Sequence record: OP380604.1
DNA length: 64,000 nucleotides
Reading direction: 5' to 3' (one strand)
Position numbers and translations under genes: made by a program. The notes under the pieces were generated by a model that was not told the origin of the DNA, ran no database searches, and worked only from the letters and a program-made list of their open reading frames with translations. Below, in pieces: positions 1 to 64,000 of this stretch. Within the stretch, counting starts at the first letter, position 1, and the number at the start of each line of letters is the position of its first letter.

Positions 1-23
1 GGGGCGTTTCCACCCCTCATTGA

Positions 24-2063
24 TTACTGTTGAAAACTACCAACGAGTTCATCGAAATCTGCACCGGTGCTAGTGGCAACGAACGACAGAGTGATATAGT
101 TGATAGAACGTGCTGGCTTGATCAGAATAGTAGCCACAAACTCGTTACGATCAATGATCGCAGGAGTGTTATTGCTTTCGTCACAAACAACGCGGAAATC
201 ATAAATACCGCCCAACGAACGAATGGTATCCAGATAAGATCCAACTTCCGAACGGAAACTAGAGCGTGTGAATGCGTCGTTCAATTCGAACAGTTTATAT
301 TTCGCGCTTTCGCTGATTGACTTTTTCAGCAAGTTAAACAGACGACGAACGTTTACACGATCAAACGGAGTCGGCGCTTGGCTTGCAGTCTTATCGCCGT
401 ACAGGATATATCCCTGTCCAGCAAAGCCAACGATTGGGTTAATACCGTTGGTATACATTTCATCGCGGTGTGCTTGACGGGTATCAACTGCTAGTTTAAT
501 AACGTTCACAATCTGTCCACGGTTAAATCCAGCAGGAGACTGCCATGGCTGTCCAACTGTATCGGTGCGAGCACACAGACCAGCAATATCAGCGGCAAGC
601 GGAATCCAACGGTTAACGTCATTATACTTGTCATATTGATATTTGTAGTTACCGTCAATGAAAGCATAAGTAGTGCCGATATTCATGTTATCATCAAGAG
701 AAATACCAGCTTGGTTAACACCACGTCTCCAGTCAACGAGTTTACGAACAACACTAGCCGCTGGCTGATTGATCATATATTCGCGAGGAGGAGAAATCAG
801 CACAAGACAATCGCGACGCTCGTCCGCAATAGCGACAACTGCCTTTTGAACAGTAGACGCGATTTTAGCTCCTTCTCCCGCAACTGCACCAGCGATAAAC
901 AAGTTAACGTCGGTGTGTTCGCGATCGGCAAACATATCCCAGCCCTTCATGAACTCAGCAGCAGTAATATCGGTATTAGCAGATTGTCCGCCACCTAGAG
1001 CAAGAACACCGGTATATCCAACAGGCCAAGACTCAGAAACGCCTTGTACGAATGCACTATATCCGTTGCCGAAATATTCGTCAATGAAGATACTTGTTCC
1101 GTAAATATCACGATCCCCTGGTTTGGTACTCAGAACTTTAGACTCAACAGCAACGCCGTTATTGAAAACAATGAAAGCAAACTGATTTTCATTCTGCGGA
1201 CCAAATTCCAGATAAGAACTAGGAGTTACGTTGCCGTAATCAAGTCCAGACGGGAATACTTTCGGATTAATAGTGTTAACGCTAACGATTTTACCCGCTT
1301 CGTTGAACTTGTAATAATCCTTATACGCAATCAACAACACTTTGATATTATCTCCGTATGTACCGGCATAACGAGCGGCAATAGCTGGAACTTTCATTTC
1401 TTCGCAAATATCAATGAAAGTGCGTTTAGTTTCGCTACGCTCAGAAATAGCAGACATTGCATATTCATCGTTAGGAACGAAAATTGTAGAGTCCAGATTG
1501 ATTCCAACGACGGTAGCAGTCGCAGCTTGTCCAGAACCAGGACCACCGGCAGCAAATTGAATTTGCCACGCATTATCAAGTGCAGGATAATCGTTAATCG
1601 CTTTTGCTCGGGTGATAATAGCAGCAGTTGGAACATAAAAAGCGACAATGCCGCCAGATGAACTAACTACGGTAACTTTACCACTCGCAATAACGTTTCC
1701 GCCTTGCAATACGTTTACCACATCACCGACTTTGTAATCAACGCCAGGAGAAGTGATTGTATAACTCAGACTCTCATACAGAGCAGAGGAGTTACGGCTC
1801 TTTGTTTCATTCAGAACACGGACAAGACGCAGATCGTTGCCGTAATTCAAGAAGTTGACTCCGCTAAAGAAACTATCAGCGGTTTGATCGTCGGGGCGAC
1901 CAAATTTATCTACCAAATCAACTTCTGAGACTACTTGGGAAATTTGATAAGCAGGACCCCAGTTGAACTTCCCTACAAGCGCGGCGCGCCCAGTAGAAGA
2001 ACGTGCAATAGTGGTCTGCAAATTAATCTCTTTAGTCTCTACACCCGGAGAAAGTAATGCCAT
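24..2063 (-). CDS. gp18: tail sheath protein
   Basis: 679 aa; MALLSPGVETKE N-terminus, GKFNWGPA, C-terminal FDRVNVRRLF...IKPARSINYITLSFVA typical of T4 gp18. Confidence 0.97.
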   Translation of the reverse strand: MALLSPGVETKEINLQTTIARSSTGRAALVGKFNWGPAYQISQVVSEVDLVDKFGRPDDQTADSFFSGVNFLNYGNDLRLVRVLNETKSRNSSALYESLSYTITSPGVDYKVGDVVNVLQGGNVIASGKVTVVSSSGGIVAFYVPTAAIITRAKAINDYPALDNAWQIQFAAGGPGSGQAATATVVGINLDSTIFVPNDEYAMSAISERSETKRTFIDICEEMKVPAIAARYAGTYGDNIKVLLIAYKDYYKFNEAGKIVSVNTINPKVFPSGLDYGNVTPSSYLEFGPQNENQFAFIVFNNGVAVESKVLSTKPGDRDIYGTSIFIDEYFGNGYSAFVQGVSESWPVGYTGVLALGGGQSANTDITAAEFMKGWDMFADREHTDVNLFIAGAVAGEGAKIASTVQKAVVAIADERRDCLVLISPPREYMINQPAASVVRKLVDWRRGVNQAGISLDDNMNIGTTYAFIDGNYKYQYDKYNDVNRWIPLAADIAGLCARTDTVGQPWQSPAGFNRGQIVNVIKLAVDTRQAHRDEMYTNGINPIVGFAGQGYILYGDKTASQAPTPFDRVNVRRLFNLLKKSISESAKYKLFELNDAFTRSSFRSEVGSYLDTIRSLGGIYDFRVVCDESNNTPAIIDRNEFVATILIKPARSINYITLSFVATSTGADFDELVGSFQQ

Positions 2064-2072
2064 TTGTTTTCC

Positions 2073-4468
<2,396 letters not shown>

Positions 4469-4476
<8 letters not shown>

Positions 4477-5299
4477 TGTGTTTTAATCCTCTCGGTCCCG
4501 GTTTAGTAGGCTCTTTTGGAATAGGAATATTCTCGCTTGTTGTCTGAATATATTTACCGTCCCAATTTTCTTTTGTGGCAGTTCTTGGGTCCACTTCAAA
4601 GTCAACGGATTCAAAATTTTCTTCGCTCGTTTTCAACTCAGTCTTGTTAGAATAGAAATCAAGATAGATTGTCTTAATTTCGCCCTTCAAGTTCGCAATT
4701 GGAGGATATAGCCAGCCGTCAAGTTCAAACGTAATATCCCACTGAATACGACGACGCTCGGTAGACGCACCTTCAAGATCTTCTGAAATAGAAATTCCTT
4801 GTATTGTGATCTGAATATCGCGATCAACCGGCGTTAAACTGTCGTGAAGTTCCGTGATCTTGGTAGTAAAGTTGGGTTGAAAATATGGCAATATTTGTTC
4901 AACAATTTGAAACATATCATCCTCAAATCGGGTAGCGATTGACAAGCCGAAAAGATACTTGTATGGTACCGGATTATTACGAGACACAGAAGCACCCGCA
5001 CCAAGCGATTGTGATCTGACGTTGACACCAGTCTTGAACATAGGGTTATATATCATGTCAAGCAGTTCCAAGTTCATACGTGGTAGAATCGTCTCGATGC
5101 GAGCAACTCCGTGTTCGTCAATGTTACTGTTAACGCTGTTGAGCTTCATAGTGAATCGCTCTTTACTAGCGTATGTGATCGGCACTTTCTGATACGAAAC
5201 TTTGCCGTCTCGTTCACGCGCTACCTGTACACCGTTGAACAGTTGTCCCATTAGAACAATGTAGCGTCTTGAAATACTGTTGTAAAAATACCCAAACAT
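4469..5299 (-). CDS. gp15: tail terminator / sheath stabilizer
   Basis: MFGYFYNSISRRYIVLMGQLFN, VPITYASKERF, EQILPYFQPNF. Confidence 0.95.
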
Positions 5300-5318
5300 T
5301 GGTATCCTCCTTTACTTG

Positions 5319-5326
5319 TATTTAGT
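5319..5326 (-). promoter_or_regulatory. T4-type late promoter (ACTAAATA) for gp15
   Basis: TATAAATA-like octamer about 20 nt upstream of the gp15 start and AGGAGG SD. Confidence 0.6.
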
Positions 5327-5462
5327 CGCAGACTGCGGCGCAGCCGCTAAAAAGACAAAATAAAATCTCTTATATATCTTTAATGAGAATCTATTTTATC
5401 TTCTTCAATAAAATCAATAAGTTAGCTTCGCAGTCGCTGGCGCGACTTTCTGGAAGAGTATA
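5324..5462 (-). repeat. dispersed ~130-bp palindromic repeat, copy A (inverted relative to B, C, D)
   Basis: reverse complement matches the 34029-34105 core with 3 mismatches plus flanking GC hairpins; 5428-5448 is the exact reverse complement of 63980-64000. Confidence 0.93.
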
Positions 5463-5466
5463 GATT

Positions 5467-6072
5467 ATGAACAGAATCGGTATGAAAATTGCTCATTTCA
5501 CTATCACACGTATAATTTGTGTTGACAACGCTAGGAACAAAGTGTATGCTTGTGTTTGTGAAGAGTGCTCAAAGAAAACATGGCTAGGTAATCCTGTGTT
5601 CCCTGGTACTTTTCAACAGATTGAACGACTCATGTGTTGGTGCAATCGACGCTACCCGTTCAACGCTCAACAAAAAGAAACATTGGTGCGTCGCAACTTG
5701 TCAAGCACAAAGTTTAAACTTCATATGCCGCCTTCTCCAAAAGAAGAGTGGCACAGGGAAAGCCAAATTGCTTTGACTTGCGAGCACGGTCACACCTTCT
5801 ATGAGAAGGTAGGTAAGGTCATGTTCGACGCACCAATTTGCACTGTATGCGCTGGTATACAAAATAAAAAGCCAAAGCATCTTGCTGTTCAGATCACCAG
5901 TGAGTATGCAAAGAAACACGGCTACGCTATTCGTCAAGTCTCCGGTTGGGCCGGCAACAGCACACAATATCAGGTAACTTGCAAGCAACACGGTAGTTTT
6001 GATCTCTCGTTGCGTCGAATAAAATCCGACGCGATTTGCGAAATGTGTTCCACATACAAAAAGAGCCCATAA
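5467..6072 (+). CDS. zinc-ribbon repeat protein (homing-endonuclease-type DNA-binding modules, no evident nuclease)
   Basis: CEHGHTF..CTVC, CKQHGSF..CEMC, CEEC motifs; opposite strand to the flanking late genes. Confidence 0.65.
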   Translation: MNRIGMKIAHFTITRIICVDNARNKVYACVCEECSKKTWLGNPVFPGTFQQIERLMCWCNRRYPFNAQQKETLVRRNLSSTKFKLHMPPSPKEEWHRESQIALTCEHGHTFYEKVGKVMFDAPICTVCAGIQNKKPKHLAVQITSEYAKKHGYAIRQVSGWAGNSTQYQVTCKQHGSFDLSLRRIKSDAICEMCSTYKKSP

Positions 6073-6081
6073 CGGGCTCTT
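6061..6081. terminator. hairpin / convergent terminator
   Basis: AAGAGCCC-ATAAC-GGGCTCTT between convergent ORFs. Confidence 0.6.
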
Positions 6082-6083
6082 AC

Positions 6084-6872
6084 TTAAAACGATTCGAGAT
6101 CATCGAATGCACTAACAGGAACAGGCTTAGTAAGCTTGTGCTCTGCTATTGGCGCACCGTTTCCGATAATGTTGTCAAACTCAACAACAAAATCTTCCGC
6201 CTCTTCGTTGAATGCGTCATCTTCTGCAAACTCGTCCACTGAGATATCCGCGCGTCCGTCAAGTGCCTTGATCTGAGATAGCGGGTCATCGTCTCCGAGC
6301 ACATAGCGATTTGGATCAAACTCAGGCTTGATTTCCTCACCACTGTAAATGAATTTCTGTGCCGTTACTTTATATTTGGCAAGTTGTTCGCGTTTTATAA
6401 CAGGCGAACTGGGCTCTACCCAAGTAACTTCAAACAGGCTGTTATTCAGTGGGAAATAAATCAGATCTCCTTCCTTAACTCGCTGTCCGTCTGCTTGGAT
6501 CTCAAACAGCTTAGGACTAACAGACAATGTGATTTCGTCATTGACTTGCATACCGAATTTCGAAAAGAAATCCCTCTGTCCACTATATTCATCGAAACTC
6601 TCCAAATACATCGCGACTTTATATGCTTTCTTAAACTTAGATTGCATATCTTCGCCAAAGATTCGGTCAAAGTTCACGAACTCACGACGAATATAATACA
6701 TTTCAACACCAGTCATCTGAATAGATTCAGCAACAAGCATTTCATGCAATGAAAGAGTCGGCTCGTATTCGTGTTTATTCACATACGGATTTAATACTTC
6801 GTTTTGATAAGTCTTACTGTACCCAGCTCCCGTTTCGAGCTGGGCGAACATGCTTTGATTACGTGCAAACAT
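6084..6872 (-). CDS. gp14: neck protein
   Basis: NPYVNKH, LVAESIQMTGVEMYYIRRE, FFSKFGMQVNDE, EGDLIYFP. Confidence 0.95.
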   Translation of the reverse strand: MFARNQSMFAQLETGAGYSKTYQNEVLNPYVNKHEYEPTLSLHEMLVAESIQMTGVEMYYIRREFVNFDRIFGEDMQSKFKKAYKVAMYLESFDEYSGQRDFFSKFGMQVNDEITLSVSPKLFEIQADGQRVKEGDLIYFPLNNSLFEVTWVEPSSPVIKREQLAKYKVTAQKFIYSGEEIKPEFDPNRYVLGDDDPLSQIKALDGRADISVDEFAEDDAFNEEAEDFVVEFDNIIGNGAPIAEHKLTKPVPVSAFDDLESF

Positions 6873-6875
6873 CAG

Positions 6876-7796
6876 TTACCCCATAATAATGGGAAGCGGC
6901 TCCTCCAAAAGCATTAGCTCTTGGCGCAACACTTCTTTTTCTTGTCTGGCCTCTTCAATCAGTCTAGTGCCGTCAACTGTAACGCCACCAGGCAATGACA
7001 TACCTTGATGTTTCGCTAATATTTCACCCCAAATCTCTTTGGTGAGCGTTGTAGCGTAATCCTTGAGCCATCTATTGTTGAACACACCCTGATCCGGGAA
7101 TTCGCTCCTAGCTCGTCCAGCGACGTTTGCTGGCATTCTAGCGTATGGATTCATCCACTTATCTCTGTTATCAGCAGACGTTGGGCCACCCGCAACGATT
7201 CCAGCACCGGCGATACCACGAACAGATCTTTCAAGCTCGACAAAGTTCTGAATGTGAACTTCCATGATAATAATATCGTTCTCTCTAAAGTTTCCTGTTA
7301 GTTGAACAACACCGTTAACTGGGTCGAGCCAATAATCCGGAAGAGGATCAAGCTGATCCATCATCAAATTCTGATAGCTCTGGAATTGTGCAAAGAATCC
7401 AATATTACCAAGTGCTCCGAAAGGACCATGATAACTAATGCCCTGTGGACCGCCACCAAGCGTAGTCAAAAAGTCGGTGAAAAAGTTTAGCGTAGCTCCA
7501 CCGCCTAATCCGCCCCATAGAGTTGATTTGTGACGAATGATTTTTGTGATTGCAAAAATTGGATAAGCAGAAATGTCAATATAGCCGGTTGCTGCTTGTT
7601 CTTGATTCAGTTTAACACTCAGATAGGCTTTATTCAAGCCGTCGTGGTGATATTCTTTGTACAATTCAAGTGCGCGTCCAATACAATCATAGATATGATC
7701 CTCTGTTACTTCCACTTGAATTACGGGAGCGCCAAGACGTCTCAAAATAAGATCTTTAAGCTCTCTTGGGTTCCTAACAAAATTATTTGACATCAT
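6876..7796 (-). CDS. gp13: neck protein
   Basis: NPRELKDLILRRLGAPVIQVEVT, WLKDYATTLTK, LPGGVTVDG. Confidence 0.95.
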   Translation of the reverse strand: MMSNNFVRNPRELKDLILRRLGAPVIQVEVTEDHIYDCIGRALELYKEYHHDGLNKAYLSVKLNQEQAATGYIDISAYPIFAITKIIRHKSTLWGGLGGGATLNFFTDFLTTLGGGPQGISYHGPFGALGNIGFFAQFQSYQNLMMDQLDPLPDYWLDPVNGVVQLTGNFRENDIIIMEVHIQNFVELERSVRGIAGAGIVAGGPTSADNRDKWMNPYARMPANVAGRARSEFPDQGVFNNRWLKDYATTLTKEIWGEILAKHQGMSLPGGVTVDGTRLIEEARQEKEVLRQELMLLEEPLPIIMG

Positions 7797-7811
7797 CTCG
7801 GCTAATCTCCT

Positions 7812-8009
7812 TTATTCTTTTCCTGGGTGTGCAATTGGCGCGGCGAACGGATCTTTAGCAACTTCAACGCGCTTTTCAATTGCATCAACGTCTTCTGAGC
7901 CAAAGTTATTATCGATACGCTTTTCCAGAATCTTTACTAACTGCTTTAGCATCTGCAACAGCACTTCGGTGCCAACTCGCTTGAGCATAAACAAAATAAT
8001 TGCTTGCAT
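7812..8009 (-). CDS. hypothetical protein (65 aa)
   Basis: co-oriented ORF with AAGGA SD in the late operon. Confidence 0.65.
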   Translation of the reverse strand: MQAIILFMLKRVGTEVLLQMLKQLVKILEKRIDNNFGSEDVDAIEKRVEVAKDPFAAPIAHPGKE

Positions 8010-8018
8010 TTTTAATCC

Positions 8019-8183
8019 TTAGCCTTTCAGCTTTAAGTTTGTTGTTTGGCTGTTTACCGGTTGGTATTTGCCGTTTACTTTAATATAGGCAGTTCCCGTC
8101 TTGTATTGTCCGTTTATTTTGAGACGCACTTCACAAGGCGTATTTGTGTTATTTATCTTGATAAACAAAAATCTTCCCTCCAT
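8019..8183 (-). CDS. small putative fibre-cap protein (54 aa)
   Basis: read manually: MEGRFLFIKINNTNTPCEVRLKINGQYKTGTAYIKVNGKYQPVNSQTTNLKLKG; fills the gap in the operon. Confidence 0.6.
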   Translation of the reverse strand: MEGRFLFIKINNTNTPCEVRLKINGQYKTGTAYIKVNGKYQPVNSQTTNLKLKG

Positions 8184-8210
8184 ATAACGGCGAGTTTCCC
8201 CGCCGTTCGA

Positions 8211-8816
8211 TTAATATTTGATGTATAGGTGTCCGTCTGGATATCCGTCGTTGTCATTTGGATCAGCGGTACCATAGGTATACACTGAGTTCATGTGTAT
8301 GACGAAATAATCCTTAAACAATCCCGTGTCGATCAAACGATAATCCGACCAATCATTATTTCCCGGCAAACTTTCGCGTCTAACAGTTATTTCATGATTG
8401 GATCCCTGAATCAAAGTCAATGAGGATTTATCGTCTCCGATAGTTACCTTGTTGTCATTCCCGAGTTTAATAAGACTCTTTCTTTCGCCTTCTGTGCTAA
8501 GTGCATTATAGCCGATGTTGTTCGGAACGGTAATGTTTTTCACTACCATACCAGACACATCCGCTTCAATCACGGGCTTAACACTTTTTGGTCCAAGATA
8601 GAAAGATTTGCCGTCTTGCGTTAACTCTATGACGTTTTTTACTCCGTCATTTGTTTCTGCATGAACTGTAAATCCACTGGGAATAACAATTTTGTTGTTT
8701 GAGTCTGCAAACAATAGAACGGCTTTCTTATTGCTGCCGTTCTGGATTATTTGTCCGAACTCGTTTCCAACATATTCATCGACTTTGGGTAGGTCGGAAA
8801 TTTTAATTGTAGGCAT
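8211..8816 (-). CDS. putative whisker/collar accessory fibre protein (201 aa)
   Basis: MPTIKISDLP N-terminus and TADPNDNDGYPDGHLYIKY C-terminus, both common in phage fibre proteins. Confidence 0.6.
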   Translation of the reverse strand: MPTIKISDLPKVDEYVGNEFGQIIQNGSNKKAVLLFADSNNKIVIPSGFTVHAETNDGVKNVIELTQDGKSFYLGPKSVKPVIEADVSGMVVKNITVPNNIGYNALSTEGERKSLIKLGNDNKVTIGDDKSSLTLIQGSNHEITVRRESLPGNNDWSDYRLIDTGLFKDYFVIHMNSVYTYGTADPNDNDGYPDGHLYIKY

Positions 8817-8825
8817 ATAGCCTCC

Positions 8826-10430
8826 TTAGGGCTTTTGGGTTTCGATTAACTTATCGTCCTCAGTACCCAACTGATCTCCCTTTTCGTCCTGGATCAATCG
8901 TCTAGGAGTAGGGAACTCGGAGATTTTTGTTTTTATTGTACTCACACTTCCGAATCGATTCTTATAAACTGCTTGATAAACAAGACTATAATCATAAGTA
9001 TCAGAAACAATAACACTTAGATTATTCGAGTTCGAATTCTCGATTGCTCCGTATTGAGTTCTCCATTCTATTGTGTCGTAATTGCTTCCGGATGATTTAA
9101 GCTCTACCGTCATACCAGATGTTCCGATATATTCAGAATCAGGTTGAACTGTAATCTTAGGCAGCAATGCGCCGAGCCACTCGTATTTCGTATCGTCTGA
9201 CCCAAAATCAACAGTCAACATATCAGGACTAGGAGTTTCACTCGAAATATTTCCCGTTCCTTCTTCGATGTTGAAAATATGGTTTCTTCCGTTTACGAAC
9301 ATACCGAATTGCTCAACTATGACTCCTTTAATAGGATACTGCTTACTACCGAACACAAAATTAGTAGCAGCAACAACCGAAGTTGTGTCTGGAATTCTAG
9401 CTATTAAATCTCCGTTTGCGTGTAATCTAATATTTCTAATGTATCCACCAGAAACATCATACCAGATTCCTGCACCAAATACCTGATTCTTCGGAATAGG
9501 AGTTATAATAGGTACTTCATGTGTAATAACGTTTTCTGCCATAACAAACAGCGTATTTTTAACGATATCAACTCCGATTCCGGAGGTCGAAATATCGTTA
9601 TTATATCCAATGATCATTATGCGATCCGATACATCATCAAGCAACTGAACACTAGACTCCAAATGATTTGTTCCTGCGATTGGAGGAAGCGTTTTATTCA
9701 GCTTCATGTATGTGTCTTTCATGATAATCGCATTGTAGTTGGCATCAACTGGAGTAGGCTGGTAAGCAAGCATAACACTCGACTTAGTTACCATGGGCTG
9801 ACTAACTTGGATTTCTCCACTGTCGTTGTAATCAACTCCAACACCGATATTAAACTGCACCAAACAATCTTTTAATGCTTTGAAAGTTGATTGCACTCTC
9901 ATACCTGCTTTCAATTCAGGAACAGTAGGAAACTGTGTAATGAACTGAATATATTCTTTCTGTTTATCAGATGAAACTCCGTCAACGTAGATATCAAATG
10001 ACTTTCTTCCTACTTGAAGATTAATAGAATGAACAAAAGCACTTGCGTTATACGTTTCACCAGCTTTAAGATAAATTCTAGTTCTAAAGAACATTCGACT
10101 TGTTGCCGCTTTGAATGTATACGCTCGGCTATATTCGTCCTCGCGATTCGAATAGAACGCATACGCATTTCCACCAACTTGAGGAGCATTAGAAAATGCG
10201 CTCCAGCCCGGTGGTGTAAATCCGATTACTCTTCCGTCCGCATACGTGAAATAATCTGTTCCGTTCAATAAACGGCTATTGATTAGCAAGTTTTCATCTT
10301 TTGGATCATAAGTTCTACGCCATGCTCCACCAGAATAAACCCAAGCAACGGCATTTCTCCAATATCCGTTATAAATTTTGGGGGCTGCATTATGCAGCAC
10401 CCCATTTTGATCAGCAATTCTAATTGGCAT
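8826..10430 (-). CDS. putative whisker-associated structural protein (beta-rich, Ig-like C-terminal region)
   Basis: 534 aa directly after wac; N-terminal AWVYSGGAWRR motif, C-terminal LIQDEKGDQLGTEDDKLIET motif. Confidence 0.6.
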   Translation of the reverse strand: MPIRIADQNGVLHNAAPKIYNGYWRNAVAWVYSGGAWRRTYDPKDENLLINSRLLNGTDYFTYADGRVIGFTPPGWSAFSNAPQVGGNAYAFYSNREDEYSRAYTFKAATSRMFFRTRIYLKAGETYNASAFVHSINLQVGRKSFDIYVDGVSSDKQKEYIQFITQFPTVPELKAGMRVQSTFKALKDCLVQFNIGVGVDYNDSGEIQVSQPMVTKSSVMLAYQPTPVDANYNAIIMKDTYMKLNKTLPPIAGTNHLESSVQLLDDVSDRIMIIGYNNDISTSGIGVDIVKNTLFVMAENVITHEVPIITPIPKNQVFGAGIWYDVSGGYIRNIRLHANGDLIARIPDTTSVVAATNFVFGSKQYPIKGVIVEQFGMFVNGRNHIFNIEEGTGNISSETPSPDMLTVDFGSDDTKYEWLGALLPKITVQPDSEYIGTSGMTVELKSSGSNYDTIEWRTQYGAIENSNSNNLSVIVSDTYDYSLVYQAVYKNRFGSVSTIKTKISEFPTPRRLIQDEKGDQLGTEDDKLIETQKP

Positions 10431-10440
10431 CTTTAGTTCC

Positions 10441-13400
10441 TTAGTTTACGAACTCAAAGAATACGTCACCTTCTGTTGGATTAGCCGGTGCGTTTGTAGC
10501 AAAGTCACCATAATAGTAACTCTGTACCCACTGACCGTTTCTACGAGAATAACGAATGTCGTTGCTAGGAACATCAAATGCGGAAGTGATTACCGCGTTT
10601 CCGTTAACATATGCGTTGATGCAATTCATTTGCAATTCAACGTTTGTATCACCAACAACAACTTGACTATTTCCAGCGACGTTATCTTTTACCGCAATTA
10701 CGTTGATTTCAGCGCCTTTCAACATACCTTTAACGGAAGTAAATGAGTTATCAACTGGTTGTGCCAATTGAATATCCATTACTTTGCCTTCAATCTTGGT
10801 ATATTGATTGTTTTGTCCAAGATGAACAAGATAATCAGCACCAACCTGTTCGGTGAAGCCAATATTTACGTTCTTAGACTTGTACGCTCCTGACGTATTT
10901 ACATCAGCGTTGGGGTCAATACCGTTGAACACTTCTGTCCAGTTGCCGTTACGACGGGCATAGTATTTTTGATCGCTAGGCGCATCGATACCGTCATGCC
11001 ATACTTTGTAAGAACTGTTATTGAAATCAACAAGCGGCTGTTTACCGAAATAAACTGCGGTGTTTTCATCACCAAGAACAATATCGTTTTCAAAGTCAAC
11101 TTTAACGATTGTACGAATTTCATCGGAAGTAGTCAGTCCCAACAATGCTTGCTCATTGCCCATTGTAAAGCTCTGAACTCTACCTTTGAATGTAATCGGA
11201 GATTTGCTGTTGTCGTATCCAATGCTAATAGCACCGGTTGCAAGAGGAGCAAATGCAGATACCAATCCATGGTCTGTCGTGTTGAAATTAATCGCAACGT
11301 TCGGACTCAGATTGATATTTTTTGAACCCAACGCTTCCCAAACAGAATTACCGTTTGTTGTTACGCGAACGTGAGGCAATCCGTTATTTGGGGCGTCATC
11401 AGCCAGTCCCTGTCCGTTTCCACCTGGGTTAAATGCTGTCCATGCTCCGTCTTTACGTGCGTAGAATGCACCGTCCTTTGGAGCGTCTAATCCGTCGTGC
11501 CACACTGTATACAGTGTGTTCGCTGAACCAGCAACGACTTTAACGGAACGAAGATCGTCGCCGAATGTTCTTAGTGCTGGACTTGCTTTAGTGTCACCAA
11601 CTTCAACATAATCTTTTGTAGCAAATACAGAAGCACCGACTTCATTAATAAGAACGTTCGCATCAGTATAACCGGTATAGTTTGCGCCAATTGCCAAACG
11701 AATTTTAGAAACTTCGCCAGCAAACTCAGTCAACATACCTTCGTCGGAAACGGTAACAGTTTTGTTCAGGAATCCCGACTTGATAACATTCTTGTTCCCA
11801 AGAGTTGTATCAGCAGTAATACCAACATCACGATTCAGCCTGAATCCAGTTCTAGGATCAATATCAGCAACATAATCCTTCAAGTTCAAAGAATGGATTA
11901 CTGTGCCAACGTTTGTACCAAATCTAACTACGAGCGAACTACCGGTATCGATTTTGAACTCGATTGGTTTATTGTTTCCAATAATGTGTTGAACATCACC
12001 AAACTTAATGACTTCTTGTGTTTTGAATTTAACACCAGGAATATCAATCTCATTCAATACTGTTCCTTTGATTTCAATCTCGGAGTTTTCTTGGCCGAAA
12101 ATTGTAACAGGAGCAAGTCCAGGTCTCAAATTGAAAGATACAGCGGATTGTCCGTCAAAGTTTCTCAGTGAACGATTTGATCCGATAACAAGATCGCTGT
12201 CAAACAGATTTCTCCATTCCCATTTATTGTCGATATAACGACGAACAAAAGACGCATCTACGTTTTGATCGGAAGTATCCAAAATAAATCCACTACCGGT
12301 TTTAAACGGAGTGTACATTTCGGTATACATACGCTGGTTAGTTGTTTTGATACCAAGCTTAACAATGTCAGAATCAGTATCTACTCCAGTTCCGTAAACG
12401 TCTGGATTAAGTTTAGCGACGTCTTCCTGTAGATCTCTAACGGCCGGAGTTGTCTCCAAGTTAACGAGATCCGTTACCGTTTTTACCATTCCTTCCAATC
12501 GACTTGCGTTATTCGCTTCTCTCAAATCAAGAGCGCGAACATCACCACGCAATCCGTCGGTAGGCTGAACACCAACAATAGATTCGAGTGTATCAAGACG
12601 CTGATCCGAACTAACATCAAAATCTTGTAGTGTTTTGATATCGGTAGTGTGTTTTGATACCGTATTAACGGTTGTGTTCAAGAGATTCTGATTTGCGCCA
12701 ACGTCACCACGAACGAGTTTGGTATATTCCCAAATGTTGTTTACTGTGATTTCTGTTCCGGCTTGATTCACATATTTGATCGGAAACTCAATCTTACCGG
12801 TGGCAGTATCATTATCACTCAATCTATCTTCGATATTAAGAGTTCGGGTTTCACCGTCTTTAATTCTTTGATATATTGTCTTATTGTTTTTGTCAGAAGA
12901 AGGACCAATTTCAGAACGAATATCACGAACGTTACGAATGAGAATATCAGGAGTATCTCCTTGCCAGAAACTTTCTAGGCTTTTAATTCTGTTTTCGTGC
13001 TGTACGGAACTCTCCCAGTTGCGCTCAACTTGACCCTTTACTCCCAAACCGGGAGCATTTACATCTGGATTACCGTCCTGATCGAAACCCTTGTAGTTAC
13101 CAAGCATCTTCTTGATATTAACGATTTGCGGGTCAACTGTGTCGGTAATACGCTTGTTGATTGCTTCCGTCTTTGCAACGTGCTCGATTTCATCGTCTTC
13201 AATTCGTTTCAATCTATCTTGATGTGTCTTGTTGACGATTTCTACCGCAGTCATTCGATCATATAGGTTTGTTCCGTCTCCCTGTGCATTCAGAATGCGA
13301 TCATGGGTTTCTGCCAAATCGATAACTTTGCTCAACGAGTCTTTTGTTTTATTCAATTCAACGTTAATAGCGTTAACGTTTTTCTGCACCTTAACCGAAG

Positions 13401-13548
13401 CTCTGTTAAGGGCGCCACCGTTATCAGTGGCGCTAACAGCTCCGTCGGTATATTCACCGTTTTGAATCCAGTCGATGCGAGTCTGTCCAACGGCAGGAAC
13501 GCCGTCAACAAATGGCAATTGTGACTGTGTTGGTTTTTCGATAGCCAT
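10441..13548 (-). CDS. wac: fibritin (neck whiskers), 1035 aa
   Basis: LPFVDGVPAVGQTRIDWIQNGE..GALNRASVKVQKN N-terminus, heptad coiled coil, foldon-like DAPKDGAFYARKDGAW. Confidence 0.93.
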   Translation of the reverse strand: MAIEKPTQSQLPFVDGVPAVGQTRIDWIQNGEYTDGAVSATDNGGALNRASVKVQKNVNAINVELNKTKDSLSKVIDLAETHDRILNAQGDGTNLYDRMTAVEIVNKTHQDRLKRIEDDEIEHVAKTEAINKRITDTVDPQIVNIKKMLGNYKGFDQDGNPDVNAPGLGVKGQVERNWESSVQHENRIKSLESFWQGDTPDILIRNVRDIRSEIGPSSDKNNKTIYQRIKDGETRTLNIEDRLSDNDTATGKIEFPIKYVNQAGTEITVNNIWEYTKLVRGDVGANQNLLNTTVNTVSKHTTDIKTLQDFDVSSDQRLDTLESIVGVQPTDGLRGDVRALDLREANNASRLEGMVKTVTDLVNLETTPAVRDLQEDVAKLNPDVYGTGVDTDSDIVKLGIKTTNQRMYTEMYTPFKTGSGFILDTSDQNVDASFVRRYIDNKWEWRNLFDSDLVIGSNRSLRNFDGQSAVSFNLRPGLAPVTIFGQENSEIEIKGTVLNEIDIPGVKFKTQEVIKFGDVQHIIGNNKPIEFKIDTGSSLVVRFGTNVGTVIHSLNLKDYVADIDPRTGFRLNRDVGITADTTLGNKNVIKSGFLNKTVTVSDEGMLTEFAGEVSKIRLAIGANYTGYTDANVLINEVGASVFATKDYVEVGDTKASPALRTFGDDLRSVKVVAGSANTLYTVWHDGLDAPKDGAFYARKDGAWTAFNPGGNGQGLADDAPNNGLPHVRVTTNGNSVWEALGSKNINLSPNVAINFNTTDHGLVSAFAPLATGAISIGYDNSKSPITFKGRVQSFTMGNEQALLGLTTSDEIRTIVKVDFENDIVLGDENTAVYFGKQPLVDFNNSSYKVWHDGIDAPSDQKYYARRNGNWTEVFNGIDPNADVNTSGAYKSKNVNIGFTEQVGADYLVHLGQNNQYTKIEGKVMDIQLAQPVDNSFTSVKGMLKGAEINVIAVKDNVAGNSQVVVGDTNVELQMNCINAYVNGNAVITSAFDVPSNDIRYSRRNGQWVQSYYYGDFATNAPANPTEGDVFFEFVN

Positions 13549-13582
13549 TATTCACCCTTATAAGTTATTTTGCTAATACTGT

Positions 13583-13590
13583 TATTTAGT
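13583..13590 (-). promoter_or_regulatory. late promoter (ACTAAATA) for wac
   Basis: octamer 35 nt upstream of the wac start. Confidence 0.6.
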
Positions 13591-13591
13591 A

Positions 13592-14902
13592 TTAAGACCA
13601 GTATTTTTTAATACCGTAGATGTTCCACAAATAACAGTTTTCTGTGGTCACATAAAATGTGCGACCGTCACCACCGAACTTACCGTACCAATAATAAGCT
13701 TCATTAGCTACCAGATCCCAGTTAGGATATTTGTTTTGCATCTGTTCTATTTGCCAGCGACTCACTTCACGAGTAAAGAATACATGACCACCGTCGCGGG
13801 AGCCTTCAATAACAAGAGCATCAAAGTTCCACCACGGCTGATTGATTGCGAAGTTTCCGCGATCTAATGGTCCTTGCCACAAATGTGTCCATACTTCTTG
13901 TGGAGTACCGTGTTGGTGGCCGTTTGGTGAGCGAGAATTAATTAAACCGTCCACATAATCTTTCCGTGTAAATGAGTTCGATGAACCACTTTGTGGAGAA
14001 AGTGTGAATAATCCACGAACTGTTAGATCTCCGGTCATTTGATCGCCGTTTCTGTTAATAAACAAAGTTGCTCCGTGTGCGCTTAATGCTTTGTTAGTAA
14101 CACCAGATTGCGCGTTGTGTAAAAGAGCAGTAATGCCGTATTGTGTATCGGAAGCGATTGGAAGCGTCGCTGGACTGATTGCCAAGTCGGCAGCCGTTCT
14201 AGCGTTAGCTTCCGCTTGGGTTGCCATACGAACTGTTCCAACGCGATTCTGTGCAGCTCTAGTCTCAATAAATCCCTTCGGAGTAACTGCGAATCCTGTA
14301 TGCAAAGCCGCGTTTGTTACCAGAGCAGGACTATTTTTTACTGTACCCGCAACAGTTTCGGTTGCACCAGAAATACTTGTCACTGCAAATGTGTCGATTG
14401 CTGCTTTTACTTTAGCTGGTGTCATCGCAGTTGTGTCGTCCACGCCAGCTTTGGCAGCTACCAGAGTTGAAAGACTAACAGACCCACGCTTAGACTCAGA
14501 AGATGTTGCCTTGTTACGCACAACGTCCCACAATGCACTTGTGTTTACAGTAATATCAACCTTAGCGGCGGCTTCTTCTCTCTCGGCTACAGTAGCATAA
14601 CGAACAAGTCCATAGATCGTATCACTTGCATTTGGACGCACCCATTTTTGTTGTAAAGTAAACGGAGTAACTAATCTCGTTTTGTCGTTACCAAGTAATA
14701 CTTCATCAACGGTGGCCAATTCAGCAATACCGGATACGGTTTCACTCGCAACAGGCAAAGCCTTCGTGGCGTGTACGTCAATTTTTTCTCCCAGCTTTTG
14801 CAAATCGGTAATTGTATTATCGAATGCCGGTGCTTTTGAGGGGTCGAAAACAACCGACCCCGCTTTAGAGCTAATATGCTGTGTAATATTATTTGTTCTC
14901 AC
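13592..14902 (-). CDS. gp12: short tail fibre
   Basis: MRTNNITQHISSKAGSVVFDP, VASETVSGIAELAT repeats, HQHG metal site; follows gp11. Confidence 0.9.
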   Translation of the reverse strand: MRTNNITQHISSKAGSVVFDPSKAPAFDNTITDLQKLGEKIDVHATKALPVASETVSGIAELATVDEVLLGNDKTRLVTPFTLQQKWVRPNASDTIYGLVRYATVAEREEAAAKVDITVNTSALWDVVRNKATSSESKRGSVSLSTLVAAKAGVDDTTAMTPAKVKAAIDTFAVTSISGATETVAGTVKNSPALVTNAALHTGFAVTPKGFIETRAAQNRVGTVRMATQAEANARTAADLAISPATLPIASDTQYGITALLHNAQSGVTNKALSAHGATLFINRNGDQMTGDLTVRGLFTLSPQSGSSNSFTRKDYVDGLINSRSPNGHQHGTPQEVWTHLWQGPLDRGNFAINQPWWNFDALVIEGSRDGGHVFFTREVSRWQIEQMQNKYPNWDLVANEAYYWYGKFGGDGRTFYVTTENCYLWNIYGIKKYWS

Positions 14903-15873
14903 GAAATTCTCTCCCAGTAATAAAGTTTAGATACCGCAGCATCTAATCCAGTAATGTTAGTTTCTGCAAATTTTTGCCACTGTCCATAACCCTTAGCAGC
15001 AGGAGACGCAACTAGACCGGTCATAGTAACTCCATATTGAGTCCAAGCAGGAGGAACATGATTTTTATGATCTCTATGCTCGAACGAAATAGAAGTTGCC
15101 GAAACAGAACTAACGTTCTTAACATAAAGTCCAGCGTTTTCGAAATCCGCAAGAATCGTTAAAACTTGATCTTTTACCTGCGCCGCAATACTCTTATCCG
15201 CAATCACAACTCTGCGTCCGAATACGTTCAAGACAACATCAACGTCGGCAACAGGAGAAGCAATGATTCCGTCAAATTGCAATACCGTTTGTTGTGCTTT
15301 GCCGCTAGGATCATTGTTCTTTCTTTCGATAATAACTGAACCAACAGGCAAAGTCATACCGTCTGCCAAATCAACAATCGCGGATTGGACGTTTGGATGC
15401 GTAATATTGTCTTCCGCGTCTTGTAATGTAGCAAGGCCAATATTATCACTCAGAAACGTATTATCTAGGGACGGATGAAGTTCAAACTCGGAATGTCTTG
15501 CTAGACGAGATCTAATAAGAACGGCATCGGAAGTTTTTGTTTTTGCTACCGACGTTCTTCCTTCGAACTTGATACCTTTGACAATAGAAGTTATTAACTC
15601 AGTTTTTTTAACTCCCAGATTATCAAATTCAGTAATGACACAACGGAAATCGTTTGTGTTATATACTGTTCCCATAGACGGAAGAATAACAACGCTCATT
15701 AAAGTGGCAGACGGATGTTGAATCGCTGCCCAGTTAGCTGTGCCGGGAGCAGTCCACTCCCAGCGATATGTTACATAGCCGTTGTCGATATCAGTGTTCG
15801 CACCAACGGAAAATGAAAATCTTGATCCGTAGGCAAAAGTAATATCAACCGGCTGTTGATAGATATTGATCAT
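14899..15873 (-). CDS. gp11: baseplate wedge subunit / tail pin, with N-terminal extension
   Basis: SRLARHSEF, VQSAIVDL, GYGQWQKF, LYYWERIS; position between gp10 and gp12. Confidence 0.85.
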   Translation of the reverse strand: MINIYQQPVDITFAYGSRFSFSVGANTDIDNGYVTYRWEWTAPGTANWAAIQHPSATLMSVVILPSMGTVYNTNDFRCVITEFDNLGVKKTELITSIVKGIKFEGRTSVAKTKTSDAVLIRSRLARHSEFELHPSLDNTFLSDNIGLATLQDAEDNITHPNVQSAIVDLADGMTLPVGSVIIERKNNDPSGKAQQTVLQFDGIIASPVADVDVVLNVFGRRVVIADKSIAAQVKDQVLTILADFENAGLYVKNVSSVSATSISFEHRDHKNHVPPAWTQYGVTMTGLVASPAAKGYGQWQKFAETNITGLDAAVSKLYYWERIS

Positions 15874-18030
15874 TTATAGAACCCTTAGCCACATATGAAC
15901 CGTAATAAACGGTTGCAGATTATTAACTGGCAACGCAATCTCACTCGGACGCGCTTTCACCAAGTCTTCTCGATATCTCTTAAACCCGGGACCCTGATCG
16001 TCTGGGTCAAATTGACAACCGCCAACAAGAACATCACCAGCAGGATCAACAATCAAAGCTTTCTCGCTTGATGTTACAGGAGGAATATTGGTGATACCAA
16101 GTGTGTTTGTTACAGCACCTCCAGTATTACCAGCAGAATGTCTTGGGTTTCCGTTGACGTCTTTATCATTGGTATTCAATCCAAAATTCGGGTCATTCGG
16201 ATTATCTTCGTTCCACGAAACTGGAACTCTACCTTGTCCAAATCTACGCCATTCTCCAAATCCCATATATGACTTTGGATTATTTGGGTTGTGTGCGTTG
16301 ATATAAATTGACCCAACAGGATAAACCGACTCAAGTAAACTATCTACACTTGTAAATCGGATTGCATCTTCCGTTTCTGGATCTGCTACAGCAGTTGATG
16401 CATTGGGATTATTTGTATCGGTGTACATAATTTTGCTATTTCGATTGAACGTTCTATCGGAAACTAGGAATCGAGCATCTGCCAACTCTTTGATTCCACC
16501 GTCGCCTTCCCAATCAAGTGTTGTCCCGATATCGTTATTATACCAGCGAATAGTAATGATATCTTTGTGATTTAGTGGTTGGTTGATAACAAACTCACGA
16601 TAGCGATCATTCAAATCTGTTACTGTAGAGAAATCACCGCCGGACGGTACCCATGCACCACCAAGTGCGATACAAGATGTTTCGTCATTCGCATTTGCGC
16701 CTTCACAAATAAACGCTGGCAAATCGCCCTCGCCTGCTCTGGTAAGAGTTCTACCGTTTACGAGTATCTCCATACTAAACGGGTTATAAGTCTCGTTCTC
16801 CAGCAGGTCAAAGTCGTTTAAGCTGAATCTAGCTTTCTTACTGAGATCCCCTACCCAACGTTGTCCTGGAACAGTCTTAATGTCAGAAGTTGTAAGTTTT
16901 TCGTCATACACTCTAAGAGTATAACGCTGATATGAGCTACGATATGACGCGATTCCGTCAAGATAAGTCACAACGGTAACAACGTCACCCGCAAAACATG
17001 GCTCTGCCAAACGAATAGAAAATCCGTCAAGTGTATTCAGTTTATATACCGATACCTTATATGTCTGACTCGCGGTAGATGTTAGCTTTGTAATCAGATC
17101 TGGATAAACACCAATATATGCGGTACGACTTGAATCATATTGTAAGAACCACGGTCCAGTCGTTCCGTTTTGAACGTAAATTACGTTTGCGTCCATCGGC
17201 TTAGCGCCGTTTGCAAATTGCATGATAACGGTATTTGTAGACACTTCTCCACGAAAATCAACAATAACAAGTCCTTCAACTTTATTTTTTGTTGCGTTGA
17301 TTGTTCCAACTACACCCTGAGAATAGCCAACGATATCATTTTTCTTGCCACCTGTAATAGTCACATCACTAACAACAGGAGTTTTTGCTGTCATTGATCC
17401 GTAGTCAGTATTCTCGGAAATGCGATCCCCGTAATATAGCAAGTTACCGCGACGATAAACCTCTACCGCAGCTGGGTTATAACTGGATTCGAAAATATTA
17501 ATGAAATCAGTTTGGCCTTCAACTGCAATGAATTCCTTTCTTGCAACAGTAGCACCGTTTGCGGTACTAATTCCGTTCACTCGCTTGTTATCTGCATATT
17601 CCCATTTACCAGGACTGCAATATACAAGTTCGGCATCGAGATAGTTCTTCCAAAGCTTGTGCTTTTTGGTTGTTCCTTTAACGGTATCTGTGCCGCCAGG
17701 AACTAAGTTAACTGGGTTAGTTGCCCAAGAGCCGTTAACATCGCGAAGACGAATTACTTTACCGTAATCGGATGGCTTACCAGCAGGCAAGTTAACTGTG
17801 ATTTGTCCACCGGTTGTGTCGATTGTGTATGCTTTACCGAACACAACATTAAGCGGTGTGCCGACTGTAGAATAACGCTTCCACGCGCCAGCAGCGTGAG
17901 GAACAGAACCGTCGCCCAATTCACTATATAGTTCAGTGAAGTTGTCGTTAATCTTCTGTCCACCACGACGCATGTAATCACCGGTGCCGTCATCAACTGC
18001 GTTACCGATGATAATAGATTGTTTACTCAT
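15874..18030 (-). CDS. gp10: baseplate wedge subunit / tail pin
   Basis: IIIGNAVDDGTGDYMRRGGQKINDNFTELY, VYPVGSIYINAHNPNNP, LQPFITVHMWLRV. Confidence 0.95.
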   Translation of the reverse strand: MSKQSIIIGNAVDDGTGDYMRRGGQKINDNFTELYSELGDGSVPHAAGAWKRYSTVGTPLNVVFGKAYTIDTTGGQITVNLPAGKPSDYGKVIRLRDVNGSWATNPVNLVPGGTDTVKGTTKKHKLWKNYLDAELVYCSPGKWEYADNKRVNGISTANGATVARKEFIAVEGQTDFINIFESSYNPAAVEVYRRGNLLYYGDRISENTDYGSMTAKTPVVSDVTITGGKKNDIVGYSQGVVGTINATKNKVEGLVIVDFRGEVSTNTVIMQFANGAKPMDANVIYVQNGTTGPWFLQYDSSRTAYIGVYPDLITKLTSTASQTYKVSVYKLNTLDGFSIRLAEPCFAGDVVTVVTYLDGIASYRSSYQRYTLRVYDEKLTTSDIKTVPGQRWVGDLSKKARFSLNDFDLLENETYNPFSMEILVNGRTLTRAGEGDLPAFICEGANANDETSCIALGGAWVPSGGDFSTVTDLNDRYREFVINQPLNHKDIITIRWYNNDIGTTLDWEGDGGIKELADARFLVSDRTFNRNSKIMYTDTNNPNASTAVADPETEDAIRFTSVDSLLESVYPVGSIYINAHNPNNPKSYMGFGEWRRFGQGRVPVSWNEDNPNDPNFGLNTNDKDVNGNPRHSAGNTGGAVTNTLGITNIPPVTSSEKALIVDPAGDVLVGGCQFDPDDQGPGFKRYREDLVKARPSEIALPVNNLQPFITVHMWLRVL

Positions 18031-18956
18031 TATTGACCCCCAATGGATTCGATTGCTTTAACGGTAACGTCAATTGCAGTCGAACCGATGTTCTTGACAT
18101 ACATTCTAACAACTCCATTCACAATTCTATAATCAGCTTCATATAGCAAATCGTCTTTTGAATTTGCAGTTGACTTAGTGCGGATACGAGCGTATTCCGT
18201 CATATAAACAGTGTTGTCGTTATTGTTGCTGTTATTTACGAGTACCAAAACTTCACTCGCTTCTTGTTGAATATTCGATCCACGCTCGGTAACAAATACC
18301 ATATGCTTAACTGCGTTATACTGGAATTTGTTGAACAGGGGAATATCTTTAGTTACTCCTGTGCCGATGTTTGAAATTACACTGTTATATGGAACAGATC
18401 CGTCACCAAACAAACTCTCAACTTTATAGCTCCAATGTGAACCAGTTGGGTTTGCTTTATCTACCCATAGACGGATAGAAAAATATGGTTTCTGGATTTT
18501 CATCTGTGTTCCTAGAGTTCCAATACTATCACCGGAACCACTCACACGAATAATAACTTCTTTGCCTGATCCAACACCAACAGACCCGTCTGTGTTAATA
18601 ACGTGGACATATTCTCCCTGGTGATTGTTACCGGCAGGGAGAGTAACAATCAAATCGCCGGCACCGTCTCTTGTAACAGAGAGATCGTGAAGCGACCCGA
18701 ACTCAACTGGGTTACCGCTGGGTTGCTCTGCTCCTGCATAATATGCACGGGAGTGCTTCTGATAATATCCACCGGCATGAAGAGTCATTACCTGATTTCC
18801 TTGTCCGGCATCAGACTTAAATTGTCTGTAATCACCAAACACATTATACAAGCTATTCAAGTTTCTATTAAGCGAAGTACCGCCTTGGTATAGGGTATCG
18901 CCTGTTCCTTCCACACCTTCTTCACCGGTGTCAATCAAAATCTTAGTTTGCTGCAT
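18030..18956 (-). CDS. gp9: baseplate wedge long-tail-fibre connector
   Basis: IDTGEEGVEGTGDTLYQGG..LYNVFGD, LHAGGYYQKHS. Confidence 0.92.
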   Translation of the reverse strand: MQQTKILIDTGEEGVEGTGDTLYQGGTSLNRNLNSLYNVFGDYRQFKSDAGQGNQVMTLHAGGYYQKHSRAYYAGAEQPSGNPVEFGSLHDLSVTRDGAGDLIVTLPAGNNHQGEYVHVINTDGSVGVGSGKEVIIRVSGSGDSIGTLGTQMKIQKPYFSIRLWVDKANPTGSHWSYKVESLFGDGSVPYNSVISNIGTGVTKDIPLFNKFQYNAVKHMVFVTERGSNIQQEASEVLVLVNNSNNNDNTVYMTEYARIRTKSTANSKDDLLYEADYRIVNGVVRMYVKNIGSTAIDVTVKAIESIGGQ

Positions 18957-18984
18957 TATAAAGTTCTCCGTTGTTATATTAACT

Positions 18985-18992
18985 TATTTAGC
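18985..18992 (-). promoter_or_regulatory. late promoter (GCTAAATA) for gp9
   Basis: octamer 29 nt upstream of gp9, just after the gp8 terminator. Confidence 0.55.
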
Positions 18993-19004
18993 AAAATCAC
19001 CAAT

Positions 19005-19027
19005 AAAAAAGCCACCCGAAGGTGGCT
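19005..19027 (-). terminator. intrinsic terminator after gp8
   Basis: AGCCACC-TTCG-GGTGGCT followed by a T-run on the minus strand. Confidence 0.85.
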
Positions 19028-19031
19028 CTCA

Positions 19032-20030
19032 TTAAAACTCAAATACTAAGTTGAACTCTTCCGTTTGATCTCGCGAACGAATAATAGGCTGTCTGTTTTC
19101 CATATAAATCATTTCGCCTGAGTGTCTTTCAAGTTGACTTGGCAAATAGTTTGCACCCGTCGCTTTAACATCAGGGCTTGCTGGGTTATTTTTCACCAAA
19201 ATAGGATCAAGAATAACACTCAGTTGACGGAAACCTTTGTTACCTACCATAGACGCTTCTTTAAAATAAATACTGTCAATGTACGCTCGGAATCGCAACG
19301 TATGACATTTCATTCTATAGATAACATCGTATTTATTGGGATACCACTTCAATACATGTTGATAACCCCAACGAGTTGGATTAGAAATCAATTCCTGTGG
19401 AGTCGGCACAACAATATGCTCGTTTGTGCATTCGTTAATTGCCACATCAGGCGGAATCGTATATAGATATTCCCAGATATATCCGTCTTTCATATCAACG
19501 CCGTCACTCTTACCAACAGGCAAAAGCGATTCACGGCTAGGTGTCCACTTACCGCCGATTTTCATACATTCGCCCTTTTCAACAATGCTTTTAATACTAC
19601 ATTGTCCGACGTTAGGAACATCAACGCAACGATAAATCATCCACCCAGAACCAATCTCTGTTCTATTATAGGGAGCACTGTTTGTTACAACAATATCACC
19701 GATATGATGAATAAACGGATCAGTAAATCGCTGATCTCCCCAGTCGTCACGAGGAACAACAGGACGTAATAAAGCTTGCTGGATTTTTACAGCACCCAAC
19801 ATACGGGACCATACATCAGCGATTCCCTCGATTGAATCATCTGGATACGGTGGAGCAAACTTAGAATCCGTCTCATTGTCCGCCCATTTATCTGGGCGGC
19901 CAAATGTCGCGTAAATCGTATGTTTGTCTGCCGTATCGCCAATCGAGTTATAAAAGTTCAGGAGGTTTTCTGTCCTGAACTTACTTGTTACAATTGAACG
20001 ATAGATAATAGAAGACATTTTATTCCTCAA
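19032..20030 (-). CDS. gp8: baseplate wedge subunit
   Basis: IYRSIVTSKFRTENLLNFY, FAPPYPDDS, WEYLYTIPPDVAINECTNEHIVVP, YMENRQPIIRSRDQTEE. Confidence 0.96.
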   Translation of the reverse strand: MRNKMSSIIYRSIVTSKFRTENLLNFYNSIGDTADKHTIYATFGRPDKWADNETDSKFAPPYPDDSIEGIADVWSRMLGAVKIQQALLRPVVPRDDWGDQRFTDPFIHHIGDIVVTNSAPYNRTEIGSGWMIYRCVDVPNVGQCSIKSIVEKGECMKIGGKWTPSRESLLPVGKSDGVDMKDGYIWEYLYTIPPDVAINECTNEHIVVPTPQELISNPTRWGYQHVLKWYPNKYDVIYRMKCHTLRFRAYIDSIYFKEASMVGNKGFRQLSVILDPILVKNNPASPDVKATGANYLPSQLERHSGEMIYMENRQPIIRSRDQTEEFNLVFEF

Positions 20031-23000
20031 TTCTTGTTTGTGACGGTTCTTTCAAAGCTACCAAACGACTAACATCACGAGGATCTCCCAAGTCGTCTTT
20101 CAGTCTTTGTTCTACGAGACGGCGATAATCACTGAATCGTGTACTAAAATCACTGAACAAAGGACTCCATTCTAAACGTCTTTCGGACGGTTTATAAACT
20201 TTTCCGTTCCAAGTAACGTTTGATTCGTTTGCGTCATAATTCCTGTTTCCGTAAGCAACACCGTTTGAATCTTTCGCAGTCTGCCATTTAGCAATATCAA
20301 AAGCAGTCTGTGCTTGTTGAACTTCGATCAATTCTCCGGTTTTACTATCAAATAACGGATCTGGATTATCTAGCGGCGAATCCGGGTTAACACTCGTTTT
20401 CAGTTTTGGAGTTACACTAGGAAGCCCTGAGTCCCATCTGTATGTCTTATTTATCTCAATCATGGTTTGCTGCGGCACCATACTAATACCACCGTTAATA
20501 AAAACAGTTAGCATAGCAATACCAATAAACCCGAATCCAACAGGATGAACAAAACGCAAAATATCGTCTCGATATCTAGCGGTGTTCAACTCGGAGCGAA
20601 TTTTCATCACATAGTAAGAACGATTCCGGTTGATATAATCAATGTCAGAATAAGCAAGTTCTTTACCTCGAACACCACGAACAATTTCACCCTCAAATGC
20701 GGAACTCTCTGATTTGATAATCTGCCCTTCGACGTACTTACCAATCAAGTTATGCAATGTAATCTTCCAGCGAAGCAGGCCGCTATCATAGATACGCTCG
20801 ATATAGGTAACGTTAGCTCTACCGGTAGGAGTGTATATAGTGCGTCCTACGAGACTTTGATCCACGTTTCCAGACTTAACAACGATATCATAATCAATAC
20901 CAACTGAACTCTCTACTTCGATTTCCACGTCCGCGTCATACAGCAGTTTAAACAGGAATTTATAACTCGCTTCTGTTCCCTTTGAGCTATAGAAATTCGC
21001 TGCTTTCGATTCGAAGAATCTAATAACTGAATCGCGCTTTTCCTGATCCAAATAAATGTTGCGACGTCTAATTTCTGACCACAGATATTCGAAGTTGTCT
21101 TTTTCTCTTGGATACTTATTACGAATCAGATTCAAAAGTCTGTTGTAATAAGTTTCAGATCCTTCTGAAATATATTTCAGATAGTATTCACCAAACTTAG
21201 AGAAATTGGATTCATCATCAAAATATACTTCCGGTCCCATTATTCTGATAAAGTGACTCAAGTCCGGATCAACAAGCCCGGTTTCGTCTTTCACAACAGG
21301 AGGTGTCGGACGTTCTTGATCTTGTAAGTTTGCCTCAATCGCTACCAATTCAGGTCTCCAAACAATCGTTGCATTATCACGAACACGATATGGATATTCG
21401 TAATAGGCAATTATTTCTCCTCCAGAAGCGCGTTCGCGATCATATCCCTTATGAATCATGATACCGTTACAGTATTGAGTGAATCCACTAAACTTGACGT
21501 TTTCGAGATAGAACTTGACGTTTCCTTTATTCCATACTTCCTTGTTTGTTTTGTAATCAGGGTCAAGTCTGTAGCTGTGTGTTTTTCTTGGATTAATAAC
21601 GACTGCTTTATTGTCATGAGAAATCCAGCAACGCTGTCCGTGCGTGGCCATCCAGCTAAAGTTTGCCTCGTTATAATAAGTCTGCGGACGTCTTGTATAT
21701 TCTTCGCCGTCCTCCGATTTCCATACATAGAAGTGGTGTCTCTTGTAAGACAAGTATGGATATTCGGAACTATATTTTACTGCCGAGCTAACATCATCTG
21801 GATATTTTTGTGGCAAATCAGAATCAACAACAGTTTCATCAAACTTATAAGCAGCGGAACTAACAAAGATGTTTACTCCGTCGGTACTCATGTTACTGAA
21901 CTTATGTTCAATGCTAAGTCTTTCCTGTTCGGTATTACCGAAAACTCTGACCCAAGAACCACCGTTTGGAATACCGGGTAGTACAATCTGGCCATTTTCC
22001 ATAATAAGCTCAAACTCATTTGGATTAGCAAATGCGGCATTGAATGCATCAACTTTAGCCTGCACCAAGTTTCCGTCAGCATCTTTCAAATCCGCATCAA
22101 AAATAAATGCATCTTTGTTCTTGCTGCTAATAGTGCGGACAACAGTCATTTGAACACCGTTCTTACCCCTGAATACTCTATTTTCCCATGAGGTTGTTAC
22201 TTGACCGGCATGTGACCCACCCGCAAAAGTAACCGACATTTTTGCAAAGTCAATTCCTTTTGTGTACCCGTTCGAGTTAATATTCCCAAGCTTGAATACT
22301 TCTGGTTTATATACTTCATCAAATCGATATACACCGGCTTCCGACGCAGGCAAAATATTATCCGGATTGCGACGATCTGTTTCCATAGTTGCAACTTTAC
22401 CAGTTACCAATGCGTAGCATTTGTCCTTGAATACATCAAGTTTCTTGACAACGCAAAGCGGGTTATTTGTGATATGGTAAACATTACTGTCCCACATCTT
22501 GATTGTGTTGCCTTCTGCGTCTGTGCCAATAGGAGCGTTCTTAACGAGAATGCGACGAAATTTATCTTCTGCTACAGCATAAATCCACTGATTGGACGCT
22601 GCCTGTGCTTCTACCTTGCGTCGAATATCTTCCGGATATGAAGTGTAGCGACCGAATACCAGAGTCTTAAATGGGATACTGGCATCGACGTCCATACGAA
22701 CGAATGTGATTTGATCGTCAGACCAGAAATGCGTATTGCTACTGAATCGGATTTCATCAGACTGACGTCCGTAGAAAACATCATCATAACCCAACAGGAA
22801 ACTACTGTTTGAGTTTTGATACATGATTGTACGAGCAACTGGATATCCAATTCTACCTGTTAGAGCTTGATAATACCACCAGTTTTGGCCTCCGTCATTC
22901 GATACTTTTGCCATATTCTGGAAACGCTCGAATGTATAAAGAACTTCGTCCTTATATCCGAGATAAGTACGGTCAACGCTAACACAAACCTTTTCAACTT

Positions 23001-23511
23001 CTTCTTGTATTAGGTGTGATTCCTCATCAGCGGCAATAAAGTTTTCTATATTGGTGATATTAGCAATACCCGGGTCATATACAAAGTTTTCGTTCATCAG
23101 CGTTGCATAGATCGGATCCTTGTCAAAGTTCACGTAATTTTTGTTATCAGTCAATTTGTTTTTTACAAAAACATTATTAGGAATCAACTGCGACATTGTA
23201 CTAACGGAATAAGCGTTTGTGTCGAATGTTTCAAAAACATCAGAATAAACCCAATCCGACGGCTCAAATCCAGAGAAAGTGGTAGAGATTCTAAAAATGT
23301 ATTTTGTGTTGGGTGCAAGGATTCTATCTTCGAACCAGTCGGGGTCTGGTGTGACCCCGCGCTGAATCCACGCATAATTTCCATCTCCGTTGTCAATGGA
23401 ATATTCTACGATGTAAAAGAAGTTAGAACCCACGTCATCCCATTTCAAGTGCAAGAAGTTTGCACCAAGCTTTGCTATACGCAAGCTGGTAATCGTGGGT
23501 GCCTTAATCAT
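20020..23511 (-). CDS. gp7: baseplate wedge initiator
   Basis: 1163 aa; KAPTITSLRIAKL..WDDVGSNF FN3 start, NFYSSKGTEASYKFLFKLLY, FVHPVGFGFIG. Confidence 0.95.
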   Translation of the reverse strand: MIKAPTITSLRIAKLGANFLHLKWDDVGSNFFYIVEYSIDNGDGNYAWIQRGVTPDPDWFEDRILAPNTKYIFRISTTFSGFEPSDWVYSDVFETFDTNAYSVSTMSQLIPNNVFVKNKLTDNKNYVNFDKDPIYATLMNENFVYDPGIANITNIENFIAADEESHLIQEEVEKVCVSVDRTYLGYKDEVLYTFERFQNMAKVSNDGGQNWWYYQALTGRIGYPVARTIMYQNSNSSFLLGYDDVFYGRQSDEIRFSSNTHFWSDDQITFVRMDVDASIPFKTLVFGRYTSYPEDIRRKVEAQAASNQWIYAVAEDKFRRILVKNAPIGTDAEGNTIKMWDSNVYHITNNPLCVVKKLDVFKDKCYALVTGKVATMETDRRNPDNILPASEAGVYRFDEVYKPEVFKLGNINSNGYTKGIDFAKMSVTFAGGSHAGQVTTSWENRVFRGKNGVQMTVVRTISSKNKDAFIFDADLKDADGNLVQAKVDAFNAAFANPNEFELIMENGQIVLPGIPNGGSWVRVFGNTEQERLSIEHKFSNMSTDGVNIFVSSAAYKFDETVVDSDLPQKYPDDVSSAVKYSSEYPYLSYKRHHFYVWKSEDGEEYTRRPQTYYNEANFSWMATHGQRCWISHDNKAVVINPRKTHSYRLDPDYKTNKEVWNKGNVKFYLENVKFSGFTQYCNGIMIHKGYDRERASGGEIIAYYEYPYRVRDNATIVWRPELVAIEANLQDQERPTPPVVKDETGLVDPDLSHFIRIMGPEVYFDDESNFSKFGEYYLKYISEGSETYYNRLLNLIRNKYPREKDNFEYLWSEIRRRNIYLDQEKRDSVIRFFESKAANFYSSKGTEASYKFLFKLLYDADVEIEVESSVGIDYDIVVKSGNVDQSLVGRTIYTPTGRANVTYIERIYDSGLLRWKITLHNLIGKYVEGQIIKSESSAFEGEIVRGVRGKELAYSDIDYINRNRSYYVMKIRSELNTARYRDDILRFVHPVGFGFIGIAMLTVFINGGISMVPQQTMIEINKTYRWDSGLPSVTPKLKTSVNPDSPLDNPDPLFDSKTGELIEVQQAQTAFDIAKWQTAKDSNGVAYGNRNYDANESNVTWNGKVYKPSERRLEWSPLFSDFSTRFSDYRRLVEQRLKDDLGDPRDVSRLVALKEPSQTRIEE

Positions 23512-25466
23512 TAGCGAACTACCGCCTCCATTTGAATAGTGGTATATTGTGGTCTGAGGTTATTCTCGAACACAATCATTGTTCCGTCGGAAGTATAAAT
23601 GTTATCTTCAACGGGTGTTGCATGAAGTTCAATATAAGCAGAACTAAACTTATCGATATTCTGATTTAGAACACCTAGATTGAAAGAAATTTCATCAGCA
23701 ACATAATCAACTTCACCAACCGCATAATATAGATTTCTGCCGTCAATAACTTTGCGATCAAAGTCGTTTCCTGTATATGCAGAAACACCGGTGATATCAC
23801 CGGCCGCAAAAGGTCCAATCAAAGTTATACCAGCGTCTTTGTTGACTTTGCCGTTAAATGAAACATTGTTCTTTCTTGTACCGACATAATGAACATTATA
23901 ACTTGTTCCCGCTCTTGGAGTATACTTGATATCAGAGCTGTATACTGATCCTTCGGTAATCTTATTCAAGTATTTAATGCCAATCATTGGAGAAGAATAG
24001 AAATTCTCGATTTCGCGAACAAGACCGATATTCGTAGTAGTACCAAGAATTGATATATCAGCATCATCAATTCGTCCGTTCAGTTTGGATGTATAGAAGC
24101 CCTTGTTGAAAATCTCAACTTCTTCGATGTAATAGCGGTCAATTGCGTCCAATACTTTACCCTGTAGCCACTCTTCTGTTTGGCTCAAGTTATTCATTGC
24201 GTATGTTACCTTCACGTTCGATTTGACATATAGGTAATTCGGACTATGAACAACAGGGGTAATTGTTGCCACGTTGTATTCGCGCAGGAAGTTTTGAATA
24301 TCTTCTTTCTGAACGGTAGTCAAATAAAGCCCGTCTTTTGGCTTGATAGCAATAAATGCATATCCAGGCTTTTCTGAATCTGTATAACATTGAACAGCTT
24401 GAACGATGTTACCAAAACGGTAGTTGACGAAAGCCTCATAATCAGATCGAGTAACCGCACGGCGCTGGGTCTCTCTCATAATAGGTCCAAGTTCGCGCAG
24501 ACGCTCAATATCTTCCTCTCCACCACCACCGGCTGCACCTGTATAATTTGGGTCATCTTTTCCAAGCGGAGAAGTTGGGTTTTCTTCGATGCGCTCAACG
24601 ACAATATTTGGAATAGTATCAACGTATGCAAAATTACGACACCCGTTAGCGACTTTGCCGTCTGTAGTCAGATATTCAATAACGATAGTTGAACCAACAG
24701 AAGGCTTTAATCCACCCACGAAGCTTGAACTCAATTGTCCGTTGGCTTTAATTACTTTCTCGCCTTCACCGAAGAAAATCTCGGTATATCCGTCGATTGT
24801 TTCACGCTGATAAAATACAGTGCTTGTACCACCAACACTAACAAGCGGTTTAGTGGTCCAGTCCGTCCAAGGAGCGCCGTCAACATAAACACGAACATAG
24901 TTTCTATCAATACTGGTATCGTTAATCTCAATAATACTATCTTTCTGATAAATCATTTCCTGACGGATAATTCTACCCTGCTTCAACGCAAGATCCGTAA
25001 TATAACGATTGTTAATACCGCGGATAACTTGAACATCATCCCAAGTTACATAATCATAGAAATCTATATTCTCAATAGATCCGGTGAACTTTGTGCCACG
25101 AGGAATCGTAATAGAAATAGGACTTGATTCCATAGGACTGTAATATCCGGTGAATCGAACAGTTGTTCCACTCGCGCTCGCCGTAGAAGGCAAATAACCC
25201 TGATCCTGTACATGCTGAACAACCGACGATCTCAGTTGTGCAAGACGCAAGAAGCTTTCAAATACAGCGGCATTGCCGAACTGTTGAATATACAGAGTTG
25301 CATATGCCAGTAAATCAGTCAAAACAGATAAGCGACTACCAGCGAAATTATAATCTTTAAATTCATCCTGATTCTGCAACCAACGAATCAGTTTTACTTT
25401 GATTTGCTCAAACGAAGCACCGGTAAAATCCTTCGGCAAATCTACTGCATTAATCTTATTAGCCAT
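23511..25466 (-). CDS. gp6: baseplate wedge subunit
   Basis: FKDYNFAGSRLSVLTDLLAY, ETQRRAVTRSDY, FENNLRPQY. Confidence 0.96.
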   Translation of the reverse strand: MANKINAVDLPKDFTGASFEQIKVKLIRWLQNQDEFKDYNFAGSRLSVLTDLLAYATLYIQQFGNAAVFESFLRLAQLRSSVVQHVQDQGYLPSTASASGTTVRFTGYYSPMESSPISITIPRGTKFTGSIENIDFYDYVTWDDVQVIRGINNRYITDLALKQGRIIRQEMIYQKDSIIEINDTSIDRNYVRVYVDGAPWTDWTTKPLVSVGGTSTVFYQRETIDGYTEIFFGEGEKVIKANGQLSSSFVGGLKPSVGSTIVIEYLTTDGKVANGCRNFAYVDTIPNIVVERIEENPTSPLGKDDPNYTGAAGGGGEEDIERLRELGPIMRETQRRAVTRSDYEAFVNYRFGNIVQAVQCYTDSEKPGYAFIAIKPKDGLYLTTVQKEDIQNFLREYNVATITPVVHSPNYLYVKSNVKVTYAMNNLSQTEEWLQGKVLDAIDRYYIEEVEIFNKGFYTSKLNGRIDDADISILGTTTNIGLVREIENFYSSPMIGIKYLNKITEGSVYSSDIKYTPRAGTSYNVHYVGTRKNNVSFNGKVNKDAGITLIGPFAAGDITGVSAYTGNDFDRKVIDGRNLYYAVGEVDYVADEISFNLGVLNQNIDKFSSAYIELHATPVEDNIYTSDGTMIVFENNLRPQYTTIQMEAVVR

Positions 25467-25888
25467 TATCCAGCTACTCCCATTTTAAGTTCATACAAAT
25501 AGTTGAGATCTGTTATCAGTCGATAATACAGCGTAACGATATACTCGTTTCTGTCATATACTGGAATAACGGATACGTTTTCAATTCGAACACGAGGCTC
25601 ATAGTTGCCTATTGCGTCGTATATCGAGCGTTCAATCGCGGTAGCCGATGCCTCGCTCATGTTTTCAAACAACGAGTTATGAATATCGCATCCAAAATTG
25701 GGATCGAATGGACGTTCACCACGTCGCGTTCCAATAATTCCTGCCATAGATTGTTGAACAGCACTAACATTCGTGACTACGCTAATATCGTTGTCTCGGA
25801 AGTCTCGGCTAAAATCAGCAGAAATATCGGAATAATACTCTTTTGTATCAACCGCTAACATTCGCAGTCGATTTTTAAACAAACTCAT
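25466..25888 (-). CDS. gp25: baseplate wedge subunit / sheath initiator
   Basis: YSDISADF, SMAGIIGTRRGERPFDPNFGCDI, IGNYEPRV. Confidence 0.95.
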   Translation of the reverse strand: MSLFKNRLRMLAVDTKEYYSDISADFSRDFRDNDISVVTNVSAVQQSMAGIIGTRRGERPFDPNFGCDIHNSLFENMSEASATAIERSIYDAIGNYEPRVRIENVSVIPVYDRNEYIVTLYYRLITDLNYLYELKMGVAG

Positions 25889-25897
25889 GATTTCTCC

Positions 25898-26191
25898 TTA
25901 TGAAGCAAATACGCTTGTTGCCGACTTTACCAATATTTCACCATCGGTGCATACGTCTCCAATTTGAGCAATTGGCTTTCCTTCAACAAATACCTTAGAA
26001 GTGCTTGCAATAACTTTGCCTTGCTTCCAATCGGGTCCGTCTGGCCTTTCGTGTCTTATTACTTGATCGTCTTGTTTAACTACGATTTGTTGGCCCTCCG
26101 CAAATACAGTAGAGCTAGTGCCAACAACTTTTGAAGGTTTCCATGGCCCCGGTCCAATAGTTGGGGCCATGTTTAATACAATTCCTGCCAT
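25898..26191 (-). CDS. gp5.4: PAAR-like spike tip protein
   Basis: 97 aa from MAGIV; GPWKP, STVFAEG, STSKVFVEGKPIAQIGD. Confidence 0.85.
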   Translation of the reverse strand: MAGIVLNMAPTIGPGPWKPSKVVGTSSTVFAEGQQIVVKQDDQVIRHERPDGPDWKQGKVIASTSKVFVEGKPIAQIGDVCTDGEILVKSATSVFAS

Positions 26192-26192
26192 G

Positions 26193-26747
26193 TTATATCC
26201 TCGGAAATGGTCCACTCTTATTTATGTAATCTTTGAGTTTATTTGCCCATCCCTGATATGAACCATGAAGCGTCTGAACGTATGTTTTTGAGGTGTTTTG
26301 AACTGTGCCAGGAAGTTCTGGCTTGAGGGGATCGTACTTTTTATAAGTAATAGTAGGTTTGTATATTATTTGAGCTGACAATTCACCGGGTGGATTAAAC
26401 TCAATAATATCACAAGTCTTTGGATCAGAAGGCAACTCAGAGAAACCGTTAGCAGTTTTTATTTGAAGTGTTTTCCGATCTCTATATTTTATTGTAAACT
26501 TAGCTCCGTTCTTTTCAAAATAATCAACAAACTTGGGCTCAACAAGCAAGCCTCTTCTATTTCCACCATAATCTTCGATTATCACATTAACATCAACGCG
26601 AATTGATAATACAACTTCCGTTAGTGGATCAATATTTGCACCAAACTCAATAGTCTGACGAACGGGCAGATTTCCTGCCCCATCGTAATACTCATAGATA
26701 TTGGCATATTGTTCCCATCCACCATCCGGATCGACTATATTTGCCAT
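26193..26747 (-). CDS. gp5.1: gp5.1-like conserved protein
   Basis: position between gp5 and gp5.4; KTYVQTLHGSYQGWANKLKDY C-terminus. Confidence 0.7.
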   Translation of the reverse strand: MANIVDPDGGWEQYANIYEYYDGAGNLPVRQTIEFGANIDPLTEVVLSIRVDVNVIIEDYGGNRRGLLVEPKFVDYFEKNGAKFTIKYRDRKTLQIKTANGFSELPSDPKTCDIIEFNPPGELSAQIIYKPTITYKKYDPLKPELPGTVQNTSKTYVQTLHGSYQGWANKLKDYINKSGPFPRI

Positions 26748-26756
26748 TATTTTTCC

Positions 26757-28571
26757 TTAGTTTAGATTAATAGTTGAGCCACTTACTTGAGCAGTAGCAG
26801 AAGCTTCCATGGTAGCGTTTTGACCCTTCATCTTAGCGTTACCGGTAGCAACAACATCATAGTTTCCTTTAACAGTTAGTTTATAGTTTCCGTCAACATT
26901 TGATGTTTGGTTTCCTTTAATTCCCTGCGTAACGTTGCCGTCGATGTTTTGGTTAACGTTTCCGCTAATAAGTTGACCCACATTACCTTCGATAAATTGA
27001 TCAACGTTCCCAACAACATGTTGATTAACGCTTCCTTCTACCGTCTCTTGGACATTACCGCGTATCATCTGAGTCATATTACCGTCGATTGTTTGTGTAA
27101 CATTTCCCATGTAATACATTTCTGCGTTGCCCTCGATAACAACTTTCAGATTACCCTTGACGTTTAGATTTCTTCCGTTTTTGACAATCAGATAATCCTC
27201 GCCGACAATTTTAACTAACCGAGTTCCGTCTGGACGTATTTCTTCAAATGTGCCAGTCGGATGTTTTCGGTGATAACGTTCTTTGCCGGGAGTATCGTCA
27301 AATTCTTGAATATGCCCACTCTCGGATTCATAAACGTGATTATATGGATATTGAGCTGCGTAACTTGACTTCGGCTCCTCGAACATTATACGAGTCTTCG
27401 GCTCTTCTGGCGGATTTTCTGGGTCATCGGAATCTTCGATTGTAGCTCTAGGAGAAACTGTGCCGATGGGGTCTTCGTTATTCACTCGCATAAGCTTTGG
27501 AGCCGCTTCTGGAGTCATTACGCCATACGACTCTAAGTTACCCGTTAGAATAATTTTTGAAACTCTGGCAGAGCGTCCTGGAGTCTGTCTAGCCCACAAT
27601 GAGTCGCGTAATCCATTGTAAGCTGCTTGCCAATCTTCACGCGCCATAGCCGCTAGTGTGTTCTTGAACTTAGCTAGACCTCCTGCACCCATTTGAAAGC
27701 ACATATTCTCGATTGCCATTTGACGAGATCTGTTTGCTTTCATATAAACTTGAGCAATAGAAGTGAATCGCATAATATCGGCGCGAACTTTATTCAAATC
27801 TTGTGCAAATAGTTTACTGACTTCCTCGGATGTAATAACACCACCAGTAACAACTCGTCCAAGTTGAGCACTCAGAATAGAGTTGATTGTTACCAAGTTG
27901 CTTGTTCTTTCTCTTATAATCAAATGACCAATGCCGATTGTTGGATATCCCTCCGAGTCAAGATACCATTTAGTACGAACACCTTCATCTTGAACAAGCA
28001 TCTTTTCAATCGTGAAATTCGGATCATCATCAGGAATATATTCTCCGGCGGGCGTATCATCCGGTTTAACAGCTAGTCCAGTATTCTCATTCTGAGTATA
28101 AACGGAAATAGGCTCACCGTTTGGACCTACCATAGCTCCGCTACCAGAACCCCCGCTTCCAGGTTGTCCACCACCCGCCAATACGTTTACGTCATTACCG
28201 ACATATCTCGGATATTGTCCGTTCGGATCAGCGAATCCTTTTGTTGAATCTGGCTTATTTTTATAAATCCCTGGTAGAGATCCTATAATAACACCGTCTT
28301 GACAAAATGAATCTCTAAAATATCCAACAACATGTGAGCCTTCTACTAATCCAGTTGGACTTTGTCCTATACCGGACATAGATGCAGATGTAATTGGGAG
28401 CATTGGATGCATCCACAATAACTCTTCCGTTGGGATACCGTTCTTGTCGTTCTTTGCTTTTTGATTGCTATGAATTCCCATAACACGAACACGAACACGT
28501 CCCAAATCGAGAGGATCAAATCGATCCTCCACAACTCCTTCGAACCACTTATATTGTAATCCGTAAAACAT
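26757..28571 (-). CDS. gp5: baseplate hub spike and tail lysozyme
   Basis: WFEGVVEDRFDPLDLGRVRVRV OB fold, EGVRTKWYLDSEGYPTIGIGH lysozyme, YPYNHVYESESGH, 8-aa beta-helix repeats. Confidence 0.97.
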   Translation of the reverse strand: MFYGLQYKWFEGVVEDRFDPLDLGRVRVRVMGIHSNQKAKNDKNGIPTEELLWMHPMLPITSASMSGIGQSPTGLVEGSHVVGYFRDSFCQDGVIIGSLPGIYKNKPDSTKGFADPNGQYPRYVGNDVNVLAGGGQPGSGGSGSGAMVGPNGEPISVYTQNENTGLAVKPDDTPAGEYIPDDDPNFTIEKMLVQDEGVRTKWYLDSEGYPTIGIGHLIIRERTSNLVTINSILSAQLGRVVTGGVITSEEVSKLFAQDLNKVRADIMRFTSIAQVYMKANRSRQMAIENMCFQMGAGGLAKFKNTLAAMAREDWQAAYNGLRDSLWARQTPGRSARVSKIILTGNLESYGVMTPEAAPKLMRVNNEDPIGTVSPRATIEDSDDPENPPEEPKTRIMFEEPKSSYAAQYPYNHVYESESGHIQEFDDTPGKERYHRKHPTGTFEEIRPDGTRLVKIVGEDYLIVKNGRNLNVKGNLKVVIEGNAEMYYMGNVTQTIDGNMTQMIRGNVQETVEGSVNQHVVGNVDQFIEGNVGQLISGNVNQNIDGNVTQGIKGNQTSNVDGNYKLTVKGNYDVVATGNAKMKGQNATMEASATAQVSGSTINLN

Positions 28572-29797
28572 TAAGTTCTCCTAATATCGGAATCACTCAT
28601 TAACTCAAGATCCATAAAATATTGCTCCCGAGTTAGGAAGTGACGAACAGAGAAAACGATCCACTTGCCACTATCTCTGTTATTGCTATTTCCACTCATA
28701 CTCGGCACTTTCAAGTCGATAACACTTCCGCTTGTAATGTCGGTATTTCCACCAATACGAGCGAATGCGCGTTTGGCATTAAAGTTTGATCTATTTACTC
28801 TTTGAATACCGAGGCTATTACCGTTAGAACCCATGTTCAAATATTGATACATCTGATCCTCACTAGACATAAGGATACATGAATCACGATTGTTTCCAAC
28901 TGTGCCTCCATACCACTTATCCGTATTCAAAGTCTTATATACCTCTTTGACACTTTCAACTTCCAAGGGAGTAACTTTATAACTCTTATCAACAAGACTG
29001 TTTGAAATAACAGTCACGCCAAAAGCACCGTTTCTTGCCTGATCCCGTAAGTTATATCCGCGATCTCGAACAAACTTGATTACTTTTCCTTGAAAATTCT
29101 GGTCGCTTGTCATGTTATAAACATAAGTCGCAACCGGAGCAGTGTTGACAATACTCGATCCACTAACAAAGTTGATCTGATCTCTGTTCTCAAAGAAATA
29201 AAAGTTGCTATCTCCTTTCGTAATACTATCACCCGATTGAGAATGATTAACAAGATGTCCTATCACTTCAATCGGAGTCAAATTAGGAATAACAATATCT
29301 TTGTTATAAAGAGTTGGCTCAATCTTCATGTCAATGTCTTTGTATCCAAGAAGTTTGAGCATATCAGCAACAATAACATGGGTACCAACGTTGGAATAAG
29401 ACTTAGAAACTCTAACGAACTCGTTATCAATAGACCCAATACTCTCAAAGTGAAATTCAATTACACCACGACTCATTGTATTTGCGTCGGTAAACTCTTT
29501 ATATGAGTTAACACGGAACAACTTGGTGAACTTTTTACCAGCAGCACCGCCTGGGTATTTGTGATAAAAGCTGATCTCGATGTATTCATCACCTCTAGGA
29601 TTCATAGCAACATCGAGAAAATCGGCATCATTCTTAATCGTAAGAACACCAGTCATAAATCCCTTAGTCATTCCCTCGTTTATCTCGATTGAGTAAAACG
29701 CATCACTGACTTCAAATCCGTTTTCACCTTGCATTACCAGAATTCGCTCAATCGTGAAATTCTCAAGCGAGTTGGTACTAATACGTTCAACTGCCAC
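28571..29797 (-). CDS. gp27: baseplate hub protein (gp27-like)
   Basis: 408 aa between gp53 and gp5; FYFFENRDQINF, DITSGSVIDL..DSGKWIVFSVRH hub-family motifs. Confidence 0.6.
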   Translation of the reverse strand: MAVERISTNSLENFTIERILVMQGENGFEVSDAFYSIEINEGMTKGFMTGVLTIKNDADFLDVAMNPRGDEYIEISFYHKYPGGAAGKKFTKLFRVNSYKEFTDANTMSRGVIEFHFESIGSIDNEFVRVSKSYSNVGTHVIVADMLKLLGYKDIDMKIEPTLYNKDIVIPNLTPIEVIGHLVNHSQSGDSITKGDSNFYFFENRDQINFVSGSSIVNTAPVATYVYNMTSDQNFQGKVIKFVRDRGYNLRDQARNGAFGVTVISNSLVDKSYKVTPLEVESVKEVYKTLNTDKWYGGTVGNNRDSCILMSSEDQMYQYLNMGSNGNSLGIQRVNRSNFNAKRAFARIGGNTDITSGSVIDLKVPSMSGNSNNRDSGKWIVFSVRHFLTREQYFMDLELMSDSDIRRT

Positions 29798-30353
29798 GAC
29801 GAACTCTCTCCATTCTACGAGTCAACATATCCAGAAAAGTCTGCAAGTCAGCCGGACTCAAAATAAAAATGTTTCTCTTGTTTTCATTCTCATTCAACTC
29901 ATGTTCAATCGCACTAACAGGAGCAAGCGCACCCGTGTGCTGAACAAATCTATGAAGTGTGTCTCCAATATCATACCAGTTCTTTGATCCAACAGGAAAC
30001 TCTTTCATTCTGTAATACCGTTTGCCGTCAGAGTCAACATGATATAATACCGTGTTTTCTTTGTCCGGTAGATTCTTATATTTTTGCGCGGCAGAGCTAT
30101 AAACTTGCTCCTGCGATTTAATCCATCCATGAAACGGATCATAGATATTATTCAACATCAACAGAATCCAGTAATACGAACTGTTTCCATAAAGTCTATG
30201 AGCCAGCAATTCGGGACGGGGATCACCCGTCACGAAATAACGACGCAATACGAAACTACCAGCGACTTCATTAAAATACTTACCGTAACTCTTAAAAATA
30301 TTCGCAGTTGGAATACCGTTGTAGTTAATCGGGTCAAAAAATTGCATCAACAT
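29787..30353 (-). CDS. gp53: baseplate wedge subunit (LysM-like)
   Basis: FFDPINY, RPELLAHRLYGNSSYYWILLMLNNIYDPFHGW, ENENKRNI. Confidence 0.95.
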   Translation of the reverse strand: MLMQFFDPINYNGIPTANIFKSYGKYFNEVAGSFVLRRYFVTGDPRPELLAHRLYGNSSYYWILLMLNNIYDPFHGWIKSQEQVYSSAAQKYKNLPDKENTVLYHVDSDGKRYYRMKEFPVGSKNWYDIGDTLHRFVQHTGALAPVSAIEHELNENENKRNIFILSPADLQTFLDMLTRRMERVRRGS

Positions 30354-31426
30354 TATTTGCTTTCCTTACTAGCATATGAGCCAAAGAAGAATTGACCGGA
30401 ATCTTGTGAGCCCAAATTCTTTGTCAGACTTTCCCAATATTCTTTGAACACTGGACGCAATTCGGTGAATGTTAGTTCCAAATCAATAGCAATTGGATCA
30501 CCGGCTGTTCCCTCGAATGAGTTATAAATCTGTTCCGGTGTACTTGTGATTCTAATATTCGTTAACGCACACGGCCCCATTGCAAACTTGGGAGTGTATC
30601 TGATTTCAGCCGACGCGGATTGGCTATTAACTCTCTCCTCAAGATACCACAGCGGAGGAACTTTTAGAACTTGGATACTCTCAGTACCACCACCCGCACC
30701 AATCGATCCAAGAGCGTTTGATCCACCAGTAATACTACCCACCATTTCGTTGATAGAAGTTGTTCCTGTAACGGATGCAGAGCTATAAATCAGAAACGCA
30801 CGTATGATCTGTCCAACTTCTTTCAATTCAGCCAGATTCTTTGGACGCAAGTTATATAGAAACGTCTGTGATCGCAAAGATGTATTTTTATACATGTTCG
30901 CGCTTCTGCTACCCAACACCTTGCCACTCAGTTGCGCATTATATTGTTGAGTCGCTTTACCTAAATTAACAGTTACTTGTTGAATCGCAGTTTTCGCAAA
31001 TGCCACACCAAGATCTTTACCAGTTTCAATGAGTCCAGATCCAGCAGAGCCAGCGTAATTCATCATCATATCTTGCAAGAATCCACCGTCATTATCGCTG
31101 TATTCGTGACCGATATTCTGATTAAGATTTGGCATATACATCTGAATAACGGCAATAGTCTTCTCGTTGAACTTACCACTAACGCTATTCAAGCTTCGGG
31201 TCTGAATATCTGCATTGCTCAAACCTTGAGCAGCGGCATCAACGGCATAAAAGCATAGGTAGTTCTTGTGTCTGTCTGCCTCTCCCTTCATTGCGAGAGG
31301 ATATTGTAGTGCTTGAATCCCTGTCTCTCCACTTGGCGAGCTAAGAAATTCACCAATAAATTTACCAGCGGCGTCTGAAATCGTCTTGACACCGTTGTTT
31401 AACATAGTGATCGTTTTGTTGGCCAT
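30353..31426 (-). CDS. gp48: baseplate tail-tube cap
   Basis: LQYPL, IQMYMP, RSQTFLYNLRPKNLAE, FAMGPCALTNIRI, IDLELTFTE. Confidence 0.8.
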   Translation of the reverse strand: MANKTITMLNNGVKTISDAAGKFIGEFLSSPSGETGIQALQYPLAMKGEADRHKNYLCFYAVDAAAQGLSNADIQTRSLNSVSGKFNEKTIAVIQMYMPNLNQNIGHEYSDNDGGFLQDMMMNYAGSAGSGLIETGKDLGVAFAKTAIQQVTVNLGKATQQYNAQLSGKVLGSRSANMYKNTSLRSQTFLYNLRPKNLAELKEVGQIIRAFLIYSSASVTGTTSINEMVGSITGGSNALGSIGAGGGTESIQVLKVPPLWYLEERVNSQSASAEIRYTPKFAMGPCALTNIRITSTPEQIYNSFEGTAGDPIAIDLELTFTELRPVFKEYWESLTKNLGSQDSGQFFFGSYASKESK

Positions 31427-31445
31427 ATTAAGCTCCTTTTATGAT

Positions 31446-31459
31446 TATTTAGCTAAATA
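31446..31459. promoter_or_regulatory. back-to-back late promoters (palindrome TATTTAGCTAAATA) for gp48 and gp4
   Basis: perfect 14-bp palindrome giving GCTAAATA on both strands between divergent genes. Confidence 0.7.
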
Positions 31460-31477
31460 CAGTTAAAGGAGTTAGTT

Positions 31478-31948
31478 ATGGCAGAAACATATAAAGGCAA
31501 GTTTGTGCCTGAAAACAAAGAAAAATATAGAGGCGATGCCTCGAAAATAACATATCGTAGTAGCTGGGAACTTTTCATCATGAAAATGCTCGATAGAAAC
31601 CCAGAAGTCAAGTGGTGGAATTCAGAGGAAACTGTGATTCCTTATTTCTCAGAAGCAGACGGAAAGAAGCGCCGGTACTTCATGGACATGACGGTATGCT
31701 GGAAAAACGGAGATATTTCACTCTGGGAAGTTAAGCCTCGGAAAGAGACAATGCCTCCACAAATGCCAGCCAGAAATACGGCAGCGGCAAAGAAACGATT
31801 TGCACAAGAAGTATATACTTGGGGCGTTAATACATCAAAGTGGAAAGCCGCGATTAAAATATGCGAGCAAAAAGGTTGGAGATTTAATATAATCACGGAA
31901 GATACCTTGAAACGGATGGGATTCAAAGGGGTGAAAGATGATATTTGA
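31478..31948 (+). CDS. gp4: head completion nuclease
   Basis: YKGKFVPENKEKYRGD, YRSSWE, WNSEETVIPYF, RYFMD, EVKP, VNTSKWKAA. Confidence 0.96.
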   Translation: MAETYKGKFVPENKEKYRGDASKITYRSSWELFIMKMLDRNPEVKWWNSEETVIPYFSEADGKKRRYFMDMTVCWKNGDISLWEVKPRKETMPPQMPARNTAAAKKRFAQEVYTWGVNTSKWKAAIKICEQKGWRFNIITEDTLKRMGFKGVKDDI

Positions 31949-32930
31949 GGAAGTTCAGATTCCGGAAACTCCGGCTGAAAAGCGCAATAAGAAAGCTTGG
32001 ATTGATATCGGCGTCCGTTTTCTTGACGCAAAGAAAAAGAATCCAAGTTTGACTGTGAAGAAGTTCGCGGACGATAACGGACTTAAATACGAAACGTTTG
32101 GACGTGCTATGCGTCGTTATAAAGACGATATCAAAGAATATTACAGCGCGATTAATCCAAACAAGAATAAAGCGCAATGGGTAGAGCTTGGTGTTGCTTA
32201 CCTAAGAGCTAAGGAGAAAGGTATTACAATCTCCCAATTCGCAGATGATAAGAATCTCAATAAAGAAACCATGAGTCGTGCTTTCAGAAAATTCAGGGAT
32301 GATATCATCATCAAGAAGAATTTGGAAGATAGCATGAAGAATAAGTCCAAGTTGACGGCAAAGCAGAAATATGATTTGCTGAAACAGGATTTCAATGCTC
32401 AAGTAAAGCTAAGAACTCGGGACAGTGTTCAGAAGAATGAGAAGAAATCTAACGAGTGGTTTACTGATATTATCAAAAAGAACGTTCGTGGATTCAGGCC
32501 GAATAAGCCACAGATTGGCAAACTGTATACCTACATATATGACGCGAAGCATAAAGACACGTTGCCATATTGGGACGTATATCCGCTTATTGTTTATCTT
32601 GGTCCGAGTTTAAGATACCCAGGATTAATGATGGGCTTGAACTTGCACTATATTCCGCCGAAAGCACGTAAAGACTTCTTGGAAGAGCTTTTGAAATATG
32701 CCAGCACGGATCGTATTACCAATAAAACTTCGTTGAAGATTAACTGGGACAAAGTTAAATCGATGCGTGGCGCAGAGCATATGATCAAGGCATATATTCC
32801 TCAGAGAATTAAAGGTGGTATGATTGAGATCAAACCACAAGACTGGGTAAATGCGGTGTTTTTACCGACGCAAAAGTTTTTGTCTGGTGGCAAACCGTTT
32901 GGTGCACAGAAAGTCTGGAAGGGCTATTAA
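31938..32930 (+). CDS. gp2: DNA end protector protein
   Basis: YDAKHKDTLPYWDVYPLIVYLG, GLNLHYIPPKAR, IKAYI. Confidence 0.95.
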   Translation: MIFEEVQIPETPAEKRNKKAWIDIGVRFLDAKKKNPSLTVKKFADDNGLKYETFGRAMRRYKDDIKEYYSAINPNKNKAQWVELGVAYLRAKEKGITISQFADDKNLNKETMSRAFRKFRDDIIIKKNLEDSMKNKSKLTAKQKYDLLKQDFNAQVKLRTRDSVQKNEKKSNEWFTDIIKKNVRGFRPNKPQIGKLYTYIYDAKHKDTLPYWDVYPLIVYLGPSLRYPGLMMGLNLHYIPPKARKDFLEELLKYASTDRITNKTSLKINWDKVKSMRGAEHMIKAYIPQRIKGGMIEIKPQDWVNAVFLPTQKFLSGGKPFGAQKVWKGY

Positions 32931-32940
32931 TATTTTACAC

Positions 32941-32963
32941 AAGGCGGCGAATGCCGCCTTTTT
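32941..32963 (+). terminator. hairpin/terminator after gp2
   Basis: AAGGCGGC-GAAT-GCCGCCTT plus T-run. Confidence 0.65.
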
Positions 32964-32979
32964 ACTAAAGGAGTTTATA

Positions 32980-33969
32980 ATGGGCTTATTAGATACAGCC
33001 GCGAATTACATCAAAGAGATTCCGGGTAAAATTCCAGGAATGGCGAGTACAGCATTATCAGACGGCATTGATTATATTGCGGATAGATTAGCAGATGATC
33101 CGAATTCTACTCCGGACTTTGCGCGTTTTATGCGAGTGATCGAAAATAAAGATTTAGCAAGATCGAATACGTTTCTTGTTCGATTTGGGGATTTTAAATC
33201 CGTTGCTTCCGCGGACGGTATTTTGGGACACTTGGGTCCTCTAGGAGAGACGATTGGTGGGATTGGCGATGCGATTAACAAATCAACTGGTGGATTCTTC
33301 GGAGGCACCAATTTTAGTTGGCATCGTATTCAAGATATCGCGATGAATCAGGGCAAAAAGTTATTGAGTCCGAAGATCAAAAATATTATGGGCGCGATTG
33401 ACCCAACTCTAGTGAGAATGATTCCGGGTGCAGGTGAACTGCTTGACGGATTCTTGGGGTCTGATTATGACGTAAACAGAGATCTGGCGCTTATGGTAAA
33501 ATCGGTAAGCTTGCCTGGTGTTAGCTTTGATACACAATCAAACTACAACGAAAGAAAGCCGTTTACCGAAGTTCGAAATAGAACGGTTGATCCGATCAGA
33601 ATGACATTCTATTGCTCTTCCGATTACGCGGAACGTATTTGGTTCCTAACTTGGATGAACTCGATTCATAATCCCAAGAAGGGTACATTCGGCTTTTATA
33701 GCAATTACGCTCGGGACATTGATATCGTGACTTTAAACAGACGCGGAGTAATGACTTCCGTTGTTCATAGTGATGGGTGTTTTCCAGTTCGAGTTGGCGA
33801 AGTTCAACTGGATTACGAAAACAATAATCAGGTAGCGACGTTCGAGGTAGAATTTACCGTTAGCACAATGATTCATGCTGAACATGCTGGTAAAGATAAC
33901 TTGATCAACTCCGTAGAGTCATTCTATAACAGAACTAAACAAATGGTACGTGGAATCAGGAATGCATAA
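32980..33969 (+). CDS. gp54: baseplate tail-tube initiator
   Basis: start at MGLLD with AAGGAG SD; DLARSNTFLVRF, MVKSVSLPG, DPIRMTF, GCFPVRVGEVQLDYENNNQVATFEVEF. Confidence 0.8.
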   Translation: MGLLDTAANYIKEIPGKIPGMASTALSDGIDYIADRLADDPNSTPDFARFMRVIENKDLARSNTFLVRFGDFKSVASADGILGHLGPLGETIGGIGDAINKSTGGFFGGTNFSWHRIQDIAMNQGKKLLSPKIKNIMGAIDPTLVRMIPGAGELLDGFLGSDYDVNRDLALMVKSVSLPGVSFDTQSNYNERKPFTEVRNRTVDPIRMTFYCSSDYAERIWFLTWMNSIHNPKKGTFGFYSNYARDIDIVTLNRRGVMTSVVHSDGCFPVRVGEVQLDYENNNQVATFEVEFTVSTMIHAEHAGKDNLINSVESFYNRTKQMVRGIRNA

Positions 33970-34027
33970 TCATTATATGATTGCAATACTATCCAGTAAA
34001 CATTGATCGTCAGATTGCGAGCGTAGC

Positions 34028-34143
34028 GAGCTAACTTATTGATTTCATTGAAGAAGACAAAATAGATTCTCATTAAAGATCTATAAGAGATTTTATTTTG
34101 TCTTTGATCAAATAGCGAGCGGCTACGCCGCAGTCTATCGACT
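34028..34143 (+). repeat. dispersed palindromic repeat, copy B
   Basis: 78-bp core identical to 34208-34285; followed by AGCGGCTACGCCGCAGTCTATCGACT. Confidence 0.95.
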
Positions 34144-34163
34144 GTTTACATTAGTTCAAATAG

Positions 34164-34334
34164 TATACTCTTCCAGAAATCGATGATCGCAAGATCGCGA
34201 ACGTAGTGAGCTAACTTATTGATTTCATTGAAGAAGACAAAATAGATTCTCATTAAAGATCTATAAGAGATTTTATTTTGTCTTTTTATAACGAGGTAGT
34301 AACAATCTAGCGGCTACGCCGCAGTCTATCGACT
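34164..34334 (+). repeat. dispersed palindromic repeat, copy C (tandem with B, 180-bp period)
   Basis: TATACTCTTCCAGAAA lead shared with copy A, identical core, same GC hairpin tail. Confidence 0.95.
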
Positions 34335-34458
34335 ATCTCGACTTGATTACTATCTCGTTGGAATGCTCTATAATCGATTCATTGGTGAGTTGATACGTTC
34401 ATACTCATATTGAGTCGAAACGCTTCACCAGTCGTTTGGTGAAGTTTACGAGCGTTTC

Positions 34459-34466
34459 TATAAATA
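34459..34466 (+). promoter_or_regulatory. late promoter TATAAATA for gp26
   Basis: exact T4 late consensus 23 nt upstream of ATG. Confidence 0.85.
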
Positions 34467-34488
34467 AGAACAAATAAGGAGTTTTTAA

Positions 34489-35265
34489 ATGGCAAAGTTT
34501 ACAAGGGACATGCTTCTTGAAGCTGTTCAACAATCGAGCGTCAAGCTGTCTAGTGGAAAGAAAGTTCGAGTTCGTGCTTTCTTGGTGAAAGAATATAAAA
34601 TTTTGATGTTGGCTCATGAAAGTGGCTCTCCTATGGAAGACGCTATGATCCAAATTCTGAAAAACTGCGTGATTGATACGTCTGGAATCGATTTGGAGAC
34701 GCTTCCGATCTTTGACATAGAGACTATCTATCTAGCAGTGTGGAAGCTCTCCAAGGGTACGTCAGTCGTTCCTGTGTCGTTTATTTGTCAGAATATGATC
34801 GACGCTTTGGACGAAGAGGGTAATCCCGTAATGATTGGCGATGAACCGGCTAAACGTCAGTGCTCAACTCAGATCAAGGTAAATGCGGATCTGCGTCGTG
34901 CGAAGTTGTCAAGAGTCCCGGAAAGTATGATTAAGATCAACGATAAGCTTTCTATCAAGATGCGTTATCCGACTGTATATGAATCTGAATTCTTTGACGT
35001 AGAAAAAGAATCCGATTTGTTTGATATCACTATGCGTTGTGTTCAGGAAGTTCATCTTAACGGCGATGTTATGAAAGTCGGAGAAGATATTCAACATGAA
35101 GAGTTGATCGAACTATTGGATTATTTGGACAAAGACGGCTATGAGAAAATGGCTAAGTTTGTTAATGATATTCCACAAACGACTCTTGACTTGGCAGTAA
35201 AATGTCCTCATTGCGGACATGCTGAACCTGTTACGCTGAGAGGGCTCTCCGATTTTTTCGACTAA
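34489..35265 (+). CDS. gp26: baseplate hub assembly protein (gp26/gp51-N family)
   Basis: KVRVRAFLVKEYKILMLA, LPIFDIETIYL, IKMRYP, CPHCG, ends LRGLSDFFD. Confidence 0.85.
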   Translation: MAKFTRDMLLEAVQQSSVKLSSGKKVRVRAFLVKEYKILMLAHESGSPMEDAMIQILKNCVIDTSGIDLETLPIFDIETIYLAVWKLSKGTSVVPVSFICQNMIDALDEEGNPVMIGDEPAKRQCSTQIKVNADLRRAKLSRVPESMIKINDKLSIKMRYPTVYESEFFDVEKESDLFDITMRCVQEVHLNGDVMKVGEDIQHEELIELLDYLDKDGYEKMAKFVNDIPQTTLDLAVKCPHCGHAEPVTLRGLSDFFD

Positions 35266-35435
35266 CCCTCGTGAATGATTCGGTTTACGATTTATTCAAC
35301 GTAAATTACGAAATGCACAAAGAGGGTTGGTCGATTGAAGAGTTGGAAACTACAACTCCCTTCGAACGTGCCATATATCGTACTCTATTCATTAATGACA
35401 GAAATAAACGAGCTAAGGAGGCTAGTGAGTCGTGA
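35259..35435 (+). CDS. gp51: gp51-like C-terminal module, in the -1 frame of gp26
   Basis: read manually: RLTLVNDSVYDLFNVNYEMHKEGWSIEELETTTPFERAIYRTLFINDRNKRAKEASES resembles the T4 gp51 C-terminus; alternative GTG start at 35271. Confidence 0.75.
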   Translation, partial: RLTLVNDSVYDLFNVNYEMHKEGWSIEELETTTPFERAIYRTLFINDRNKRAKEASES

Positions 35436-37285
35436 AAGAAACAAACGAAATACTGGAAGACTCTAGTTTAAAGCTCGCTGTGCAACTTGATGATACCCGA
35501 AAACAAGCGAGGGATCTGGAAACGGCATTCGATATGACTACCGATTCTAGTCTCGACGTTGCGAAAGCAGAGGACTCGCTTGTTAAGTCTATTTCGTCTA
35601 AAGTAAAGGCAACCGATCGCGCCACTGAATATATGGACACGGTTGCCTATGCTCAACGAAATAGTTCTCAAATTGAGGACGAATATCAGAAGGCATTACA
35701 GCGAAGAACAGAGTTGGAAAATAAAATATCGAGTCAGAGTCCTATTATTCGATATTCTGAACAAGCAGCTAATGCTGCCGCACAGACTGAAATTCCAGCC
35801 GGAGACACACCCAGTCCATCACCGACGCCGGAAACAAAACCGGACGTTGATGCGGAGCTGAAAAAGTTCCTGAAAGAGAAAGGTTTAACAAGTCGCAAGG
35901 AGTATGAGGACAAGAAGAAAGCAGACAAGCAGGAGCGAGAAGAAAATAAAGGATTTATTCGCAAGTCTGCCGAATCCCTTGTCAAGAATACTCTTTCCAC
36001 TATTCATGAAACTGCGTCAGGTGCGTTTAGTCAAATGGTCAGTGGAGTTGAATCTGCTGTGTTTAAAGATATTCCTGGATACGGCATGGCTCGATCTGCG
36101 GTAAATACAGTCGCTAGTAAAGGTTCTAAATTTATCAAGGACGTTGGTAGTAGAGGAATTGAAAAGCTCAAGGAAAATAGATTTGAGCGACTGAGAGAAA
36201 AAGAGATTAGTAAATTCCAATCTTCTCGCGAAGTTGAAACTGGCGAAGATGTTAATGCGGAAGAACAATCCAAAAAAGAGAGTCAAGAGCAGCGTCAGGA
36301 GAGAGGTGAGAATAGGAAAGAGCGCGGAGAAAACGACAAGCGTCACAAGACACTAATCAGCACACTGAAAGATCTTGGCAAAATGCTGTTGATCGGTGGC
36401 ATCATGAAGATGTTCGGTGGCTTACTTGGAGGATTAGCAAGTCTCGGCACAGGACTATTCTCGCGATTCGGATTATTGATCACGACTCTTGGTGGATTAG
36501 CTGCTAAATTTGCGTCTGCGATTAAATCGTCGCTTGGCTCAATGTTTGAGAAAGCTTTCCCTGGATTTAAAAAGCCGAAGCCCGATATCGATGTTGACGG
36601 CAAAAAGCCTAGACCGGATGTTGACGCCGACGGCAAAAATCCAAAACCGGATGTTGATTCAAAAGGTAAGCCTAGACCAAACGTTGATGTTGATATTAAC
36701 GGTAAGCCTAAGCCGACTATTGAGCCAGGTAAAACGCCTGATGTTGAAATGAAATCTGGCAAAGCTATTGGTGAAGCTGCTGAGACTATTGAAGGAAAAG
36801 CTGGACAAAAAGCCGCTGCTGCGGGCACAAAAGGTTTCCTTGAAAAAATCGGTGGTAAAGCTGCATTGACCGGAGCTGCTAAAGTTGTGGGTAGAGTTGC
36901 GACTAAGTTTATTCCGTTTGTCGGAACTGCGTTACTACTGAACGATCTTTACGATATTGCGGACTATGTTACCGACGGTAAAGTTTCTGAAATGGTAAAT
37001 AGCGCGGGTGACGCATTGAAAGAGAAACTATCTCCTGTTGCTAATATTCAAAGTGGTATGGCACCAGAAAGTGCTGCTGTTGAAGCAAGTGGAGAGAATT
37101 TGAAGCGAGCCGAGGCAGAAAAGAAAGAACGAGATAGACAACGCGACGCAACGGCGATGCGAGCACAAATGGCAATGACGAGTAACGTTAACAACAACAA
37201 TACCAGCATTTACACAAGCTCATTTGGATTCCCGTCAGATCACGGATATTCAAACTCAACACCATACGGGATGCAAAATCGATGA
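35432..37285 (+). CDS. gp29: tail tape measure / hub protein
   Basis: 617 aa, helical and charged N-half, glycine-rich hydrophobic segment, NVNNNNTS C-terminal motif; follows gp26/51. Confidence 0.75.
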   Translation: MKETNEILEDSSLKLAVQLDDTRKQARDLETAFDMTTDSSLDVAKAEDSLVKSISSKVKATDRATEYMDTVAYAQRNSSQIEDEYQKALQRRTELENKISSQSPIIRYSEQAANAAAQTEIPAGDTPSPSPTPETKPDVDAELKKFLKEKGLTSRKEYEDKKKADKQEREENKGFIRKSAESLVKNTLSTIHETASGAFSQMVSGVESAVFKDIPGYGMARSAVNTVASKGSKFIKDVGSRGIEKLKENRFERLREKEISKFQSSREVETGEDVNAEEQSKKESQEQRQERGENRKERGENDKRHKTLISTLKDLGKMLLIGGIMKMFGGLLGGLASLGTGLFSRFGLLITTLGGLAAKFASAIKSSLGSMFEKAFPGFKKPKPDIDVDGKKPRPDVDADGKNPKPDVDSKGKPRPNVDVDINGKPKPTIEPGKTPDVEMKSGKAIGEAAETIEGKAGQKAAAAGTKGFLEKIGGKAALTGAAKVVGRVATKFIPFVGTALLLNDLYDIADYVTDGKVSEMVNSAGDALKEKLSPVANIQSGMAPESAAVEASGENLKRAEAEKKERDRQRDATAMRAQMAMTSNVNNNNTSIYTSSFGFPSDHGYSNSTPYGMQNR

Positions 37286-37851
37286 TACATAGTAACCCAG
37301 CACACGTAACGAACTTCCGACTGGATATTCCAGACTCGGGAGGTACAATTGCGTTTGAGATGGCAGTCCAGGGATTGGGTATCCCTGGAATCAATATTAA
37401 TCCTATTGAGATACCAATTAACCCAATGACAACTGGTAAACTTCCAGGCACTGCTGTTGATTTCGAGCCGCTTAACATTCGTGTGTTGCTTGACGAGGAA
37501 CTAAGTGCATATGTGGAAGTTTACAAGTGGATGTTATCTGTAGTAGACTATGCAAAGCTAAACAGCACTGCACAAATCGAAGGCACTGTTCCTAGAACAT
37601 TGCTACTCCACGTTTTGGATAACTCCAAGAAGAAAATCGTTCTAACATTCAAGTTCATCGACGCTTGGCCGTCAAATCTAGGTGAGGTAGAATTTACATA
37701 CACCGATGAAAGTAATAGTCCGATAGTTCTTCCTGTCCAATTTATGTATAAGTCATTTGTCATAGAAAAAGACGGTGTAGAAATACGTCCTTACGTTGCC
37801 GGATCTAATGGCAGTGCTCCTACTTTGCATCCATTTTATTCTCACGCATAA
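37282..37851 (+). CDS. gp3: tail tube terminator / completion protein
   Basis: TNFRLDIP, IPGI, FEPLNIRVLLDEEL..YKWML, LHVLDNSKKKIV, AWPSNLGEVEF. Confidence 0.92.
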   Translation: MIHSNPAHVTNFRLDIPDSGGTIAFEMAVQGLGIPGININPIEIPINPMTTGKLPGTAVDFEPLNIRVLLDEELSAYVEVYKWMLSVVDYAKLNSTAQIEGTVPRTLLLHVLDNSKKKIVLTFKFIDAWPSNLGEVEFTYTDESNSPIVLPVQFMYKSFVIEKDGVEIRPYVAGSNGSAPTLHPFYSHA

Positions 37852-37859
37852 GGATCAGT

Positions 37860-38546
37860 ATGATATTCGGTATTCATGGTAAAAAGCGCAGCGGTAAAGA
37901 TACCGCTGCTAAATTCATTGCGGAATATGACAACTCAATCACCGTTTGTTCGCTTGCTACTCCTATAAAACGGGCATTGGAATTTGCTTCAATGAAAACC
38001 CGTGCTGGATTTAGCTACGCTGATATTGACGGCAAAGGAAAAGATAGAGACGTTGTTGAGTTTAAGCTTACTCGCCAATTCTGGCTTGAAGCAATAAAAT
38101 ATCTCAATGATACCTATATCAAATTCAGCAATGACCAATTTGACGTACTAAATAACATTATAATCGGACTCGACGTTGAACGTCCTATTACAATGCGACG
38201 GATGATGCAGTTGCTAGGTACCGATATTATCGTTGATCGTGTTGATCGCGATTATTGGATCAAGTGTATTGAATCGGAAGTCCGAGTTTGGGGACTCGAT
38301 GTTGTTATTCCGGACATTAGACAAGAACATGAAATCGAATACGTGAGAAAACACGGATTAATGTTCTTTGTTTATCGCGATACAAAAATGTGTGATAATC
38401 ATATCACAGAACGGGGTCTGACTCCGTTAGAACATGAACCAATTATTCATAACGATAGCACATTAGATAGCTTCCGTTATGACGTTTTAAACACTTATAA
38501 GGAATTGAAATGCAAGAACAAGTTCAACAACTGCAAGCACAACTGA
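37860..38546 (+). CDS. gp1: dNMP kinase
   Basis: IHGKKRSGKDT P-loop, RRMMQLLGTDI, VIPDIRQEHE, HITERG. Confidence 0.95.
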   Translation: MIFGIHGKKRSGKDTAAKFIAEYDNSITVCSLATPIKRALEFASMKTRAGFSYADIDGKGKDRDVVEFKLTRQFWLEAIKYLNDTYIKFSNDQFDVLNNIIIGLDVERPITMRRMMQLLGTDIIVDRVDRDYWIKCIESEVRVWGLDVVIPDIRQEHEIEYVRKHGLMFFVYRDTKMCDNHITERGLTPLEHEPIIHNDSTLDSFRYDVLNTYKELKCKNKFNNCKHN

Positions 38547-38743
38547 ACACCCTGAAAGTTCGTCTGTTTGACGCACAGGAAGCCCGTACCCAAGAAACTG
38601 AATTCTATCAGGGTTTCTTTGCTCAACTGGCTAAAGAACTGGGCCTGGAAGGCGAAGCTGCTACCCAACCGGAAGCTTATCTGAAAGCAATCGCTGAACT
38701 CAAAGCTCCGAAAGCAGTTGACGGCGAGCTGGTAACCGAGTAA
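38510..38743 (+). CDS. gp57A: tail fibre chaperone
   Basis: LKVRLFDAQE coiled coil; between gp1 and gp57B. Confidence 0.8.
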   Translation: MQEQVQQLQAQLNTLKVRLFDAQEARTQETEFYQGFFAQLAKELGLEGEAATQPEAYLKAIAELKAPKAVDGELVTE

Positions 38744-39237
38744 TGTTAAAGTCGTTTTCTGAATTCACAGAAGCGACTAAGCAAGACACGCGCGGCACTT
38801 ATGTAGCAGTACGTTACAAGCCGCGCACTGCAATGGCAATTGTTAGAAGATGCAGGGAAATGGGGATACCTAATCTTGTCCCCTATGATAAGCTGCACAC
38901 TACATTGATCTACTCAAGAAAATACTTGCCCGAATTTCAAGCAAGTGGTAAGATCGATAAAGTGTTGCAAGGCGTCATGATACCTGATATCTTTGAAACT
39001 CAAAGCGGCAAACGTGCTCTTGTGCTCAAGCTCACCGACCCATGGTTCGGTGCTAGACACAAAGAGATCAGAGAAAAGCATGGGGCGACTCATGATTATC
39101 CTGACTATCATCCACACATTACCGCTAGTTATGATGTTGGTCCTGATTTTGTTTTGCCAAAAAGCTTTACAATAGATTACAAGCTATGTATACTTGAAGA
39201 GTACACAGAAGATTTAGATTTTGACTGGAGTCCCTGA
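38743..39237 (+). CDS. gp57B: 2H phosphoesterase family protein
   Basis: two HxT/S motifs: LHTTLIYSR and YHPHITASYD. Confidence 0.92.
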   Translation: MLKSFSEFTEATKQDTRGTYVAVRYKPRTAMAIVRRCREMGIPNLVPYDKLHTTLIYSRKYLPEFQASGKIDKVLQGVMIPDIFETQSGKRALVLKLTDPWFGARHKEIREKHGATHDYPDYHPHITASYDVGPDFVLPKSFTIDYKLCILEEYTEDLDFDWSP

Positions 39238-39261
39238 TTCCAGTCTTTTAGAACACATTGA

Positions 39262-39363
39262 CGGGGATTAGTTCAGTGGGATAGAACAACTGCCTTCTCC
39301 TGTGCTTTCCAACGAGAGTACAGAAGAAGCAGTGGGTCACTGGTTCGAATCCAGTATCCTCGG
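39262..39363 (+). tRNA. tRNA-Arg-like gene with 28-nt hairpin insert in the anticodon loop
   Basis: CGGGGAT/ATCCTCG acceptor, D arm with A20, ACTGC/GCAGT stem, T arm; loop CTTCT[28 nt]AA. Confidence 0.8.
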
Positions 39364-39454
39364 CAATGTGTTTTACACAAAAGAAAAAGTCGCGTCGGAA
39401 CTGACACTCATAAAGTCCAATGTACACAAGAGAGTTCCGGGCGCGCATTATTTT

Positions 39455-39539
39455 GGGAGATTGGTGTAATTGGTAGCCGCAGGACACTCAAAATGTCCCG
39501 TCTTCTGACGTACCGGTTCGAGTCCGGTATCTCCCACCA
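39455..39539 (+). tRNA. tRNA-Leu(CAA)
   Basis: cloverleaf, GGACA-CTCAAAA-TGTCC, long variable arm, CCA. Confidence 0.93.
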
Positions 39540-39544
39540 AATTC

Positions 39545-39629
39545 GGGGATATGGCGTAATCGGTAGCCGCGGGGGATTTAAAATCCCAAGTCTTCGGACG
39601 TGTGGGTTCGAGTCCCACTATCCCCACCA
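39545..39629 (+). tRNA. tRNA-Leu(TAA)
   Basis: cloverleaf, loop TTTAAAA, long variable arm, CCA. Confidence 0.93.
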
Positions 39630-39649
39630 AACGAAAAGAGGTTGACACG

Positions 39650-39886
39650 TTGAAACTTGTCTGTATACTGGACCAAGATGAAGACGGAAGCTTTAGTGGA
39701 CGTGTTTATGGTCTAAACGGCATCTGTATTTTCGCTGGAAATCGTTCGGAATACCCGAGTGTAGTGGCATTAGAAGCTGCGAAAGCTCACATCGAAGCGT
39801 CAAAGGAAATGAATTTTGAAATTTTCGTTGACAACAACGCTGGAATCATTGAGAATGACCAGCATGTATTTTCTATCACTGTTTAA
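39650..39886 (+). CDS. hypothetical protein
   Basis: TTG start after GAGGT SD. Confidence 0.6.
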   Translation: MKLVCILDQDEDGSFSGRVYGLNGICIFAGNRSEYPSVVALEAAKAHIEASKEMNFEIFVDNNAGIIENDQHVFSITV

Positions 39887-39895
39887 GGAACTAAA

Positions 39896-40285
39896 ATGTC
39901 CCGTTTTGTTGTATCCCCTGTAGCTGGTAAAATCACCCGTTTCGTAGTCAACTCCGAGAAAGTTGTTGGTCTGGTAAAGCTGCATTCTGGTAAGACTCTG
40001 CTGACTGTAAAAGTTGACGGTCAACTGCCGACTGTGTATACTGTTGCCGAGCGTTTCGAAGATCTGGCGCTGAAACTGAAAGATTGCTACATCAAACGCG
40101 CTGTTGTTACTCCGGTTGAACATCGTGGCATTGCGAAGTTCGTAGTTGGTGCCGACAAGATCGTTGGTCTGCATGAGAACATTCACGGTGAAGTTCTTCT
40201 GAGTTTCCGCACTTCCGAGTATGACGTACCGAATCGCGTCATGATCGAAGAATCTCTGGAAGCTGTTCTGGAAGCTATCGCTTAA
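39896..40285 (+). CDS. hypothetical protein with internal tandem duplication
   Basis: AAGGA SD, terminator after; two similar ~64-aa halves. Confidence 0.8.
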   Translation: MSRFVVSPVAGKITRFVVNSEKVVGLVKLHSGKTLLTVKVDGQLPTVYTVAERFEDLALKLKDCYIKRAVVTPVEHRGIAKFVVGADKIVGLHENIHGEVLLSFRTSEYDVPNRVMIEESLEAVLEAIA

Positions 40286-40292
40286 TTATCAT

Positions 40293-40316
40293 AAGCCCCT
40301 TAACTGGGGCTTTTTT
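40293..40316 (+). terminator. intrinsic terminator
   Basis: AAGCCCC-TTAACT-GGGGCTT plus T-run. Confidence 0.8.
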
Positions 40317-40340
40317 GTAACCTAATCAAGGGAAAATTAC

Positions 40341-41447
40341 GTGGGTTCTTTCAATACTATTTGTGGCGTTAGTCGTCATATCGTTACATGTGGCGAACCG
40401 GTTGTTCTGCTGGCACTCGTTTGTAACGGAGAAACTATTCCAGCCGCACCTGGTTGCTATAACTGGGATCGATACCAGCTCGCTATGCATCTTCCGATGT
40501 ATGCGACATATGATGACTATGGTAACTTCGAGATCGAAGATAACGACGCATACCAAGCGTTCCAAGACATGGTAAAGACTTATATCGTTTGTGACGAAGA
40601 ACGTAATGTTAACATTGATGATCTATTCGATCCGAAAAAGCTGTCATATCAGGACTTGATGCGCGAAGAAGCTTTGTATATTCAGCCAGCTTTCTCATTC
40701 AGCGGTGCAAAGAAATCTCCCGTTATGTTCATGGTAATCAAGCGGAAAGTCTATGATCTGATGGTAGCAGAATATGACCGCACATTGGAACAATCATGGA
40801 ACAAAGACTACGCTATCAAGTCGCATAAAGAGATCCGCGGTACTTTCGCCAGGCTTGAAATTCGCGATCCAGATAAAAAACGCTTGACTAAAGAAGAACT
40901 AGCTTTTAGACTGGAAGAAATAGAGAAGGAGCCAGAGATCATTCGTGATGAACTGAGAAAGGATCTGTTCAATGAATATCTCAGTATGGGTTTCTCCTGG
41001 GAATATGATAGCGTTGTCAATGTAGGAATGGGTCCTTACTCTAAAAACAACTTGACAAACCGTGTTATTAAACTCACTGCTGCTAATGCAGATCTGCATA
41101 TCGGACTCCGTAAGTTTGTTAGCATGTTGTGTGAACTCAACATCGAGTTTAACCCACAACAATACGGCAGTCAGGACAACGATCATCTGTATCATGCCGA
41201 TCTGATGACTCGAATTGTGGTAGCTGGTGCTGAGAATGATCAGACTCGCGAATATCCACTGAAAATTAGTCCAAAATTAGTTGTTAACTTGAATTCGGAT
41301 GCTGTGTCAGAATACATGTATCCAGTCGGTAGCTGGAAAGAAAATCCGGATCTGATTCATGACAAGAACGGCAACATTGTTCCGTCAATGCAGAAGTACG
41401 GTGAGTTCAACGAGATTTCAAACATCGTGGAGTTCAAGGAGGTCTAA
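40341..41447 (+). CDS. hypothetical protein (368 aa)
   Basis: long ORF with GTG start and AGGG SD. Confidence 0.8.
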   Translation: MGSFNTICGVSRHIVTCGEPVVLLALVCNGETIPAAPGCYNWDRYQLAMHLPMYATYDDYGNFEIEDNDAYQAFQDMVKTYIVCDEERNVNIDDLFDPKKLSYQDLMREEALYIQPAFSFSGAKKSPVMFMVIKRKVYDLMVAEYDRTLEQSWNKDYAIKSHKEIRGTFARLEIRDPDKKRLTKEELAFRLEEIEKEPEIIRDELRKDLFNEYLSMGFSWEYDSVVNVGMGPYSKNNLTNRVIKLTAANADLHIGLRKFVSMLCELNIEFNPQQYGSQDNDHLYHADLMTRIVVAGAENDQTREYPLKISPKLVVNLNSDAVSEYMYPVGSWKENPDLIHDKNGNIVPSMQKYGEFNEISNIVEFKEV

Positions 41448-41522
41448 TCGTGAAAGACGAATGGCCTGATTTCTAAAAGGTGGCTCGAAAGAGCCGCCAT
41501 ATTAATGCGATAACGTATTACT

Positions 41523-41855
41523 ATGGCTAATGAGGAAATGAAGATGGAAATTGATAATCTGTTTGACTTTATGGACGCTTTGCGTAAACAAGACGCACCG
41601 GAAGAGTTCATTGACTCTGATGGACTTGGGGACGCGCTGGAAGAGATCATTAATGATATTAAAGGTCCGATGAAGCGTGGCTCACGCGATTTCTACAATC
41701 ACGGATATAAGCTTTCTATGGACGATATCGAAGTCTATTTTGAGGAAAGCCACTGTTCTTGCTGTCGTGCGGAACAAGAATCTTGGACTGTTAGCTATCA
41801 GCGTGTGTGGGATCATCTTGTAAAAACAAATCGAGTTGCGGAGATCGAAGAATGA
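41523..41855 (+). CDS. hypothetical acidic protein
   Basis: ORF in co-oriented string. Confidence 0.7.
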   Translation: MANEEMKMEIDNLFDFMDALRKQDAPEEFIDSDGLGDALEEIINDIKGPMKRGSRDFYNHGYKLSMDDIEVYFEESHCSCCRAEQESWTVSYQRVWDHLVKTNRVAEIEE

Positions 41856-42139
41856 AAGCTGCTGTGATTCTGCTTGCGCTGTTGAGCTTTGGTGCTCAGT
41901 CCGAAGAAATGTGCAAGGTAAAAGTCTGTAACAAGATCGAACGTTTCTCACTGTCTATCTGGTCACATATGAAAGATAAGATGGGTCAAACTTGCTTTGA
42001 GGCTATTCTGCCTAAGTCCGAGGCAGTTGTTGACAAAGTGTTGGACTCTGAGTCTCGCTGGTATCAGGGTAGCTCCATCAACGTTACCAAGCGTTCTGTG
42101 ACTCGCGTGAAAGAAGTGTATTCCTGCGATACTAAATAA
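41852..42139 (+). CDS. hypothetical exported protein
   Basis: MKAAVILLALLSFGAQS signal peptide; ATGA overlap with the upstream stop. Confidence 0.75.
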   Translation: MKAAVILLALLSFGAQSEEMCKVKVCNKIERFSLSIWSHMKDKMGQTCFEAILPKSEAVVDKVLDSESRWYQGSSINVTKRSVTRVKEVYSCDTK

Positions 42140-42164
42140 GTTTACTATACCAATAGGTGATGTT

Positions 42165-42389
42165 ATGATTAAGTTCTTGTTGATTACGTCTCTGATGGTT
42201 AACTTCGGTACAAACTTTGGCTCAAATAGCCATGCAATTCAGAAGTTTGACACCGAATCGGAATGCAGAGCCGCGCTGAAAGTCGCAGAAGAAGAAATGA
42301 AACTGCGATATGGCGAAAACAGAATGCAGATCATTGGTGGTAAAACCGAATTCAATGGTCAATGTAAGCCGTATTATTACGACAAGTAA
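42165..42389 (+). CDS. hypothetical exported protein
   Basis: hydrophobic N-terminus, AGGTG SD. Confidence 0.7.
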   Translation: MIKFLLITSLMVNFGTNFGSNSHAIQKFDTESECRAALKVAEEEMKLRYGENRMQIIGGKTEFNGQCKPYYYDK

Positions 42390-42432
42390 AGAATTTGATA
42401 AACCGTAAGATCTTTCCGAGCATGTATTGGTG

Positions 42433-42651
42433 GCAATATGCTCGTATGGACGGGACCAGCGCCCACCTAGCTGGTTGACAGTAGACACTAAATATGTTTA
42501 GTGGCAGTGGAACCCCATATTGTGCTAACACTGCGATGCGGACTGTCTTTATCACGGTATGCCGTAAATCTAAAGTGGAAGTGAACCCTTAGTCAGTCTT
42601 CGGACCAAACCGGCAGTAGCATGAAGCAATGTTGGGATACCGTGATAAAGA
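42433..42651 (+). ncRNA. two adjacent structured RNA candidates
   Basis: multibranch fold 42433-42523; 15-bp perfect helix 42546-42560/42637-42651 enclosing a GTC-TTCG-GAC hairpin. Confidence 0.45.
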
Positions 42652-42654
42652 TTG

Positions 42655-42863
42655 TTTACACTCTATAAACCGTATGCTATCATTATCACATGCTCTTAAA
42701 GTAGAGCATAAATAAAAGATAGTTTACAGCGTTGATAAAACGTGATACAATCTTTATAAGGCTCCGTTCAGCAATCAAAACTTTTCTGCGGATGAAAACA
42801 AAAAGTGAGCCTGTCAAAAATTTAAGAAGCTTTGTTTACAGTCACTAAATAGTAGTGTATAGT
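42655..42863 (+). promoter_or_regulatory. three tandem early/sigma70-type promoters driving the tRNA array
   Basis: TTTACA-17-TATCAT (42655), TTTACA-17-TACAAT (42723), TTTACA-17-TATAGT (42835); each has TG just upstream of the -10. Confidence 0.85.
42759..42813 (+). ncRNA. helix-CAGCAA RNA 1
   Basis: AGGCTC/GAGCCT helix with TTCAGCAA on the 5' side; starts at the predicted TSS. Confidence 0.55.
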
Positions 42864-42874
42864 AAACAAAGATA

Positions 42875-42938
42875 GGAATGAGTTCAGCAACACTTAAAAA
42901 AGCAAATTATTGGAAATATGCCTTAAAAGTTCATTCCG
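42875..42938 (+). ncRNA. helix-CAGCAA RNA 2
   Basis: GGAATGAGTT/AGTTCATTCC helix then CAGCAA; follows the third promoter. Confidence 0.55.
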
Positions 42939-42963
42939 TTTCTTATTTGAAAGTCGTTATTGC

Positions 42964-43045
42964 GGAGGTGTGGCTCAAAGGTTGAGCGGCAGACTGTTAA
43001 TCTGCGGGTAATAACCCTATGTTGGTTCGAGTCCAACCTCCTCCG
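42964..43045 (+). tRNA. tRNA-Asn(GTT) with long variable arm
   Basis: GCAGA-CTGTTAA-TCTGC, G73, GGGT-AATA-ACCC extra arm. Confidence 0.88.
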
Positions 43046-43070
43046 CAATGATGATTTAAAGATTTGTCAA

Positions 43071-43180
43071 TTGGAACATTGCAGCAAACAACACTTATTT
43101 TTCCTTTCACGAAAAACGATGAGGTTCGATTCCTCAGCTCGCGACAAACGAGTCCTCGGACGGTAGAAACAGTGTTCCAG
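43071..43180 (+). ncRNA. circularly permuted tRNA-like RNA (YrlA/Y-RNA architecture)
   Basis: 11-bp closing helix, CAGCAA, anticodon-like arm (TTC), T arm, capped acceptor, D arm, in that order. Confidence 0.7.
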
Positions 43181-43184
43181 ATAT

Positions 43185-43259
43185 AGCCGTGTAGCTCATT
43201 GGTAGAGCACTCCCCTGATAAGGGAGGGGTAGACAGTTCAACTCTGTCCACGGCTACCA
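43185..43259 (+). tRNA. tRNA-Ile(GAT)
   Basis: CTCCC-CTGATAA-GGGAG, CCA. Confidence 0.94.
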
Positions 43260-43387
43260 AATTCAACAACAATGAGAGAATAAAATGAATCTAATAATCC
43301 CGGTATTGTTCTTGTGTGATAACGATCATCAAGACTGTCACCCAGATGGATGTTTTTATTGTTCGCATTATTATTTGTAGTTTAAAC

Positions 43388-43462
43388 GGTGTATTAGTAT
43401 AATGGCTATTATTCGTGACTGTCTATCACAAGATACGGGTTCGATTCCCGTATACACCGCCA
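43388..43462 (+). tRNA. tRNA-Asp(GTC)
   Basis: loop CTGTCTA, G73, CCA. Confidence 0.92.
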
Positions 43463-43536
43463 GATTTTCTGCCTAGCAGGAAAGAAAGAACTTACCCGAC
43501 AAAAGTTTAGTTCTTAGTTCTTTGAATAGTTTGACT

Positions 43537-43680
43537 GGATTCACTTCTGCAAACACATACAAACTCGAAATCTACTATTAATGGATAGCACTCCTTTACT
43601 TCGGTACTTGGATGTGCGGCTGAGAGGGAACAGCATATAAAAGTAACGCGGGTTAGTCACCGCTCCCGTATGTGAATCCG
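43537..43680 (+). ncRNA. helix-CTGCAA RNA 4
   Basis: GGATTCAC/GTGAATCC helix followed by TTCTGCAA. Confidence 0.5.
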
Positions 43681-43748
43681 AAGACTTGCGATAATCACTT
43701 GCAAATAGTGATTATTCTAATGTATACTTTCGAGTATCTATTAGAATC

Positions 43749-43824
43749 GGGGGTTTAGCTCAGTTGGGAGAGCAACTGGTTTGCAACCAGTAGGTCAAGG
43801 GTTCGAATCCCTTAACTTCCACCA
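43749..43824 (+). tRNA. tRNA-Ala(TGC)
   Basis: ACTGG-TTTGCAA-CCAGT, G3:U70, CCA. Confidence 0.95.
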
Positions 43825-43831
43825 AATTTAA

Positions 43832-43906
43832 GCGGGATTAGCTCAGAGGTAGAGCGTCAGCCTTCCAAGCTGTTCGTCGCCGATTCGAATTCGGTATCCC
43901 GCTCCA
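43832..43906 (+). tRNA. tRNA-Gly(TCC)
   Basis: loop CTTCCAA, U73, CCA. Confidence 0.93.
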
Positions 43907-43912
43907 GACATT

Positions 43913-43987
43913 GTGCCGGTAGCCAAGTGGTAAGGCAAGTGATTGCAAATCACTTTATCGTCTGTTCAAATCAGATCCGGTACTCCA
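43913..43987 (+). tRNA. tRNA-Cys(GCA)
   Basis: AGTGA-TTGCAAA-TCACT, U73, CCA. Confidence 0.93.
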
Positions 43988-44123
43988 TAATTGAGGGTCA
44001 ACGATGTTGATTAAATCGATTTTAAAGATGTATACTGATAACTGTTGGCGTTGTGGTTATTACGGCAGTAAATGCATTTGTGATAGTCCATACGCTTGAT
44101 CAAACAACATTGAGAAATAAGTT

Positions 44124-44549
44124 ATGAGCTTACCTAGTTATGCGCTGTTCATGAAGAACGGCGATTGTGTTGGGTCATGCTTTATCAACTGCGGTTGGTG
44201 GCATGATGAACCTCGCACACTGAAACAAATAATTCGTTATACCGAAACCGATGAATGTCCTATTGACTATGATAGCGTAATCGCGTATGGTGTTACGTAT
44301 AGCAATGACTTAGAATTCGAGCTTCTGAAAGCAGAAGAAACGGAAGCTAAGTTAAAAGAGATCGCTGAAAATAAGCGTAAGCAAAGTTGGGAAGATTTAC
44401 ATCAGAAGATGATCGAACGGATGAAACCGATTGATCGAATGCTTCCTGAATTGATTGCTGCTGAAATATACGGAGTTCAGCCAATGAATGAACATGTTCC
44501 TAACGTTTTTTCGTTGAAGGTAGTTTACGGCGATGATATTTCTTGCTAA
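44124..44549 (+). CDS. hypothetical protein
   Basis: ORF within the tRNA array; C-terminal EIYGVQPM segment resembles major-capsid-derived peptides seen in small T4-like ORFs. Confidence 0.7.
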   Translation: MSLPSYALFMKNGDCVGSCFINCGWWHDEPRTLKQIIRYTETDECPIDYDSVIAYGVTYSNDLEFELLKAEETEAKLKEIAENKRKQSWEDLHQKMIERMKPIDRMLPELIAAEIYGVQPMNEHVPNVFSLKVVYGDDISC

Positions 44550-44733
44550 GATACGTTATATGAAAAGCGAATACATGGGTTCATCTAAATCATTCGATAC
44601 CATTAAACTGGTAGAAGCAGAAGATGCAGACGAGGCCGATAGCAAAGTTCGCGAATATTACAACGACAAAAGTTCAGATTATGGCACATATTATTCTGTG
44701 CTGGATGTTTCGATTGAAGAACCGATTAGGTGA
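44533..44733 (+). CDS. hypothetical protein
   Basis: overlapping co-oriented ORF. Confidence 0.65.
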   Translation: MIFLAKIRYMKSEYMGSSKSFDTIKLVEAEDADEADSKVREYYNDKSSDYGTYYSVLDVSIEEPIR

Positions 44734-44736
44734 ATT

Positions 44737-44925
44737 ATGAGTAAAGAAATTCGAATGAGGTTTACATTAAAAGAACTGAAACAAATGATTGAACTTGCGG
44801 AAACCAATAACACAACTCTCGTTGATGTTGGTTATACCCCGGGTAGTATCAGTTCTATGGTTAGAGCTAAACCTGTTGTTAAAGATGCCGAATTCGTAGA
44901 CATTACCGATTACGATAGTTGGTAA
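44737..44925 (+). CDS. hypothetical protein
   Basis: AGGTG SD, co-oriented. Confidence 0.65.
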   Translation: MSKEIRMRFTLKELKQMIELAETNNTTLVDVGYTPGSISSMVRAKPVVKDAEFVDITDYDSW

Positions 44926-44935
44926 AAATAATTAT

Positions 44936-45006
44936 AGGGGCGTAGCAAATCGGTTATGCGGCGGATTCCAAATCCGTTGAGGTGGGTTCGACTCCTACCG
45001 CCCCTG
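44936..45006 (+). tRNA. tRNA-Trp(CCA)
   Basis: GCGGA-TTCCAAA-TCCGT, G73; 3' CCA not encoded. Confidence 0.9.
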
Positions 45007-45015
45007 CAAAATAAC

Positions 45016-45091
45016 GCGCCGTTAGCTTAGTCGGTAGAGCATCGGACTTTTAATCCGAGGGTCGGTGATTCGAGTTCACCACGGCGCACCA
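45016..45091 (+). tRNA. tRNA-Lys(TTT)
   Basis: TCGGA-CTTTTAA-TCCGA, CCA. Confidence 0.94.
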
Positions 45092-45303
45092 AATAGTCGA
45101 GTCATGTTGTTAGTCATGACTAACAATGTGGCGACAGGCTATAAAAAAGCGATAGATTGAAGAAGGGGCGAATAACTTAAACGTTACTATTGACTTCCTC
45201 GCGCTTCTGTTACTGCGGCTTATGAGCGGTGGTAATAGTTAAATCTCTTTACAACACCAAGTGTTGATTATTGCCTCGGTATCTGATACTCTGGATACCG
45301 TCT

Positions 45304-45378
45304 AGTGAATTAGCTCAGAGGTAGAGCAAGTGCTTCATACGCACTGGGTCACTGGTTCGAATCCAGTATTCACTACCA
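45304..45378 (+). tRNA. tRNA-Met(CAT), elongator (or Ile2)
   Basis: AGTGC-TTCATAC-GCACT, CCA. Confidence 0.9.
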
Positions 45379-45420
45379 AATAATCGCGCTTAAACCGCTG
45401 ATTCACGTTTAAGCCTTCTC

Positions 45421-45494
45421 GGGGACGTAGATAACTACACAATCGCAGGTCACTGGGATCTGAGATACGGGTGGAAATCCCGTCGTCTCCACCA
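45421..45494 (+). ncRNA. atypical tRNA-like RNA with Ala acceptor identity
   Basis: GGGGACG/CGTCTCC-ACCA (G3:U70, A73), T loop TGGAAAT, D loop without GG, loop CACTGGG. Confidence 0.65.
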
Positions 45495-45502
45495 AATATA
45501 AG

Positions 45503-45621
45503 TGCATTGCCCTAAACATCATTGGACGAGATAAGCCCTCGTATGGAGCCAACGAGCCGCAAGCTTGTAGCAATCAAAGGCTAGTCAGTGGGTACTACCT
45601 GACGGGGATCGCGACAGTGCA
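45503..45621 (+). ncRNA. structured RNA candidate
   Basis: TGCATTG/CAGTGCA closing helix with ACGAG/CTCGT and GTCAG/CTGAC hairpins. Confidence 0.4.
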
Positions 45622-45665
45622 TTTAAATTTGGTACTAAATAGACTTGCTATTAAAGGAGTTTATA

Positions 45666-45905
45666 ATGAGTAATGATTTAGACGCTCGCGCCAATCGTGG
45701 CTCGGGTAATCAATGCAGCAAAGCATGGTACGACGCTCCATTGTGGAAAAACGTTGGTCCACTTGCTAGAAAGAAAGCAGCGGAAGCCGCTGAAAAAGAA
45801 AAACAAAAAGATGTTTACTCTACTGCGGAAACATGCGATAATGTTCCTGTTGTTGAAGAAGACTTAAAAGCAAAACAAAGACGATTGTTTAGTTTCGCTT
45901 ACTGA
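45666..45905 (+). CDS. hypothetical protein (late promoter ACTAAATA at 45634)
   Basis: AAGGAG SD. Confidence 0.75.
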   Translation: MSNDLDARANRGSGNQCSKAWYDAPLWKNVGPLARKKAAEAAEKEKQKDVYSTAETCDNVPVVEEDLKAKQRRLFSFAY

Positions 45906-45909
45906 CAGA

Positions 45910-45985
45910 TCTCCGTTCGTCTAGTGGACTAGGACACTGCCCTTTCACGGCGGTAACATGGATTCGAATTCCATACGGAGAACCA
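45910..45985 (+). tRNA. tRNA-Glu(TTC)
   Basis: CTGCC-CTTTCAC-GGCGG, CCA. Confidence 0.93.
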
Positions 45986-46005
45986 AATTGATTAGTGCGC
46001 TAAGA

Positions 46006-46079
46006 TGCGAGTTGGAGGAGAGGCCGTCCTCGCTGGGCTCATATCCCAGAGATCACCTGTTCGAATCAGGTACTCGCTT
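46006..46079 (+). tRNA. initiator-type tRNA-fMet(CAT)
   Basis: CTGGG-CTCATAT-CCCAG (three G-C pairs), 1:72 mismatch; U73 and no CCA, possibly degenerate. Confidence 0.8.
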
Positions 46080-46104
46080 CTTAGCGTACTAAATAAAGAA
46101 TAAT

Positions 46105-46196
46105 GGATGTGCTGCAATGACGGTGGTATTGCACCAGACTGTAAATCTGGCCCCACAGGGTAAACATTGTAGGTTCGACTCCTACCGCATCCACCA
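46105..46196 (+). tRNA. tRNA-Tyr(GTA)
   Basis: CCAGA-CTGTAAA-TCTGG, long variable arm, CCA; late promoter ACTAAATA at 46088. Confidence 0.92.
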
Positions 46197-46202
46197 AATT
46201 TC

Positions 46203-46274
46203 GCCTCTATAGCTCAGTGGTAGAGCAACTGCCTTGTAAGCAGTAGGTCCTCGGTTCGAGTCCGAGTGGGGGCT
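46203..46274 (+). tRNA. tRNA-Thr(TGT)
   Basis: ACTGC-CTTGTAA-GCAGT. Confidence 0.92.
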
Positions 46275-46358
46275 CAGTAAGAGGGATCCAGATGCCCCGT
46301 TTGCAGCATCTGGTATGTAACTCGTTACATAAATGCTTTCTTTCGAGTGATCATTTAT

Positions 46359-46434
46359 GTGACGGTAGTTCAGTTGGTAGAACTCCAGGTTGTGATCCTG
46401 GTAGTCACGGGTTCGAAGCCCGTCCGTCACCCCA
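46359..46434 (+). tRNA. tRNA-His(GTG)
   Basis: CCAGG-TTGTGAT-CCTGG, C73, CCA. Confidence 0.93.
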
Positions 46435-46439
46435 ATCAC

Positions 46440-46515
46440 GGGTCCTTAGCTCAGTTAGTAGAGCATATGCCTGAAGAGCATAGTGTCCTCGGTGCGATTC
46501 CGAGAGGGCCCACCA
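46440..46515 (+). tRNA. tRNA-Phe(GAA)
   Basis: TATGC-CTGAAGA-GCATA, CCA. Confidence 0.93.
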
Positions 46516-46540
46516 GTTTAATCGCTTTGAAAGGTGAAAT

Positions 46541-46646
46541 CGCTAATGCTTTTAAGTGCAATGAGATAACTTCTCGAAAGTCGGGATATAGATTGCCCCG
46601 TCGGTATTGATTTCATGTAGAGTTCGATTCTCTACCTTAGCGTCCT
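46541..46646 (+). ncRNA. tRNA-like RNA (acceptor and T arm, non-tRNA core)
   Basis: CGCTAA/TTAGCG helix plus GTAGAG-TTCGATT-CTCTAC T arm. Confidence 0.5.
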
Positions 46647-46662
46647 ATTATAAAAGAATATT

Positions 46663-46739
<77 letters not shown>

Positions 46740-47025
46740 GAGTTGCCTGTAAAGGCCCGTTAAAGAGAATGCTAACAATGTCCTAGGAAACTTTGTTAGA
46801 AGTCCAGCTGAAAATTCCCTCTCCCGTTTTGAACGGTGATGCGATTTAAGGGGCGAGTGATTCACTTGTGGATCATTTCAAAGTATTCTAATATAGAGTT
46901 CTTTGAATTGATTCAAGCGTTGCATCGTTTGAATATGTGGAGTTACCTTAGTAGGCCGTAGAGATACGTTGTCCGAAAGATAAGACGATGATCCACGTTA
47001 AACGTTCATATTCGTCCCAGTTTAT

Positions 47026-47101
47026 AGGGGATTCGCCTAGTTGGCCCAAGGCACCGGGTTTGATCCCGGTATCACAAGTTCGAATCTTGTATCCCCCGCC
47101 A
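47026..47101 (+). tRNA. tRNA-Gln(TTG)-like with a 6-nt anticodon loop
   Basis: CCGGG-TTTGAT-CCCGG; G73, CCA. Confidence 0.75.
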
Positions 47102-47240
47102 AATTTAGCTTGCAAAGGCTAAAATGAGCTGCTATGATTCCCGTAGCTCGTTAAATTATCAAACGGGAAGGTGATGCGCGTATGTAGCCAGAACGTAATG
47201 TTCAAGAGTCATGACGACATAGAGCCGTGTCGAAGAATTT

Positions 47241-47332
47241 GGAAGCGTGGCAGAGTATGGCTTATTGCAACTGACTTGAAATCAGTCAGTCGAGAAATCG
47301 GCCCGTGGGTTCAAATCCTACCGCTTCCGCCA
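47241..47332 (+). tRNA. tRNA-Ser(TGA)
   Basis: ACTGA-CTTGAAA-TCAGT, long variable arm, G73, CCA. Confidence 0.94.
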
Positions 47333-47356
47333 AATCAAACAATAGAGAGTTATATT

Positions 47357-47578
47357 ATGAAAGCGACAAAACAAGATCTTGAACTAGCATCCCGTTTCGC
47401 TGATAAAGCTGATTCATACGGTTTCGCTACTACTCAAGGTGATGCCAAATGTACCAATCAACAAATCGAAAAGCTGCTAAAGCTTGGACTGATTAAAGTT
47501 ACTCGCGGTGTTCACTGCATTGGTCAGAAAGATTTTGGTGGTTTTGTTCGAAGAGGCACTCACTATTGCAAAGCTTAA
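47357..47578 (+). CDS. hypothetical protein
   Basis: MKATKQDLE start after GAGAG SD (the longer track ORF overlaps tRNA-Ser). Confidence 0.7.
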   Translation: MKATKQDLELASRFADKADSYGFATTQGDAKCTNQQIEKLLKLGLIKVTRGVHCIGQKDFGGFVRRGTHYCKA

Positions 47579-47688
47579 AACGAGAGATCGAGGAAAATGT
47601 AAGAGCCTCGTTCGAGTTATCCGGCAAGCGTGTTACTGATTCTCAATGGGAACAGATTAAACGAGTTGCTGAATACATCAAAGAACAT

Positions 47689-47776
47689 GGAGAAATGACA
47701 GAGAGGCCGAACGTAGCGGATTGCTAATTCGTAGGCCCGCAAGGGTCCGTGGGTTCGAATCCCACTTTCTCCTCCA
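47689..47776 (+). tRNA. tRNA-Ser(GCT)
   Basis: loop TTGCTAA, long variable arm, CCA. Confidence 0.9.
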
Positions 47777-47778
47777 AT

Positions 47779-47856
47779 GCACCAATGATGGGAATTGGTC
47801 TACCTGGCTGATTTAGATTCAGTCGCTTCTCGGTTCGAATCCGAGTTGGTGCACCA
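47779..47856 (+). tRNA. tRNA-Leu(TAG) with short variable loop
   Basis: GCTGA-TTTAGAT-TCAGT, A73, CCA. Confidence 0.88.
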
Positions 47857-47902
47857 AATAAATTGGTAGCCGCATACGTCTAAATAATACAAATAAAGTA
47901 TT

Positions 47903-48631
47903 ATGGAGAACGTTATGGCTACTCATAGAAAACCGGAACAAATAGAAACTACCGATCTTTGTAAATATGGATGCGGAAATATCGCAAAATATAAAAGTGT
48001 TGGTGGGAATCTGATGTGTGAATGTTCGTCAAATAAATGTCCGGTTAATATAAAAAAGAATTCAGAAAAACTAAAAGCACTATATGATTCTGGTATGAGA
48101 AAATCCGGAGCGGAGCTGTATAAATCTCTTAGCCACGACATCAAAACTAGAATGTCGTGGAGTAAAGGATTAACAAAAGAAACCAATTCCGAACTGGAGA
48201 GACCAACTTTGGTTGGTAAACGGTTTGGTGCATCATTGTACGGCCACACAGAAGAATCAAAGCGCAAGATTTCCATAGCCAGAACGGAGTGGCTAAAGAA
48301 GACTGAAAACCGAACGAATCTTGGAAGATTCAAAAAGTCTTGGATGGAAGAAACATTTGAATCGTATCTAAATGAAAATAAAATTACGGGTTGGATAGCA
48401 GAGAAACACTTCTACTCTCCTGTTACAAAGAAAAATTATTATGTTGACTTTCTCTTTCAAGAAAAGATGCTTATATTAGAATTGGATGGAACCCAACATA
48501 GAAAGTCTATAGAACATGATAAACAAAGAGACTTGTGGTTCAATAGTATTGGATACAAAGTTATAAGAGTTCCGGTTGACGAATTCAAACGGAGATTTTT
48601 CTCCGGGGTTGGGTTTATCGATCTACTGTAA
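47903..48631 (+). mobile_element. free-standing homing endonuclease (NUMOD3-like plus DUF559/Vsr-like nuclease)
   Basis: GHTEESKRKISIAR, YYVDF..ILELDGTQH..HDKQRDLWFNSIGYKVIRV; late promoter TCTAAATA at 47879. Confidence 0.8.
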
Positions 48632-48640
48632 TAAATAAAA

Positions 48641-48662
48641 GGGAGCTTCGGCTCCCTTTTTC
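48641..48662 (+). terminator. intrinsic terminator
   Basis: GGGAGC-TTCG-GCTCCC plus T-run. Confidence 0.88.
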
Positions 48663-48676
48663 ATTAGGAGTATAAT

Positions 48677-49063
48677 ATGAGTTTCAAAGAGTTTAAAGGC
48701 GATACAAACTCAAGTGTTGGCGAACTAATTTCCAAGCTTCTGAAAAGCGTGGCATACGTTCATCACCAACACCTGACTACTACTATCTATAGCCGTCACA
48801 AAGCGCTCCAAGCGTATTACGAAGAACTTCCAGAGCTGATTGATAGCTTTGCAGAATGCGCTATCGCTCGTGGATATGCTCAGAGTTTTACAGCTACTCA
48901 TGCGGAAGTTGAAGTTGAAATGATGATTGACAATTTCCTGCAAGAGTGTACTATGGTGCATGAGTATTTGGAGACTAAACGCCATTTCGATCTGGTGAAT
49001 ACACTGGAAGATATCATGACGTTTTTGACTTCGATTAGATACAAATTGAATCTTAAAGGTTGA
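48677..49063 (+). CDS. ferritin-like four-helix protein (DUF5856-like)
   Basis: VHHQHLTT..YSRHKALQAYYEELPELIDSFAE..NTLEDIM..YKL. Confidence 0.7.
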   Translation: MSFKEFKGDTNSSVGELISKLLKSVAYVHHQHLTTTIYSRHKALQAYYEELPELIDSFAECAIARGYAQSFTATHAEVEVEMMIDNFLQECTMVHEYLETKRHFDLVNTLEDIMTFLTSIRYKLNLKG

Positions 49064-49103
49064 CTATCATTAGGAACTGTGTAATAATGGTTCCTATAAA
49101 CAT

Positions 49104-49178
49104 GGCCCCGTAGCTGGAGGGTTCAAGCTGGCAGCTCATAACTGCTTGATGTGGGTTCGATTCCCACCGGGGCCACCA
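49104..49178 (+). tRNA. tRNA(CAT), Ile2 or Met
   Basis: GGCAG-CTCATAA-CTGCT, CCA; own TTGACT..TAATAAT promoter at 49060-49088. Confidence 0.9.
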
Positions 49179-49199
49179 AATTCATCTGAGGAAATAATC

Positions 49200-49406
49200 A
49201 TGTTTTATGTTGTAATTCGTTCATTCTTTGATATAGAATACGGTGGAGAATACAAAGAGTTCTATGCCGTTCGTACCGACAAAAAGGTTGCTGAATCCGT
49301 TGTTGCTCGCGCTAGTGCTGAGTATGCCGAGAAGGGATATAGTGAAAGCTACCGATTCTCGATAGAAGAACATACCGAAGAAAGTTTTGTGGATTTGGAC
49401 ATATAA
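49200..49406 (+). CDS. hypothetical protein
   Basis: GAGG SD; MFYVVIRS start. Confidence 0.7.
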   Translation: MFYVVIRSFFDIEYGGEYKEFYAVRTDKKVAESVVARASAEYAEKGYSESYRFSIEEHTEESFVDLDI

Positions 49407-49717
49407 TGCATTATTACGACTTTGACAAACAGAAAAACATCCGGGTGTCTCAGTTTCAACGTCTTTATCTCGCACGTAAGTTCCATAACGGAGCTCGCGT
49501 TTGTCGTTACATCAACGAAATGCACCAACAAAACAGACTTGTTTATGTTGCGGAGTCGCCGTTTAACGCCGTAGAAGATAAAAAGATGTTGATTGCTTCT
49601 GTTAGTGAGTTCGCATTCAGGAGAGAACTAGCTAGACAGAAAGACGATTTCAACTTTAAAATGCACCAAGCTTTACATCAAGCTAACTGGGAATACGAAC
49701 ATGATTCTGATGATTGA
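49406..49717 (+). CDS. hypothetical protein
   Basis: coupled ORF. Confidence 0.7.
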   Translation: MHYYDFDKQKNIRVSQFQRLYLARKFHNGARVCRYINEMHQQNRLVYVAESPFNAVEDKKMLIASVSEFAFRRELARQKDDFNFKMHQALHQANWEYEHDSDD

Positions 49718-49970
49718 AGGCTATAAAAAGAAAGTTGTTCATCACCGTTGGGAAATCATTGCATTTCTGAATCAAAAAGATATTGTGGATGAGGATTACA
49801 TCGAAGATTGTGCCGATGAAATTCGAGATATCATGAAAAGTGGTGCCGAATACTGTTATGGTGATTTTTGTCCGTATCACAGTGAAATCGGCGAGTCTCG
49901 TTATCTGATCGTTAGTGACGATCAAGACAAATTGGCAGAAATGATTGCTGATGCCAGAGAAGAGATCTAA
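49701..49970 (+). CDS. hypothetical protein
   Basis: coupled ORF. Confidence 0.7.
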   Translation: MILMIEGYKKKVVHHRWEIIAFLNQKDIVDEDYIEDCADEIRDIMKSGAEYCYGDFCPYHSEIGESRYLIVSDDQDKLAEMIADAREEI

Positions 49971-49975
49971 ATAAT

Positions 49976-50060
49976 AGGTGTCAGTTGTAAGTCTCAATTG
50001 GAAGAGCTACTGGGCAGAAACCCAGTGGGGTGCGGGTTCGAGTCCTGCCTTCTGACGCCT
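49976..50060 (+). ncRNA. tRNA-like RNA with extended acceptor and non-anticodon loop
   Basis: AGGTGTCAG/CTGACGCCT, D-like arm, ACTGGG-CAGAAA-CCCAGT, T arm; late promoter TCTAAATA at 49966. Confidence 0.6.
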
Positions 50061-50076
50061 TTATTTGGAGATCTGT

Positions 50077-50238
50077 ATGGATTTTAAAAGTTTCATGTTG
50101 CTGGAGTTTGTTGAAAAACGAGGCGATGAATGGGTGGTTTTGAATCATGCTAAGACGAAAGTTCTTGGCACACACAAAACCAAAGAACAGGCAATAGATC
50201 AACTACAGGCTATTGAGATTGCAAAACATAAAGGCTAA
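50077..50238 (+). CDS. small hypothetical protein (53 aa)
   Basis: read manually: MDFKSFMLLEFVEKRGDEWVVLNHAKTKVLGTHKTKEQAIDQLQAIEIAKHKG; GGAG SD. Confidence 0.7.
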   Translation: MDFKSFMLLEFVEKRGDEWVVLNHAKTKVLGTHKTKEQAIDQLQAIEIAKHKG

Positions 50239-50293
50239 GATTAGTCATAAGGGACGGTTCTTTCATTGTTTTAACTAACGATGGAGAATCAAA

Positions 50294-50671
50294 ATGTCAA
50301 GAACGTTTAGAGTTAAGAACAAAGATGAAGTTAAGTACCTGATCGGTCACGACTTCTGGAAAGAGAACTGCAATGCATACCACCGCATAGGTAAGTACGA
50401 TTTCTGGCGCTATCATATTCAGCAGGAGCGTATCAATATGGACGTTTATGAGGAATATGAGCGTGAGAAAAACCAGATCATCCGTGGTTATGACTGTGAA
50501 GTGAGCAAAACTGGTAACTACTCCAACAAGAGTTGTCGAGAGTATGCCAATCTGGGTCGCGCCAAAGTTCGCGATCAACTGAAAAAGATCTCACTGGACA
50601 ACCAAGATGTTGAGATCATCGACCGTAGAAAGTACGATGCTTGCGCTTTTCGCTGGTTCATTCAATGGTAA
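50294..50671 (+). CDS. hypothetical basic protein
   Basis: GGAG SD, terminator after. Confidence 0.75.
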   Translation: MSRTFRVKNKDEVKYLIGHDFWKENCNAYHRIGKYDFWRYHIQQERINMDVYEEYEREKNQIIRGYDCEVSKTGNYSNKSCREYANLGRAKVRDQLKKISLDNQDVEIIDRRKYDACAFRWFIQW

Positions 50672-50674
50672 ACA

Positions 50675-50741
50675 AAATCCCGCTTCGGCGGGATTTTTTA
50701 TTTCCAAAAAGTGTTGACACTCTTTTGTGACCTGATATGAT
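50675..50741 (+). promoter_or_regulatory. terminator followed by early promoter
   Basis: AAATCCCGC-TTCG-GCGGGATTTT then TTGACA-16-TATGAT. Confidence 0.75.
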
Positions 50742-50767
50742 GGTCACATAGAAACAGGAGGTTAATC

Positions 50768-51001
50768 ATGAGTAAAAATATAACTTTCAATTCGGCAAGA
50801 GAGATTTTGCACTTTACCGCGACTGAGCTTAGTCAGTTTGAAACTATTACCGTGAAATTCGACGGCGAGCCGGAGTTATATAAGCGCAATCGTGGACTAG
50901 AGTTGTATTATCAAGTTCACAAAAACCGAAAAGTTGTTGCGTTTACATGCGATTTCGGTAACTATGATTTGATTAAACTGTATGGAGAAGATGGAAAATG
51001 A
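50768..51001 (+). CDS. hypothetical protein
   Basis: AGGAGG SD. Confidence 0.75.
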   Translation: MSKNITFNSAREILHFTATELSQFETITVKFDGEPELYKRNRGLELYYQVHKNRKVVAFTCDFGNYDLIKLYGEDGK

Positions 51002-51276
51002 AAGTATTTGTAAAGAATCTGGAAGAGTTATTGACAATGAGCCTTGTCGGTGTTCGCATCGTTGATTGTATGGGCTCAATTTATGAGCGAAACGATGATG
51101 CCGGTCAACTGTTCGAAAACGTCTTTGGAGTTCGTCCATTCGTTTTCACCAAGAATATGTATCACGACTGCGGTTCTATCATGTCCGAGTATGGCACAAT
51201 GGTGGCAATCGTTGGACAACGCTTTATCAAGTTCTATGGTGCCGATAACCTGTTCATGGATGTGCAAGGTGATTGA
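50998..51276 (+). CDS. hypothetical protein
   Basis: ATGA-coupled ORF. Confidence 0.72.
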   Translation: MKVFVKNLEELLTMSLVGVRIVDCMGSIYERNDDAGQLFENVFGVRPFVFTKNMYHDCGSIMSEYGTMVAIVGQRFIKFYGADNLFMDVQGD

Positions 51277-51493
51277 TAACTCCGAACTTCATATGATCAA
51301 GCGTATGATCGATGAAGATGAATTCCGCGGTGTCGTGAGCTGTCCCGACTGTAGCGGAATGGGCTTTGATGATCAATATTGCTGTACCACTTGTTGGGGA
51401 ACTGGCGGCGATTGTCACCGTTATGTTTCCAACATCGTGTCCGAAATGTACGATGAAATTAAACGTTTGAAAGAAAAGTGTGGTGAAAAATGA
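51269..51493 (+). CDS. small zinc-finger protein (CxxCxGxG pair)
   Basis: CPDCSGMG..CTTCWGTG; GTG start inferred. Confidence 0.65.
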   Translation: MIDNSELHMIKRMIDEDEFRGVVSCPDCSGMGFDDQYCCTTCWGTGGDCHRYVSNIVSEMYDEIKRLKEKCGEK

Positions 51494-51732
51494 AAAAAGT
51501 TCTTGCTTTTGTGGCTCTGATGATGTTTAATAGCTCTGTGTTCGCCGTTCCTGGCATGATTACTTGCTGGTTTCAAAATGGCGGATATGTAAAGACACCC
51601 GACGGTATGTTGATTAACGGCATCCGTGCTAGTGATTTGAATAGAAATAACAACGGTTGGATGTTTATGTTCAATGAGCGGAAATACTTTGTCACAAATG
51701 CCACTTGTTCTGTTCTCTGGGATGTGAAATAA
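51490..51732 (+). CDS. hypothetical exported protein
   Basis: MKKVLAFVALMMFNSSVFA signal peptide. Confidence 0.75.
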   Translation: MKKVLAFVALMMFNSSVFAVPGMITCWFQNGGYVKTPDGMLINGIRASDLNRNNNGWMFMFNERKYFVTNATCSVLWDVK

Positions 51733-51935
51733 TGACACAATATGTCGTATCGATCTATTACATCGATCAGGCTTACGAAACGTACTATCAACTTCCGAGC
51801 GAAAGTGGAGAGAAAATCCTTGCTAAGGATTTGATAGTTACCGACTTGAGTATTACCCGAGATTTTGTTGTGTTTAAGTATAACGGCAAGTCGTGTTATG
51901 TTGTCAACTGCAAACTAATTGCTAAGGAAATATGA
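51732..51935 (+). CDS. hypothetical protein
   Basis: MTQYVVS start coupled to the upstream stop. Confidence 0.65.
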   Translation: MTQYVVSIYYIDQAYETYYQLPSESGEKILAKDLIVTDLSITRDFVVFKYNGKSCYVVNCKLIAKEI

Positions 51936-52360
51936 TGAAAAAGATTATTCAAAATGTTATATTCGTATGTGCCATGCTGGCAGTCGGTGCTGTTAAAGCC
52001 GATACTCTGTATGAAGTAGAGACCTCTGGTCTGGTATTCAAAGATACTCTGAGTGTGGAAGTATTCAGCGATCCTGATTATCCAAACATCACCTGCTATG
52101 TCAATCTGCCGTCTCGAACTCTGAGTTTCGAAGATCAGACTGATGTTGCCATGCAGTGTGTTTCTGCTCCGTTCGAATCTGGGGTTGAATTGACGTCTCG
52201 CAAGAACGTATTCTCTCAGAAGAAAAGCTGGTTCTTCAAGAACATGGTGATCGACCGTGTGTATGACAAAGAGCATATGAACATGGTTTATGTTAGCTAC
52301 ACCAAGAAAATGGACGGCGACAACGCTAGTTCTGCTATCACTGTGGTGCCTGTTCTGTAA
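51932..52360 (+). CDS. CreA-like exported protein
   Basis: signal peptide; VEVFSDPDYPNITCYV..EDQTDVAMQC..VFSQKKSWFFKNMVIDRVYDK..SAITVVPV. Confidence 0.7.
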   Translation: MMKKIIQNVIFVCAMLAVGAVKADTLYEVETSGLVFKDTLSVEVFSDPDYPNITCYVNLPSRTLSFEDQTDVAMQCVSAPFESGVELTSRKNVFSQKKSWFFKNMVIDRVYDKEHMNMVYVSYTKKMDGDNASSAITVVPVL

Positions 52361-52369
52361 GGGAATTCT

Positions 52370-52696
52370 ATGTTCCGTGTAATGTTTCTTGTGTTCGTCG
52401 TGCTGTTATCTGGGTGCGGTGAACCAGAAAAACCAATCGTAGTTCGAGAAGTAACAGCACAGGCGACAAGATATAAGCCACAAGAGTGGAGAGGTAAGTT
52501 CTACCAGGAAGCTCGCGTTGAGTTTGAATATAACGGGATTCTTGTTTACTCAATCGAAACCGGTAGCTGTACGATTGTACCCGAGTTCAAACAAGAAACC
52601 GTTGTGTTGATGAAAGCTGTTTATTCGAGTGGAATCAAATACTACATCAAGGACGATTCATACCAAGCTAACTTTTTAGCAAAATATTGTTACTGA
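52370..52696 (+). CDS. putative lipoprotein
   Basis: LLSGC lipobox after a hydrophobic stretch. Confidence 0.7.
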   Translation: MFRVMFLVFVVLLSGCGEPEKPIVVREVTAQATRYKPQEWRGKFYQEARVEFEYNGILVYSIETGSCTIVPEFKQETVVLMKAVYSSGIKYYIKDDSYQANFLAKYCY

Positions 52697-52745
52697 TGTT
52701 TACTTGCCACGGAAGGCGAGTTAAAGTAACAGAAAAGAGGATTAA

Positions 52746-53345
52746 ATGGCGAAACTTTTTTTCACGCATAGTGCGATGAACGTGGGCAAGAGCACTCAAT
52801 TACTGCAAGTGGCTTTCAACTACAACGAGAGAAATCAAAACGTTCTGCTGTACAAACCTGCGTTTGACACTAGAACAGAAGGTACGATTGGATCACGTAT
52901 CGGTATCCAGCGTGAGTGTCGCTGTGTGCATGTTGACGAAAACATGTTTACAATGATCGAAAAAGAGAGTAAACTGTCCGATATCGCCTGTGTTCTTGTT
53001 GATGAAGCACAGTTCCTGACTGAAAAACAAGTGTGGGAACTGTCCGACGTTGTTGACAAGCTGGATATCCCTGTTATGTGCTACGGACTGCGTACCGATT
53101 TTCTCGGTAACTTGTTCCCTGGCTCTAGGGCATTACTTTCGATTTCAGATGAAATTAGACAACTGTCTGGTATCTGTGATTGTGGTAGAAAATCCTGTAT
53201 GGTAGCTCGCGTTGATGATAACGGCAATGTTATCCGTCGAGGTGAACAAATTTGCATTGGGGCTGAACAACGTTACATTTCGTTCTGCCGCAAGTGCTGG
53301 AAAAACAAACTGTCCTATGATTGGGACAAATTCAAACAAACCTGA
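52746..53345 (+). CDS. tk: thymidine kinase
   Basis: HSAMNVGKST, VLVDEAQF, CYGLRTDF, CDCG, YISFCRKC. Confidence 0.97.
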   Translation: MAKLFFTHSAMNVGKSTQLLQVAFNYNERNQNVLLYKPAFDTRTEGTIGSRIGIQRECRCVHVDENMFTMIEKESKLSDIACVLVDEAQFLTEKQVWELSDVVDKLDIPVMCYGLRTDFLGNLFPGSRALLSISDEIRQLSGICDCGRKSCMVARVDDNGNVIRRGEQICIGAEQRYISFCRKCWKNKLSYDWDKFKQT

Positions 53346-53358
53346 AAGAGGTAATTCT

Positions 53359-54795
53359 GTGTCTAATTTTATGAATGCAATGGTACAAGCTCAAGCCCGC
53401 ACTGCTAACGGTGCTGTCACTAACTACACCACTGGCGACAAGTGTCTGAATCTGTTTTCTCAGATTGGTTCCTCTCGCGGGAAAGATCTGACCCAGATGT
53501 TTGTTGATGCTTATACCGAGTCTCCTGACTGGGCTGTTCGCATTCTGCAATGGGCTCGCGATATTCGCGGTGGTGCCGGTGAACGTGAACAATTCATCCG
53601 CCTGCTGAAAGTCCTTGCGCATCGTCACCCTGTTGACGCCACCGTAGTTCTGATGAACACTCCTGAAATCGGTCGCTTCAAAGACGTGGTAGCAATGTTC
53701 AATTCTCCGATTCAGGACGCTGCTGTGGCTATCATGGTTGATGCAATCATGACCAAGCAAAACGGTCTTGCTGCAAAGTGGGCACCTCGGAAGGGCAAAG
53801 AAGCCGGTATTCTGGCCAAAGCTATGCGAATGACTGCTAAAGAATATCGTCACACTATCGTCCGTATGTCGAACACCGTTGAACAAAAGATGTGTGCTCG
53901 TCAGTGGGACGGTATTGAGTTCGGTAAACTGCCGTCTGTTGCATCTGCTCGATATCAGAAAGCATTCCTGAAAAACGCGAACGAGCGTTATGTTGCTTAT
54001 CTTGAGTCTCTGAAAAAGGGTGAGGCTAAGATCAACGCTGCTGCGGTTTATCCGTATGACATGATCAAATCCCTGCGTACCGGTTCTTCTGTTGCTGCTG
54101 ATGCACAATGGAAAGCACAACGCGACTGGATGGCTGGCTCCACTGAAAACGTAATCGCGATGGTTGACGTTTCTGGCTCTATGGGCACTCCGACCGCTGT
54201 TGCTGGCTTGTCTGCTATGGACATCGCGATTTCTCTGGGTCTGTACATCGGCGAACGCTCGCGCGGTGTGTTCAAGAACGAAGTGATTACCTTCGATGAT
54301 AATCCTGAGTTCTACAACATCAAAGCGAAAGGCGACGATCTGCAAAGCATGGTGAATCATCTGGGACGCGCTCCGTGGGGTGGCTCTACCAACTTTGCTG
54401 GTGCATTCAAGATCATTCTTGATCGCGCTGTACGCAATCGAGTTCCGCAAGAAGATATGCCGACTATGATGGTTGTCTTGTCTGACATGGAATTCAACGT
54501 TGCTGATGGTGGCTATAGTGGTTACTATCGTATGCGTGACCGTGAGCCTACCAACTTTGAGGTGATTCGTCAGACTTACCGCGACGCTGGTTACGAAATG
54601 CCGAAACTGGTGTTCTGGAATCTTTGCCCGCGTCCGACTAACAATCCGGTGACCAAAGATGATCAAGGCACTGCTCTTGTTTCTGGTTTTAGTCCCGCAA
54701 TCATGGAGACAATCCTGAGTGCGAAAGAGTTTAACCCGATGCAAATCATGCTCGACAAGATCATGAGCGACCGTTACGTCGGTATCGACTTCTAA
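53359..54795 (+). CDS. DUF2828-type helical plus vWA protein (Ro60/TROVE-like architecture)
   Basis: GTG start after GAGGT; RDIRGGAGERE, AAKWAPR, EQKMCARQW, VDVSGSM MIDAS, TFDDNP, WGGSTNF, SDMEF, LVFWNL. Confidence 0.85.
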   Translation: MSNFMNAMVQAQARTANGAVTNYTTGDKCLNLFSQIGSSRGKDLTQMFVDAYTESPDWAVRILQWARDIRGGAGEREQFIRLLKVLAHRHPVDATVVLMNTPEIGRFKDVVAMFNSPIQDAAVAIMVDAIMTKQNGLAAKWAPRKGKEAGILAKAMRMTAKEYRHTIVRMSNTVEQKMCARQWDGIEFGKLPSVASARYQKAFLKNANERYVAYLESLKKGEAKINAAAVYPYDMIKSLRTGSSVAADAQWKAQRDWMAGSTENVIAMVDVSGSMGTPTAVAGLSAMDIAISLGLYIGERSRGVFKNEVITFDDNPEFYNIKAKGDDLQSMVNHLGRAPWGGSTNFAGAFKIILDRAVRNRVPQEDMPTMMVVLSDMEFNVADGGYSGYYRMRDREPTNFEVIRQTYRDAGYEMPKLVFWNLCPRPTNNPVTKDDQGTALVSGFSPAIMETILSAKEFNPMQIMLDKIMSDRYVGIDF

Positions 54796-54800
54796 AAAAA

Positions 54801-54851
54801 GCCACCTTCGGGTGGCTTTTTTATTGACAACTGATTTGGATATGAGATAAT
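54801..54851 (+). promoter_or_regulatory. terminator followed by early promoter
   Basis: GCCACC-TTCG-GGTGGC-TTTTTT then TTGACA..GATAAT. Confidence 0.75.
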
Positions 54852-54874
54852 ACGAATCCAACTAGGAGAATGAT

Positions 54875-55288
54875 ATGTTCAAGAGTGAAGATTGTAAGAA
54901 GATTGTGGCGAAAGTAGAAGAGTTGCGAATTGATTGGAATCAAAAAGTTTCTCAGTTTCACGATAAAGATAACATTCGGAAGTTGACAGGAAAATATTCA
55001 AATGTTAGTATGGATCTCGAAGATATGACGATTAGCGTCACGTATGAGACTGGCTGGGATGACGACTTCCACGTTTGTAGCATTGATGTTGCCGTTGATG
55101 ACCGTGAGATTGATGATGTTCTGAAAGATATCGAGTCCGAGATTGCTCGTTCATTCCAGCATATCAAACAACGCGATGAAGACTATCGCGTTAAAAAAGA
55201 AAAATGGGACGCTAATCAGAAGCAACAACGTTTAGAGCAATACAAGCGGCTGCAAGCTGAGTTCGGTCAAATTTCAACTCCAATGTGA
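54875..55288 (+). CDS. hypothetical protein
   Basis: AGGAG SD. Confidence 0.75.
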   Translation: MFKSEDCKKIVAKVEELRIDWNQKVSQFHDKDNIRKLTGKYSNVSMDLEDMTISVTYETGWDDDFHVCSIDVAVDDREIDDVLKDIESEIARSFQHIKQRDEDYRVKKEKWDANQKQQRLEQYKRLQAEFGQISTPM

Positions 55289-55297
55289 GAATTAAAA

Positions 55298-55552
55298 ATG
55301 AGTTCGATTATTGAGTTTATCCTTGCTAACGTTAAGATGTATGGCGATGCAATGGCAAAAATCCACAATATGGAGTTTAAGGCCGATGATGTTTCGTTTA
55401 ATCTTATCAAGAATGAGATAGTGGTAAAATTTAATGCTAACGGCACGGATTTGGAACATAAGTTCGAAATGGATTTCTTCCGAAATCAAACTAGCGTGTC
55501 TGCTTGGATAAAGCAAGTGGAAGATTTCGTCAAACAGGTCAACGGAGAATAA
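55298..55552 (+). CDS. hypothetical protein
   Basis: co-oriented ORF. Confidence 0.7.
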   Translation: MSSIIEFILANVKMYGDAMAKIHNMEFKADDVSFNLIKNEIVVKFNANGTDLEHKFEMDFFRNQTSVSAWIKQVEDFVKQVNGE

Positions 55553-55553
55553 A

Positions 55554-55823
55554 ATGCAGAATACAACAATGCTGATTTACAATATCAAGACATTCAAACG
55601 CGCATTGGTAGAATATGCCAATCAGATCAAGCGTAACAACGATTCCAATTGGGAAGCGAACGACGCTATTATTGATGACGAAGGAAACGTTGAGTTCTGG
55701 ATTCATTCGTATCAAGGCGAAGGTGATTTTTATCGTGCCACTTTGAATCTGAAACTGTTTGCCGATGACCGTGTTATCGAACATCATTTGGCAAACTGTA
55801 AATTGGAGATTGCTGGTAAATGA
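55554..55823 (+). CDS. hypothetical protein
   Basis: GGAG SD. Confidence 0.7.
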   Translation: MQNTTMLIYNIKTFKRALVEYANQIKRNNDSNWEANDAIIDDEGNVEFWIHSYQGEGDFYRATLNLKLFADDRVIEHHLANCKLEIAGK

Positions 55824-56026
55824 TATCGGAGAATCTATCTCGAATTCTTCGGACTATCGAGTGTATTGGATATGACGAAGTAAGTACCGACCCTATGGAT
55901 AGAAGTGATTTCATTACACAACACGATCACACCGAGCTGTTGAGGAGTGGATACTCTTTCCATATTAGACAGATCAAACAAAACGGATATCACGTTTTCT
56001 TAGTGATGGCTCCGCGAAATGTTTGA
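55820..56026 (+). CDS. hypothetical protein
   Basis: ATGA-coupled ORF. Confidence 0.65.
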   Translation: MISENLSRILRTIECIGYDEVSTDPMDRSDFITQHDHTELLRSGYSFHIRQIKQNGYHVFLVMAPRNV

Positions 56027-56363
56027 AATTCTGTATATTCTCATTCTCGGCCATTTTGTGGCCGATTATGTTCTGCAATCCGATAGTATTGCTCGTGGTA
56101 AGAATCCAATCAATTCTCCGCTCTATGGCGTGCATTGGTTCTACTGGCTAACTGCTCATAGTGCTACTCATGCGCTTGTGGTATACGTTGCAACCAAGAG
56201 CGTTTGGCTTAGTTTGGCAGAGCTTGTGAGTCATTGGATCATCGATTATGCTAAGTGCAACAGCAAGATTGGATTACATCAAGATCAAGCACTTCATATT
56301 GTGTGTAAAATTTTGATCGCAATCGCGTATTTTTGCTTGACTGGTAATCCAGAGTCATTATAA
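56019..56363 (+). CDS. DUF3307-like membrane protein
   Basis: GHFVADYVLQS..AHSATHA..SHWIIDYAK..DQALH. Confidence 0.8.
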   Translation: MFEILYILILGHFVADYVLQSDSIARGKNPINSPLYGVHWFYWLTAHSATHALVVYVATKSVWLSLAELVSHWIIDYAKCNSKIGLHQDQALHIVCKILIAIAYFCLTGNPESL

Positions 56364-56391
56364 TGGTGACATTAACTAAGAGGAAGTTATC

Positions 56392-56868
56392 ATGAGTATG
56401 AAATATCTGACTAAACTGCTGTTTCCTAATACCTATACTGCTATTGTCGAAGAAGGCAAGTGGCTTGGCATGGAAGCAAAGCGTAAAGAACAAGAAGAAC
56501 AGAAAGAGAAAGATCGTCTGTTGTCACTTTCATACAAACGTCCTCTTGGTATTCCCATGATCTCGTTCGACGGTGCTGGTAATGTTCGAGTTGTAGTAAA
56601 CACGGAATACATGTATGATGGTGCCGTAACTCGTTCCGTTGATCTGATTTCAGGTGAGGAGTTTATTGACTTCACCACTCAGATTCGATACAGTGAGGAG
56701 TTGGCGGGATTAATTGCACGTAATAAGATCGAGGATGTTTACGCGCTGATTCATCGCGGTAACGCCAAGATCATGAAAGTAAATCCGAATCGGGAAACGT
56801 TGATTCGTTTGAAGTTCAAACTGGCAGTGAAAAATTTCAACGAAAAAGGTTTACCCTCTAAGAAATAA
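56392..56868 (+). CDS. hypothetical protein
   Basis: GAGG SD. Confidence 0.75.
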   Translation: MSMKYLTKLLFPNTYTAIVEEGKWLGMEAKRKEQEEQKEKDRLLSLSYKRPLGIPMISFDGAGNVRVVVNTEYMYDGAVTRSVDLISGEEFIDFTTQIRYSEELAGLIARNKIEDVYALIHRGNAKIMKVNPNRETLIRLKFKLAVKNFNEKGLPSKK

Positions 56869-56878
56869 GTGTTAAGAT
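56850..56878 (+). promoter_or_regulatory. early promoter for the tRNA-like trio
   Basis: TTTACC-17-TAAGAT with extended -10 TG; predicted TSS about 56885. Confidence 0.65.
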
Positions 56879-56888
56879 TGTTTTGTTG

Positions 56889-57005
56889 TCGCGATTAGTT
56901 CAGCGGGAGAGCGCCTCTGATCGCAGAGAAGTATCGGGACCGGTTCGATTCCGTTAAGTGTGGGCACATTGAGAAACGTCACTGGTTCGAATCCAGTATC
57001 GCGAC
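56889..57005 (+). ncRNA. tRNA-like RNA X1 with enlarged anticodon domain
   Basis: acceptor, D and T arms intact; 68 nt between D and T arms; acceptor helix extended to 14 bp; no CCA. Confidence 0.8.
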
Positions 57006-57022
57006 AACAAACAACATTATGC

Positions 57023-57136
57023 TGGCGGTTCGTCTAATTGGTAGGACACTGTAAAATTCATTCTGATAAGAATGTTTTCCGCAATAAATACTCGCCTGTT
57101 AAGCCTGTAATCTGGGTTCGAGGCCCAGACCGCCAG
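57023..57136 (+). ncRNA. tRNA-like RNA X2 with enlarged anticodon domain
   Basis: acceptor, D and T arms intact; 64 nt between D and T; 20-bp flanking helix; CTGTTAA heptamer. Confidence 0.8.
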
Positions 57137-57156
57137 CATAGTGTTGTTAAAAATTT

Positions 57157-57278
57157 GGGGAAGTAGCTCAGTGGTAGAGCAGTAGTCGCAAAAAGCGGAA
57201 TCTGATTAAGATTCTTTACCGCAAACCCTTGCAAAATCAAACTGTTGGTCGTGGGTTCGAATCCCACCTTCTCCGCCA
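57157..57278 (+). ncRNA. tRNA-like RNA X3 with enlarged anticodon domain
   Basis: GGGGAAG/CTTCTCC-GCCA, canonical D and T arms, 54-nt loop in the GTAGT/ACTGT stem. Confidence 0.82.
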
Positions 57279-57327
57279 ATATCTGTCATTAGTGATAGTG
57301 TATTAAAACCACCTGTAGGAAACAAAG

Positions 57328-57606
57328 ATGGAATTTCTAACTGAGAAAAAACTCCGCAATCTGACTACCGAACGTCTGAATGCACTGCGTAAAACTGTGT
57401 TGAAGTCTCGCGCTGCTGCACAATATCATGCAGATCAACAGGATTGTTCCGATGCAGATCGCGAACGCGCTCATAATCTGGCCGAGTATTACGATTTGAT
57501 CAAGTCTATCATGGAAGAGCGTGAGCACATCGAAAAACCAGCCAAAGACAAGTCTCGTCCTCGTCGCGACGGACGTAACGTAAAACGTTCTTGGGATAGT
57601 GAGTGA
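57328..57606 (+). CDS. hypothetical basic protein
   Basis: AGGA SD, terminator after. Confidence 0.78.
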   Translation: MEFLTEKKLRNLTTERLNALRKTVLKSRAAAQYHADQQDCSDADRERAHNLAEYYDLIKSIMEEREHIEKPAKDKSRPRRDGRNVKRSWDSE

Positions 57607-57622
57607 TCAGTTAAGATAAATT

Positions 57623-57684
57623 AAGGCACCTTCGGGTGCCTTTTTCGTTTTGGTGCTTGACATGCCAATCTAACCTGCTATTAT
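57623..57684 (+). promoter_or_regulatory. terminator followed by early promoter
   Basis: AAGGCACC-TTCG-GGTGCCTTTTT then TTGACA-16-TATTAT. Confidence 0.75.
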
Positions 57685-57712
57685 GGACATATCCAAACGA
57701 GAGGAACAAATC

Positions 57713-57967
57713 ATGACCTATATTCAAGAAGTTATCGCAACTCGTCCAGCGGACCACGAATTCAAATACATGCTGCTGAGTCGTATGAAATCCGATTGTG
57801 AGTTCTTTCTAGGATACGGAAATCGTTCTGAATCTCGCCTGTGGGCTGGCAGTGTTGACGAACAAATCGAAAGCATGAAAGCTCTGTATAACAGCTTCGA
57901 AACCAAGCCCGAGTGGATCACTATGCAGATGATCGAGGAATACGAAACTGATATGAAAGGGGAATAA
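57713..57967 (+). CDS. LPD11-like domain protein
   Basis: FKYMLLSRMKSDCEFFLGYGNR..LWAGSVDEQIESMKALYNSF..KPEWITMQMIEEYE. Confidence 0.75.
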   Translation: MTYIQEVIATRPADHEFKYMLLSRMKSDCEFFLGYGNRSESRLWAGSVDEQIESMKALYNSFETKPEWITMQMIEEYETDMKGE

Positions 57968-57968
57968 C

Positions 57969-58364
57969 ATGGACGAAAAGAAAAAGCGTATCAAGCAAAT
58001 AGACAATCAATATCTGGATGTAGTTGGCGTCCGTAGAATTACCTACTGGACGCAAGTCATGAAGCTTCGTATGCCACGGGCGTTTGAACTTGATCGACTC
58101 ATGATGATTCTGAAAGGCTACTATTCAGATTTCTCCGAGCAAGATGAAAGCTTTGTCCCAGTAACGATGATCGAGTTTCTGAAACACGATAAACGACCAT
58201 TCGGTAGTAAAGCAAAGTGGCAGTCTATCGCTTACAATCTTGGTTGGGACTACGGCCGTTGTCTATGTTTCGATCTACTGGATTTACCTGAATTTGTTGA
58301 ACTAGAAGCCAAATCTCTGTATACTGGACTCATTGAAATTCTGGAGAATGAAAATGCACACTAA
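57969..58364 (+). CDS. hypothetical protein
   Basis: co-oriented ORF with SD. Confidence 0.75.
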   Translation: MDEKKKRIKQIDNQYLDVVGVRRITYWTQVMKLRMPRAFELDRLMMILKGYYSDFSEQDESFVPVTMIEFLKHDKRPFGSKAKWQSIAYNLGWDYGRCLCFDLLDLPEFVELEAKSLYTGLIEILENENAH

Positions 58365-58920
58365 AGCAACCGATAGCATTGCCGAAATGCTGAAAGAAAT
58401 TGGAGCAACGTTCCGTTATCGTGATGTTATCATGGGTACTGGTAACCCGAAGAACGTTTACGCTATTTCTAAGGTAGTGGAAAATCAAGAAGTCTATCAC
58501 GTTTGCTTCTTTGATCTGGATGGAAAGTTCGATGGACGTTATTTGGGTCGAATTCCACTCTCGTTTCTGCGCACACTAGAGCACAACGACACGATTTTGG
58601 TAGACGTTGATGTTCCTAACGAAAGCAACTGTGATTGGATTCACATTCGAGTTTACGCGAATGATCGAGGAGTCAAAACCTATCGAACACCAATTCGCAA
58701 TCCTAGCGATAATAGCAAGTCCGTTCAAATCGCGAATGTTATAGGCACTACTGTATCACAAACAGTATTAAAATCGGACCTCGAAAAAGAAGAAAAGAAA
58801 CTGGTTGAAATTGCTGCCAAATCATTCTATAATAAAATGGTAATCGAGACTCGCCTTGCAAGAGACGAACAACTGAAAACTCTAGCTGACCTTCTTGGAG
58901 TAAAATATGTTTCTGAATGA
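58354..58920 (+). CDS. hypothetical protein
   Basis: MHTKAT start after GGAG. Confidence 0.75.
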   Translation: MHTKATDSIAEMLKEIGATFRYRDVIMGTGNPKNVYAISKVVENQEVYHVCFFDLDGKFDGRYLGRIPLSFLRTLEHNDTILVDVDVPNESNCDWIHIRVYANDRGVKTYRTPIRNPSDNSKSVQIANVIGTTVSQTVLKSDLEKEEKKLVEIAAKSFYNKMVIETRLARDEQLKTLADLLGVKYVSE

Positions 58921-59134
58921 AATGTTACCAGAAAATGCACGTAACGGTCTTCGCATTCAAGGCAAACCGAAGTCAATGAGTGATCATGATTTCAAAAATG
59001 CCCGTCGTGTTATGATGAACCTGATTAAACATCATGATATCATCATGCGACTGATTGAAGATGCGGCGTTTGATTGCAAAGACGAAACCGAACTAGCGGC
59101 ACTGTCGCAAATTCACAGAGATCTAACTGTATGA
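58907..59134 (+). CDS. hypothetical protein
   Basis: coupled ORF. Confidence 0.7.
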   Translation: MFLNEMLPENARNGLRIQGKPKSMSDHDFKNARRVMMNLIKHHDIIMRLIEDAAFDCKDETELAALSQIHRDLTV

Positions 59135-59322
59135 TCATATTCGGTTGGATTGTCCTTGTCGTTATTGCTGTTGTTGTCTCGTTCGCTACCGCCTTTGGTA
59201 CATATGCGCAACTTGCGTTGAGCGGCAAGATTGATATTGGAACTCTTATCCCAGTTGTAGCAAGCGGCGCACTTTGGTACGGTGTTTGCGTAAACTGCCC
59301 ATTTATGTTAGTAATGAACTAA
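59131..59322 (+). CDS. small membrane protein
   Basis: MIIFGWIVLVVIAVVVS; two hydrophobic segments. Confidence 0.7.
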   Translation: MIIFGWIVLVVIAVVVSFATAFGTYAQLALSGKIDIGTLIPVVASGALWYGVCVNCPFMLVMN

Positions 59323-59332
59323 GGAAATAAAA

Positions 59333-59590
59333 ATGATTGATACTCGAATGAAAGTAGACGGCAAGTGGAATTTCAAGGTAGACAATGTTATCTATCTTCT
59401 GCTGATGTTTCTAGGCTATTCATACATTTTCATGGATCTGTATGCTGGCTATGAAAACTATCAAGTGGAAGGCTCATTTGTAATCTCTGCTATGTCGTTC
59501 TTTGTGTTTCTGTGGATGATGGTAATCTCCCAGCGCCGTCATATTGATCGACTCTATGCGATGATCAAATCTCTGGAGAATCGGGGTTAA
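59333..59590 (+). CDS. small membrane protein
   Basis: two hydrophobic segments, AAGGA SD. Confidence 0.72.
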   Translation: MIDTRMKVDGKWNFKVDNVIYLLLMFLGYSYIFMDLYAGYENYQVEGSFVISAMSFFVFLWMMVISQRRHIDRLYAMIKSLENRG

Positions 59591-59606
59591 TTCCCCGATT
59601 TTTATA

Positions 59607-59879
59607 ATGAATCTACTTAACTATTTCAAGCGCAAATCGAAACTCAAGAAGTATGATGTTACTGTTTGGGTTAAACGTCGCGATTTTATGAGTTGCATTG
59701 TTCTTATTGGTGAGATAAAATTCACTGTAGAATCCGATGTTGAGCCACATGCGGAGAAAATGCGAAATCATCAAGACGTTATTGATTGCATTCAAGCAGA
59801 TTTGAAACGTCGGAACAAAGACTCAGATAACTACTGGTTAGAAGAATATCACGAGGAAGTAAATGATCAAGGTAATTAA
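59607..59879 (+). CDS. hypothetical protein
   Basis: co-oriented ORF. Confidence 0.68.
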   Translation: MNLLNYFKRKSKLKKYDVTVWVKRRDFMSCIVLIGEIKFTVESDVEPHAEKMRNHQDVIDCIQADLKRRNKDSDNYWLEEYHEEVNDQGN

Positions 59880-60504
59880 AGCAAGTGCCGGTGCAGGCAA
59901 GACTAGCAAAGCTATTGAACTTGCGGTAGAAGAAGCGAAGAAAGGCAAGTATGTCGTCTTTTTGAACAACGAAGAAACCCAAGAAAGTATCATTGGTAAA
60001 ATCTCAGATATCGATACCGAATTTGGCGACGGTGAAATCGCTGTTGGTGAAGTTGACGGCGTAACTATGAGTGCCCTACAGGACGCGGTTCATAACGCTG
60101 TGGTAGAGCTTGGCAGAGAGCGTAAAATCGATGTTATAGTTCTGGACTTCTCCGGTTATGCAGATTTCAACGGCTCTGCAAATCGACTGCTGAAATTTAT
60201 GTCTTACATCAAGAGGATTGAAGTAGTTCATGAAATCGATGTTATTTTCACTATACAAGTGATTAACAAGACCAAACGTGTAACTCGTCCGAAAGTTACC
60301 GAGATCTGGCAAGATCGTGAAGTCAAGTCGAAAGACGGTAAAACTCCGCCATGTTTCGATAACATCGATATGGTTTCAATCGACGTAACTAAGGCGAGTC
60401 CTATGCTGCCAAATCGCGATTCTCAGATTGTGATTTATCAGGATATGGAAGGTATCTACGTCGGTAAGTTTGTTGATTCCAAATATTACGGATGTAAAGC
60501 GTGA
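59863..60504 (+). CDS. P-loop NTPase-like protein
   Basis: N-terminal ASAGAGKTS Walker A-like motif, VIVLD Walker B-like motif. Confidence 0.6.
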   Translation: MIKVIKASAGAGKTSKAIELAVEEAKKGKYVVFLNNEETQESIIGKISDIDTEFGDGEIAVGEVDGVTMSALQDAVHNAVVELGRERKIDVIVLDFSGYADFNGSANRLLKFMSYIKRIEVVHEIDVIFTIQVINKTKRVTRPKVTEIWQDREVKSKDGKTPPCFDNIDMVSIDVTKASPMLPNRDSQIVIYQDMEGIYVGKFVDSKYYGCKA

Positions 60505-60866
60505 TTCATAAGTGCCTTGACGATCCAAAAATGAATCTCATTAACTATATGTCGAGTGGAATAACAGGCTATACGTTTTTGGGATTCATAGAAATACAGA
60601 AAGATGATTATTGGGGCATCAAAGTTGGCGAACGGACGTTCGCCGCTTGTCATTTGCTCAACGAACGTTCAACATGGCCTGTTTCCGAAGAAGAAGGAAA
60701 AGAGCAAAAATTCATTGACAGCGGACACAATACCGTTCTATATTTCAAGGGAACCGATAACACAAGTTATCTAAAACGGTTTAAATCTAAAGATAGTGCA
60801 ATCAAATGGTTTTATAAAACGAAAGTTTTTATTACCGATAACTCCTCTTGCTGGGTGAATAGCTAA
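60501..60866 (+). CDS. hypothetical protein
   Basis: coupled ORF. Confidence 0.7.
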   Translation: MIHKCLDDPKMNLINYMSSGITGYTFLGFIEIQKDDYWGIKVGERTFAACHLLNERSTWPVSEEEGKEQKFIDSGHNTVLYFKGTDNTSYLKRFKSKDSAIKWFYKTKVFITDNSSCWVNS

Positions 60867-61252
60867 TGAGAATAGAACGAATTCGAGACCACGACGAATA
60901 TTGCGACGTCGGAGAAGTAACTCATGATTATGTGGAAGTAAGCAAAGAAGAATTTGACAAGCTGCGAGATCTAGCGGAAGATCGCGATGTAACTGGGTTA
61001 TGTTCGCCTCCGATTGAATTTCTTTACTCAAAGCGGCTTCATTCTGACGGATGCGAAATTCTTGGCAAAGCGTTTCTGTATGAGTCTGAGAAACGTCCAG
61101 GGGCGCCACGCGAAACAAATCAATATTTGAAGTTGACAGAAATGCCGAAACCTTATAAGCTGGTAACACTGATGAAAGACGATTTGACTTTGGAGCAACG
61201 TCGAGCGTATCGCGAAAGAGTTAAATCCGGTTATTACAAATCAAAAGGGTAA
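60866..61252 (+). CDS. hypothetical protein
   Basis: coupled ORF. Confidence 0.72.
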   Translation: MRIERIRDHDEYCDVGEVTHDYVEVSKEEFDKLRDLAEDRDVTGLCSPPIEFLYSKRLHSDGCEILGKAFLYESEKRPGAPRETNQYLKLTEMPKPYKLVTLMKDDLTLEQRRAYRERVKSGYYKSKG

Positions 61253-61255
61253 AAT

Positions 61256-61804
61256 ATGTTTTATCATAAGAGCAATATCAAAGACGTTCCTGTGGAGCTT
61301 GTGGAAATTCACCTCGCCGGTAAGCCGTTCGTTGATGAAGCGAATAACGTCAAGTTCAAAAATTTTGTTCGATACGGAGTGAGCAATGGTTCCGGAGTAT
61401 ATTCTCCGTTCTATCGTGCTGAATCCGAAGACGGTAAAACCGAGCTTACTTTCCGTCTGTTCGGTGCGTATGAAGTCGAGATTACTCGGGTATATAAGGA
61501 TTCCAAAACTTATAGCGTAACTCGTCAACAAATGAAGCCTCTCGGTATTGTTCGCAAAGCAAGCTCCAACGGCTTGTTTGTTGAAAAAGCAGCATATCGG
61601 ATCGGTGTCGGTGCTCCACTTGATATCGCCGATGAAGTTGAAAGTCGGAACGGGAAATGCAAAGTTCTGTTGATTACTTCCGATGCCGTTGTTCTGAGTG
61701 ATGCTAAAGGTAAGACTATTCTTATCCGTAAGAACGACGAAGGCGCTATGGATGCACATGGAATCGGCTTTGTTGAGCTATGTGAGTCGGATAACGAATT
61801 TTGA
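61256..61804 (+). CDS. hypothetical protein
   Basis: AAGGG SD; hairpin terminator at 61808-61826. Confidence 0.75.
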   Translation: MFYHKSNIKDVPVELVEIHLAGKPFVDEANNVKFKNFVRYGVSNGSGVYSPFYRAESEDGKTELTFRLFGAYEVEITRVYKDSKTYSVTRQQMKPLGIVRKASSNGLFVEKAAYRIGVGAPLDIADEVESRNGKCKVLLITSDAVVLSDAKGKTILIRKNDEGAMDAHGIGFVELCESDNEF

Positions 61805-61836
61805 TCGAGGGCCTTCGGGCCCTTTTGGAGCATAAA

Positions 61837-62118
61837 ATGCATTACGAAACAAAACATTATCTAACGCATCCGGTATTGATAAATCGATTCGCCTACATTC
61901 TGCGAGTTCTGAATGACTTCTATGGCAAAACTAAGTCACAGAAGATCAGAGATACCGAGAGTTTCAAACAGTACAAACGCGACACCTATTGGCTGTTCAC
62001 TAAGCTGTGTCCTGAGATCACACAAGATCCAAAGTCCGGTATGGTCGAAGAGTTCTGTTATGAAGGCGGCATGATCTCAATGAAAATTTTTGTGAGAATA
62101 GTTCCGAAAAAAGATTGA
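61837..62118 (+). CDS. hypothetical protein
   Basis: MHYETK start after GGAG. Confidence 0.68.
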   Translation: MHYETKHYLTHPVLINRFAYILRVLNDFYGKTKSQKIRDTESFKQYKRDTYWLFTKLCPEITQDPKSGMVEEFCYEGGMISMKIFVRIVPKKD

Positions 62119-62172
62119 CACGAAATCCATAGCTGTTAATATAGCTACATCAAACGAACTGAGGAATAAATC

Positions 62173-62370
62173 ATGATGACTACTGCTGAACTGAAAGCAA
62201 AACGCGCCAAACGTGGATTCGGTATTGAGAAAGAAGTTTTGATCGAATCTCATGCATTCGCACAACGCGCACTGTCACAAGCTGTTATCATGGAACACAA
62301 AGAAAATATGGATTTGTTCCGCAGTCATATCAAAGCATACGAAACTCGTATTAACGAAATCACACACTAA
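62173..62370 (+). CDS. hypothetical protein (early promoter TTGACA..TAATAT at 62115-62142)
   Basis: GAGG SD. Confidence 0.75.
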   Translation: MMTTAELKAKRAKRGFGIEKEVLIESHAFAQRALSQAVIMEHKENMDLFRSHIKAYETRINEITH

Positions 62371-62379
62371 GGAAATATC

Positions 62380-62997
62380 ATGGCTTATTATCTGAAACAT
62401 CAAGTAGCTCTCCCGAAAGTAGAATACAACTATATCCGACTGATTGACATGAAACCAGGAGAATCGATTTCAATCAAAGATCGTTCTTATGTTCTTCTGA
62501 ATATCGAACGAACTGGTACCAACGTTGAGCCAGTCTACAACCTAGAAGCGAGCGATGAACGTGTTTCTATGCGTATTGTCAACGGCAACGCTCTGATCAC
62601 TCGGGTCAACAAAGTTAACTTTGGTATCACCAACGAAAGTATCGAAGTCGGCACAATGGGCTGGGTTAAGCGTGGCGGTTTCTACGCTCACAAAGTACGG
62701 AAAGTGATGAATCCTGGTCTGATTACAGGTCGTGCTATCGTCGAAGGTGACATGATCGAACTGTACCGGAATAGCGGTACTCGGATCGAAGTTCTGAAAA
62801 TGGGCGGTGAGCCTATGATCGACCCGATGACACAAGAATACATCCTGCTGAAAATTATCAGCAAAGACAACAGCAAAGATCAAGTTGTGTTCCACTCTGT
62901 CAAATCCGAAATGGATGATTGCAACCTGCAACGTGTTGCTGGTGATGTTGTCTATGTCAACAACTACATGGAATCAATTATTCCACATCGTCGTTGA
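62380..62997 (+). CDS. hypothetical protein
   Basis: AAGGA SD. Confidence 0.78.
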   Translation: MAYYLKHQVALPKVEYNYIRLIDMKPGESISIKDRSYVLLNIERTGTNVEPVYNLEASDERVSMRIVNGNALITRVNKVNFGITNESIEVGTMGWVKRGGFYAHKVRKVMNPGLITGRAIVEGDMIELYRNSGTRIEVLKMGGEPMIDPMTQEYILLKIISKDNSKDQVVFHSVKSEMDDCNLQRVAGDVVYVNNYMESIIPHRR

Positions 62998-63065
62998 TTT
63001 ACATAGAAAGTTGAAGTACAATCTGGGCCTATCGAGTAAGGCCCTTTTTCATTTATGAGGATATC

Positions 63066-63968
63066 ATGATCAACATTATCAAAAACACCACACAAGCTGC
63101 AATCATTGGCGATTGCGTAGGCGCATTCAACGAATTCAATTTCGGCACTAAAGGAAAGAAAAGACTGCGTAACGTAGATCTCGAACTCCTGAAAACAAAA
63201 CGCGATGTTTTTAACAATCAATACGGTAACTTCACAGACGATACCACTTGTGCGCTGATCACCATGCGCAACTTCAAATATGGTGAGTTTGATGTTCCAG
63301 CTATTAAGCGCGATATGAAGCGTTGGATCGAGCGTGGTGCGTTTTCTTCCACTGGCGAGTGCTTTGATGTTGGTACAGGTACTGCCTATGCCATACTCAA
63401 GGACCAACCGGTAACAGACCCATCTAAAGGTGCCGGTAACGGCGCGCTCATGCGTATGTATCCAGTCGCGATTGCAACTTACGGTAGAAGTCCAGAAGAT
63501 ATCGAGCGAATCGTTAAATACATGACGGAGTTTACCCATCCGGTTCCGTTGTGTCTGCATTACTCTATGCTATATGTTCGTATCATGCATCGGATATTCG
63601 ACGGAGTAAACAAAAGGACGCTATCCAAAGAGTTTGGAGCGTATTTCGATGAAGACTCATGCTTGCCTACTGGCTACGTTAAGGACTCGCTCACAATCGC
63701 TTGGAGAGTGTTCCTAGAGTTCGAACACAAAGAGTATGGGATTTTTCTCATAGCAAACATGGGATTAGATAGCGACACAATCGCAAGTATCTATGGATCA
63801 ATGATTGGCGCATATACAACTGTCCAGAACAAAAGTCAAGAGTTTACTCCTTGGCTAGTAGAGAATATCAAACGACAAGATCTAGTTGATAGTATTGTTA
63901 AAGAGTTCACTCACCGAGTTGTTTGTACAATGATTGATCATTTACCAAGTTATTTGCACAAAAGTTAA
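63066..63968 (+). CDS. ADP-ribosylglycohydrolase (DraG/ARH family)
   Basis: GDCVG, FTDDT, CFDVGTGT, GAGNGALMR, FTHP, DSDTIASIYG. Confidence 0.9.
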   Translation: MINIIKNTTQAAIIGDCVGAFNEFNFGTKGKKRLRNVDLELLKTKRDVFNNQYGNFTDDTTCALITMRNFKYGEFDVPAIKRDMKRWIERGAFSSTGECFDVGTGTAYAILKDQPVTDPSKGAGNGALMRMYPVAIATYGRSPEDIERIVKYMTEFTHPVPLCLHYSMLYVRIMHRIFDGVNKRTLSKEFGAYFDEDSCLPTGYVKDSLTIAWRVFLEFEHKEYGIFLIANMGLDSDTIASIYGSMIGAYTTVQNKSQEFTPWLVENIKRQDLVDSIVKEFTHRVVCTMIDHLPSYLHKS

Positions 63969-63979
63969 TCAGTTGTAGG

Positions 63980-64000
63980 AAGTCGCGCCAGCGACTGCGA
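63980..64000 (+). repeat. start of dispersed repeat copy D (truncated by the window edge)
   Basis: AAGTCGCGCCAGCGACTGCGA is identical to the reverse complement of 5428-5448. Confidence 0.8.

Follow-up and report, generated by a model that had tools for sequence, protein, structure and literature searches.

A conserved palindromic element at seven intergenic sites of the T4-like Aeromonas phage avDM12-TAAL

The 64-kb window analysed here corresponds to positions 124001-188000 of record OP380604.1, from the 231-kb genome of the T4-like Aeromonas phage avDM12-TAAL. It holds four copies of a dispersed element, designated copy A (inverted), the tandem pair B/C and copy D, which is truncated by the window end (Table 1). 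An earlier note on this DNA had listed at least four copies at these positions. Four is correct for the window, and the avDM12 genome contains exactly eight, at seven intergenic sites, with no extra or degenerate copies found in it. All copies are intergenic according to the deposited annotation, as the note had also stated. The neighbouring genes, among them gp47, an ndd-like gene, gp15, a baseplate gene and an Alt-like gene, mix early and late functions and share no theme; copies A and B/C lie within the conserved virion module. In the GenBank record the full copy D ends about 127 nt past the window (approximately window-equivalent 64127), where it is followed by a CTAAATA late-type motif. 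Copy A is always adjoined by ORF170, a clade-specific gene whose product is a treble-clef zinc-finger array (DUF723/CapR/DUF4379) without a recognisable nuclease domain. ORF170 is derived from the DNA-binding part of homing endonucleases.

Table 1. Positions of the element copies and adjoining features in the window.
Feature	Position	Strand	Basis or remark
Late-promoter-like ACTAAATA	5319..5326	-	Abuts copy A right end, upstream of gp15
Copy A, whole element	5324..5462	-	Repeat search
Copy A, right hairpins	Hairpin 2 5324-5334; hairpin 1 5335-5347		Window + coordinates
Copy A, core	3' arm 5352-5369; centre 5370-5384; 5' arm 5385-5402		Window + coordinates
Copy A, GCTAAC-N3-TTGA box	5414-5426		Window + coordinates
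Copy A, left side	GC hairpin 5433-5446; extension 5447-5462 (similarity reaches ~5472)		Window + coordinates
ORF170, 201 aa	5467..6072	+	Divergent from gp15; start overlaps copy A left extension
Copy B, first of tandem pair	~33989..34143	+	
Copy B, left parts	Degenerate left extension 33989-34000; left module 34012-34031; box 34030-34042		
Copy B, core	5' arm 34054-34071; centre 34072-34086; 3' arm 34087-34104		
Copy B, right hairpins	34119-34131 and 34132-34143		
Copy C, second of tandem pair (180-nt period)	34164..34334	+	
Copy C, left parts	Left extension 34164-34179; left module 34185-34211; box 34210-34222		
Copy C, core	5' arm 34234-34251; centre 34252-34266; 3' arm 34267-34284		
Copy C, right hairpins	34310-34322 and 34323-34334		
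T4-type canonical late promoter motif TATAAATA	34459..34466	+	~125 nt after copy C, upstream of baseplate gene at 34489
Copy D, cut by window end	63971..64000 (start ~63971-63982)	+	Left GC hairpin 63982-63995

Repeat searches of the window identified inverted arms at 5348-5427 and 34209-34288, which are 80 nt long and 96% complementary with three mismatches. Copies B and C form a 114-nt direct repeat and their cores are identical over approximately 77 nt; the core of the inverted copy A differs at three positions, as described before. Chance repeats in the same window reach just 25-40 nt at about 70% identity; thus, the repeats of the element extend far beyond chance. The 18-bp inverted repeat, its 15-nt centre and both GC hairpins of the earlier description are present, but the unit is larger than the ~130 bp given there. 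The whole element is a large imperfect palindrome of approximately 150-190 bp, including a conserved left extension of about 25 nt and a second small hairpin on the right. Its terminal GC-hairpin modules are inverted copies of each other, and its stem-loop module comprises a 66-bp AT-rich near-palindrome and two to three GC hairpins. The core has a GC content of 21.6%, compared with 42.2% for the genome, and seven of the eight copies rank within the 29 most AT-rich 78-nt loci (the three lowest included).

The folding potential of the element and the compensatory changes in its stems are established. Folding of the forward strand gives three hairpins (z = -5.5 for RNA and -3.5 for DNA). Within the core helix, pairing reaches 90.9% of cells, whereas sliding the partners gives no more than 66.5%, with RNAalifold and a separate pair count in agreement; four pairs are altered on both sides, and a single T.T mismatch is kept in 31 of 32 distinct copies. 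Among the small GC hairpins, those on the left show four or more alternative stems and those on the right three or more, with free loops. Pairing is strand-biased, with G.T-type pairs in 10 columns versus A.C-type pairs in four. The forward RNA hairpin is the more stable strand in 33 of 34 copies, and a U run lies 3' of the long hairpin in most forward copies. The centre is conserved more strongly than the arms, and the invariant unpaired motifs are a GCTAAC-N3-TTG box and the loop centre. At the invariant box, the IHF consensus WATCAANNNNTTR is matched in 27 of 34 copies, but in just two of the six aligned PX29 copies; there are 11 occurrences of the consensus in the window, where 5.4 are expected.

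Several known classes of signal were considered and rejected. Comparison with Rfam 15 gave only chance-level hits (E ≥ 0.6), far below gathering scores, which excludes a known Rfam RNA. The element is also not a canonical intrinsic terminator, as it does not combine a GC-rich stem, a short loop and a direct T run. Its long stem is AU-rich with a 15-nt centre, its GC hairpins are without T runs, and a consensus scan called no intrinsic terminator within it. The canonical terminators of avDM12 (family D5, and upstream of site c2) look unlike the element. A near-consensus sigma-70 promoter was likewise rejected: the best site inside the repeat, TTGATT-N18-TAGATT, matches 8 of 12 positions, is not called by a promoter scan and is poorly kept in PX29, where its -10 T is lost in six of seven copies. 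Of the 48 early promoters that Nolan predicted in Aeh1, none falls within the element at A, B/C, c2 or c3.

It is also very improbable that the copies are small RNA genes, each specifying a structured RNA of about 100-150 nt that would be transcribed from a weak promoter within the copy and would stop at the long hairpin and U tract. Such genes would agree with the forward-strand pairing bias and with the three-hairpin fold and its U tract, and a self-contained gene is compatible with orientation independence. A TTGAYT-N17-AGAAAT arrangement can also be recognised by eye in the left extension of several copies. However, the promoter candidates are poor and, in PX29 as well as at c2 and D, are not kept; a transcript from the internal -10-like site would begin within the hairpin; and Rfam offers no match.

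Ah1, Aeh1 and PX29 have the same seven sites filled, and phiAS5 has at least six of them filled, so that three genera are represented; none of the sites examined in any relative was empty. The flanks of these shared sites are only 68-85% identical among the three genera. Element copies are 93-97% identical within one genome and about 80% identical between PX29 and avDM12, whether or not they are orthologous, and within a genome all copies change together. In PX29, the symmetric arms have changed in parallel. Orientation is flipped between genomes at two sites, c1 and c3. The element at c1 was itself replaced as well as flipped, and c1 and c2 adjoin segments that differ between relatives. The identity profile of Ah1 and avDM12 has no special step at the elements. 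The element is present in 13 phage records; an exact search with its strict centre pattern found nothing in 185,579 bacterial and archaeal genomes or in the JGI metagenomes.

The near-identity of the copies had been taken to imply either selection or recent spread. Recent spread and assembly artefact are both excluded because the same seven sites are common to three genera. Copies that the earlier note allowed might be artefacts, or absent from all relatives, are present in at least five independently sequenced genomes and in environmental contigs. Selection stands, and the comparisons support the view that near-identity reflects selection together with concerted evolution. On this comparative evidence the element is judged to be an old, selected and hitherto undescribed non-coding signal of this Aeromonas phage clade, and not a jumping one. 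Its existence, anatomy, fixed orthologous sites, concerted evolution and inter-operon position are established.

A recent spread through the genome by a non-autonomous mobile element, whether MITE-like or travelling with a homing endonuclease gene, is accordingly largely refuted, and is hardly probable. The mutually inverted terminal modules, the homing-endonuclease origin of ORF170 beside copy A and the single tandem duplication, B/C, which arose in the Aeh1/Ah1/avDM12 lineage, would fit such an element. The occupied orthologous sites and the lack of additional or decayed copies argue against it, as do the strict centre pattern, for which bacterial genomes and metagenomes gave no exact match, and ORF170, for which no paralogue or relic was found elsewhere in the avDM12 genome. 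No target-site duplications were seen by eye in the flank alignments, and no candidate transposase was noticed among the annotated genes or scanned proteins. A recombination switch, in which the inverted copies A and B/C would invert the 28-kb gp14-gp54 neck/baseplate block, had also been suggested and is extremely improbable. The 80-nt inverted repeats are similar and long enough for T4-type recombination, and the element itself has flipped in place at c1 and c3. Nevertheless, five genomes are collinear across A and B/C, gp15 and gp14 are adjacent as in T4, and metagenome contigs give only the known flanks, with no new junction.

Each avDM12 copy is bounded by the stop codon of an upstream gene and by a promoter-like motif directed away from the element. 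Four of these motifs are sigma-70-like (10-12 of 12 matches) and three are late-type; they adjoin either end of the element at a distance of 0 to 125 nt. The position in Aeh1 orthologous to the motif beside copy A is a predicted late promoter, Pl:148910 (Nolan et al., 2006). In Ah1, no promoter-like motif was seen by eye between c1 and the next gene. Site c2 is preceded by one canonical terminator, or two in PX29. At c3 and c4, the orientation of the element opposes local transcription and no U run follows the hairpin on that side. The element occupies just seven junctions, compared with 124 sigma-70-like sites in avDM12 and 68 terminators predicted in Aeh1.

With a promoter-like motif beside every avDM12 copy, the palindrome could serve as a shared operator or enhancer, bound by a phage factor that co-regulates the adjacent promoters. 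Candidate factors would be ORF170 or a partner of AsiA that replaces MotA. The clade encodes AsiA, with asiA annotated in avDM12, but neither MotA nor a middle-promoter consensus was found for Aeh1 (PMC1524935). The parallel changes in the symmetric arms of PX29 are in keeping with an operator, and ORF170 occurs in exactly the 13 element-holding phage records, plus one distant hit (24.5% identical) in the element-free PhAER-4. However, the adjacent genes have no common theme, the motif may lie at either end and at varying distance, and conservation of the centre above the arms is the reverse of that in a typical dimer operator. The divergence of ORF170 (60% identity in phiAS5 and 68% in PX29) also does not follow that of the element (90% and 81%, respectively), and an operator is considered quite improbable.

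Promoter-early stem-loops (PeSLs) are known from the T4-type phages RB49/phi1, PST/T4 and nt-1/KVP40 (Arbiol 2010, PMC2839356; Comeau 2014, PMC4122927). PeSL stem-loops terminate transcription in reporter assays (PMC2839356), and unspecified 'PeSL-like sequences' near g43 in Aeh1 have been mentioned by the same authors (PMC2839356; PMC4122927). Like PeSLs, the Aeromonas element has a stable stem-loop just 5' of a promoter-like motif, in a gap beginning at the upstream stop codon, about 100 bp of it are conserved, and some copies abut segments that vary between close relatives. A promoter-like motif abuts each avDM12 copy; thus, the cassette of element and motif resembles a PeSL, while the repeat alone does not. 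A PeSL carries its own strong and active early promoter of sigma-70 type, with near-consensus -35 and -10 boxes about 17 nt apart, and recombination between PeSL copies forms mini-circles. The Aeromonas repeat itself lacks a near-consensus promoter, the motif being outside it and late-type at three sites. There are eight Aeromonas copies rather than dozens, evenly spread and found also in conserved virion-gene blocks, whereas PeSLs cluster in hyperplastic regions, and association with indels is limited to c1 and c2. In addition, the Aeromonas stem-loop module is far larger, its sites are fixed across genera and both orientations occur.

REP/BIME sequences are bacterial chromosomal repeats with tens to hundreds of copies and a cognate RAYT transposase, for which mRNA 3'-end protection and nucleoid-protein binding have been proposed. 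Those of E. coli reportedly include an IHF-binding class, RIB/RIP, said to have been described in 1993 by Boccard and Prentki and by Oppenheim. The phage element resembles this class in being extragenic, at the ends of transcription units and in either orientation, in its inverted GC-rich hairpin units around an AT-rich centre, which in most copies, though in few from PX29, carries a putative IHF site, and in its species-specific sequence and concerted evolution. It differs in residing in a lytic phage genome with eight copies instead of on a bacterial chromosome with hundreds, and it shows no sequence homology in the exact centre-pattern search. Its hairpins are also much shorter (5-bp stems), it has a long central palindrome, and no RAYT-type transposase was noticed in the annotation or the scanned proteins. 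At the RNase III sites of T7, the upstream message retains a 3' hairpin that stabilises it; these sites are all co-oriented with transcription and have no flanking GC hairpins. The Aeromonas copies, for which such cleavage is hypothetical, likewise form a family of long hairpins that resemble each other, keep an internal mismatch and sit at orthologous message boundaries. In contrast to the T7 sites, the Aeromonas element occurs in both orientations and with flanking GC hairpins.

By analogy with PeSLs and REP/BIME, the element is tentatively regarded, at somewhat less than even confidence, as a structured boundary module that ends, processes or caps transcripts. It would be a clade-specific structured spacer between transcription units, equivalent to a greatly enlarged and conserved stem-loop half of a PeSL-type terminator/promoter cassette, and akin in build to REP/BIME (RIB) palindromes and T7 inter-mRNA RNase III hairpins. 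When the upstream unit is transcribed, the RNA of the element would fold in three parts: a small GC hairpin, an AU-rich hairpin of about 20-25 bp with one conserved internal mismatch and, in the forward orientation, a U tract after it, and one or two further GC hairpins. This stack may attenuate read-through, or be cut by a double-strand-specific RNase, and would cap the 3' end of the upstream message, after which the abutting promoter would fire the next unit unoccluded. The GCTAAC-N3-TTG box and loop centre are probably read by a protein, and gene conversion in a highly recombinogenic phage could keep the copies alike. All functional steps of this scheme are inferred, from termination or processing and the stabilisation of messages to binding by a protein and gene conversion.

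The three-hairpin fold, covariation, forward-strand bias, U runs and position between stop codon and promoter-like motif favour such a boundary module. The location of c1 and c2 beside variable segments and the replacement and flipping of c1 are also behaviour described for PeSLs. On the other hand, an AU-rich long stem is unusual for a terminator or stabiliser, no terminator was called, and the canonical terminators preceding c2 would make a terminator role there redundant. The opposed orientation at c3 and c4, the flips at c1 and c3, the small number of junctions, the featureless Ah1/avDM12 identity profile and the missing motif at c1 in Ah1 also count against it. Moreover, an RNA role does not explain the even spacing of the sites, the invariant unpaired motifs or the extreme AT content.

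A close rival to the boundary module, possible though somewhat unlikely, is a DNA-level landmark: sites recognised on duplex or transiently unwound DNA by a host or phage protein and serving as replication origins. Their AT-rich unwinding core would lie between GC clamps; hotspots of recombination-dependent replication or topological-domain anchors are related forms. A protein-binding or origin role is a serious candidate. Spacing of the seven sites around the 230.7-kb circle is even, the gaps measuring 23-44 kb (P ~7e-4 for the minimum gap and ~7e-4 for the CV, in a post hoc test). The sites are few, fixed across three genera and orientation-independent, their cores are extremely AT-rich, and joint change of the copies in each genome is expected if they co-evolve with one binding factor. 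The IHF match at the invariant box and the constant presence of a zinc-finger gene next to copy A also agree with a landmark. T4 has at least five origins, each of about 100 bp with a promoter and an AT-rich unwinding element (PMC3016281). Like T4 oriF/oriG, the element acts in cis if at all, spans about 100 bp between genes or in a promoter region and has an easily unwound AT-rich core, and there are several per genome, some in late-gene regions.

T4 origins share no motif, however, and at oriF/oriG a MotA-dependent promoter fires into the unwinding element (PMC3016281). The Aeromonas sites all share one motif, their strong promoter-like motifs fire away from the AT-rich core, and the clade is without MotA. 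The internal promoter-like site is poor and decayed in PX29, and the IHF match has gone from most PX29 copies. Covariation in the small hairpins and the G.T bias favour single-strand folding over plain duplex recognition. It is unlikely that these palindromes are the replication-initiation or chromosome-organising sites of the clade, with one shared motif in place of the MotA-dependent origins of T4, which are heterogeneous. A dedicated factor would then recognise the shared motif in the form of an extruded hairpin or a bent duplex. In such a scheme one candidate factor would be ORF170, as a zinc-finger protein domesticated from a homing endonuclease, and IHF may assist. ORF170 is a candidate trans-acting partner of the element by association only.

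Phage replication and gene control have T4-like phages as their reference system, and the Aeh1/PX29 group encodes AsiA but not MotA. Among the conserved non-coding signals of these 220-233-kb genomes, the element stands out most. Should it prove to be a boundary or processing hairpin, it would show that RNA punctuation of the REP/BIME or T7 type is used by large lytic phages, and the PeSL idea would come to include late genes and core modules. As an origin or organising site, it would provide a directly testable map of the initiation sites of the clade, together with a candidate recognition protein. Either way, repeats of 80-150 bp break short-read assemblies of such phages, metagenome contigs end at the repeat, and the copies are natural homology arms for recombination and engineering.

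The element, a palindromic intergenic spacer, is present in exactly eight distinct copies at seven sites in Aeromonas phage avDM12-TAAL. Genome-wide BLAST and profile HMM searches of avDM12 gave this count and found no degenerate extra copies. The earlier note had proposed at least four copies from the window; those four (A, B, C and D) were all found where it had placed them, and all eight are intergenic in the deposited annotation. The note's description of an 18-bp inverted repeat with a 15-nt centre and of two small GC hairpins was confirmed as well. The cores of B and C are identical, and over 80 nt the core of A is 96% complementary to that of C. The length of the unit, originally put at about 130 bp, is ~150–190 bp in the alignment of copies. 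Background repeats in the window are merely 25–40 nt at ~70% identity.

Positions of the element copies and of the other features discussed (L-numbers label sequence segments from avDM12 or its relatives)
Feature	Window position	Record or segment position	Strand	Remark
c1		0.2 kb; L002 120-275	+	intergenic
c2		23.3 kb	+	intergenic
c3		48.0 kb	-	intergenic
c4		92.1 kb	-	intergenic
A	5324-5462	129.4 kb	-	intergenic
B	~33989-34143	158.1 kb (with C)	+	tandem with C, 180-nt period
C	34164-34334	158.1 kb (with B)	+	tandem with B
D	from ~63971-63982, cut by window end	188.0 kb	+	intergenic
ORF170	5467-6072		+	201 aa
ADP-ribosylglycohydrolase gene	63066-63968		+	before D
1212-aa protein gene		L005 14154-17792	+	after D
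Canonical terminators	19003-19031, 48633-48661, 50670-50698, 54793-54821, 57617-57645
tRNA-like gene	47026-47101		+
VWA-type gene (DUF2828/DUF7788)	53317-54795		+	492 aa
Antisense open frame	53332-54861		-	509 aa
gp55-to-c2 region		L002 16227-23243		~7 kb
Homing endonuclease gene of PX29		L099 371-1054
End repeat of record		230717-231190		compare 1-474

The window is identical to positions 124001–188000 of OP380604.1, the 231,190-bp record of avDM12-TAAL, a T4-like phage of the Aeh1 group recorded as Straboviridae, Chrysonvirus. Its minus strand carries the tail sheath gene and then terminase, neck and baseplate genes; beyond these virion genes, the plus strand carries a 23-tRNA cluster and small early ORFs. 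The final 474 bases of the record largely duplicate the first 474, with an exact match over the first 400, which leaves a unique circle of 230,716 bp. This end repeat looks like an untrimmed overlap from circular assembly, and it makes copy c1 count twice in simple repeat tallies. Between tRNA-Pro and tRNA-Ser, ARAGORN reported a tRNA-like gene with an abnormal anticodon loop and a two-base 'anticodon'; it is absent from the GenBank annotation and could be a decayed or unusual tRNA. A 509-aa open frame of striking length runs antisense to nearly the entire VWA-type gene. It gave no match in a Pfam scan and is probably a shadow ORF.

Alignment of the copies resolved seven successive parts. From the left, these are a conserved extension of ~25 nt with CCAGAAA at its end, either a small GC hairpin or a module that lacks a hairpin, an invariant GCTAAC-N3-TTG box, ~13 free positions, a long AT-rich palindrome whose pairing nearly reaches the conserved centre, a spacer of 0–40 nt, and a TAGC box with one or two further small GC hairpins. 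Because the right end repeats the left end in inverted and diverged form, the entire unit is one large imperfect palindrome. The core is only 21.6% GC against 42.2% for the genome, and seven of the eight copies fall within the 29 most AT-rich 78-nt loci of the genome, including the three lowest.

In a DNA search, the element was confined to 13 Aeromonas phage records, which include avDM12, Ah1, Aeh1, phiAS5, phiWae14, PX29, AsFcp_1, 2 and 4. Copies from the relatives were taken from IMG/VR and GenBank and their flanks mapped onto avDM12; within IMG/VR, only Ah1, Aeh1, phiAS5 and PX29 gave true matches, the other loci being rejected as chance AT-rich matches. Ah1 and Aeh1 carry all eight copies at the same sites as avDM12, and PX29, which belongs to another genus, has all seven sites filled. 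In phiAS5 at least six sites are filled (A, B/C, c3, c4 and D, with the c2 intergenic region also matched). At B/C, phiAS5 and PX29 each have only one copy, which indicates that the tandem duplication is younger. Since orthologous sites are shared across three genera, as assigned by the records of these phages, with flanking DNA only 68–85% identical in these comparisons, ordinary transposition and the recent spread suggested by the earlier note are ruled out, as is an assembly artefact. That the element is mobile is accorded a very small probability. Searched as a strict pattern, the centre was matched exactly by none of 185,579 bacterial and archaeal genomes and nowhere in the JGI metagenomes. 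Wastewater and abattoir metagenomes contain related phages, whose contigs end at the repeat and then run into known flanks of other copies; they revealed no new joints and so are uninformative on inversion. A search of sequencing runs turned up these metagenomic DNA contigs alone, with no RNA among them.

The inverted A and B/C copies had also been thought capable of inverting the gp14-gp54 block. Such inversion is not evident, all genomes being collinear across A and B/C with gp15 and gp14 adjacent as in T4, and an inversion switch is given almost no credence. Single copies do differ in orientation relative to their flanks: c1 of avDM12 is opposite to that of Ah1, Aeh1 and PX29, and c3 in avDM12, Ah1 and Aeh1 is opposite to that in phiAS5 and PX29. 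Copy c1 of avDM12 resembles the phiAS5-type copies, and looks like the product of a local replacement or flip at the element. Beside c1, ~1 kb is non-homologous between genomes (L002 versus L009, L017 and L102). Comparison of Ah1 with avDM12 in 300-nt windows gave patchy identity throughout, with no special step at the elements that would mark recombination breakpoints. The ~7 kb of large ORFs from gp55 to c2 in avDM12 is missing in PX29 (L109) and partly missing in Ah1 (L014), and homology of avDM12 with PX29 and phiAS5 restarts exactly at the c2 element.

Scored over 63 core columns, copies inside one genome are 93–97% identical (91% in phiAS5). Between PX29 and avDM12, orthologous copies are 80.7% identical and non-orthologous copies 80.0%, and this near-equality indicates that the copies change together at fixed sites. 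In the PX29 palindrome, complementary changes in both arms occur at four pairs, with the centre unchanged; all of these double changes stem from one lineage and count as four events. The 21-pair helix has 90.9% of its cells paired, as against at most 66.5% when the partners are slid, and RNAalifold independently predicts the same helix. Some changes in phiAS5 are uncompensated. Of 32 distinct copies, 31 retain one T.T mismatch within the stem. Among the small hairpins, no fewer than four alternative stems occur on the left side and three on the right side, and the loops are free. In 33 of 34 copies the hairpin of the forward RNA is more stable than its reverse counterpart, and G.T-type pairs occur in 10 columns, against 4 for A.C-type pairs; this strand bias gives a modest hint that one strand folds single-stranded. 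Small RNA genes, as a reading of the copies, are considered very unlikely; an Rfam scan at a permissive threshold returned chance matches only.

Each copy in avDM12 starts a few to ~80 nt from the upstream stop codon. At four sites, no more than ~10 nt separate the element end from a promoter-like motif, which is directed away from the element along local transcription. Sigma-70-like motifs with 10–12 of 12 matches are found at c1 to c4, and late-type motifs overlap the element end at A and D and lie ~125 nt beyond C. For Aeh1, Nolan et al. placed a predicted late promoter at the position that corresponds to the flank of copy A. The plus strand of avDM12 holds 124 comparable sigma-70-like sites and the genome is dense, so this adjacency is only mildly informative. 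No promoter-like motif was seen by eye before the next gene at the flipped c1 of Ah1.

The element itself was rejected as a good promoter: its best internal site scores 8/12 with an 18-nt spacer, a consensus scan calls nothing inside it, and the T of the -10 motif is lost in six of seven PX29 copies. None of the 48 published early-promoter predictions for Aeh1 falls inside it at the four sites that could be placed. A canonical terminator was likewise rejected, as a consensus terminator scan calls none inside the element. The ordinary terminators of avDM12 form a distinct intrinsic family with an A run, a GC stem, a TTCG-type loop and a T run, and two of them make a 40-nt inverted pair 35.7 kb apart.

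Tentatively, the element may be a boundary module acting via the transcript, a reading that ranks first with a DNA landmark close behind. Transcripts reading through would be stopped or processed there, the message upstream would be capped, and the promoter that follows would stay unobstructed. Such a role would account for the covariation of the hairpin and its conserved internal mismatch, as well as for the strand bias and the position between stop codon and promoter, and T4-type phages provide experimental precedent (PMC2839356). The element would then be a much enlarged version of the promoter-early stem-loop (PeSL) of T4-type phages; its build resembles that of REP/BIME elements, and its logic that of the inter-message RNase III hairpins of T7. 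The boundary role leaves unexplained why only seven junctions carry the element and why these are evenly spaced. Nor does it account for the invariance of the unpaired motifs, the extreme AT content of the core, the two sites with reversed orientation or the redundancy at c2, which is preceded by separate textbook terminators.

All of these features favour the second-ranked possibility, that the element is a putative protein-bound DNA landmark, for which a replication origin is the obvious candidate. T4 has five or more origins of ~100 bp, and an AT-rich unwinding element is part of each (PMC3016281). The arcs between the seven sites are 23.1, 24.7, 44.1, 37.3, 28.8, 29.9 and 42.9 kb. Among random placements, ~7 in 10,000 have a minimum gap at least as large or a spread at least as even; the test was chosen post hoc, and the relatives are not independent. 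A two-arc orientation pattern was dropped, having a chance of ~20–34% by our own count and not being conserved in PX29. The invariant box matches the IHF consensus in 27 of 34 copies, although the match is weak in PX29. A further reading, in which the copies would serve as a shared operator, is improbable.

ORF170, a zinc-finger gene on the strand opposite to gp15 and gp14, sits between these two genes and diverges from gp15, with a start that overlaps copy A in its left extension. The protein is a stand-alone treble-clef zinc-finger array (DUF723, CapR and DUF4379) without a nuclease part. In homing endonucleases, these modules are usually the DNA-binding part fused to GIY-YIG, HNH or restriction-like nucleases, and from its domain content ORF170 appears to derive from such a part. 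Its AlphaFold model (mean pLDDT 52) was too poor for a fold search. ORF170 occurs in exactly the 13 element-bearing records among 50,697 phage records, plus one distant match, and adjoins copy A in every record checked; only three 90% clusters were found among 5.8 billion proteins. The distant homologue is a 348-aa ORF in PhAER-4, a phage without the element, and no comparable palindrome lies alongside it. Divergence of ORF170 does not follow that of the element, and what ties them is co-occurrence within a single clade, which does not prove a link. The left flank was rejected as a homing-spread relic of the 5' end of ORF170, because most sites in every genome retain the left extension and neither a paralogue nor a relic of ORF170 exists. 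PX29 has a homing endonuclease gene of the Seg-like GIY-YIG type next to this locus, between gp13 and gp14, and the neck genes appear to form a hotspot where endonucleases insert.

Copy D separates the ADP-ribosylglycohydrolase gene from that of the 1212-aa protein, which has a weak match to the PARP catalytic domain, below the Pfam cut-off. Judged by these domain matches, the pair could be an Alt-like writer and eraser of ADP-ribosylation.

Neither the Aeh1 genome paper with its supplements nor the 2010 review of T4 relatives, in which the word 'repeat' is absent, describes the element, and the two PeSL papers do not either. The nearest mention is a remark in the PeSL literature on unspecified 'PeSL-like sequences' in the Aeh1 g43 region. 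The element belongs among the dispersed structured intergenic palindromes; what is unusual in it is the conservation of its sites across genera, its concerted evolution with compensation, its even spacing and its tolerance of flipping.

Follow-up and report, generated by a model that had tools for sequence, protein, structure and literature searches.

A probable programmed -1 ribosomal frameshift joins gp26 to a gp51-type tail in a T4-like Aeromonas phage

Introduction

Among the systems closest to the locus described here is lambda G/GT, in which a -1 frameshift yields a short and a long tail assembly chaperone (Levin, Hendrix and Casjens, 1993; Xu, Hendrix and Duda, 2004, 2013, 2014). The slip takes place at the heptamer G GGA AAG, the extension lacks a separate start codon, the tape measure gene follows immediately, and the N-terminal part has a chaperone fold. 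In the scheme drawn for lambda, the chaperone part holds on to the tape measure, and the tail provides the contact to a hub or tube protein (review PMC5009743). T4 gp26 and gp51 are both listed as hub assembly chaperones, and gp51 is essential, yet absent from the particle (Leiman et al., 2010; PMC3004832). In T4 these proteins are encoded by two divergently transcribed genes, and gp26 ends GAG TTC TTT GAG TTA CTA TAA, which is not slippery. A slip near the end of a structural gene is found in T7 gene 10A/10B, where ribosomes that shift to -1 at G GUU UUC produce a minor capsid protein. In E. coli dnaX, a Shine-Dalgarno-like element stands upstream and a stem downstream of the heptamer.

For the T4-like phages, gp26 and gp51 were reportedly identified as chaperones by Vladimirov, Gautam and Davidson (Virology 2022). 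A gp26/gp51 frameshift in the literature was traced via the papers that cite this work. As quoted in the PRFect paper, some T4-like phages have a short TAC gene together with a long fused one and no frameshift, and as quoted in PMC12846349, poly-T -1 signals are present in TAC-N genes of T4-like phages. The latter paper also draws the parallel between the poly-T TAC-N signals and T7 gene 10A/10B. According to what these citing papers relate of it, the 2022 system concerns the same family (PF12322, phrog_150/634) and the same short and long pair as described here; the frameshift concept for T4-like phages has therewith already been published, and the present case is known as a kind. Earlier, gp51 had been found missing in Aeh1 and only about 20% of its normal length in cyanophages, which was left unexplained (Sullivan et al., 2010; PMC3037559). 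By sequence comparison we show here where the slip site lies and in which register, how deeply it is conserved, that the -1 tail is homologous to the gp51 C-terminus and that the predicted fusion is collinear with T4 gp51; the structural model adds a chaperone fold of the gp26 N-terminal domain.

Results

The window is the whole stretch of DNA that was analysed, 64 kb in length, and all features given below lie on its plus strand unless stated otherwise. The region is 100% identical to avDM12-TAAL, 99% to Ah1 and 87% to Aeh1, which are Aeromonas phages (Straboviridae, Cinqassovirus). Around the locus the genes run gp4, gp2, gp54, gp26, a small ORF, a 617-aa gene, gp3 and gp1, and this local gp4-to-gp1 order is kept in every relative examined. 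The divergent strand carries gp48, gp53, a phrog_350 hub protein, gp5 and then wedge genes. The gp26 gene (34489..35265) encodes 258 aa with ordinary termination at TAA, and Pfam, phrog and model agree with its being the short chaperone form (TAC-N). Its Shine-Dalgarno sequence AAGGAG (34476-34481) was read directly from the sequence. At 34459..34466, 22 nt upstream of the gp26 start, lies TATAAATA, the consensus of T4-type late promoters and a putative late promoter. The genome-wide count of chaperone genes was taken from the record of Ah1, the closest complete genome, 99% identical to the window over this locus, and it contains a single PF12322 gene. In a search for RNA or proteome data of the phage, the sole run found was a wastewater library with 4% of the sampled words.

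The 3' end of gp26 reads CTC TCC GAT TTT TTC GAC TAA. TTT occupies 35254-35256 and TTC 35257-35259 in the gp26 frame, which places T TTT TTC (35253..35259) in the X XXY YYZ register, as the original prediction had claimed and as the ORF coordinates bear out. From its register and conservation it is predicted to be a tandem -1 slip site of two tRNA-Phe. The 0-frame stop (35263-35265) follows one codon past the heptamer. TTTTTTC is rarer in the 64-kb window than expected, with 8 copies compared to 29.4 +/- 5.6 in dinucleotide shuffles. Of the 88 ORFs of at least 100 aa in the window, one other, on the minus strand, has a heptamer among its final 10 codons that gives access to a -1 frame of at least 40 codons. 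The heptamer and the open -1 frame at the end of gp26 are more than chance.

After the slip, the -1 frame resumes at CGA (35259), continues for 58 codons, reads RLTLVNDSVYDLFNVNYEMHKEGWSIEELETTTPFERAIYRTLFINDRNKRAKEASES and ends at TGA (35433-35435). Re-reading of the sequence showed that the predicted length and peptide were both correct. This extension (35259..35435, 58 codons plus TGA) is a gp51-type C-terminal tail according to phrog_634 and phrog_150. Frame and homology together predict a fusion, gp26-51 (TAC-NC), of 315 aa, encoded by join(34489..35259,35259..35435). The prediction had drawn on a likeness between the tail and the T4 gp51 C-terminus, and this likeness is real: the tail aligns with gp51 residues 200-248 (BLASTP E 1e-5) and matches phrog_634, 'baseplate hub assembly catalyst' (gp51), with E 8.2e-15. 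Against phrog_150, gp26 covers profile positions 10-232 of 282 (E 1.1e-60) and the tail positions 231-280, and therefore both frames abut seamlessly in one profile.

Residues 18-257 of gp26 correspond to Pfam PF12322, T4_baseplate (E 1.1e-55), and T4 gp26 and T4 gp51 both match the same model. T4 gp26 is the orthologue of the window gp26 (E 4e-17). T4 gp51 (249 aa) has PF12322 over residues 1-201, followed by the tail that aligns with the -1 ORF, and its residues 15-185 align with the window gp26. In the multiple alignment, DVFKLLVNPDE of T4 gp51 stands opposite DFF of the window's 0 frame, continued by RLTLVNDS of its -1 frame. T4 gp51 is a gp26 paralogue bearing the tail and therefore the in-frame equivalent of the predicted 315-aa fusion. 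The alignments thus support collinearity of the predicted fusion with T4 gp51.

The heptamer is kept in relatives over a wide range. An in-register T TTT TTC or T TTT TTT is present in 18 of the 19 isolate genomes that have the tail in the -1 frame. Fifteen isolates carry T TTT TTC, namely the first 13 examined (Aeromonas phages of five genera, Cronobacter S13, syn9, ACG-2014b, P-SSM4 and Paraglaciecola GD1) and two Vibrio phage lineages. Three lineages, Caulobacter Cr30, Sinorhizobium phiN3 and Acinetobacter nACB2, have T TTT TTT instead, which is equally slippery, and the Kuttervirus site is a non-canonical G ATT TTC. T TTT TTC is also found in all IMG/VR metagenomic contigs related to cyanophage gp26 (80/80); the tail is in the -1 frame in 79 of them, and the 80th ends too early to tell. 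The codon preceding the heptamer varies (GAT, AGT, TCT, GCT, AAT, GGT), its last base always being T, and the codon following it also varies among phages; the constraint therefore acts on nucleotides and not on protein. The first T of the heptamer, at a synonymous third-codon position, never varies, and since it takes part in no new codon, this invariance is a nucleotide constraint, as a tandem slip requires. Amino acid conservation in the -1 frame begins exactly at the slip site (FFR[LIV]). The post-slip Arg codon of this frame is kept in the 15 isolates with T TTT TTC, whereas the 0-frame residue read from the overlapping bases differs among them (D, A, G, V).

A natural control is provided by phages with a separate full-length gp51 gene. 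The heptamer occurs in none of the ten that were compared: T4, a Mosigvirus, a Jiaodavirus, Acinetobacter ZZ1, the Aeromonas phages 25 and avDM5, GEC-3S, Cronobacter VP8, Klebsiella AM_K6 and one T4-like IMG/VR genome. T4 gp26 has GAG TTC TTT GAG at the heptamer position, and several of the control phages do not have even the Phe-Phe dipeptide. The T4-type gp51 tail was found in about 1200 phage records, full-length and in frame in most of those opened, and the arrangement of this locus in about 165 phage records.

The sole start codon near the slip site is GTG 35271, and the preceding 20 nt, GATTTTTTCGACTAACCCTC, contain no purine-rich stretch that could act as Shine-Dalgarno sequence, in agreement with the original prediction. 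At the position of this GTG (+6 codons), Aeh1 has GTC, Ahp1 CTA and S13 GCC, and PX29, phiAS5, 65.2 and AS-zj all have GTT. In 65.2 and AS-zj, no possible start (ATG, GTG or TTG) comes earlier than codon +33. The starts given for the tail ORF in GenBank (TTG +3, ATG +6, ATG +20) are not homologous between phages, and among the candidates in 13 phages no conserved start codon or Shine-Dalgarno sequence for the -1 ORF was found. Independent initiation at GTG 35271 was rejected, as neither conservation of the codon nor a Shine-Dalgarno sequence speaks for it.

The AlphaFold2 model of gp26 is confident (pLDDT 85.7). When the model was aligned to PDB representatives with VIA-align, the best matches of residues 1-91 were 2ob9, the HK97 tail assembly chaperone (Z 7.6), and two related prophage proteins, 3fgx (Z 7.5) and 3klu, which is YqbN of B. 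subtilis (Z 6.8). These values are moderate and below the level deemed safe alone, but the top three agree and stand apart from the next-best structure (Z 4.3). YqbN is the skin-prophage paralogue of the PBSX chaperone XkdN. Lactococcal phage p2 ORF12 reached Z 2.8 in the same alignments. With Foldseek, 2ob9 had the top probability of the list (0.47), and the gp26 model had no significant match in the PDB; a PDB sequence search with the family profile returned nothing below E 0.29. The model supports a tail-assembly-chaperone fold for the N-terminal domain of gp26. The analogy to G/GT is backed because residues 1-91 match tail assembly chaperones above other PDB representatives.

Two elements around the heptamer might stimulate slippage and are regarded here as candidates only. 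A Shine-Dalgarno-like AGAGGG (35239..35244), 8 nt upstream of the heptamer, is a possible stimulator of the dnaX type. Its pairing to the anti-Shine-Dalgarno (-6.3 kcal/mol) is stronger than that of 92% of the other gp26 windows, and among 18 phages there are 10 in which the site outdoes at least 85% of the remaining windows of its gene. The signal is confounded, since the element coincides with a coding motif, Arg/Glu-Gly, which is conserved and which T4 gp26 shares. Downstream, fold prediction gives a candidate long-range stem (35265..35334; arms 35258-35270 and 35322-35334), in which the core ACCCUC (35265-35270) pairs with GAGGGU (35322-35327) and which starts 5 nt past the heptamer. The RNA fold of the window phage has an MFE of -32.9 kcal/mol (z -5.2). 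Aeh1, PX29, phiAS5 and Ahp1 fold with the same CCCUC/GAGGG core, which the folds of other clades lack. For 8 proteobacterial phages RNAalifold found no consensus structure, and for 75 cyanophage-type sequences a weak one (-7 kcal/mol). Beyond the Aeh1 clade the individual folds do not stand out, and no compensatory changes were found in the outer helix of the 35265-35334 stem. A downstream RNA stimulator common to all clades was thus not found. Lambda G/GT is said to work without such stimulators.

The TGA of the extension overlaps the GTG start (35432) of the 617-aa ORF (GTGA). This gene (35432..37285) has its Shine-Dalgarno sequence AAGGAGG (35415..35421) inside the -1 extension, 10 nt before the GTG. 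The original prediction had named the downstream gene gp29; the overlap of stop and start holds, but the label is not confirmed, as the protein has no detectable similarity to T4 gp29 (BLASTP best E 1.1). It matches phrog_11300, weakly phrog_3933 and not phrog_1283, the T4 gp29 tape measure family, which has no match in the Ah1 genome either. No match to a Pfam tape measure family was found in the protein, and a word search with it returned six close relatives only. The gene lies between gp26/51 and gp3 in all relatives. Its product is near T4 gp29 in size (590 aa) and has Gly-rich hydrophobic segments, and a protein atlas gives T4_Tape_measure and other tape-measure clusters (0.82-0.89) as leads only. 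Position, size, composition and these leads make it a likely tape measure. The tail ORF of Caulobacter Cr30 is followed, after one small ORF, by a gene annotated as tape measure.

Discussion

We consider it very probable, at roughly 0.85, that a programmed -1 ribosomal frameshift at the end of gp26 yields a short and a long tail assembly chaperone of the lambda G/GT type. All comparisons between phages that were able to speak against such a slip came out in its favour. This equivalence, proposed in the original prediction, is supported because the heptamer is conserved, the -1 frame has no conserved start, the heptamer is missing where gp51 is a separate gene, Ah1 has a single gene of the family and the modelled N-terminal domain has the chaperone fold; the collinearity with T4 gp51 speaks for it as well. 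The locus shares with lambda the startless extension and the chaperone fold of the N-terminal part, and it lies directly upstream of a candidate tape measure gene. It differs in its heptamer, T TTT TTC compared to G GGA AAG, and in gp26 itself, which has about twice the length of lambda G and an extra zinc-ribbon-containing alpha/beta region after the chaperone domain. It differs from T4 in that two divergently transcribed genes there stand against one predicted slipping gene here. With T7 gene 10A/10B it has in common that tRNA-Phe would slip by -1 from UUC to UUU shortly before a structural gene ends; the T7 product, however, is not a chaperone and the P-site codon is another one. The layout may also match that of dnaX, if the candidate elements on either side of the heptamer are functional, although the stem here shows no covariation and the Shine-Dalgarno-like element overlaps a conserved Gly codon.

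In the frameshift reading, most ribosomes would stop at the TAA at 35263 and release the 258-aa gp26 (TAC-N). A minority would slip by -1 with two tRNA-Phe on UUU-UUC in the P and A sites, which would re-pair with UUU-UUU. These ribosomes would then read CGA and the rest of the 58 codons, giving the 315-aa gp26-51 (TAC-NC) as counterpart of the separate T4 gp51. By analogy with lambda G/GT and T4 genetics, both forms would bind the candidate tape measure encoded just downstream and the tail domain would recruit a hub or tube component. It seems plausible on the same analogy that neither form ends in the virion and that the slip rate sets the ratio of short to long form.

Other explanations of the conserved -1 frame have to be weighed against frameshifting. 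The tail could be made as a free peptide of about 54 aa, unjoined to gp26, from GTG 35271 or another internal start. Such a GTG is indeed present, the records of PX29, phiAS5, syn9, P-SSM4 and other phages list short genes named 'baseplate hub assembly catalyst', and the short cyanophage gp51 has been treated as a gene (Sullivan et al., 2010; PMC3037559). However, the annotated starts are not homologous, the GTG of the window is not conserved, no Shine-Dalgarno sequence precedes any of them, and two phages offer no start before codon +33. Conservation moreover starts at the slip site, upstream of all candidate starts, and a free peptide leaves the invariant synonymous T at heptamer position 1 without explanation. 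We therefore hold independent initiation to be unlikely. A decayed remnant, i.e. a -1 ORF that is the relic of a former gp51 gene and has lost its expression, would fit with the tail being unannotated in the records of avDM12, Ah1 and Aeh1 and with gp51 being reported as 'missing' in Aeh1 (Sullivan et al., 2010; PMC3037559). A relic is hard to reconcile with a frame that is open and whose amino acid sequence is kept, at about 25% identity, between Aeromonas phages, cyanophages and Ackermannviridae, and with a stop that is coupled to the start of the next gene in many lineages, which makes this explanation very improbable.

Closer to the frameshift in its outcome is transcriptional slippage, in which RNA polymerase would add one U in the T6 run and a minority of the mRNA would give the same fusion. 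Other systems are known to slip on runs of T or A (review PMC5009743), and the site is a homopolymer run that reaches T7 in three lineages. In the great majority of lineages, however, the run is not lengthened, even though TTT and TTC are synonymous in the 0 frame, and the motif matches the classic tandem-slip register exactly. Efficient transcriptional slippage usually needs eight or nine residues, for which six T are short. Slippage of the polymerase thus appears improbable, to much the same degree as an independent start.

A programmed frameshift on the ribosome, which remains our preferred reading, might be ancestral across the T4 superfamily, meaning here the Straboviridae outside the T4-proximal group, the Kyanoviridae, the Ackermannviridae and the phiM12-like and Cr30-like phages. 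T4 would have arrived at its two genes later, by a duplication that released gp26 from the slippery site, and individual clades would tune the ratio of short to long form with signals of their own, such as the stem 5 nt past the heptamer in the Aeh1 clade or G ATT TTC in Kuttervirus. We put this forward tentatively and regard it as rather doubtful at present.

Because this reading of T4-like phages was already published in 2022, the main value of the analysis is a corrected annotation for the window phage and related genomes, rather than a new field. Neither tail nor frameshift is annotated in the records of avDM12, Ah1 and Aeh1. Other records present the tail as a stand-alone 'baseplate hub assembly catalyst' of 40-60 aa, with starts that do not correspond between phages. 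Annotation of the join given above would restore a full-length equivalent of gp51, a protein described as essential in T4, and the frameshift reading puts these phages under the tail-length chaperone logic of lambda and P2. The heptamer is nearly invariant in the sampled isolates and contigs and can therefore serve as a simple marker for automatic annotation. A need for the long form is suggested by Ah1, whose genome has a single PF12322 gene, set against T4, for which gp51 is reported to be essential (PMC3004832).

Variation of the slippery site among relatives

In the window the gp51-type tail lies in the -1 frame and is predicted to be fused to the chaperone gp26 by slippage on the heptamer T TTT TTC (35253-35259). 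Caulobacter phage Cr30, Sinorhizobium phage phiN3 and Acinetobacter phage nACB2 (comparison loci L116, L118 and L119) likewise carry the tail in the -1 frame, and at the corresponding site T TTT TTT stands where the window has T TTT TTC; the residue that follows the slip is Ser or Tyr in these three phages and Arg elsewhere. Salmonella phage PhiSH19 (Kuttervirus, Ackermannviridae) likewise has, 3' of gp26 in the -1 frame, a tail resembling that of gp51 (…SESMPWHLDLL…; comparison locus L117, 1900-2150), however its slip-site sequence is GAG ATT TTC ATT TAA and not the heptamer of the window. Here re-pairing is possible for the A-site Phe codon only, and judged from the sequence this site may therefore use a non-canonical single-tRNA slip. 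Over the whole window TTTTTTC is strongly under-represented, with 8 copies compared to 29.4 +/- 5.6 in shuffles, a scarcity compatible with the avoidance of slippery sites arising by chance.

The chaperone and the neighboring genes

The predicted fold of gp26 (34489-35265) has significant predicted-structure matches well beyond the T4-like group, among them Ralstonia phiRSL1, Pseudomonas PaBG, Erwinia Yoloswag, Bacillus SP-15 and Campylobacter CP220. This type of chaperone may be widespread among large myoviruses. The presumed tape measure (35432-37285) shows no detectable resemblance to T4 gp29 in sequence, and a word search of 5.8 billion proteins recovered only six relatives, all of them from Aeromonas-type phages or contigs. 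Taken together, these sequence comparisons point to a tape measure that has been replaced in this clade, or has diverged extremely.

Upstream of gp26, gp54 is a single intact ORF of 330 aa in the window (32977-33969), whereas the Ah1 record splits it into two CDS, 54_2 and 54_1 (comparison locus L008, 1083-2070), which could reflect a sequencing error or a genuine disruption of the gene in Ah1. The two genes gp54 and gp26 are separated by an intergenic gap of about 520 nt (33970-34488). Within this gap a segment is duplicated in tandem at a spacing of ~180 nt (33992-34105 and 34172-34285, 92% identity), each copy of which includes an inverted repeat of 18-21 nt (AAGACAAAATAGATTCTC / GAGATTTTATTTTGTCTT), and an exact 26-nt repeat, AGCGGCTACGCCGCAGTCTATCGACT, is found at 34118 and 34309.

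Follow-up and report, generated by a model that had tools for sequence, protein, structure and literature searches.

An interrupted tRNA-Arg(UCU) gene in Aeromonas phage avDM12-TAAL

The DNA analysed here, hereafter the window, is a stretch of 64,000 nucleotides from Aeromonas phage avDM12-TAAL (OP380604.1), a T4-like member of the Straboviridae; its positions 38000-41000 correspond to OP380604.1 162000-165000 with 100% identity. Direct reading of positions 39262-39363 reveals a tRNA-Arg(UCU) gene in which a 28-nt insert separates two exons of 37 nt each. Upstream lie gp3, gp1 (dNMP kinase), a gp57-like small protein and gp57B, and downstream two tRNA-Leu genes followed by the main tRNA cluster. 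The features of the locus are as follows:

39166..39194, + strand: sigma-70-like promoter match (TTTACA-17-TATACT, 10/12), about 68 nt upstream of the tRNA; consensus scan
39252..39260, + strand: leader arm of an inverted repeat, AACACATTG, identical in all 9 relatives including the insert-less phiAS5
39262..39298, + strand: 5' exon, with the 5' strand of the acceptor stem, the D arm, the 5' strand of the anticodon stem, C32, U33 and the anticodon U34 C35 U36; Rfam, direct reading, compensatory changes
39298..39299, + strand: predicted 5' cut and splice junction, after U36; placed by the uninterrupted phiAS5 gene, cleavage being putative
39299..39326, + strand: 28-nt intervening hairpin; absent exactly from the phiAS5 allele, MFE fold, 6 compensated insert pairs among 5 versions
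39307..39316, + strand: distal-box-like element, U39307.G39316 (bp 9), U39308-A39315 (bp 10) and the closing C39309-G39314 (bp 11), counted from the 5' junction
39326..39327, + strand: predicted 3' cut and splice junction, before A37; conserved fold geometry, fits the RNase III double-cut rule
39327..39363, + strand: 3' exon, with A37 A38, the 3' strand of the anticodon stem, the variable loop, the T arm, the 3' strand of the acceptor stem and G73; Rfam, direct reading
39364..39372, + strand: trailer arm of the inverted repeat, CAATGTGTT, identical in all 9 relatives including the insert-less phiAS5

The promoter match is weak, the scan having returned 4 sites versus 2.5 expected.

The Rfam tRNA model (RF00005) spans 39262-39363 in full with 53.7 bits (E 1e-8; gathering score 29), and its alignment places a 31-nt stretch where the model has three loop positions. 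The gene has a 7-bp acceptor stem, a 4-bp D stem with D-loop GGAUA, an anticodon stem ACUGC/GCAGU and a T arm, while CCA is not encoded. The arginine identity elements A20, C35, U36 and a purine at 73 (G73) are present, and once the insert is removed the loop is a 7-nt CUUCUAA. Each half has matches among the tRNA-Arg genes annotated in Klebsiella and Salmonella phages. A preliminary description of this DNA had proposed a genuine tRNA-Arg gene with A20 and G73, which Rfam and direct reading confirm.

Genes of this kind escape standard annotation. Default ARAGORN overlooks the locus, calling 23 tRNAs in the window and none for Arg; its intron search recovers the gene, but as Leu(aag) in the wrong register. 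The locus is unannotated in the avDM12 and Ah1 records, labelled as a 105-nt tRNA-Glu(UUC) in that of Aeh1, and given as a two-piece tRNA-Lys in that of PX29. The published tRNA table of Aeh1 contains no Arg UCU and an extra Glu UUC (PMC1524935), an absence that we attribute to such genes being missed or mislabelled. That this is the only Arg tRNA, as first noted, is true for the window and also for the fully annotated Aeh1, where it is the gene mislabelled tRNA-Glu. The one candidate for a second, called 'Arg(tcg)' by ARAGORN (56888-57006), is a tRNA-like RNA of non-canonical form.

The insert prolongs the anticodon stem

The insert sits between anticodon position 36 and position 37. It starts with a C.A mismatch (bp 1), continues with 10 bp capped by a CAAC tetraloop (39310-39313), and ends with A39325, which pairs with U36, and G39326, which pairs with C35. 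Eleven stem positions plus the tetraloop thus lie beyond the cut, with bp 7-11 being C-G, U-A, U.G, U-A and C-G. The MFE fold (-40.9 kcal/mol, z -3.5; z -5.2 for the arm alone) contains the 10-bp hairpin with loop CAAC and runs the anticodon stem through the insert as one continuous helix, in which C32 is bulged and U33-A38, U34-A37, C35-G and U36-A follow. The anticodon is wholly base-paired in this predicted fold. The boundaries 39299-39326 and the 10-bp hairpin had been recognized correctly in the preliminary description, the hairpin being that of the MFE fold; an additional CTTCT/AGAAG pairing suggested there is not conserved, being restricted to avDM12 and Aeh1 and failing in PX29 and phiWae14.

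Presence, absence and covariation among Aeromonas phages

The locus is present in nine related Aeromonas phages, bounded by identical 9-nt flanks, with five insert versions of 26-28 nt, all at the same spot. In phiAS5 the same gene is uninterrupted: its loop reads CTTCTAA, with nothing between CTTCT and AA, and the MAFFT gap of phiAS5 falls exactly on 39299-39326. As this gap is exact and 67/74 exon positions are identical between phiAS5 and the insert-bearing PX29, the presence/absence difference is exact to the base, and the splice junctions are fixed by an allele that lacks precisely the insert. This uninterrupted allele agrees with the original proposal that removal of 28 nt yields TCT, whereas the alternative TCG register offered with it contradicts both phiAS5 and the conserved helix geometry.

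In a six-sequence alignment, standard pairs occupy 96.5% of pair cells versus 38-50% with slid partners, and 17 pairs have changed on both sides, 6 of them within the insert helix. The tRNA stems are 100% paired across the relatives, with compensatory changes. All five versions share the same MFE architecture (cloverleaf, anticodon stem, bulged C32, four pairs, distal stem), and the U.G pair at bp 9 is invariant among them. A comparison of orthologues for insert position and covariation had been proposed at the outset; it finds the position unchanged and the helix kept by compensatory changes. The insert is not a chance feature, its helix being maintained in this way in five versions.

The same design in other phages, metagenomes and bacterial chromosomes

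Scanning with sequence patterns showed that the design recurs in about 45 further loci. The Arg pattern gave 38 true loci from JGI metagenomes, seven from GTDB genomes and four new contigs from IMG/VR. It was built from invariant tRNA-Arg positions and permitted insert lengths of 14-23 nt as well; it imposed AG before A37, and that pairing is independent evidence only in the Aeromonas set. A looser pattern gave one tRNA among the 117 matches listed and otherwise noise. The 35 distinct Arg anticodon arms adopt one common fold, with pairing of 84% in the model register versus 39-45% when slid. Their inserts measure 24-43 nt (26-28 nt in 23/35, none 14-23 nt) and begin with a pyrimidine in 34/35, and bp 1 or bp 2 is often mismatched. 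Single-linkage clustering merged almost all inserts, and families were counted by eye.

The carriers are uncultured phages and MAGs labelled Treponema, Chitinophagaceae/Sediminibacterium and Clostridia. In termite-gut Treponema MAGs the gene occupies a syntenic spot between a RelA/SpoT-TPR gene and the V-ATPase operon, with FlaA near, and in one Treponema genome bin the two tRNA-Arg(UCU) copies that were found each have an insert. The Chitinophagaceae carrier contig is 239 kb long, and the gene has ordinary metabolic neighbours there.

The design extends beyond arginine. Two tRNA-Gly(UCC) genes on one contig have a 37-nt insert at 36/37 ending in GG, and generic scans identified a tRNA-Glu(UUC) and a tRNA-Thr(UGU), each scoring about 50 bits as a tRNA and each with a 28-nt insert at 36/37, ending in GA and AC, respectively. 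Whether the tRNA is Arg, Gly, Glu or Thr, the insert ends in two bases complementary to positions 36 and 35. That the insert ends covary with the anticodon across four tRNA species favours the pairing model, and a group I-type terminal G is disfavoured by the variable last base. All carriers in these four species have U34, A37 and A38, which places A/U pairs beside the 3' cut, in line with the proximal-box preference described below.

Three other interrupted tRNA-like genes have a different geometry: a class I tRNA at L172 1273-1367 (minus strand), with a 19-nt GNRA-capped hairpin after CUUAG, a 161-nt 'tRNA-Pro' with a 78-nt insert at L169 5172-5332, and, at L171 1601-1685, a second tRNA-Arg(UCU) in which A38 is followed by 15 nt that form no hairpin.

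Intron types that do not fit

The first reading of the locus held that the insert is too short to self-splice, and this stands: it is 28 nt long and its sequence is far too variable. A group I intron was considered, given the U that closes the exon and the G that closes the insert, and was rejected since the insert is far too small, lacks the core, and has a terminal A or C in the Glu and Thr genes. Rfam gave no intron match for the insert. A bulge-helix-bulge tRNA intron is not compatible with the 35 arms, all of which form a continuous helix with a single C32 bulge, the bulged register (CTTCT/AGAAG) being available only in avDM12 and Aeh1. We also discarded processing of the hairpin as a minihelix by RNase P and RNase Z, where by reasoning the 3' cut would fall one nt off and the stem-to-loop distance varies.

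The insert resembles a minimal RNase III substrate

The two junctions lie 2 bp apart across the helix, which would give a 2-nt 3' overhang if cleavage occurred there; this offset is deduced from the junctions and presumes direct joining without trimming. The two base pairs between the junctions, C35-G and U36-A, are always paired, and one is C-G. In the in vivo RNase III map of E. coli, about 90% of targets have the two positions that separate the cuts paired, preferably as G-C (PMC6212723). From T7 R1.1, Pertzev and Nicholson derived the 34-nt minimal substrate uR1.1, where an 11-bp helix from cut to tetraloop is the shortest that reacts, loss of 1 bp costing 50-fold and loss of 2 bp abolishing cutting (PMC1540722). 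The uR1.1 product (11 bp, tetraloop and 2-nt overhang) is 28 nt long (PMC1540722), and the 28-nt avDM12 insert equals it in size and shape.

The similarity extends to individual base pairs. The distal box combines a U-A pair with a U.G pair, the latter a stringent requirement (PMC1540722). In our fold of natural T7 R1.1, counted from the cut, these are the U.G at bp 9 and the U-A at bp 10, followed by the C-G closing the tetraloop at bp 11, a numbering that we cross-checked against the paper's C9:G30 as proximal-box position 2 (PMC1540722); the avDM12 insert has its U.G and U-A at the same bp 9 and 10. Of the 35 arms, 21 have U.G as bp 9 and 23 have U-A as bp 10; 20/34 distinct inserts have both pairs, and about 40% lack the box. 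The box keeps its position in inserts of 40-43 nt, so that the cut, rather than the loop, is its reference point. According to a review the distal box is not conserved across RNase III substrates in general, so the match is to the R1.1 type specifically.

The proximal box prefers A/U pairs at three positions beside the cut and G-C at the fourth (PMC1540722), and here agreement with T7 R1.1 is only partial. On the tRNA side A37-U34 and A38-U33 conform; on the insert side bp 3 (U-A) and bp 4 (G-C) do, whereas bp 1 (C.A mismatch) and bp 2 (C-G) do not. Against RNase III, the pair beside the 5' cut, bp 1, is C-G in 14/35 arms, and a C-G there acts in vitro as a catalytic antideterminant on the E. 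coli enzyme (PMC1540722). The helix on the tRNA side is also broken by the C32 bulge. Anticodon and D stems of tRNAs stack coaxially, and on that account the tRNA side would offer about one more helical turn, approaching the idealised two-turn substrate. On balance, the anatomy supports well, and we think it probable, that the insert is excised by RNase III.

Hints of insert mobility

Between avDM12 and Aeh1, 27/28 insert positions are identical versus only 50/74 exon positions, and between two freshwater lineages (L204 and L183) the counts are 26/26 and about 33/74 (~45%, ungapped). More broadly, L204 and L208 have inserts identical or nearly identical to those of L183, L187, L203, L207 and L209 within strongly divergent tRNA-Arg bodies. 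Such like inserts in divergent bodies suggest, at the sequence level, either movement of inserts between genes or replacement of the tRNA body. Treponema displays the opposite, with exons identical at 72/74 positions and inserts that diverge with compensation. In phiWae14 only, an ORF of 246 aa lies directly downstream of the tRNA-Arg gene (L009 1216-1956, minus strand), with endonuclease and resolvase-like PHROG matches (best E 6.5e-13) and no Pfam match; it may be a free-standing homing endonuclease. The introns may move between tRNA genes.

Neighbouring gene, flanking repeat and other unusual tRNAs

The gene just upstream (38743-39237) had been described as a 2H phosphoesterase and taken as a clue to splicing. 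It is gp57B, in the 3-1-57B gene order, where the Aeh1 record gives T4 gene names and T4 accessions, and it matches Pfam Acb1, an anti-CBASS cyclic-nucleotide 2H phosphodiesterase, with E 1e-35; its match to the 2'-5' RNA ligase superfamily is weak, while PHROGs and RefSeq name it 'RNA ligase'. The splicing clue is thereby lost, and we treat the adjacency to the tRNA as coincidental.

The 9-nt inverted repeat around the gene would lengthen the acceptor stem into a helix of ~22 bp, T stem included, and could be a processing signal or a recombination site. A scan of IMG/VR with this repeat returned only known isolates, 32 other matches being chance palindromes.

The window also contains a tandem trio of tRNA-like elements (56888-57006, 57021-57140 and 57157-57278) with good acceptor, D and T arms and enlarged non-canonical anticodon regions. 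Members two and three have in common a 6-bp hairpin with a GAT(T)A loop, then TTT(A/T)CCGCAA, and only the third reaches an Rfam tRNA score (54.3 bits). The block is ~89% conserved across the nine relatives, where it is annotated Val, Leu, Ala or OTHER, and a comparison of 56888-57278 with T4 gave no match. At 47026-47101 there is a tRNA (Rfam 47.6 bits) with a 6-nt anticodon loop, UUUGAU, to which ARAGORN makes no assignment and whose Aeh1 counterpart is annotated tRNA-Gln(UUG). The 83-nt tRNA-Asn(GUU) at 42964-43046 has an extra 4-bp hairpin in its variable region, unusual for a class I tRNA.

Proposed rejoining of the halves

The products of RNase III, with 3'-OH and 5'-phosphate ends, are substrates of Rnl1-type ligases without prior healing. 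The avDM12 rnlA gene is intact (OP380604.1 76569-77735), its product being 97.4% identical to Aeh1 RnlA over 100% coverage, and Aeh1 encodes RnlA, Pnk (pseT) and a split rnlB. The phage RNA ligase and Pnk that had been expected from T4-like phages are thus there, RnlA in avDM12 and Pnk also in its relative Aeh1. RnlA occurs in phage T4 too, and its presence there and in the insert-less phiAS5 means that it is not specifically tied to the insert. Aeh1 has no annotated RNase III, and the nuclease would therefore be that of the host. The Aeh1 rnlB consists of two adjacent ORFs, RnlB-A and RnlB-B (L166 16804-17830; Aeh1 166804-167830), and is split or frameshifted. Aeh1 also has a homologue of the CCA-adding enzyme (L166 47433-48476; Aeh1 197433-198476), which fits the unencoded CCA of the tRNA-Arg.

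We know of no ligase for 3'-OH/5'-phosphate ends from bacterial carriers of the Treponema and Chitinophagaceae type. Beside the metagenomic tRNAs, tblastn with RnlA, RnlB, Pnk, 57B and the CCA enzyme of Aeh1 revealed no ligase or kinase in loci of up to 14 kb, a search of limited sensitivity. That the halves are ligated, and by which ligase, we infer, and joining is the weakest link of the model.

A need for the mature tRNA can be read from codon usage: AGA is the second most used Arg codon, accounting for 28.8% of all Arg codons across 45 long ORFs of the window, whose G+C is 41.9%.

A proposed splicing pathway and its alternatives

The best explanation of these data, to which we give an even chance, is excision of the insert by RNase III and resealing by an RNA ligase to give a working tRNA-Arg(UCU). 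In the precursor, the anticodon stem would run through the four pairs into the 11-bp stem with its tetraloop. Host RNase III would act on both strands across the minor groove, one cut following U36 and the other preceding A37, and so release a 28-nt hairpin with a 2-nt 3' overhang. The cloverleaf would keep the tRNA halves associated; their ends would be 3'-OH and 5'-phosphate, and the nick would be sealed by an RNA ligase, here putatively RnlA, of the T4 Rnl1 type specialised for anticodon-loop breaks. The product would be the CUUCUAA loop of a tRNA-Arg(UCU) able to read the frequent AGA codons of the phage. The preliminary description had called for a protein endonuclease plus a ligase without naming the former; that remains the best reading, and the anatomy points to RNase III. 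Extended to all carriers, the proposal becomes a third tRNA splicing pathway of bacteria and phages, in which 36/37 hairpin introns of U34-A37-A38 tRNAs (Arg-UCU, Gly-UCC, Glu-UUC, Thr-UGU) would be processed by RNase III and an RNA ligase; we advance this tentatively, at slightly below an even chance.

Excision might instead be of the heal-and-seal kind, another endoribonuclease leaving 2',3'-cyclic phosphate and 5'-OH ends at the two junctions that Pnk and RnlA, or host RtcB, would join; this corresponds to the scheme of the preliminary description. Aeh1 does possess Pnk, RnlA and RnlB, and ligation of the RtcB type would also cover the bacterial carriers lacking phage ligases. We nevertheless hold this unlikely: no candidate nuclease is known, the neighbouring 2H enzyme being Acb1, and the sequence common to the inserts is limited to what fits the RNase III rules, while the 2-bp offset, the 10-11-bp minimum stem and the UG/UA at bp 9-10 would all be left unexplained. 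RNase III could also act with no religation to follow, leaving halves that do not decode or are otherwise used, and an insert that is tolerated, selfish or tRNA-destroying. This is the documented fate of the intervening sequences of 23S rRNA, and it would spare the bacterial carriers the need for a ligase. A single nick in the anticodon loop, however, inactivates a tRNA, as with the anticodon nucleases PrrC and colicins E5 and D, and yet the cloverleaf stems are kept by compensatory changes; it would moreover strike the sole tRNA-Arg of an AGA-rich phage and both tRNA-Arg(UCU) copies of one Treponema bin, and we judge it quite improbable.

The two other alternatives dispense with processing. 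The transcript could stay unprocessed, shaped like a tRNA but with its anticodon hidden. It would then be a decoy or sponge for host anticodon nucleases or for defence proteins that bind tRNA, unless it had another function outside decoding; a decoy had already been suggested in the preliminary description. The fully paired anticodon speaks for this reading, and so does the presence in the same phages, at 56888-57278, of three more conserved tRNA-like RNAs whose anticodon arms are non-canonical. The reading is weakened by the use of AGA as the second most frequent Arg codon and by the occurrence of the design in syntenic core-chromosome tRNA genes of bacteria; the insert is also dispensable in phiAS5, which has a normal tRNA at the site, insert ends track the anticodon in four tRNA species, and the fit to the RNase III rules would be a coincidence. 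All this makes it very unlikely. The least probable reading, to which we attach hardly any weight, is that of a DNA-level palindrome, selfish or generated by replication, in a decaying gene and with no meaning for the RNA. Identical or near-identical inserts within very different tRNA-Arg bodies do hint at mobility of the DNA, and an endonuclease-like ORF adjoins the gene in phiWae14. The conserved U.G and other G.U pairs would nonetheless be C.A on the other strand, which indicates a structure of the sense-strand RNA, and the exons stay tRNA-like under compensatory change. Mobility and removal at the RNA level are not mutually exclusive.

Comparison with known systems

The closest bacterial parallel to excision by RNase III is found in the 23S rRNA intervening sequences of Salmonella, Yersinia, Campylobacter, Rhodobacter and others, which are 100-200 nt long and excised by RNase III, the rRNA functioning in fragments. 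Like them, the tRNA inserts are hairpins grafted onto the loop of a stable RNA, sporadic among close relatives and variable in sequence, and RNase III cuts in the basal stem could remove them. Unlike them, they measure 24-43 nt and lie in the anticodon loop, where a break should inactivate the molecule, and function would require rejoining. With T7 R1.1 and uR1.1 the avDM12 insert shares the 11-bp helix, the tetraloop, the 2-nt 3' overhang, the U.G at bp 9, the U-A at bp 10 and the closing C-G, and the inserts of phiWae14 and AsFcp_4 have a CAUU/AGUG stretch in common with T7 R1.1. Unlike the insert, T7 R1.1 separates mRNA cistrons, and its natural processing involves a single cut.

The sealing of a broken anticodon loop by a phage Rnl1-type ligase would recall the T4 tRNA repair system, in which Pnk and Rnl1 counter PrrC. 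There, the host attack falls at 33/34 and leaves cyclic-phosphate and 5'-OH ends that need healing by Pnk, whereas here a programmed double cut at 36/37 would give ends ready for ligation.

Self-splicing group I introns of bacterial tRNA genes occur in cyanobacterial tRNA-Leu and tRNA-fMet, Azoarcus tRNA-Ile and Agrobacterium tRNA-Arg. They resemble the inserts in interrupting the anticodon loop and in their sporadic presence among relatives, but have ~200 nt or more, a catalytic core and a terminal G, as opposed to plain hairpins of 24-43 nt with terminal G, A or C. The tRNA introns of Archaea and eukaryotes are defined by a bulge-helix-bulge motif (two 3-nt bulges and a 4-bp helix), cut by the EndA/Sen endonuclease and joined by RtcB or Trl1 ligase. 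The inserts are likewise short and paired with the anticodon, and their proposed removal would likewise involve proteins, two symmetric cuts and ligation; they differ by a continuous helix with no bulge-helix-bulge and by position 36/37 instead of 37/38. To our knowledge, bacteria and phages lack a tRNA splicing endonuclease.

Implications

Protein-dependent tRNA splicing is regarded as an archaeal and eukaryal trait. A 2014 review described bacterial tRNA genes as structurally uniform, with only self-splicing (group I/II) introns (PMC4033280), and our literature search, subscription-only papers not covered, found no account of such tRNA inserts. Short anticodon-loop inserts built like RNase III sites nevertheless occur in at least four tRNA species, in phages and bacterial MAGs. 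In genome records, such interrupted genes are at present missed, left unannotated, or mislabelled as Glu, Lys or Leu.

If the inserts are indeed cut out and the halves rejoined, RNase III, a housekeeping enzyme, would acquire a role in splicing, and the purpose of phage and bacterial RNA ligases would become directly testable with two commercial enzymes; genome annotation would need correction as well. As a speculation, dependence on a phage ligase might tie the AGA-reading tRNA to infection, or shield the anticodon loop from host nucleases. Under the proposed pathway, T4-type Rnl1 and some bacterial RNA ligase would have a routine physiological substrate.

Follow-up and report, generated by a model that had tools for sequence, protein, structure and literature searches.

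Analysis of a 64,000-nucleotide stretch of Aeromonas phage avDM12-TAAL (OP380604.1; hereafter, the window) revealed four small RNAs, which head the tRNA array and are genuine members of a widespread, previously undescribed family of phage RNAs with a common handle. In phage genomes, this family is tightly and strand-specifically linked to genes encoding DUF2828 proteins. We interpret the four molecules as phage Y-like RNAs, in which the handle is proposed to dock the Ro60-like DUF2828/vWA protein and the remainder is a modular cargo. We assign to this reading a probability of roughly 80%; binding is inferred, and neither binding nor expression data are available.

Four RNAs with a common handle in the tRNA array

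The initial annotation had given coordinates for four RNAs with paired ends, and all the elements were found where it had placed them, on the plus strand. The first two are short. RNA1 (42758..42813) has an outer helix at 42759-42764/42807-42812, the 5′ bulge motif TTCAGCAA / UUCAGCAA at 42767-42774 and an inner helix, ACUUUU/AAAAGU (42780-42785/42801-42806), with the apical loop CUGCGGAUGAAAAC; the 3′ G is at 42813. In RNA2 (42873..42939), the outer helix (42875-42881/42931-42937) encloses the motif TTCAGCAA / UUCAGCAA at 42883-42890, an ACUU/AAGU inner pairing and the hairpin GCAAAUUAUUGGAAAUAUGC, and the 3′ G is at 42938. The other two are long. RNA3 (43071..43181) lies between tRNA-Asn and tRNA-Ile, its 3′ end being 4 nt ahead of the latter, and shows a helix at 43072-43079/43172-43179, the motif TGCAGCAA / UGCAGCAA at 43080-43087 and a 3′ G at 43180. 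Its interior consists of a hairpin (43098-43116), a T-arm-like element, GAGGUUCGAUUCCUC (43121-43135), a further hairpin (43137-43153) and a GG-rich, unpaired D-like stretch, the last three being suggestive of a tRNA mimic. RNA4 (43536..43681), which is highly conserved, lies between tRNA-Asp and tRNA-Ala; its helix (43537-43544/43672-43679) is closed by a U43536-G43680 pair, whose G is the 3′ G, and is followed by a variant CUGCAA motif, TTCTGCAA / UUCUGCAA (43545-43552). The cargo of RNA4 is without tRNA features, and none of the T-arm, acceptor-like hairpin or D-arm elements of a permuted tRNA mimic was found in RNA1, RNA2 or RNA4.

In all four RNAs (4/4) the 5′ and 3′ ends pair as a terminal stem. 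The 5′-strand motif, which reads U(U/G)C(A/U)GCAA across the window RNAs and UW-CAGCAA in the family consensus, is unpaired in the predicted structure of every copy. The single-sequence fold energies of the window RNAs were unremarkable (z-scores from -1.0 to -1.8). As for the helices, which had been described as different in sequence from one RNA to another, the termini do differ among copies, but the sequence is not arbitrary, since the outer part is semi-conserved (AGGAU.../...AUCCU-G). The accompanying claim that the interiors are unrelated had to be qualified, because two of them are found again in phages that are only very distantly related: the interior of RNA1 is near-identical to the first RNA adjoining the Ro-like gene of Mycobacterium phage Tourach, and that of RNA2 is found again in an environmental locus (L075, 5839-5895). 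RNA3 gave blastn matches to Eneladusvirus copies.

Conservation, covariation and promoters

The positions of the RNAs are fixed across seven phages, and the (U)UCAGCAA loop is unchanged. In the orthologue alignment, the terminal helix of RNA1 shows a compensatory change (CG to GC), that of RNA2 two compensatory pairs (GC to AT and AT to GC, in PX29 and AsFcp_2) and that of RNA3 three (GC to AT, AT to UA and CG to GC); the T-arm of RNA3 also covaries. Such compensatory changes in orthologues that keep a fixed position indicate selection on the RNA structure. The helix of RNA4 is invariant among relatives, so that there is no compensatory change to show; this RNA is 90-95% identical across 13 Aeh1-like phage records, and its orthologue in phiWae14 bears the canonical motif, UACAGCAA / CUACAGCAA.

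Three promoters that resemble the early promoters of T4 were recognized on the plus strand. The start site of the first, P1 (42655..42683, TTTACA-17-TATCAT), falls at a 5′ hairpin (42690-42709) whose pairing is kept through three compensatory pairs (phiWae14 and phiAS5). P2 (42723..42751, TTTACA-17-TACAAT) is kept in 7/7 related phages, and its predicted start (~42757-42759) is the 5′ end of RNA1. P3 (42835..42863, TTTACA-17-TATAGT), invariant in related phages, has a predicted start at ~42870, 4-5 nt 5′ of the RNA2 helix. RNA1 and RNA2 had been supposed to begin at, or just past, the start sites of their own promoters, and the positions of P2 and P3 agree with this. We propose that the RNAs would be produced early, RNA1 and RNA2 from these T4-early-type promoters, and that RNA3 and RNA4 are presumably excised from the tRNA precursor. 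An occurrence of TTGCTGAA on the minus strand was considered as the MotA box of a T4-type middle promoter and was discarded, as the -10 spacing is too short and the helices covary as RNA (judged by eye).

Family membership was assessed with a covariance model, R1, built solely from environmental RNAs adjacent to DUF2828 genes and containing no Aeh1-like sequence. The best match among all sources searched was RNA2 (35.5 bits, E 4e-7). RNA1 and RNA3 were also recovered, the former at 29.9 bits (E 1e-5) and the latter, across a 56-nt insert, at 24.7 bits (E 2e-4), and a search of both strands from 39000 to 50000 returned no match beyond these three. RNA4 was missed because its motif is CUGCAA. 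When the bare 8-mer was searched together with any 6-bp helix, about 15 of the 24 motif copies in the window found some helix, and with such a high background this descriptor cannot alone establish significance. The initial annotation had stated that a background frequency of the motif-helix arrangement would refute its proposal: the bare search of the window does not rise to significance, whereas copies adjacent to DUF2828 genes do exceed the background, as described below.

Linkage of the handle RNAs to DUF2828 genes

Five unrelated cultured phage lineages combine DUF2828 with this handle (AGGAU-type stem, 5′-side UW-CAGCAA and conserved 3′ G). They are the Aeh1-like Aeromonas phages, with four handle RNAs in the window; Eneladusvirus fHe-Yen9-04, with at least nine copies and with DUF2828 (g176) ~200 kb distant; Felixounavirus wV8, with four copies just downstream of the DUF2828 gene (L011, 26159-26933); Mycobacterium phage Tourach, with three tandem copies directly after its 'Ro-like' gene; and the KVP40-like Vibrio phage V09, which has handle RNAs and DUF2828. 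In fHe-Yen9-04, the g441 product (528 aa), encoded beside the RNAs, was examined as a DUF2828 relative and rejected, the true homologue being g176.

An environmental set of 80 viral DUF2828 loci (896 kb in total) was then scanned with an exact-motif handle descriptor; this set derives from an alignment query, as a locus search with a single protein yielded only four close relatives. Handle matches were 134 on the gene strand as compared to 37 on the opposite strand, and within 700 nt of the DUF2828 gene 73 as compared to 6, with ~20 matches in shuffled sequence over the whole 896 kb. A same-strand handle was present within 700 nt in 51 of the 80 loci, about 30-fold above shuffled sequence, and at this distance the exact-motif descriptor found none in the other 29. 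In the reverse test, 35 of 119 stretches chosen by the RNA pattern alone contained DUF2828, a strong enrichment, and always on the same strand (35/35); no DUF2828 was seen in the remaining 84, although only ~9 kb of each, and not the whole contig, was examined. Among random tRNA-containing viral loci, used as a control, the handle occurred in only 11 of 116, and at least two of these 11 are on DUF2828-bearing contigs. Adjacency of RNAs and DUF2828 is not universal, since the two are separated by ~10 kb in this phage and by ~200 kb in Eneladusvirus.

These data bear on another explanation, namely that the handles are processing or punctuation signals of tRNA operons, cut by host RNases (RNase E/G, RNase P, RNase III) with no dedicated phage protein. 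It would agree with the position of the pattern matches, 136 of 152 of which have a same-strand tRNA within 1 kb, and with the closeness of RNA3 to tRNA-Ile (4 nt), and the T-arm and D-arm mimics of the long forms might be recognizable by tRNA enzymes. However, 26 of the 49 DUF2828 loci devoid of any tRNA still carry a handle beside the gene, and in Tourach the 9.4 kb examined contain the three copies by the Ro-like gene but no tRNA. Conversely, the handle is found in just 9 of 68 control loci with three or more tRNAs and is missing from T4. RNA1 and RNA2, moreover, have promoters of their own and are located ahead of the first tRNA, and we know of no role of CAGCAA as an RNase E or RNase P determinant. 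Processing signals are, on the whole, an improbable explanation of the handle.

The DUF2828 protein of the window

The proposed partner is encoded on the same strand as the RNAs, which lie ~10 kb upstream, by a gene at 53359..54795 (plus strand; start uncertain, 53353-53371). The mechanical ORF from TTG 53212 was not retained as the DUF2828 gene, because it overlaps tk and is too long. The protein matches the Pfam families PF11443, PF25043 and PF13519 (DUF2828, DUF7788 and VWA_2) and falls in PHROG 850, 'RNA-binding protein'; its homologues are 460-480 aa long. In the AF2 model (pLDDT 84.7, pTM 0.85), a ring of helical repeats precedes a vWA domain that has a MIDAS motif, and the MIDAS-type D-x-S-x-S residues (D272, S274 and S276) are invariant. 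When the model was submitted to Foldseek, the top 9 PDB matches were all Ro60/TROVE (E 3e-9 to 1e-6, ~570 aligned columns), with moderate TM scores (0.4-0.6, maximum 0.61). No match to the Pfam TROVE domain was obtained with the protein, and no Ro60 was found by phmmer against PDB sequences. The predicted fold of the DUF2828 protein is, then, Ro60-like over the full length, with no link at the sequence level, and the 'Ro60-like DUF2828' invoked by the initial annotation is indeed encoded in the window. Of 50,697 sequenced phage genomes, at least 710 encode DUF2828 proteins, among them those of Felixounavirus, KVP40-like, Listeria, Staphylococcus, Campylobacter and mycobacterial phages.

Genomic linkage and predicted fold both support this protein as the partner of the handle, but direct binding is only inferred, all the evidence being comparative. 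Linkage is no proof of contact, and it may be argued that the handle binds some other protein (host Hfq, ProQ or PNPase, or another phage protein) and that DUF2828 merely belongs to the same accessory module, all the more so as genes 10 kb apart here and 200 kb apart in Eneladusvirus need not adjoin. We regard this as very unlikely: no other protein family lies near DUF2828 in more than 16 of the 80 loci (20%), as compared to 64% for the RNA; the hosts span phyla, which makes one host factor with the same preference less likely; and the predicted fold of DUF2828 is that of a known Y-RNA binder.

Comparison with Y RNAs and other known systems

In the Y RNAs of bacteria and phages, a terminal stem carries the 5′-strand motif GNCGAAN0-1G, or CGAA, in a stem-bulge-stem (PMC4201824, PMC12135203). 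The closest known systems are YrlA and YrlB of Salmonella, the YrlA-like RNAs adjacent to TROVE genes (Chen et al., 2014, PMC4201824) and Yrl1 and Yrl2 of Thermus phage phiLo (PMC12135203). The handle RNAs show this architecture (stem, bulge with a 5′-strand motif, stem), CAGCAA replacing CGAA. They also have in common with these RNAs a length of 50-150 nt, paired ends, the short conserved motif on the 5′ strand, the presence of several paralogues per genome, a class that mimics a permuted tRNA (with T-arm, D-arm and a closed acceptor-like hairpin, all three seen in relatives of the window RNAs) and a location on the same strand as the gene of a Ro60-fold protein, usually nearby. They differ in the motif, which is UW-CAGCAA and not GNCGAAN0-1G/CGAA, in the base of the stem (AGGAU/AUCCU-G), in the proposed partner, which belongs to Pfam DUF2828 and DUF7788 and not to TROVE, and in being embedded in phage tRNA arrays.

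The canonical Ro60-contact motif (GNCGAA or GGUCCGA) is absent from the window handles. The Rfam YrlA model (RF02553, gathering threshold 69 bits) did not match RNA1-4 even at E up to 10, and Rfam scans of the window at gathering and permissive thresholds found tRNAs only; a YrlA match of 22 bits in the window was dismissed, as it spans the tRNA-Ala/tRNA-Gly junction and none of the four RNAs. Long forms in related phages score 23-40 bits with YrlA, below threshold and mostly in the tRNA-mimic core only. In two such relatives, Y9_g and wV8_d, the T-arm, the closed acceptor-like hairpin and the D-arm are all present.

Metazoan Y RNAs (Ro60; 1yvp and 2i91) likewise have a terminal stem, a contact sequence on the 5′ strand and a second module that varies among paralogues, and their partner has a HEAT-repeat ring and a vWA domain; they differ in the motif (GGUCCGA with a bulged C), in being transcribed by Pol III and ending in a 3′ U tail, and in the lack of a tRNA-like module. 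The species 1 and species 2 RNAs of T4 (rnaC and rnaD), which are stable and of unknown function, are likewise small RNAs from within a tRNA cluster, that of a related phage of the Straboviridae, and rnaC has a T-arm-like hairpin. They were rejected as homologues, having neither the motif nor an R1 match; on the gene strand of the T4 tRNA cluster, no CWGCAA motif was found anywhere and R1 gave no match. To our knowledge, T4 has no DUF2828 gene.

Gp130 of the Felixounavirus Bas63 is reported, in the PhageMaP preprint, to have a Ro60-like structure, to be encoded directly upstream of a tRNA array and to counter the Ppl defence; Y RNAs were suspected there among the supposed 'tRNA genes', but RNAs and motif were not identified (PMC11482910). 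The DUF2828 gene of wV8 has the same arrangement, and its product is 40% identical to the window protein (orthology with gp130 is only presumed). Unlike in the Bas63 work, the RNAs are located and defined here, four in wV8 and four in the window. Nothing relevant was retrieved by a literature search for 'DUF2828', and no description of RNA partners of DUF2828 was found in the searchable literature.

A proposed Y-like particle of phages

In the handle, the 5′ and 3′ ends pair as a stem whose outer part is of the AGGAU.../...AUCCU type; the invariant single-stranded UW-CAGCAA comes next on the 5′ strand, in an asymmetric A-rich internal loop, and a conserved G lies past the 3′ strand. It is here, we propose, that the Ro60-like DUF2828/vWA protein docks. 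The cargo consists of small conserved hairpins in RNA1 and RNA2, of what resembles a permuted tRNA mimic in RNA3 and of a distinct fold in RNA4; it is proposed to decide what each particle does or tethers. The idea of a common handle on different cargo RNAs, with which the study of these RNAs began, is upheld in this respect, the cargo being modular (tRNA mimic, small hairpins and other folds).

A different use of the exposed motif can be imagined, in which the RNAs are trans-acting regulatory small RNAs, CAGCAA and the A/C-rich tail acting as a seed that pairs with UUGCUG in transcripts of the host or the phage and the stem serving only for stabilization. The predicted single-strandedness of the motif in all copies, the 5′-terminal stems, which look like stabilizing structures, and the early promoters of RNA1 and RNA2 are all compatible with it. 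Nevertheless, an unchanged seed in 4 to 10 paralogues per genome would be unusual, and its being common to phages of Actinobacteria, Vibrio, Aeromonas and Enterobacterales fits better with a conserved protein contact. Seed pairing, in addition, explains neither the semi-conserved base of the helix with its 3′ G nor the strand-specific linkage to DUF2828, and we give it very little credit. That the RNAs are small mobile or selfish elements, bounded by terminal inverted repeats and spread within tRNA clusters, is barely conceivable: the copies per genome are many and their inverted termini alike (GGAAU.../...AUUCC), but the termini differ between copies and keep their pairing by compensatory changes in orthologues at fixed positions in the seven phages, the copies are without exception oriented like the genes that flank them, and the interiors are diverse, functional-looking RNAs that include tRNA mimics.

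If the four molecules are Y-like RNAs bound by DUF2828, the particle may work, by analogy with Ro60, Y RNA and PNPase, in RNA metabolism, tRNA quality control or counter-defence; this is an inference. Separately, the reported counteraction of Ppl by a Felixounavirus homologue also points to such particle roles (PMC11482910). More tentatively, DUF2828 and the handle RNAs could form a counter-defence particle, whose cargo would act as decoys or tethers against host nucleases directed at phage tRNAs or nucleic acids (e.g., the Ppl system) or would redirect host exoribonucleases. This possibility, which we consider doubtful as yet, would explain the location of the RNAs inside phage tRNA arrays.

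A defined handle and a searchable model expose the RNA half of the proposed DUF2828 particle, and the handle RNAs account for unannotated gaps in many phage tRNA clusters. The RNA code of the divergent Ro60 clade appears to be different, CAGCAA replacing CGAA, and the notion, drawn from Y RNAs, of a single handle that serves many cargos is widened to a large group of viruses. The action of a Ro60-like phage protein against the Ppl defence thereby becomes testable at the RNA level.

Structure and conservation of the four RNAs

Aeromonas phage avDM12-TAAL is a T4-related phage of the Straboviridae, belonging to the Aeh1 group. RNA1 (42758-42813), RNA2 (42873-42939), RNA3 (43071-43181) and RNA4 (43536-43681), all on the + strand, are located at the head of its large tRNA array, in which ARAGORN found 23 tRNA genes (124000 has to be added to window positions to obtain those of record OP380604.1). 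The positions proposed for the four elements in the initial annotation proved exact: each has a terminal helix, with the motif U(U/G)C(A/U)GCAA just downstream of its 5' strand and a G behind its 3' strand, an arrangement here called the handle, the interior being the cargo. Three promoters of the T4 early type (TTTACA, 17 nt, TAtnaT) were found at 42655 (P1), 42723 (P2) and 42835 (P3). RNA1 and RNA2 had been assigned to promoters of their own, and indeed the P2 start coincides with the 5' end of RNA1 and the P3 start precedes RNA2 by 4-5 nt; the P1 start instead falls at a separate small hairpin.

The motif is often accompanied by some 6-bp helix (about 15 of its 24 copies in the window have a partner strand), so that the arrangement alone does not discriminate; the single-sequence fold energies of the RNAs are also unremarkable. 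For this reason, the case rests on comparison. Across six relatives (Aeh1, PX29, Ah1, phiWae14, phiAS5 and AsFcp_2) the motif is invariant and the helices change in a compensatory manner, at pair 42764/42807 of RNA1 (CG to GC), at 42875/42937 (GC to AU) and 42878/42934 (AU to GC) of RNA2, and at 43074/43177 (GC to AU), 43076/43175 (AU to UA) and 43077/43174 (CG to GC) of RNA3. RNA4 is 90-95% identical across 13 phage records and its helix is unchanged. RNA1 and RNA2 are stem-bulge-stem structures. On their 5' side, 10-16 unpaired nt with UUCAGCAA separate the outer from the inner helix (ACUUUU/AAAAGU in RNA1, ACUU/AAGU in RNA2), and on the 3' side the inner helix stacks almost directly on the outer one. 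In the cargo of RNA3, two hairpins flank a covarying T-arm mimic (GAGGUUCGAUUCCUC), and the second of them is followed by a GG-rich stretch. The interior of RNA4 is different, highly conserved and without tRNA features.

Further elements were observed in this region, all on the + strand. Between the last small ORF (ending at 42389) and P1 lie about 240 nt of conserved, structured RNA (42410-42645) without an Rfam match. RNAalifold on 6 phages gave 69 pairs for it, among them those of a 16-bp long-range stem (42558-42645), and 19 of the 69 show compensatory changes. The hairpin lying exactly at the predicted P1 start (42690-42709, AUGCUCU uaaag UAGAGCAU) is supported by compensatory changes at three pairs in phiWae14 and phiAS5, and lacks the CAGCAA motif. 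RNA4 is flanked by other conserved hairpins (43466-43530 and 43690-43745); in UUUCUGCcuaGCAGGAAA a G-C pair is changed to A-U in PX29, and other phages have UAGGUACU...AGUGCCUA in place of AUAAUCACU...AGUGAUUAU. Upstream of tRNA-Ala there is a promoter-like site (43699-43728). Two long matches to the Rfam tRNA model, of 102 and 119 nt (39262-39363 and 57157-57275; 54 bits each), were not reported by ARAGORN; they are possibly tRNAs that contain insertions or introns. ARAGORN assigned no identity to the tRNA at 47026-47101, whose "anticodon" (tg) has only two bases, which means an odd anticodon loop (Rfam tRNA, 47.6 bits). Upstream of the array is a run of small ORFs of unknown function and, just before the tRNAs, a homolog of the Acb1 anti-CBASS gene (38743-39237). 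The other accessory genes are a 141-aa ORF within the tRNA cluster (44124-44549), with a short match to a fragment of gp23 (major capsid), and, further along, an ADP-ribosylglycohydrolase gene (63066-63968). These genes give the region the appearance of an accessory or counter-defence module.

The handle RNA family

A covariance model of short-form handle RNAs (R1) was built from 37 environmental short RNAs adjoining DUF2828 genes, none of them from Aeh1-like phages. When positions 39000-50000 were searched on both strands without filters, R1 recovered RNA2 (35.5 bits, E = 4e-7), RNA1 (29.9 bits, E = 1e-5) and RNA3 (24.7 bits, E = 2e-4, with a 56-nt insert), and no other element in this interval was significant (at most 8.9 bits, E at least 1.6). 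RNA4, which carries CUGCAA and so departs from an otherwise invariant position, was missed by this search. Since its phiWae14 ortholog has CUACAGCAA at the same place, we kept RNA4 as a family member with a derived motif.

Counting upstream from the C of CAGCAA, the family consensus is A at -10 (76%), G at -9 (96%), G or A at -8, A or U at -7, U at -6 (87%), then two to three variable, paired positions, U at -2 (90%) and A or U at -1. An A/C-rich tail follows the motif; an A-run leads into the 3' strand, after which comes the conserved G. The helices had been described as differing in sequence, which applies to the inner pairs only, the outer ones being semi-conserved. Y RNAs likewise combine variable inner and semi-conserved outer pairs in their Ro60 site. 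Similarly, the description of the interiors as unrelated is valid within this set of four but not for the family as a whole, because those of RNA1 and RNA2 recur in distant phages. The RNA1 interior (AAAACU...UGCGGAU...AAA; CAGCAAUCAAAACU...UGCGGAU...AAA) is nearly identical to that of the first RNA of Mycobacterium phage Tourach (L012 5481-5535), and the RNA2 hairpin AAAAGCAA(A)UUAUUGGAAAUA(U)GC is almost unchanged in an environmental contig (L075 5839-5895). Short-form interiors are enriched in AACUUUU, AAAAGC and UUGGA, and the short-form cargo seems to fall into defined subclasses. At least two more long-form cargo classes without tRNA features were seen, one ending in CCUUUCUGGAGGGGAAAGCAAAAACUCGCC (L017 5255-5349, L029 5713-5807, L037 3133-3232) and one of 165-197 nt with CACUAUGGUAG...CUGGAG...GUGAUGG (L083 3392-3587, L088 716-879, L096 631-795).

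The family is much wider than avDM12-TAAL. With blastn, RNA3 gave distant matches in the tRNA cluster of Eneladusvirus jumbo phages of Yersinia, Serratia and Erwinia. Yersinia phage fHe-Yen9-04 has at least nine handle copies in 4 kb; in all of them the terminal helix is of the GGAAU/AUUCC type and 8-10 bp long, the motif reads (U)UA-CAGCAA, and (A)G is present on the 3' side. Some of them are complete permuted tRNA mimics, with T-arm, closed acceptor-like hairpin and perfect D-arm (e.g. L009 9001-9122). This is the architecture of YrlA; the Rfam YrlA model matches only their core, with 36-40 bits against a threshold of 69 bits. Four handle RNAs are present in Felixounavirus wV8 (L011 26159-26933), where a DUF2828 gene lies directly upstream of the tRNA array. 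Tourach has three tandem copies (short, tRNA-like, short) directly after a gene annotated as "Ro-like RNA binding protein" and before a terminator, and handle RNAs are also present in the KVP40-like Vibrio phage V09. A DUF2828 homolog is encoded in all five cultured lineages bearing handle RNAs (5/5). The T4 tRNA cluster contains neither the motif nor an R1 match.

Linkage to DUF2828 genes

We analyzed 80 environmental viral loci with DUF2828 homologs (40-47% identity, 6-kb flanks), using a descriptor that combines a helix of at least 7 bp with an exact CAGCAA, so that negatives are soft. The descriptor gave 134 matches on the gene strand vs. 37 on the other, and within 700 nt of the DUF2828 gene 73 same-strand (0.67 per kb) vs. 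6 opposite-strand matches; shuffled loci gave about 20 across all 896 kb. Handles were found in 51 of the 80 loci. Processing signals of tRNA operons would explain some features of the RNAs, but the handle also occurs in 26 of the 49 loci without any tRNA gene, and therefore the link to DUF2828 is not a by-product of tRNA clusters. A partner protein other than DUF2828 would likewise explain some features; every rival neighbour family is limited to 16 of the 80 loci or fewer.

In the reverse direction, a viral collection was scanned with a short-form pattern (TAGGAT, 5 nt, CAGCAA, 25-55 nt, ATCCTG), which gave at least 120 stretches, compared with an estimated few tens at most by chance. Among the matches listed, 35 of 119 stretches had a DUF2828 homolog in the roughly 9 kb of sequence covered, on the RNA's strand in 35 of 35 cases, and 113 of 119 had tRNA genes. 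As a control, 116 viral loci were picked solely by a common tRNA D-arm sequence (556 tRNAs); only 11 contained a handle, and at least 2 of these came from DUF2828-bearing contigs. All these counts cover stretches of contigs and not whole genomes. The suspected association of handle and DUF2828 is thus borne out, being enriched both ways, strand-specific, above shuffled loci and uncommon in control tRNA loci. Seed-type small RNAs and a mobile repeat also explain some features, but none of the four alternatives accounts for a tRNA-independent, strand-specific DUF2828 linkage together with a motif conserved across hosts.

Two other RNA elements were noted in DUF2828 neighbourhoods, a permuted tmRNA (L028 1353-1676, 71.7 bits) and a group I intron (L060 8800-9042, 59 bits).

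The DUF2828 protein

The DUF2828 gene of avDM12-TAAL lies on the strand of the RNAs, about 10 kb downstream and directly after thymidine kinase. Its longest mechanical ORF starts at TTG 53212, inside thymidine kinase, and is too long considering that homologs have 460-480 aa and start about 48 residues later; judging from the sequence, the true start is probably near 53359 (V) or 53371 (M). The protein matches Pfam DUF2828, DUF7788 and VWA_2 and is labelled "RNA-binding protein" in PHROGs. Sequence searches gave no connection of this protein to Ro60. An AlphaFold2 model based on a 32-sequence alignment (pLDDT 84.7, pTM 0.85) found Ro60 or TROVE structures as all of its nine best PDB matches (2i91, 1yvr, 9kop, 9nf8, 1yvp, 9nep, 9nen), with E from 3e-9 to 1e-6, TM up to 0.61 and about 570 aligned columns; isolated vWA domains ranked below. 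The vWA MIDAS residues D-x-S-x-S are invariant in the alignment. The protein is Ro60-like in its predicted fold, the structural match being that of a model.

Discussion

In 254 bacteria and in 22 phages, such as mycobacteriophage ET08, YrlA-type RNAs were reported at most 4 kb from TROVE genes; their presumed Ro60 contact is a 5' GNCGAAN0-1G motif (Chen et al., 2014; PMC4201824). The Ro60 of phage phiLo was shown to bind two Yrl RNAs, the contact being a CGAA motif that lies within a stem-bulge-stem (PMC12135203). The handle RNAs resemble both in architecture and modularity, but differ in motif, in stem and in the Pfam family of their proposed partner, and they do not reach the Rfam threshold for YrlA. 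In the PhageMaP preprint, the Ro60-like gp130 of Bas63 (Felixounavirus), encoded upstream of tRNA genes, counters Ppl defence; its authors surmised that Y RNAs might be among the tRNA genes, without identifying any RNA (PMC11482910). We found no description in the literature of the CAGCAA handle or of DUF2828-linked RNAs.

Our comparisons demonstrate the RNA structures, the conserved handle, the modular cargos and a strong, strand-specific and reciprocal linkage to a protein with a predicted Ro60-like fold. In the absence of binding data, we infer that the handle may dock onto the DUF2828 ring as Y-RNA stems do onto Ro60. The cargo modules would then tether or mimic other molecules, and for the tRNA mimic, possible partners are nucleases or enzymes that bind tRNA. 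Although no expression data are available, such a particle might act early in infection, in RNA turnover, tRNA quality control or counter-defence.
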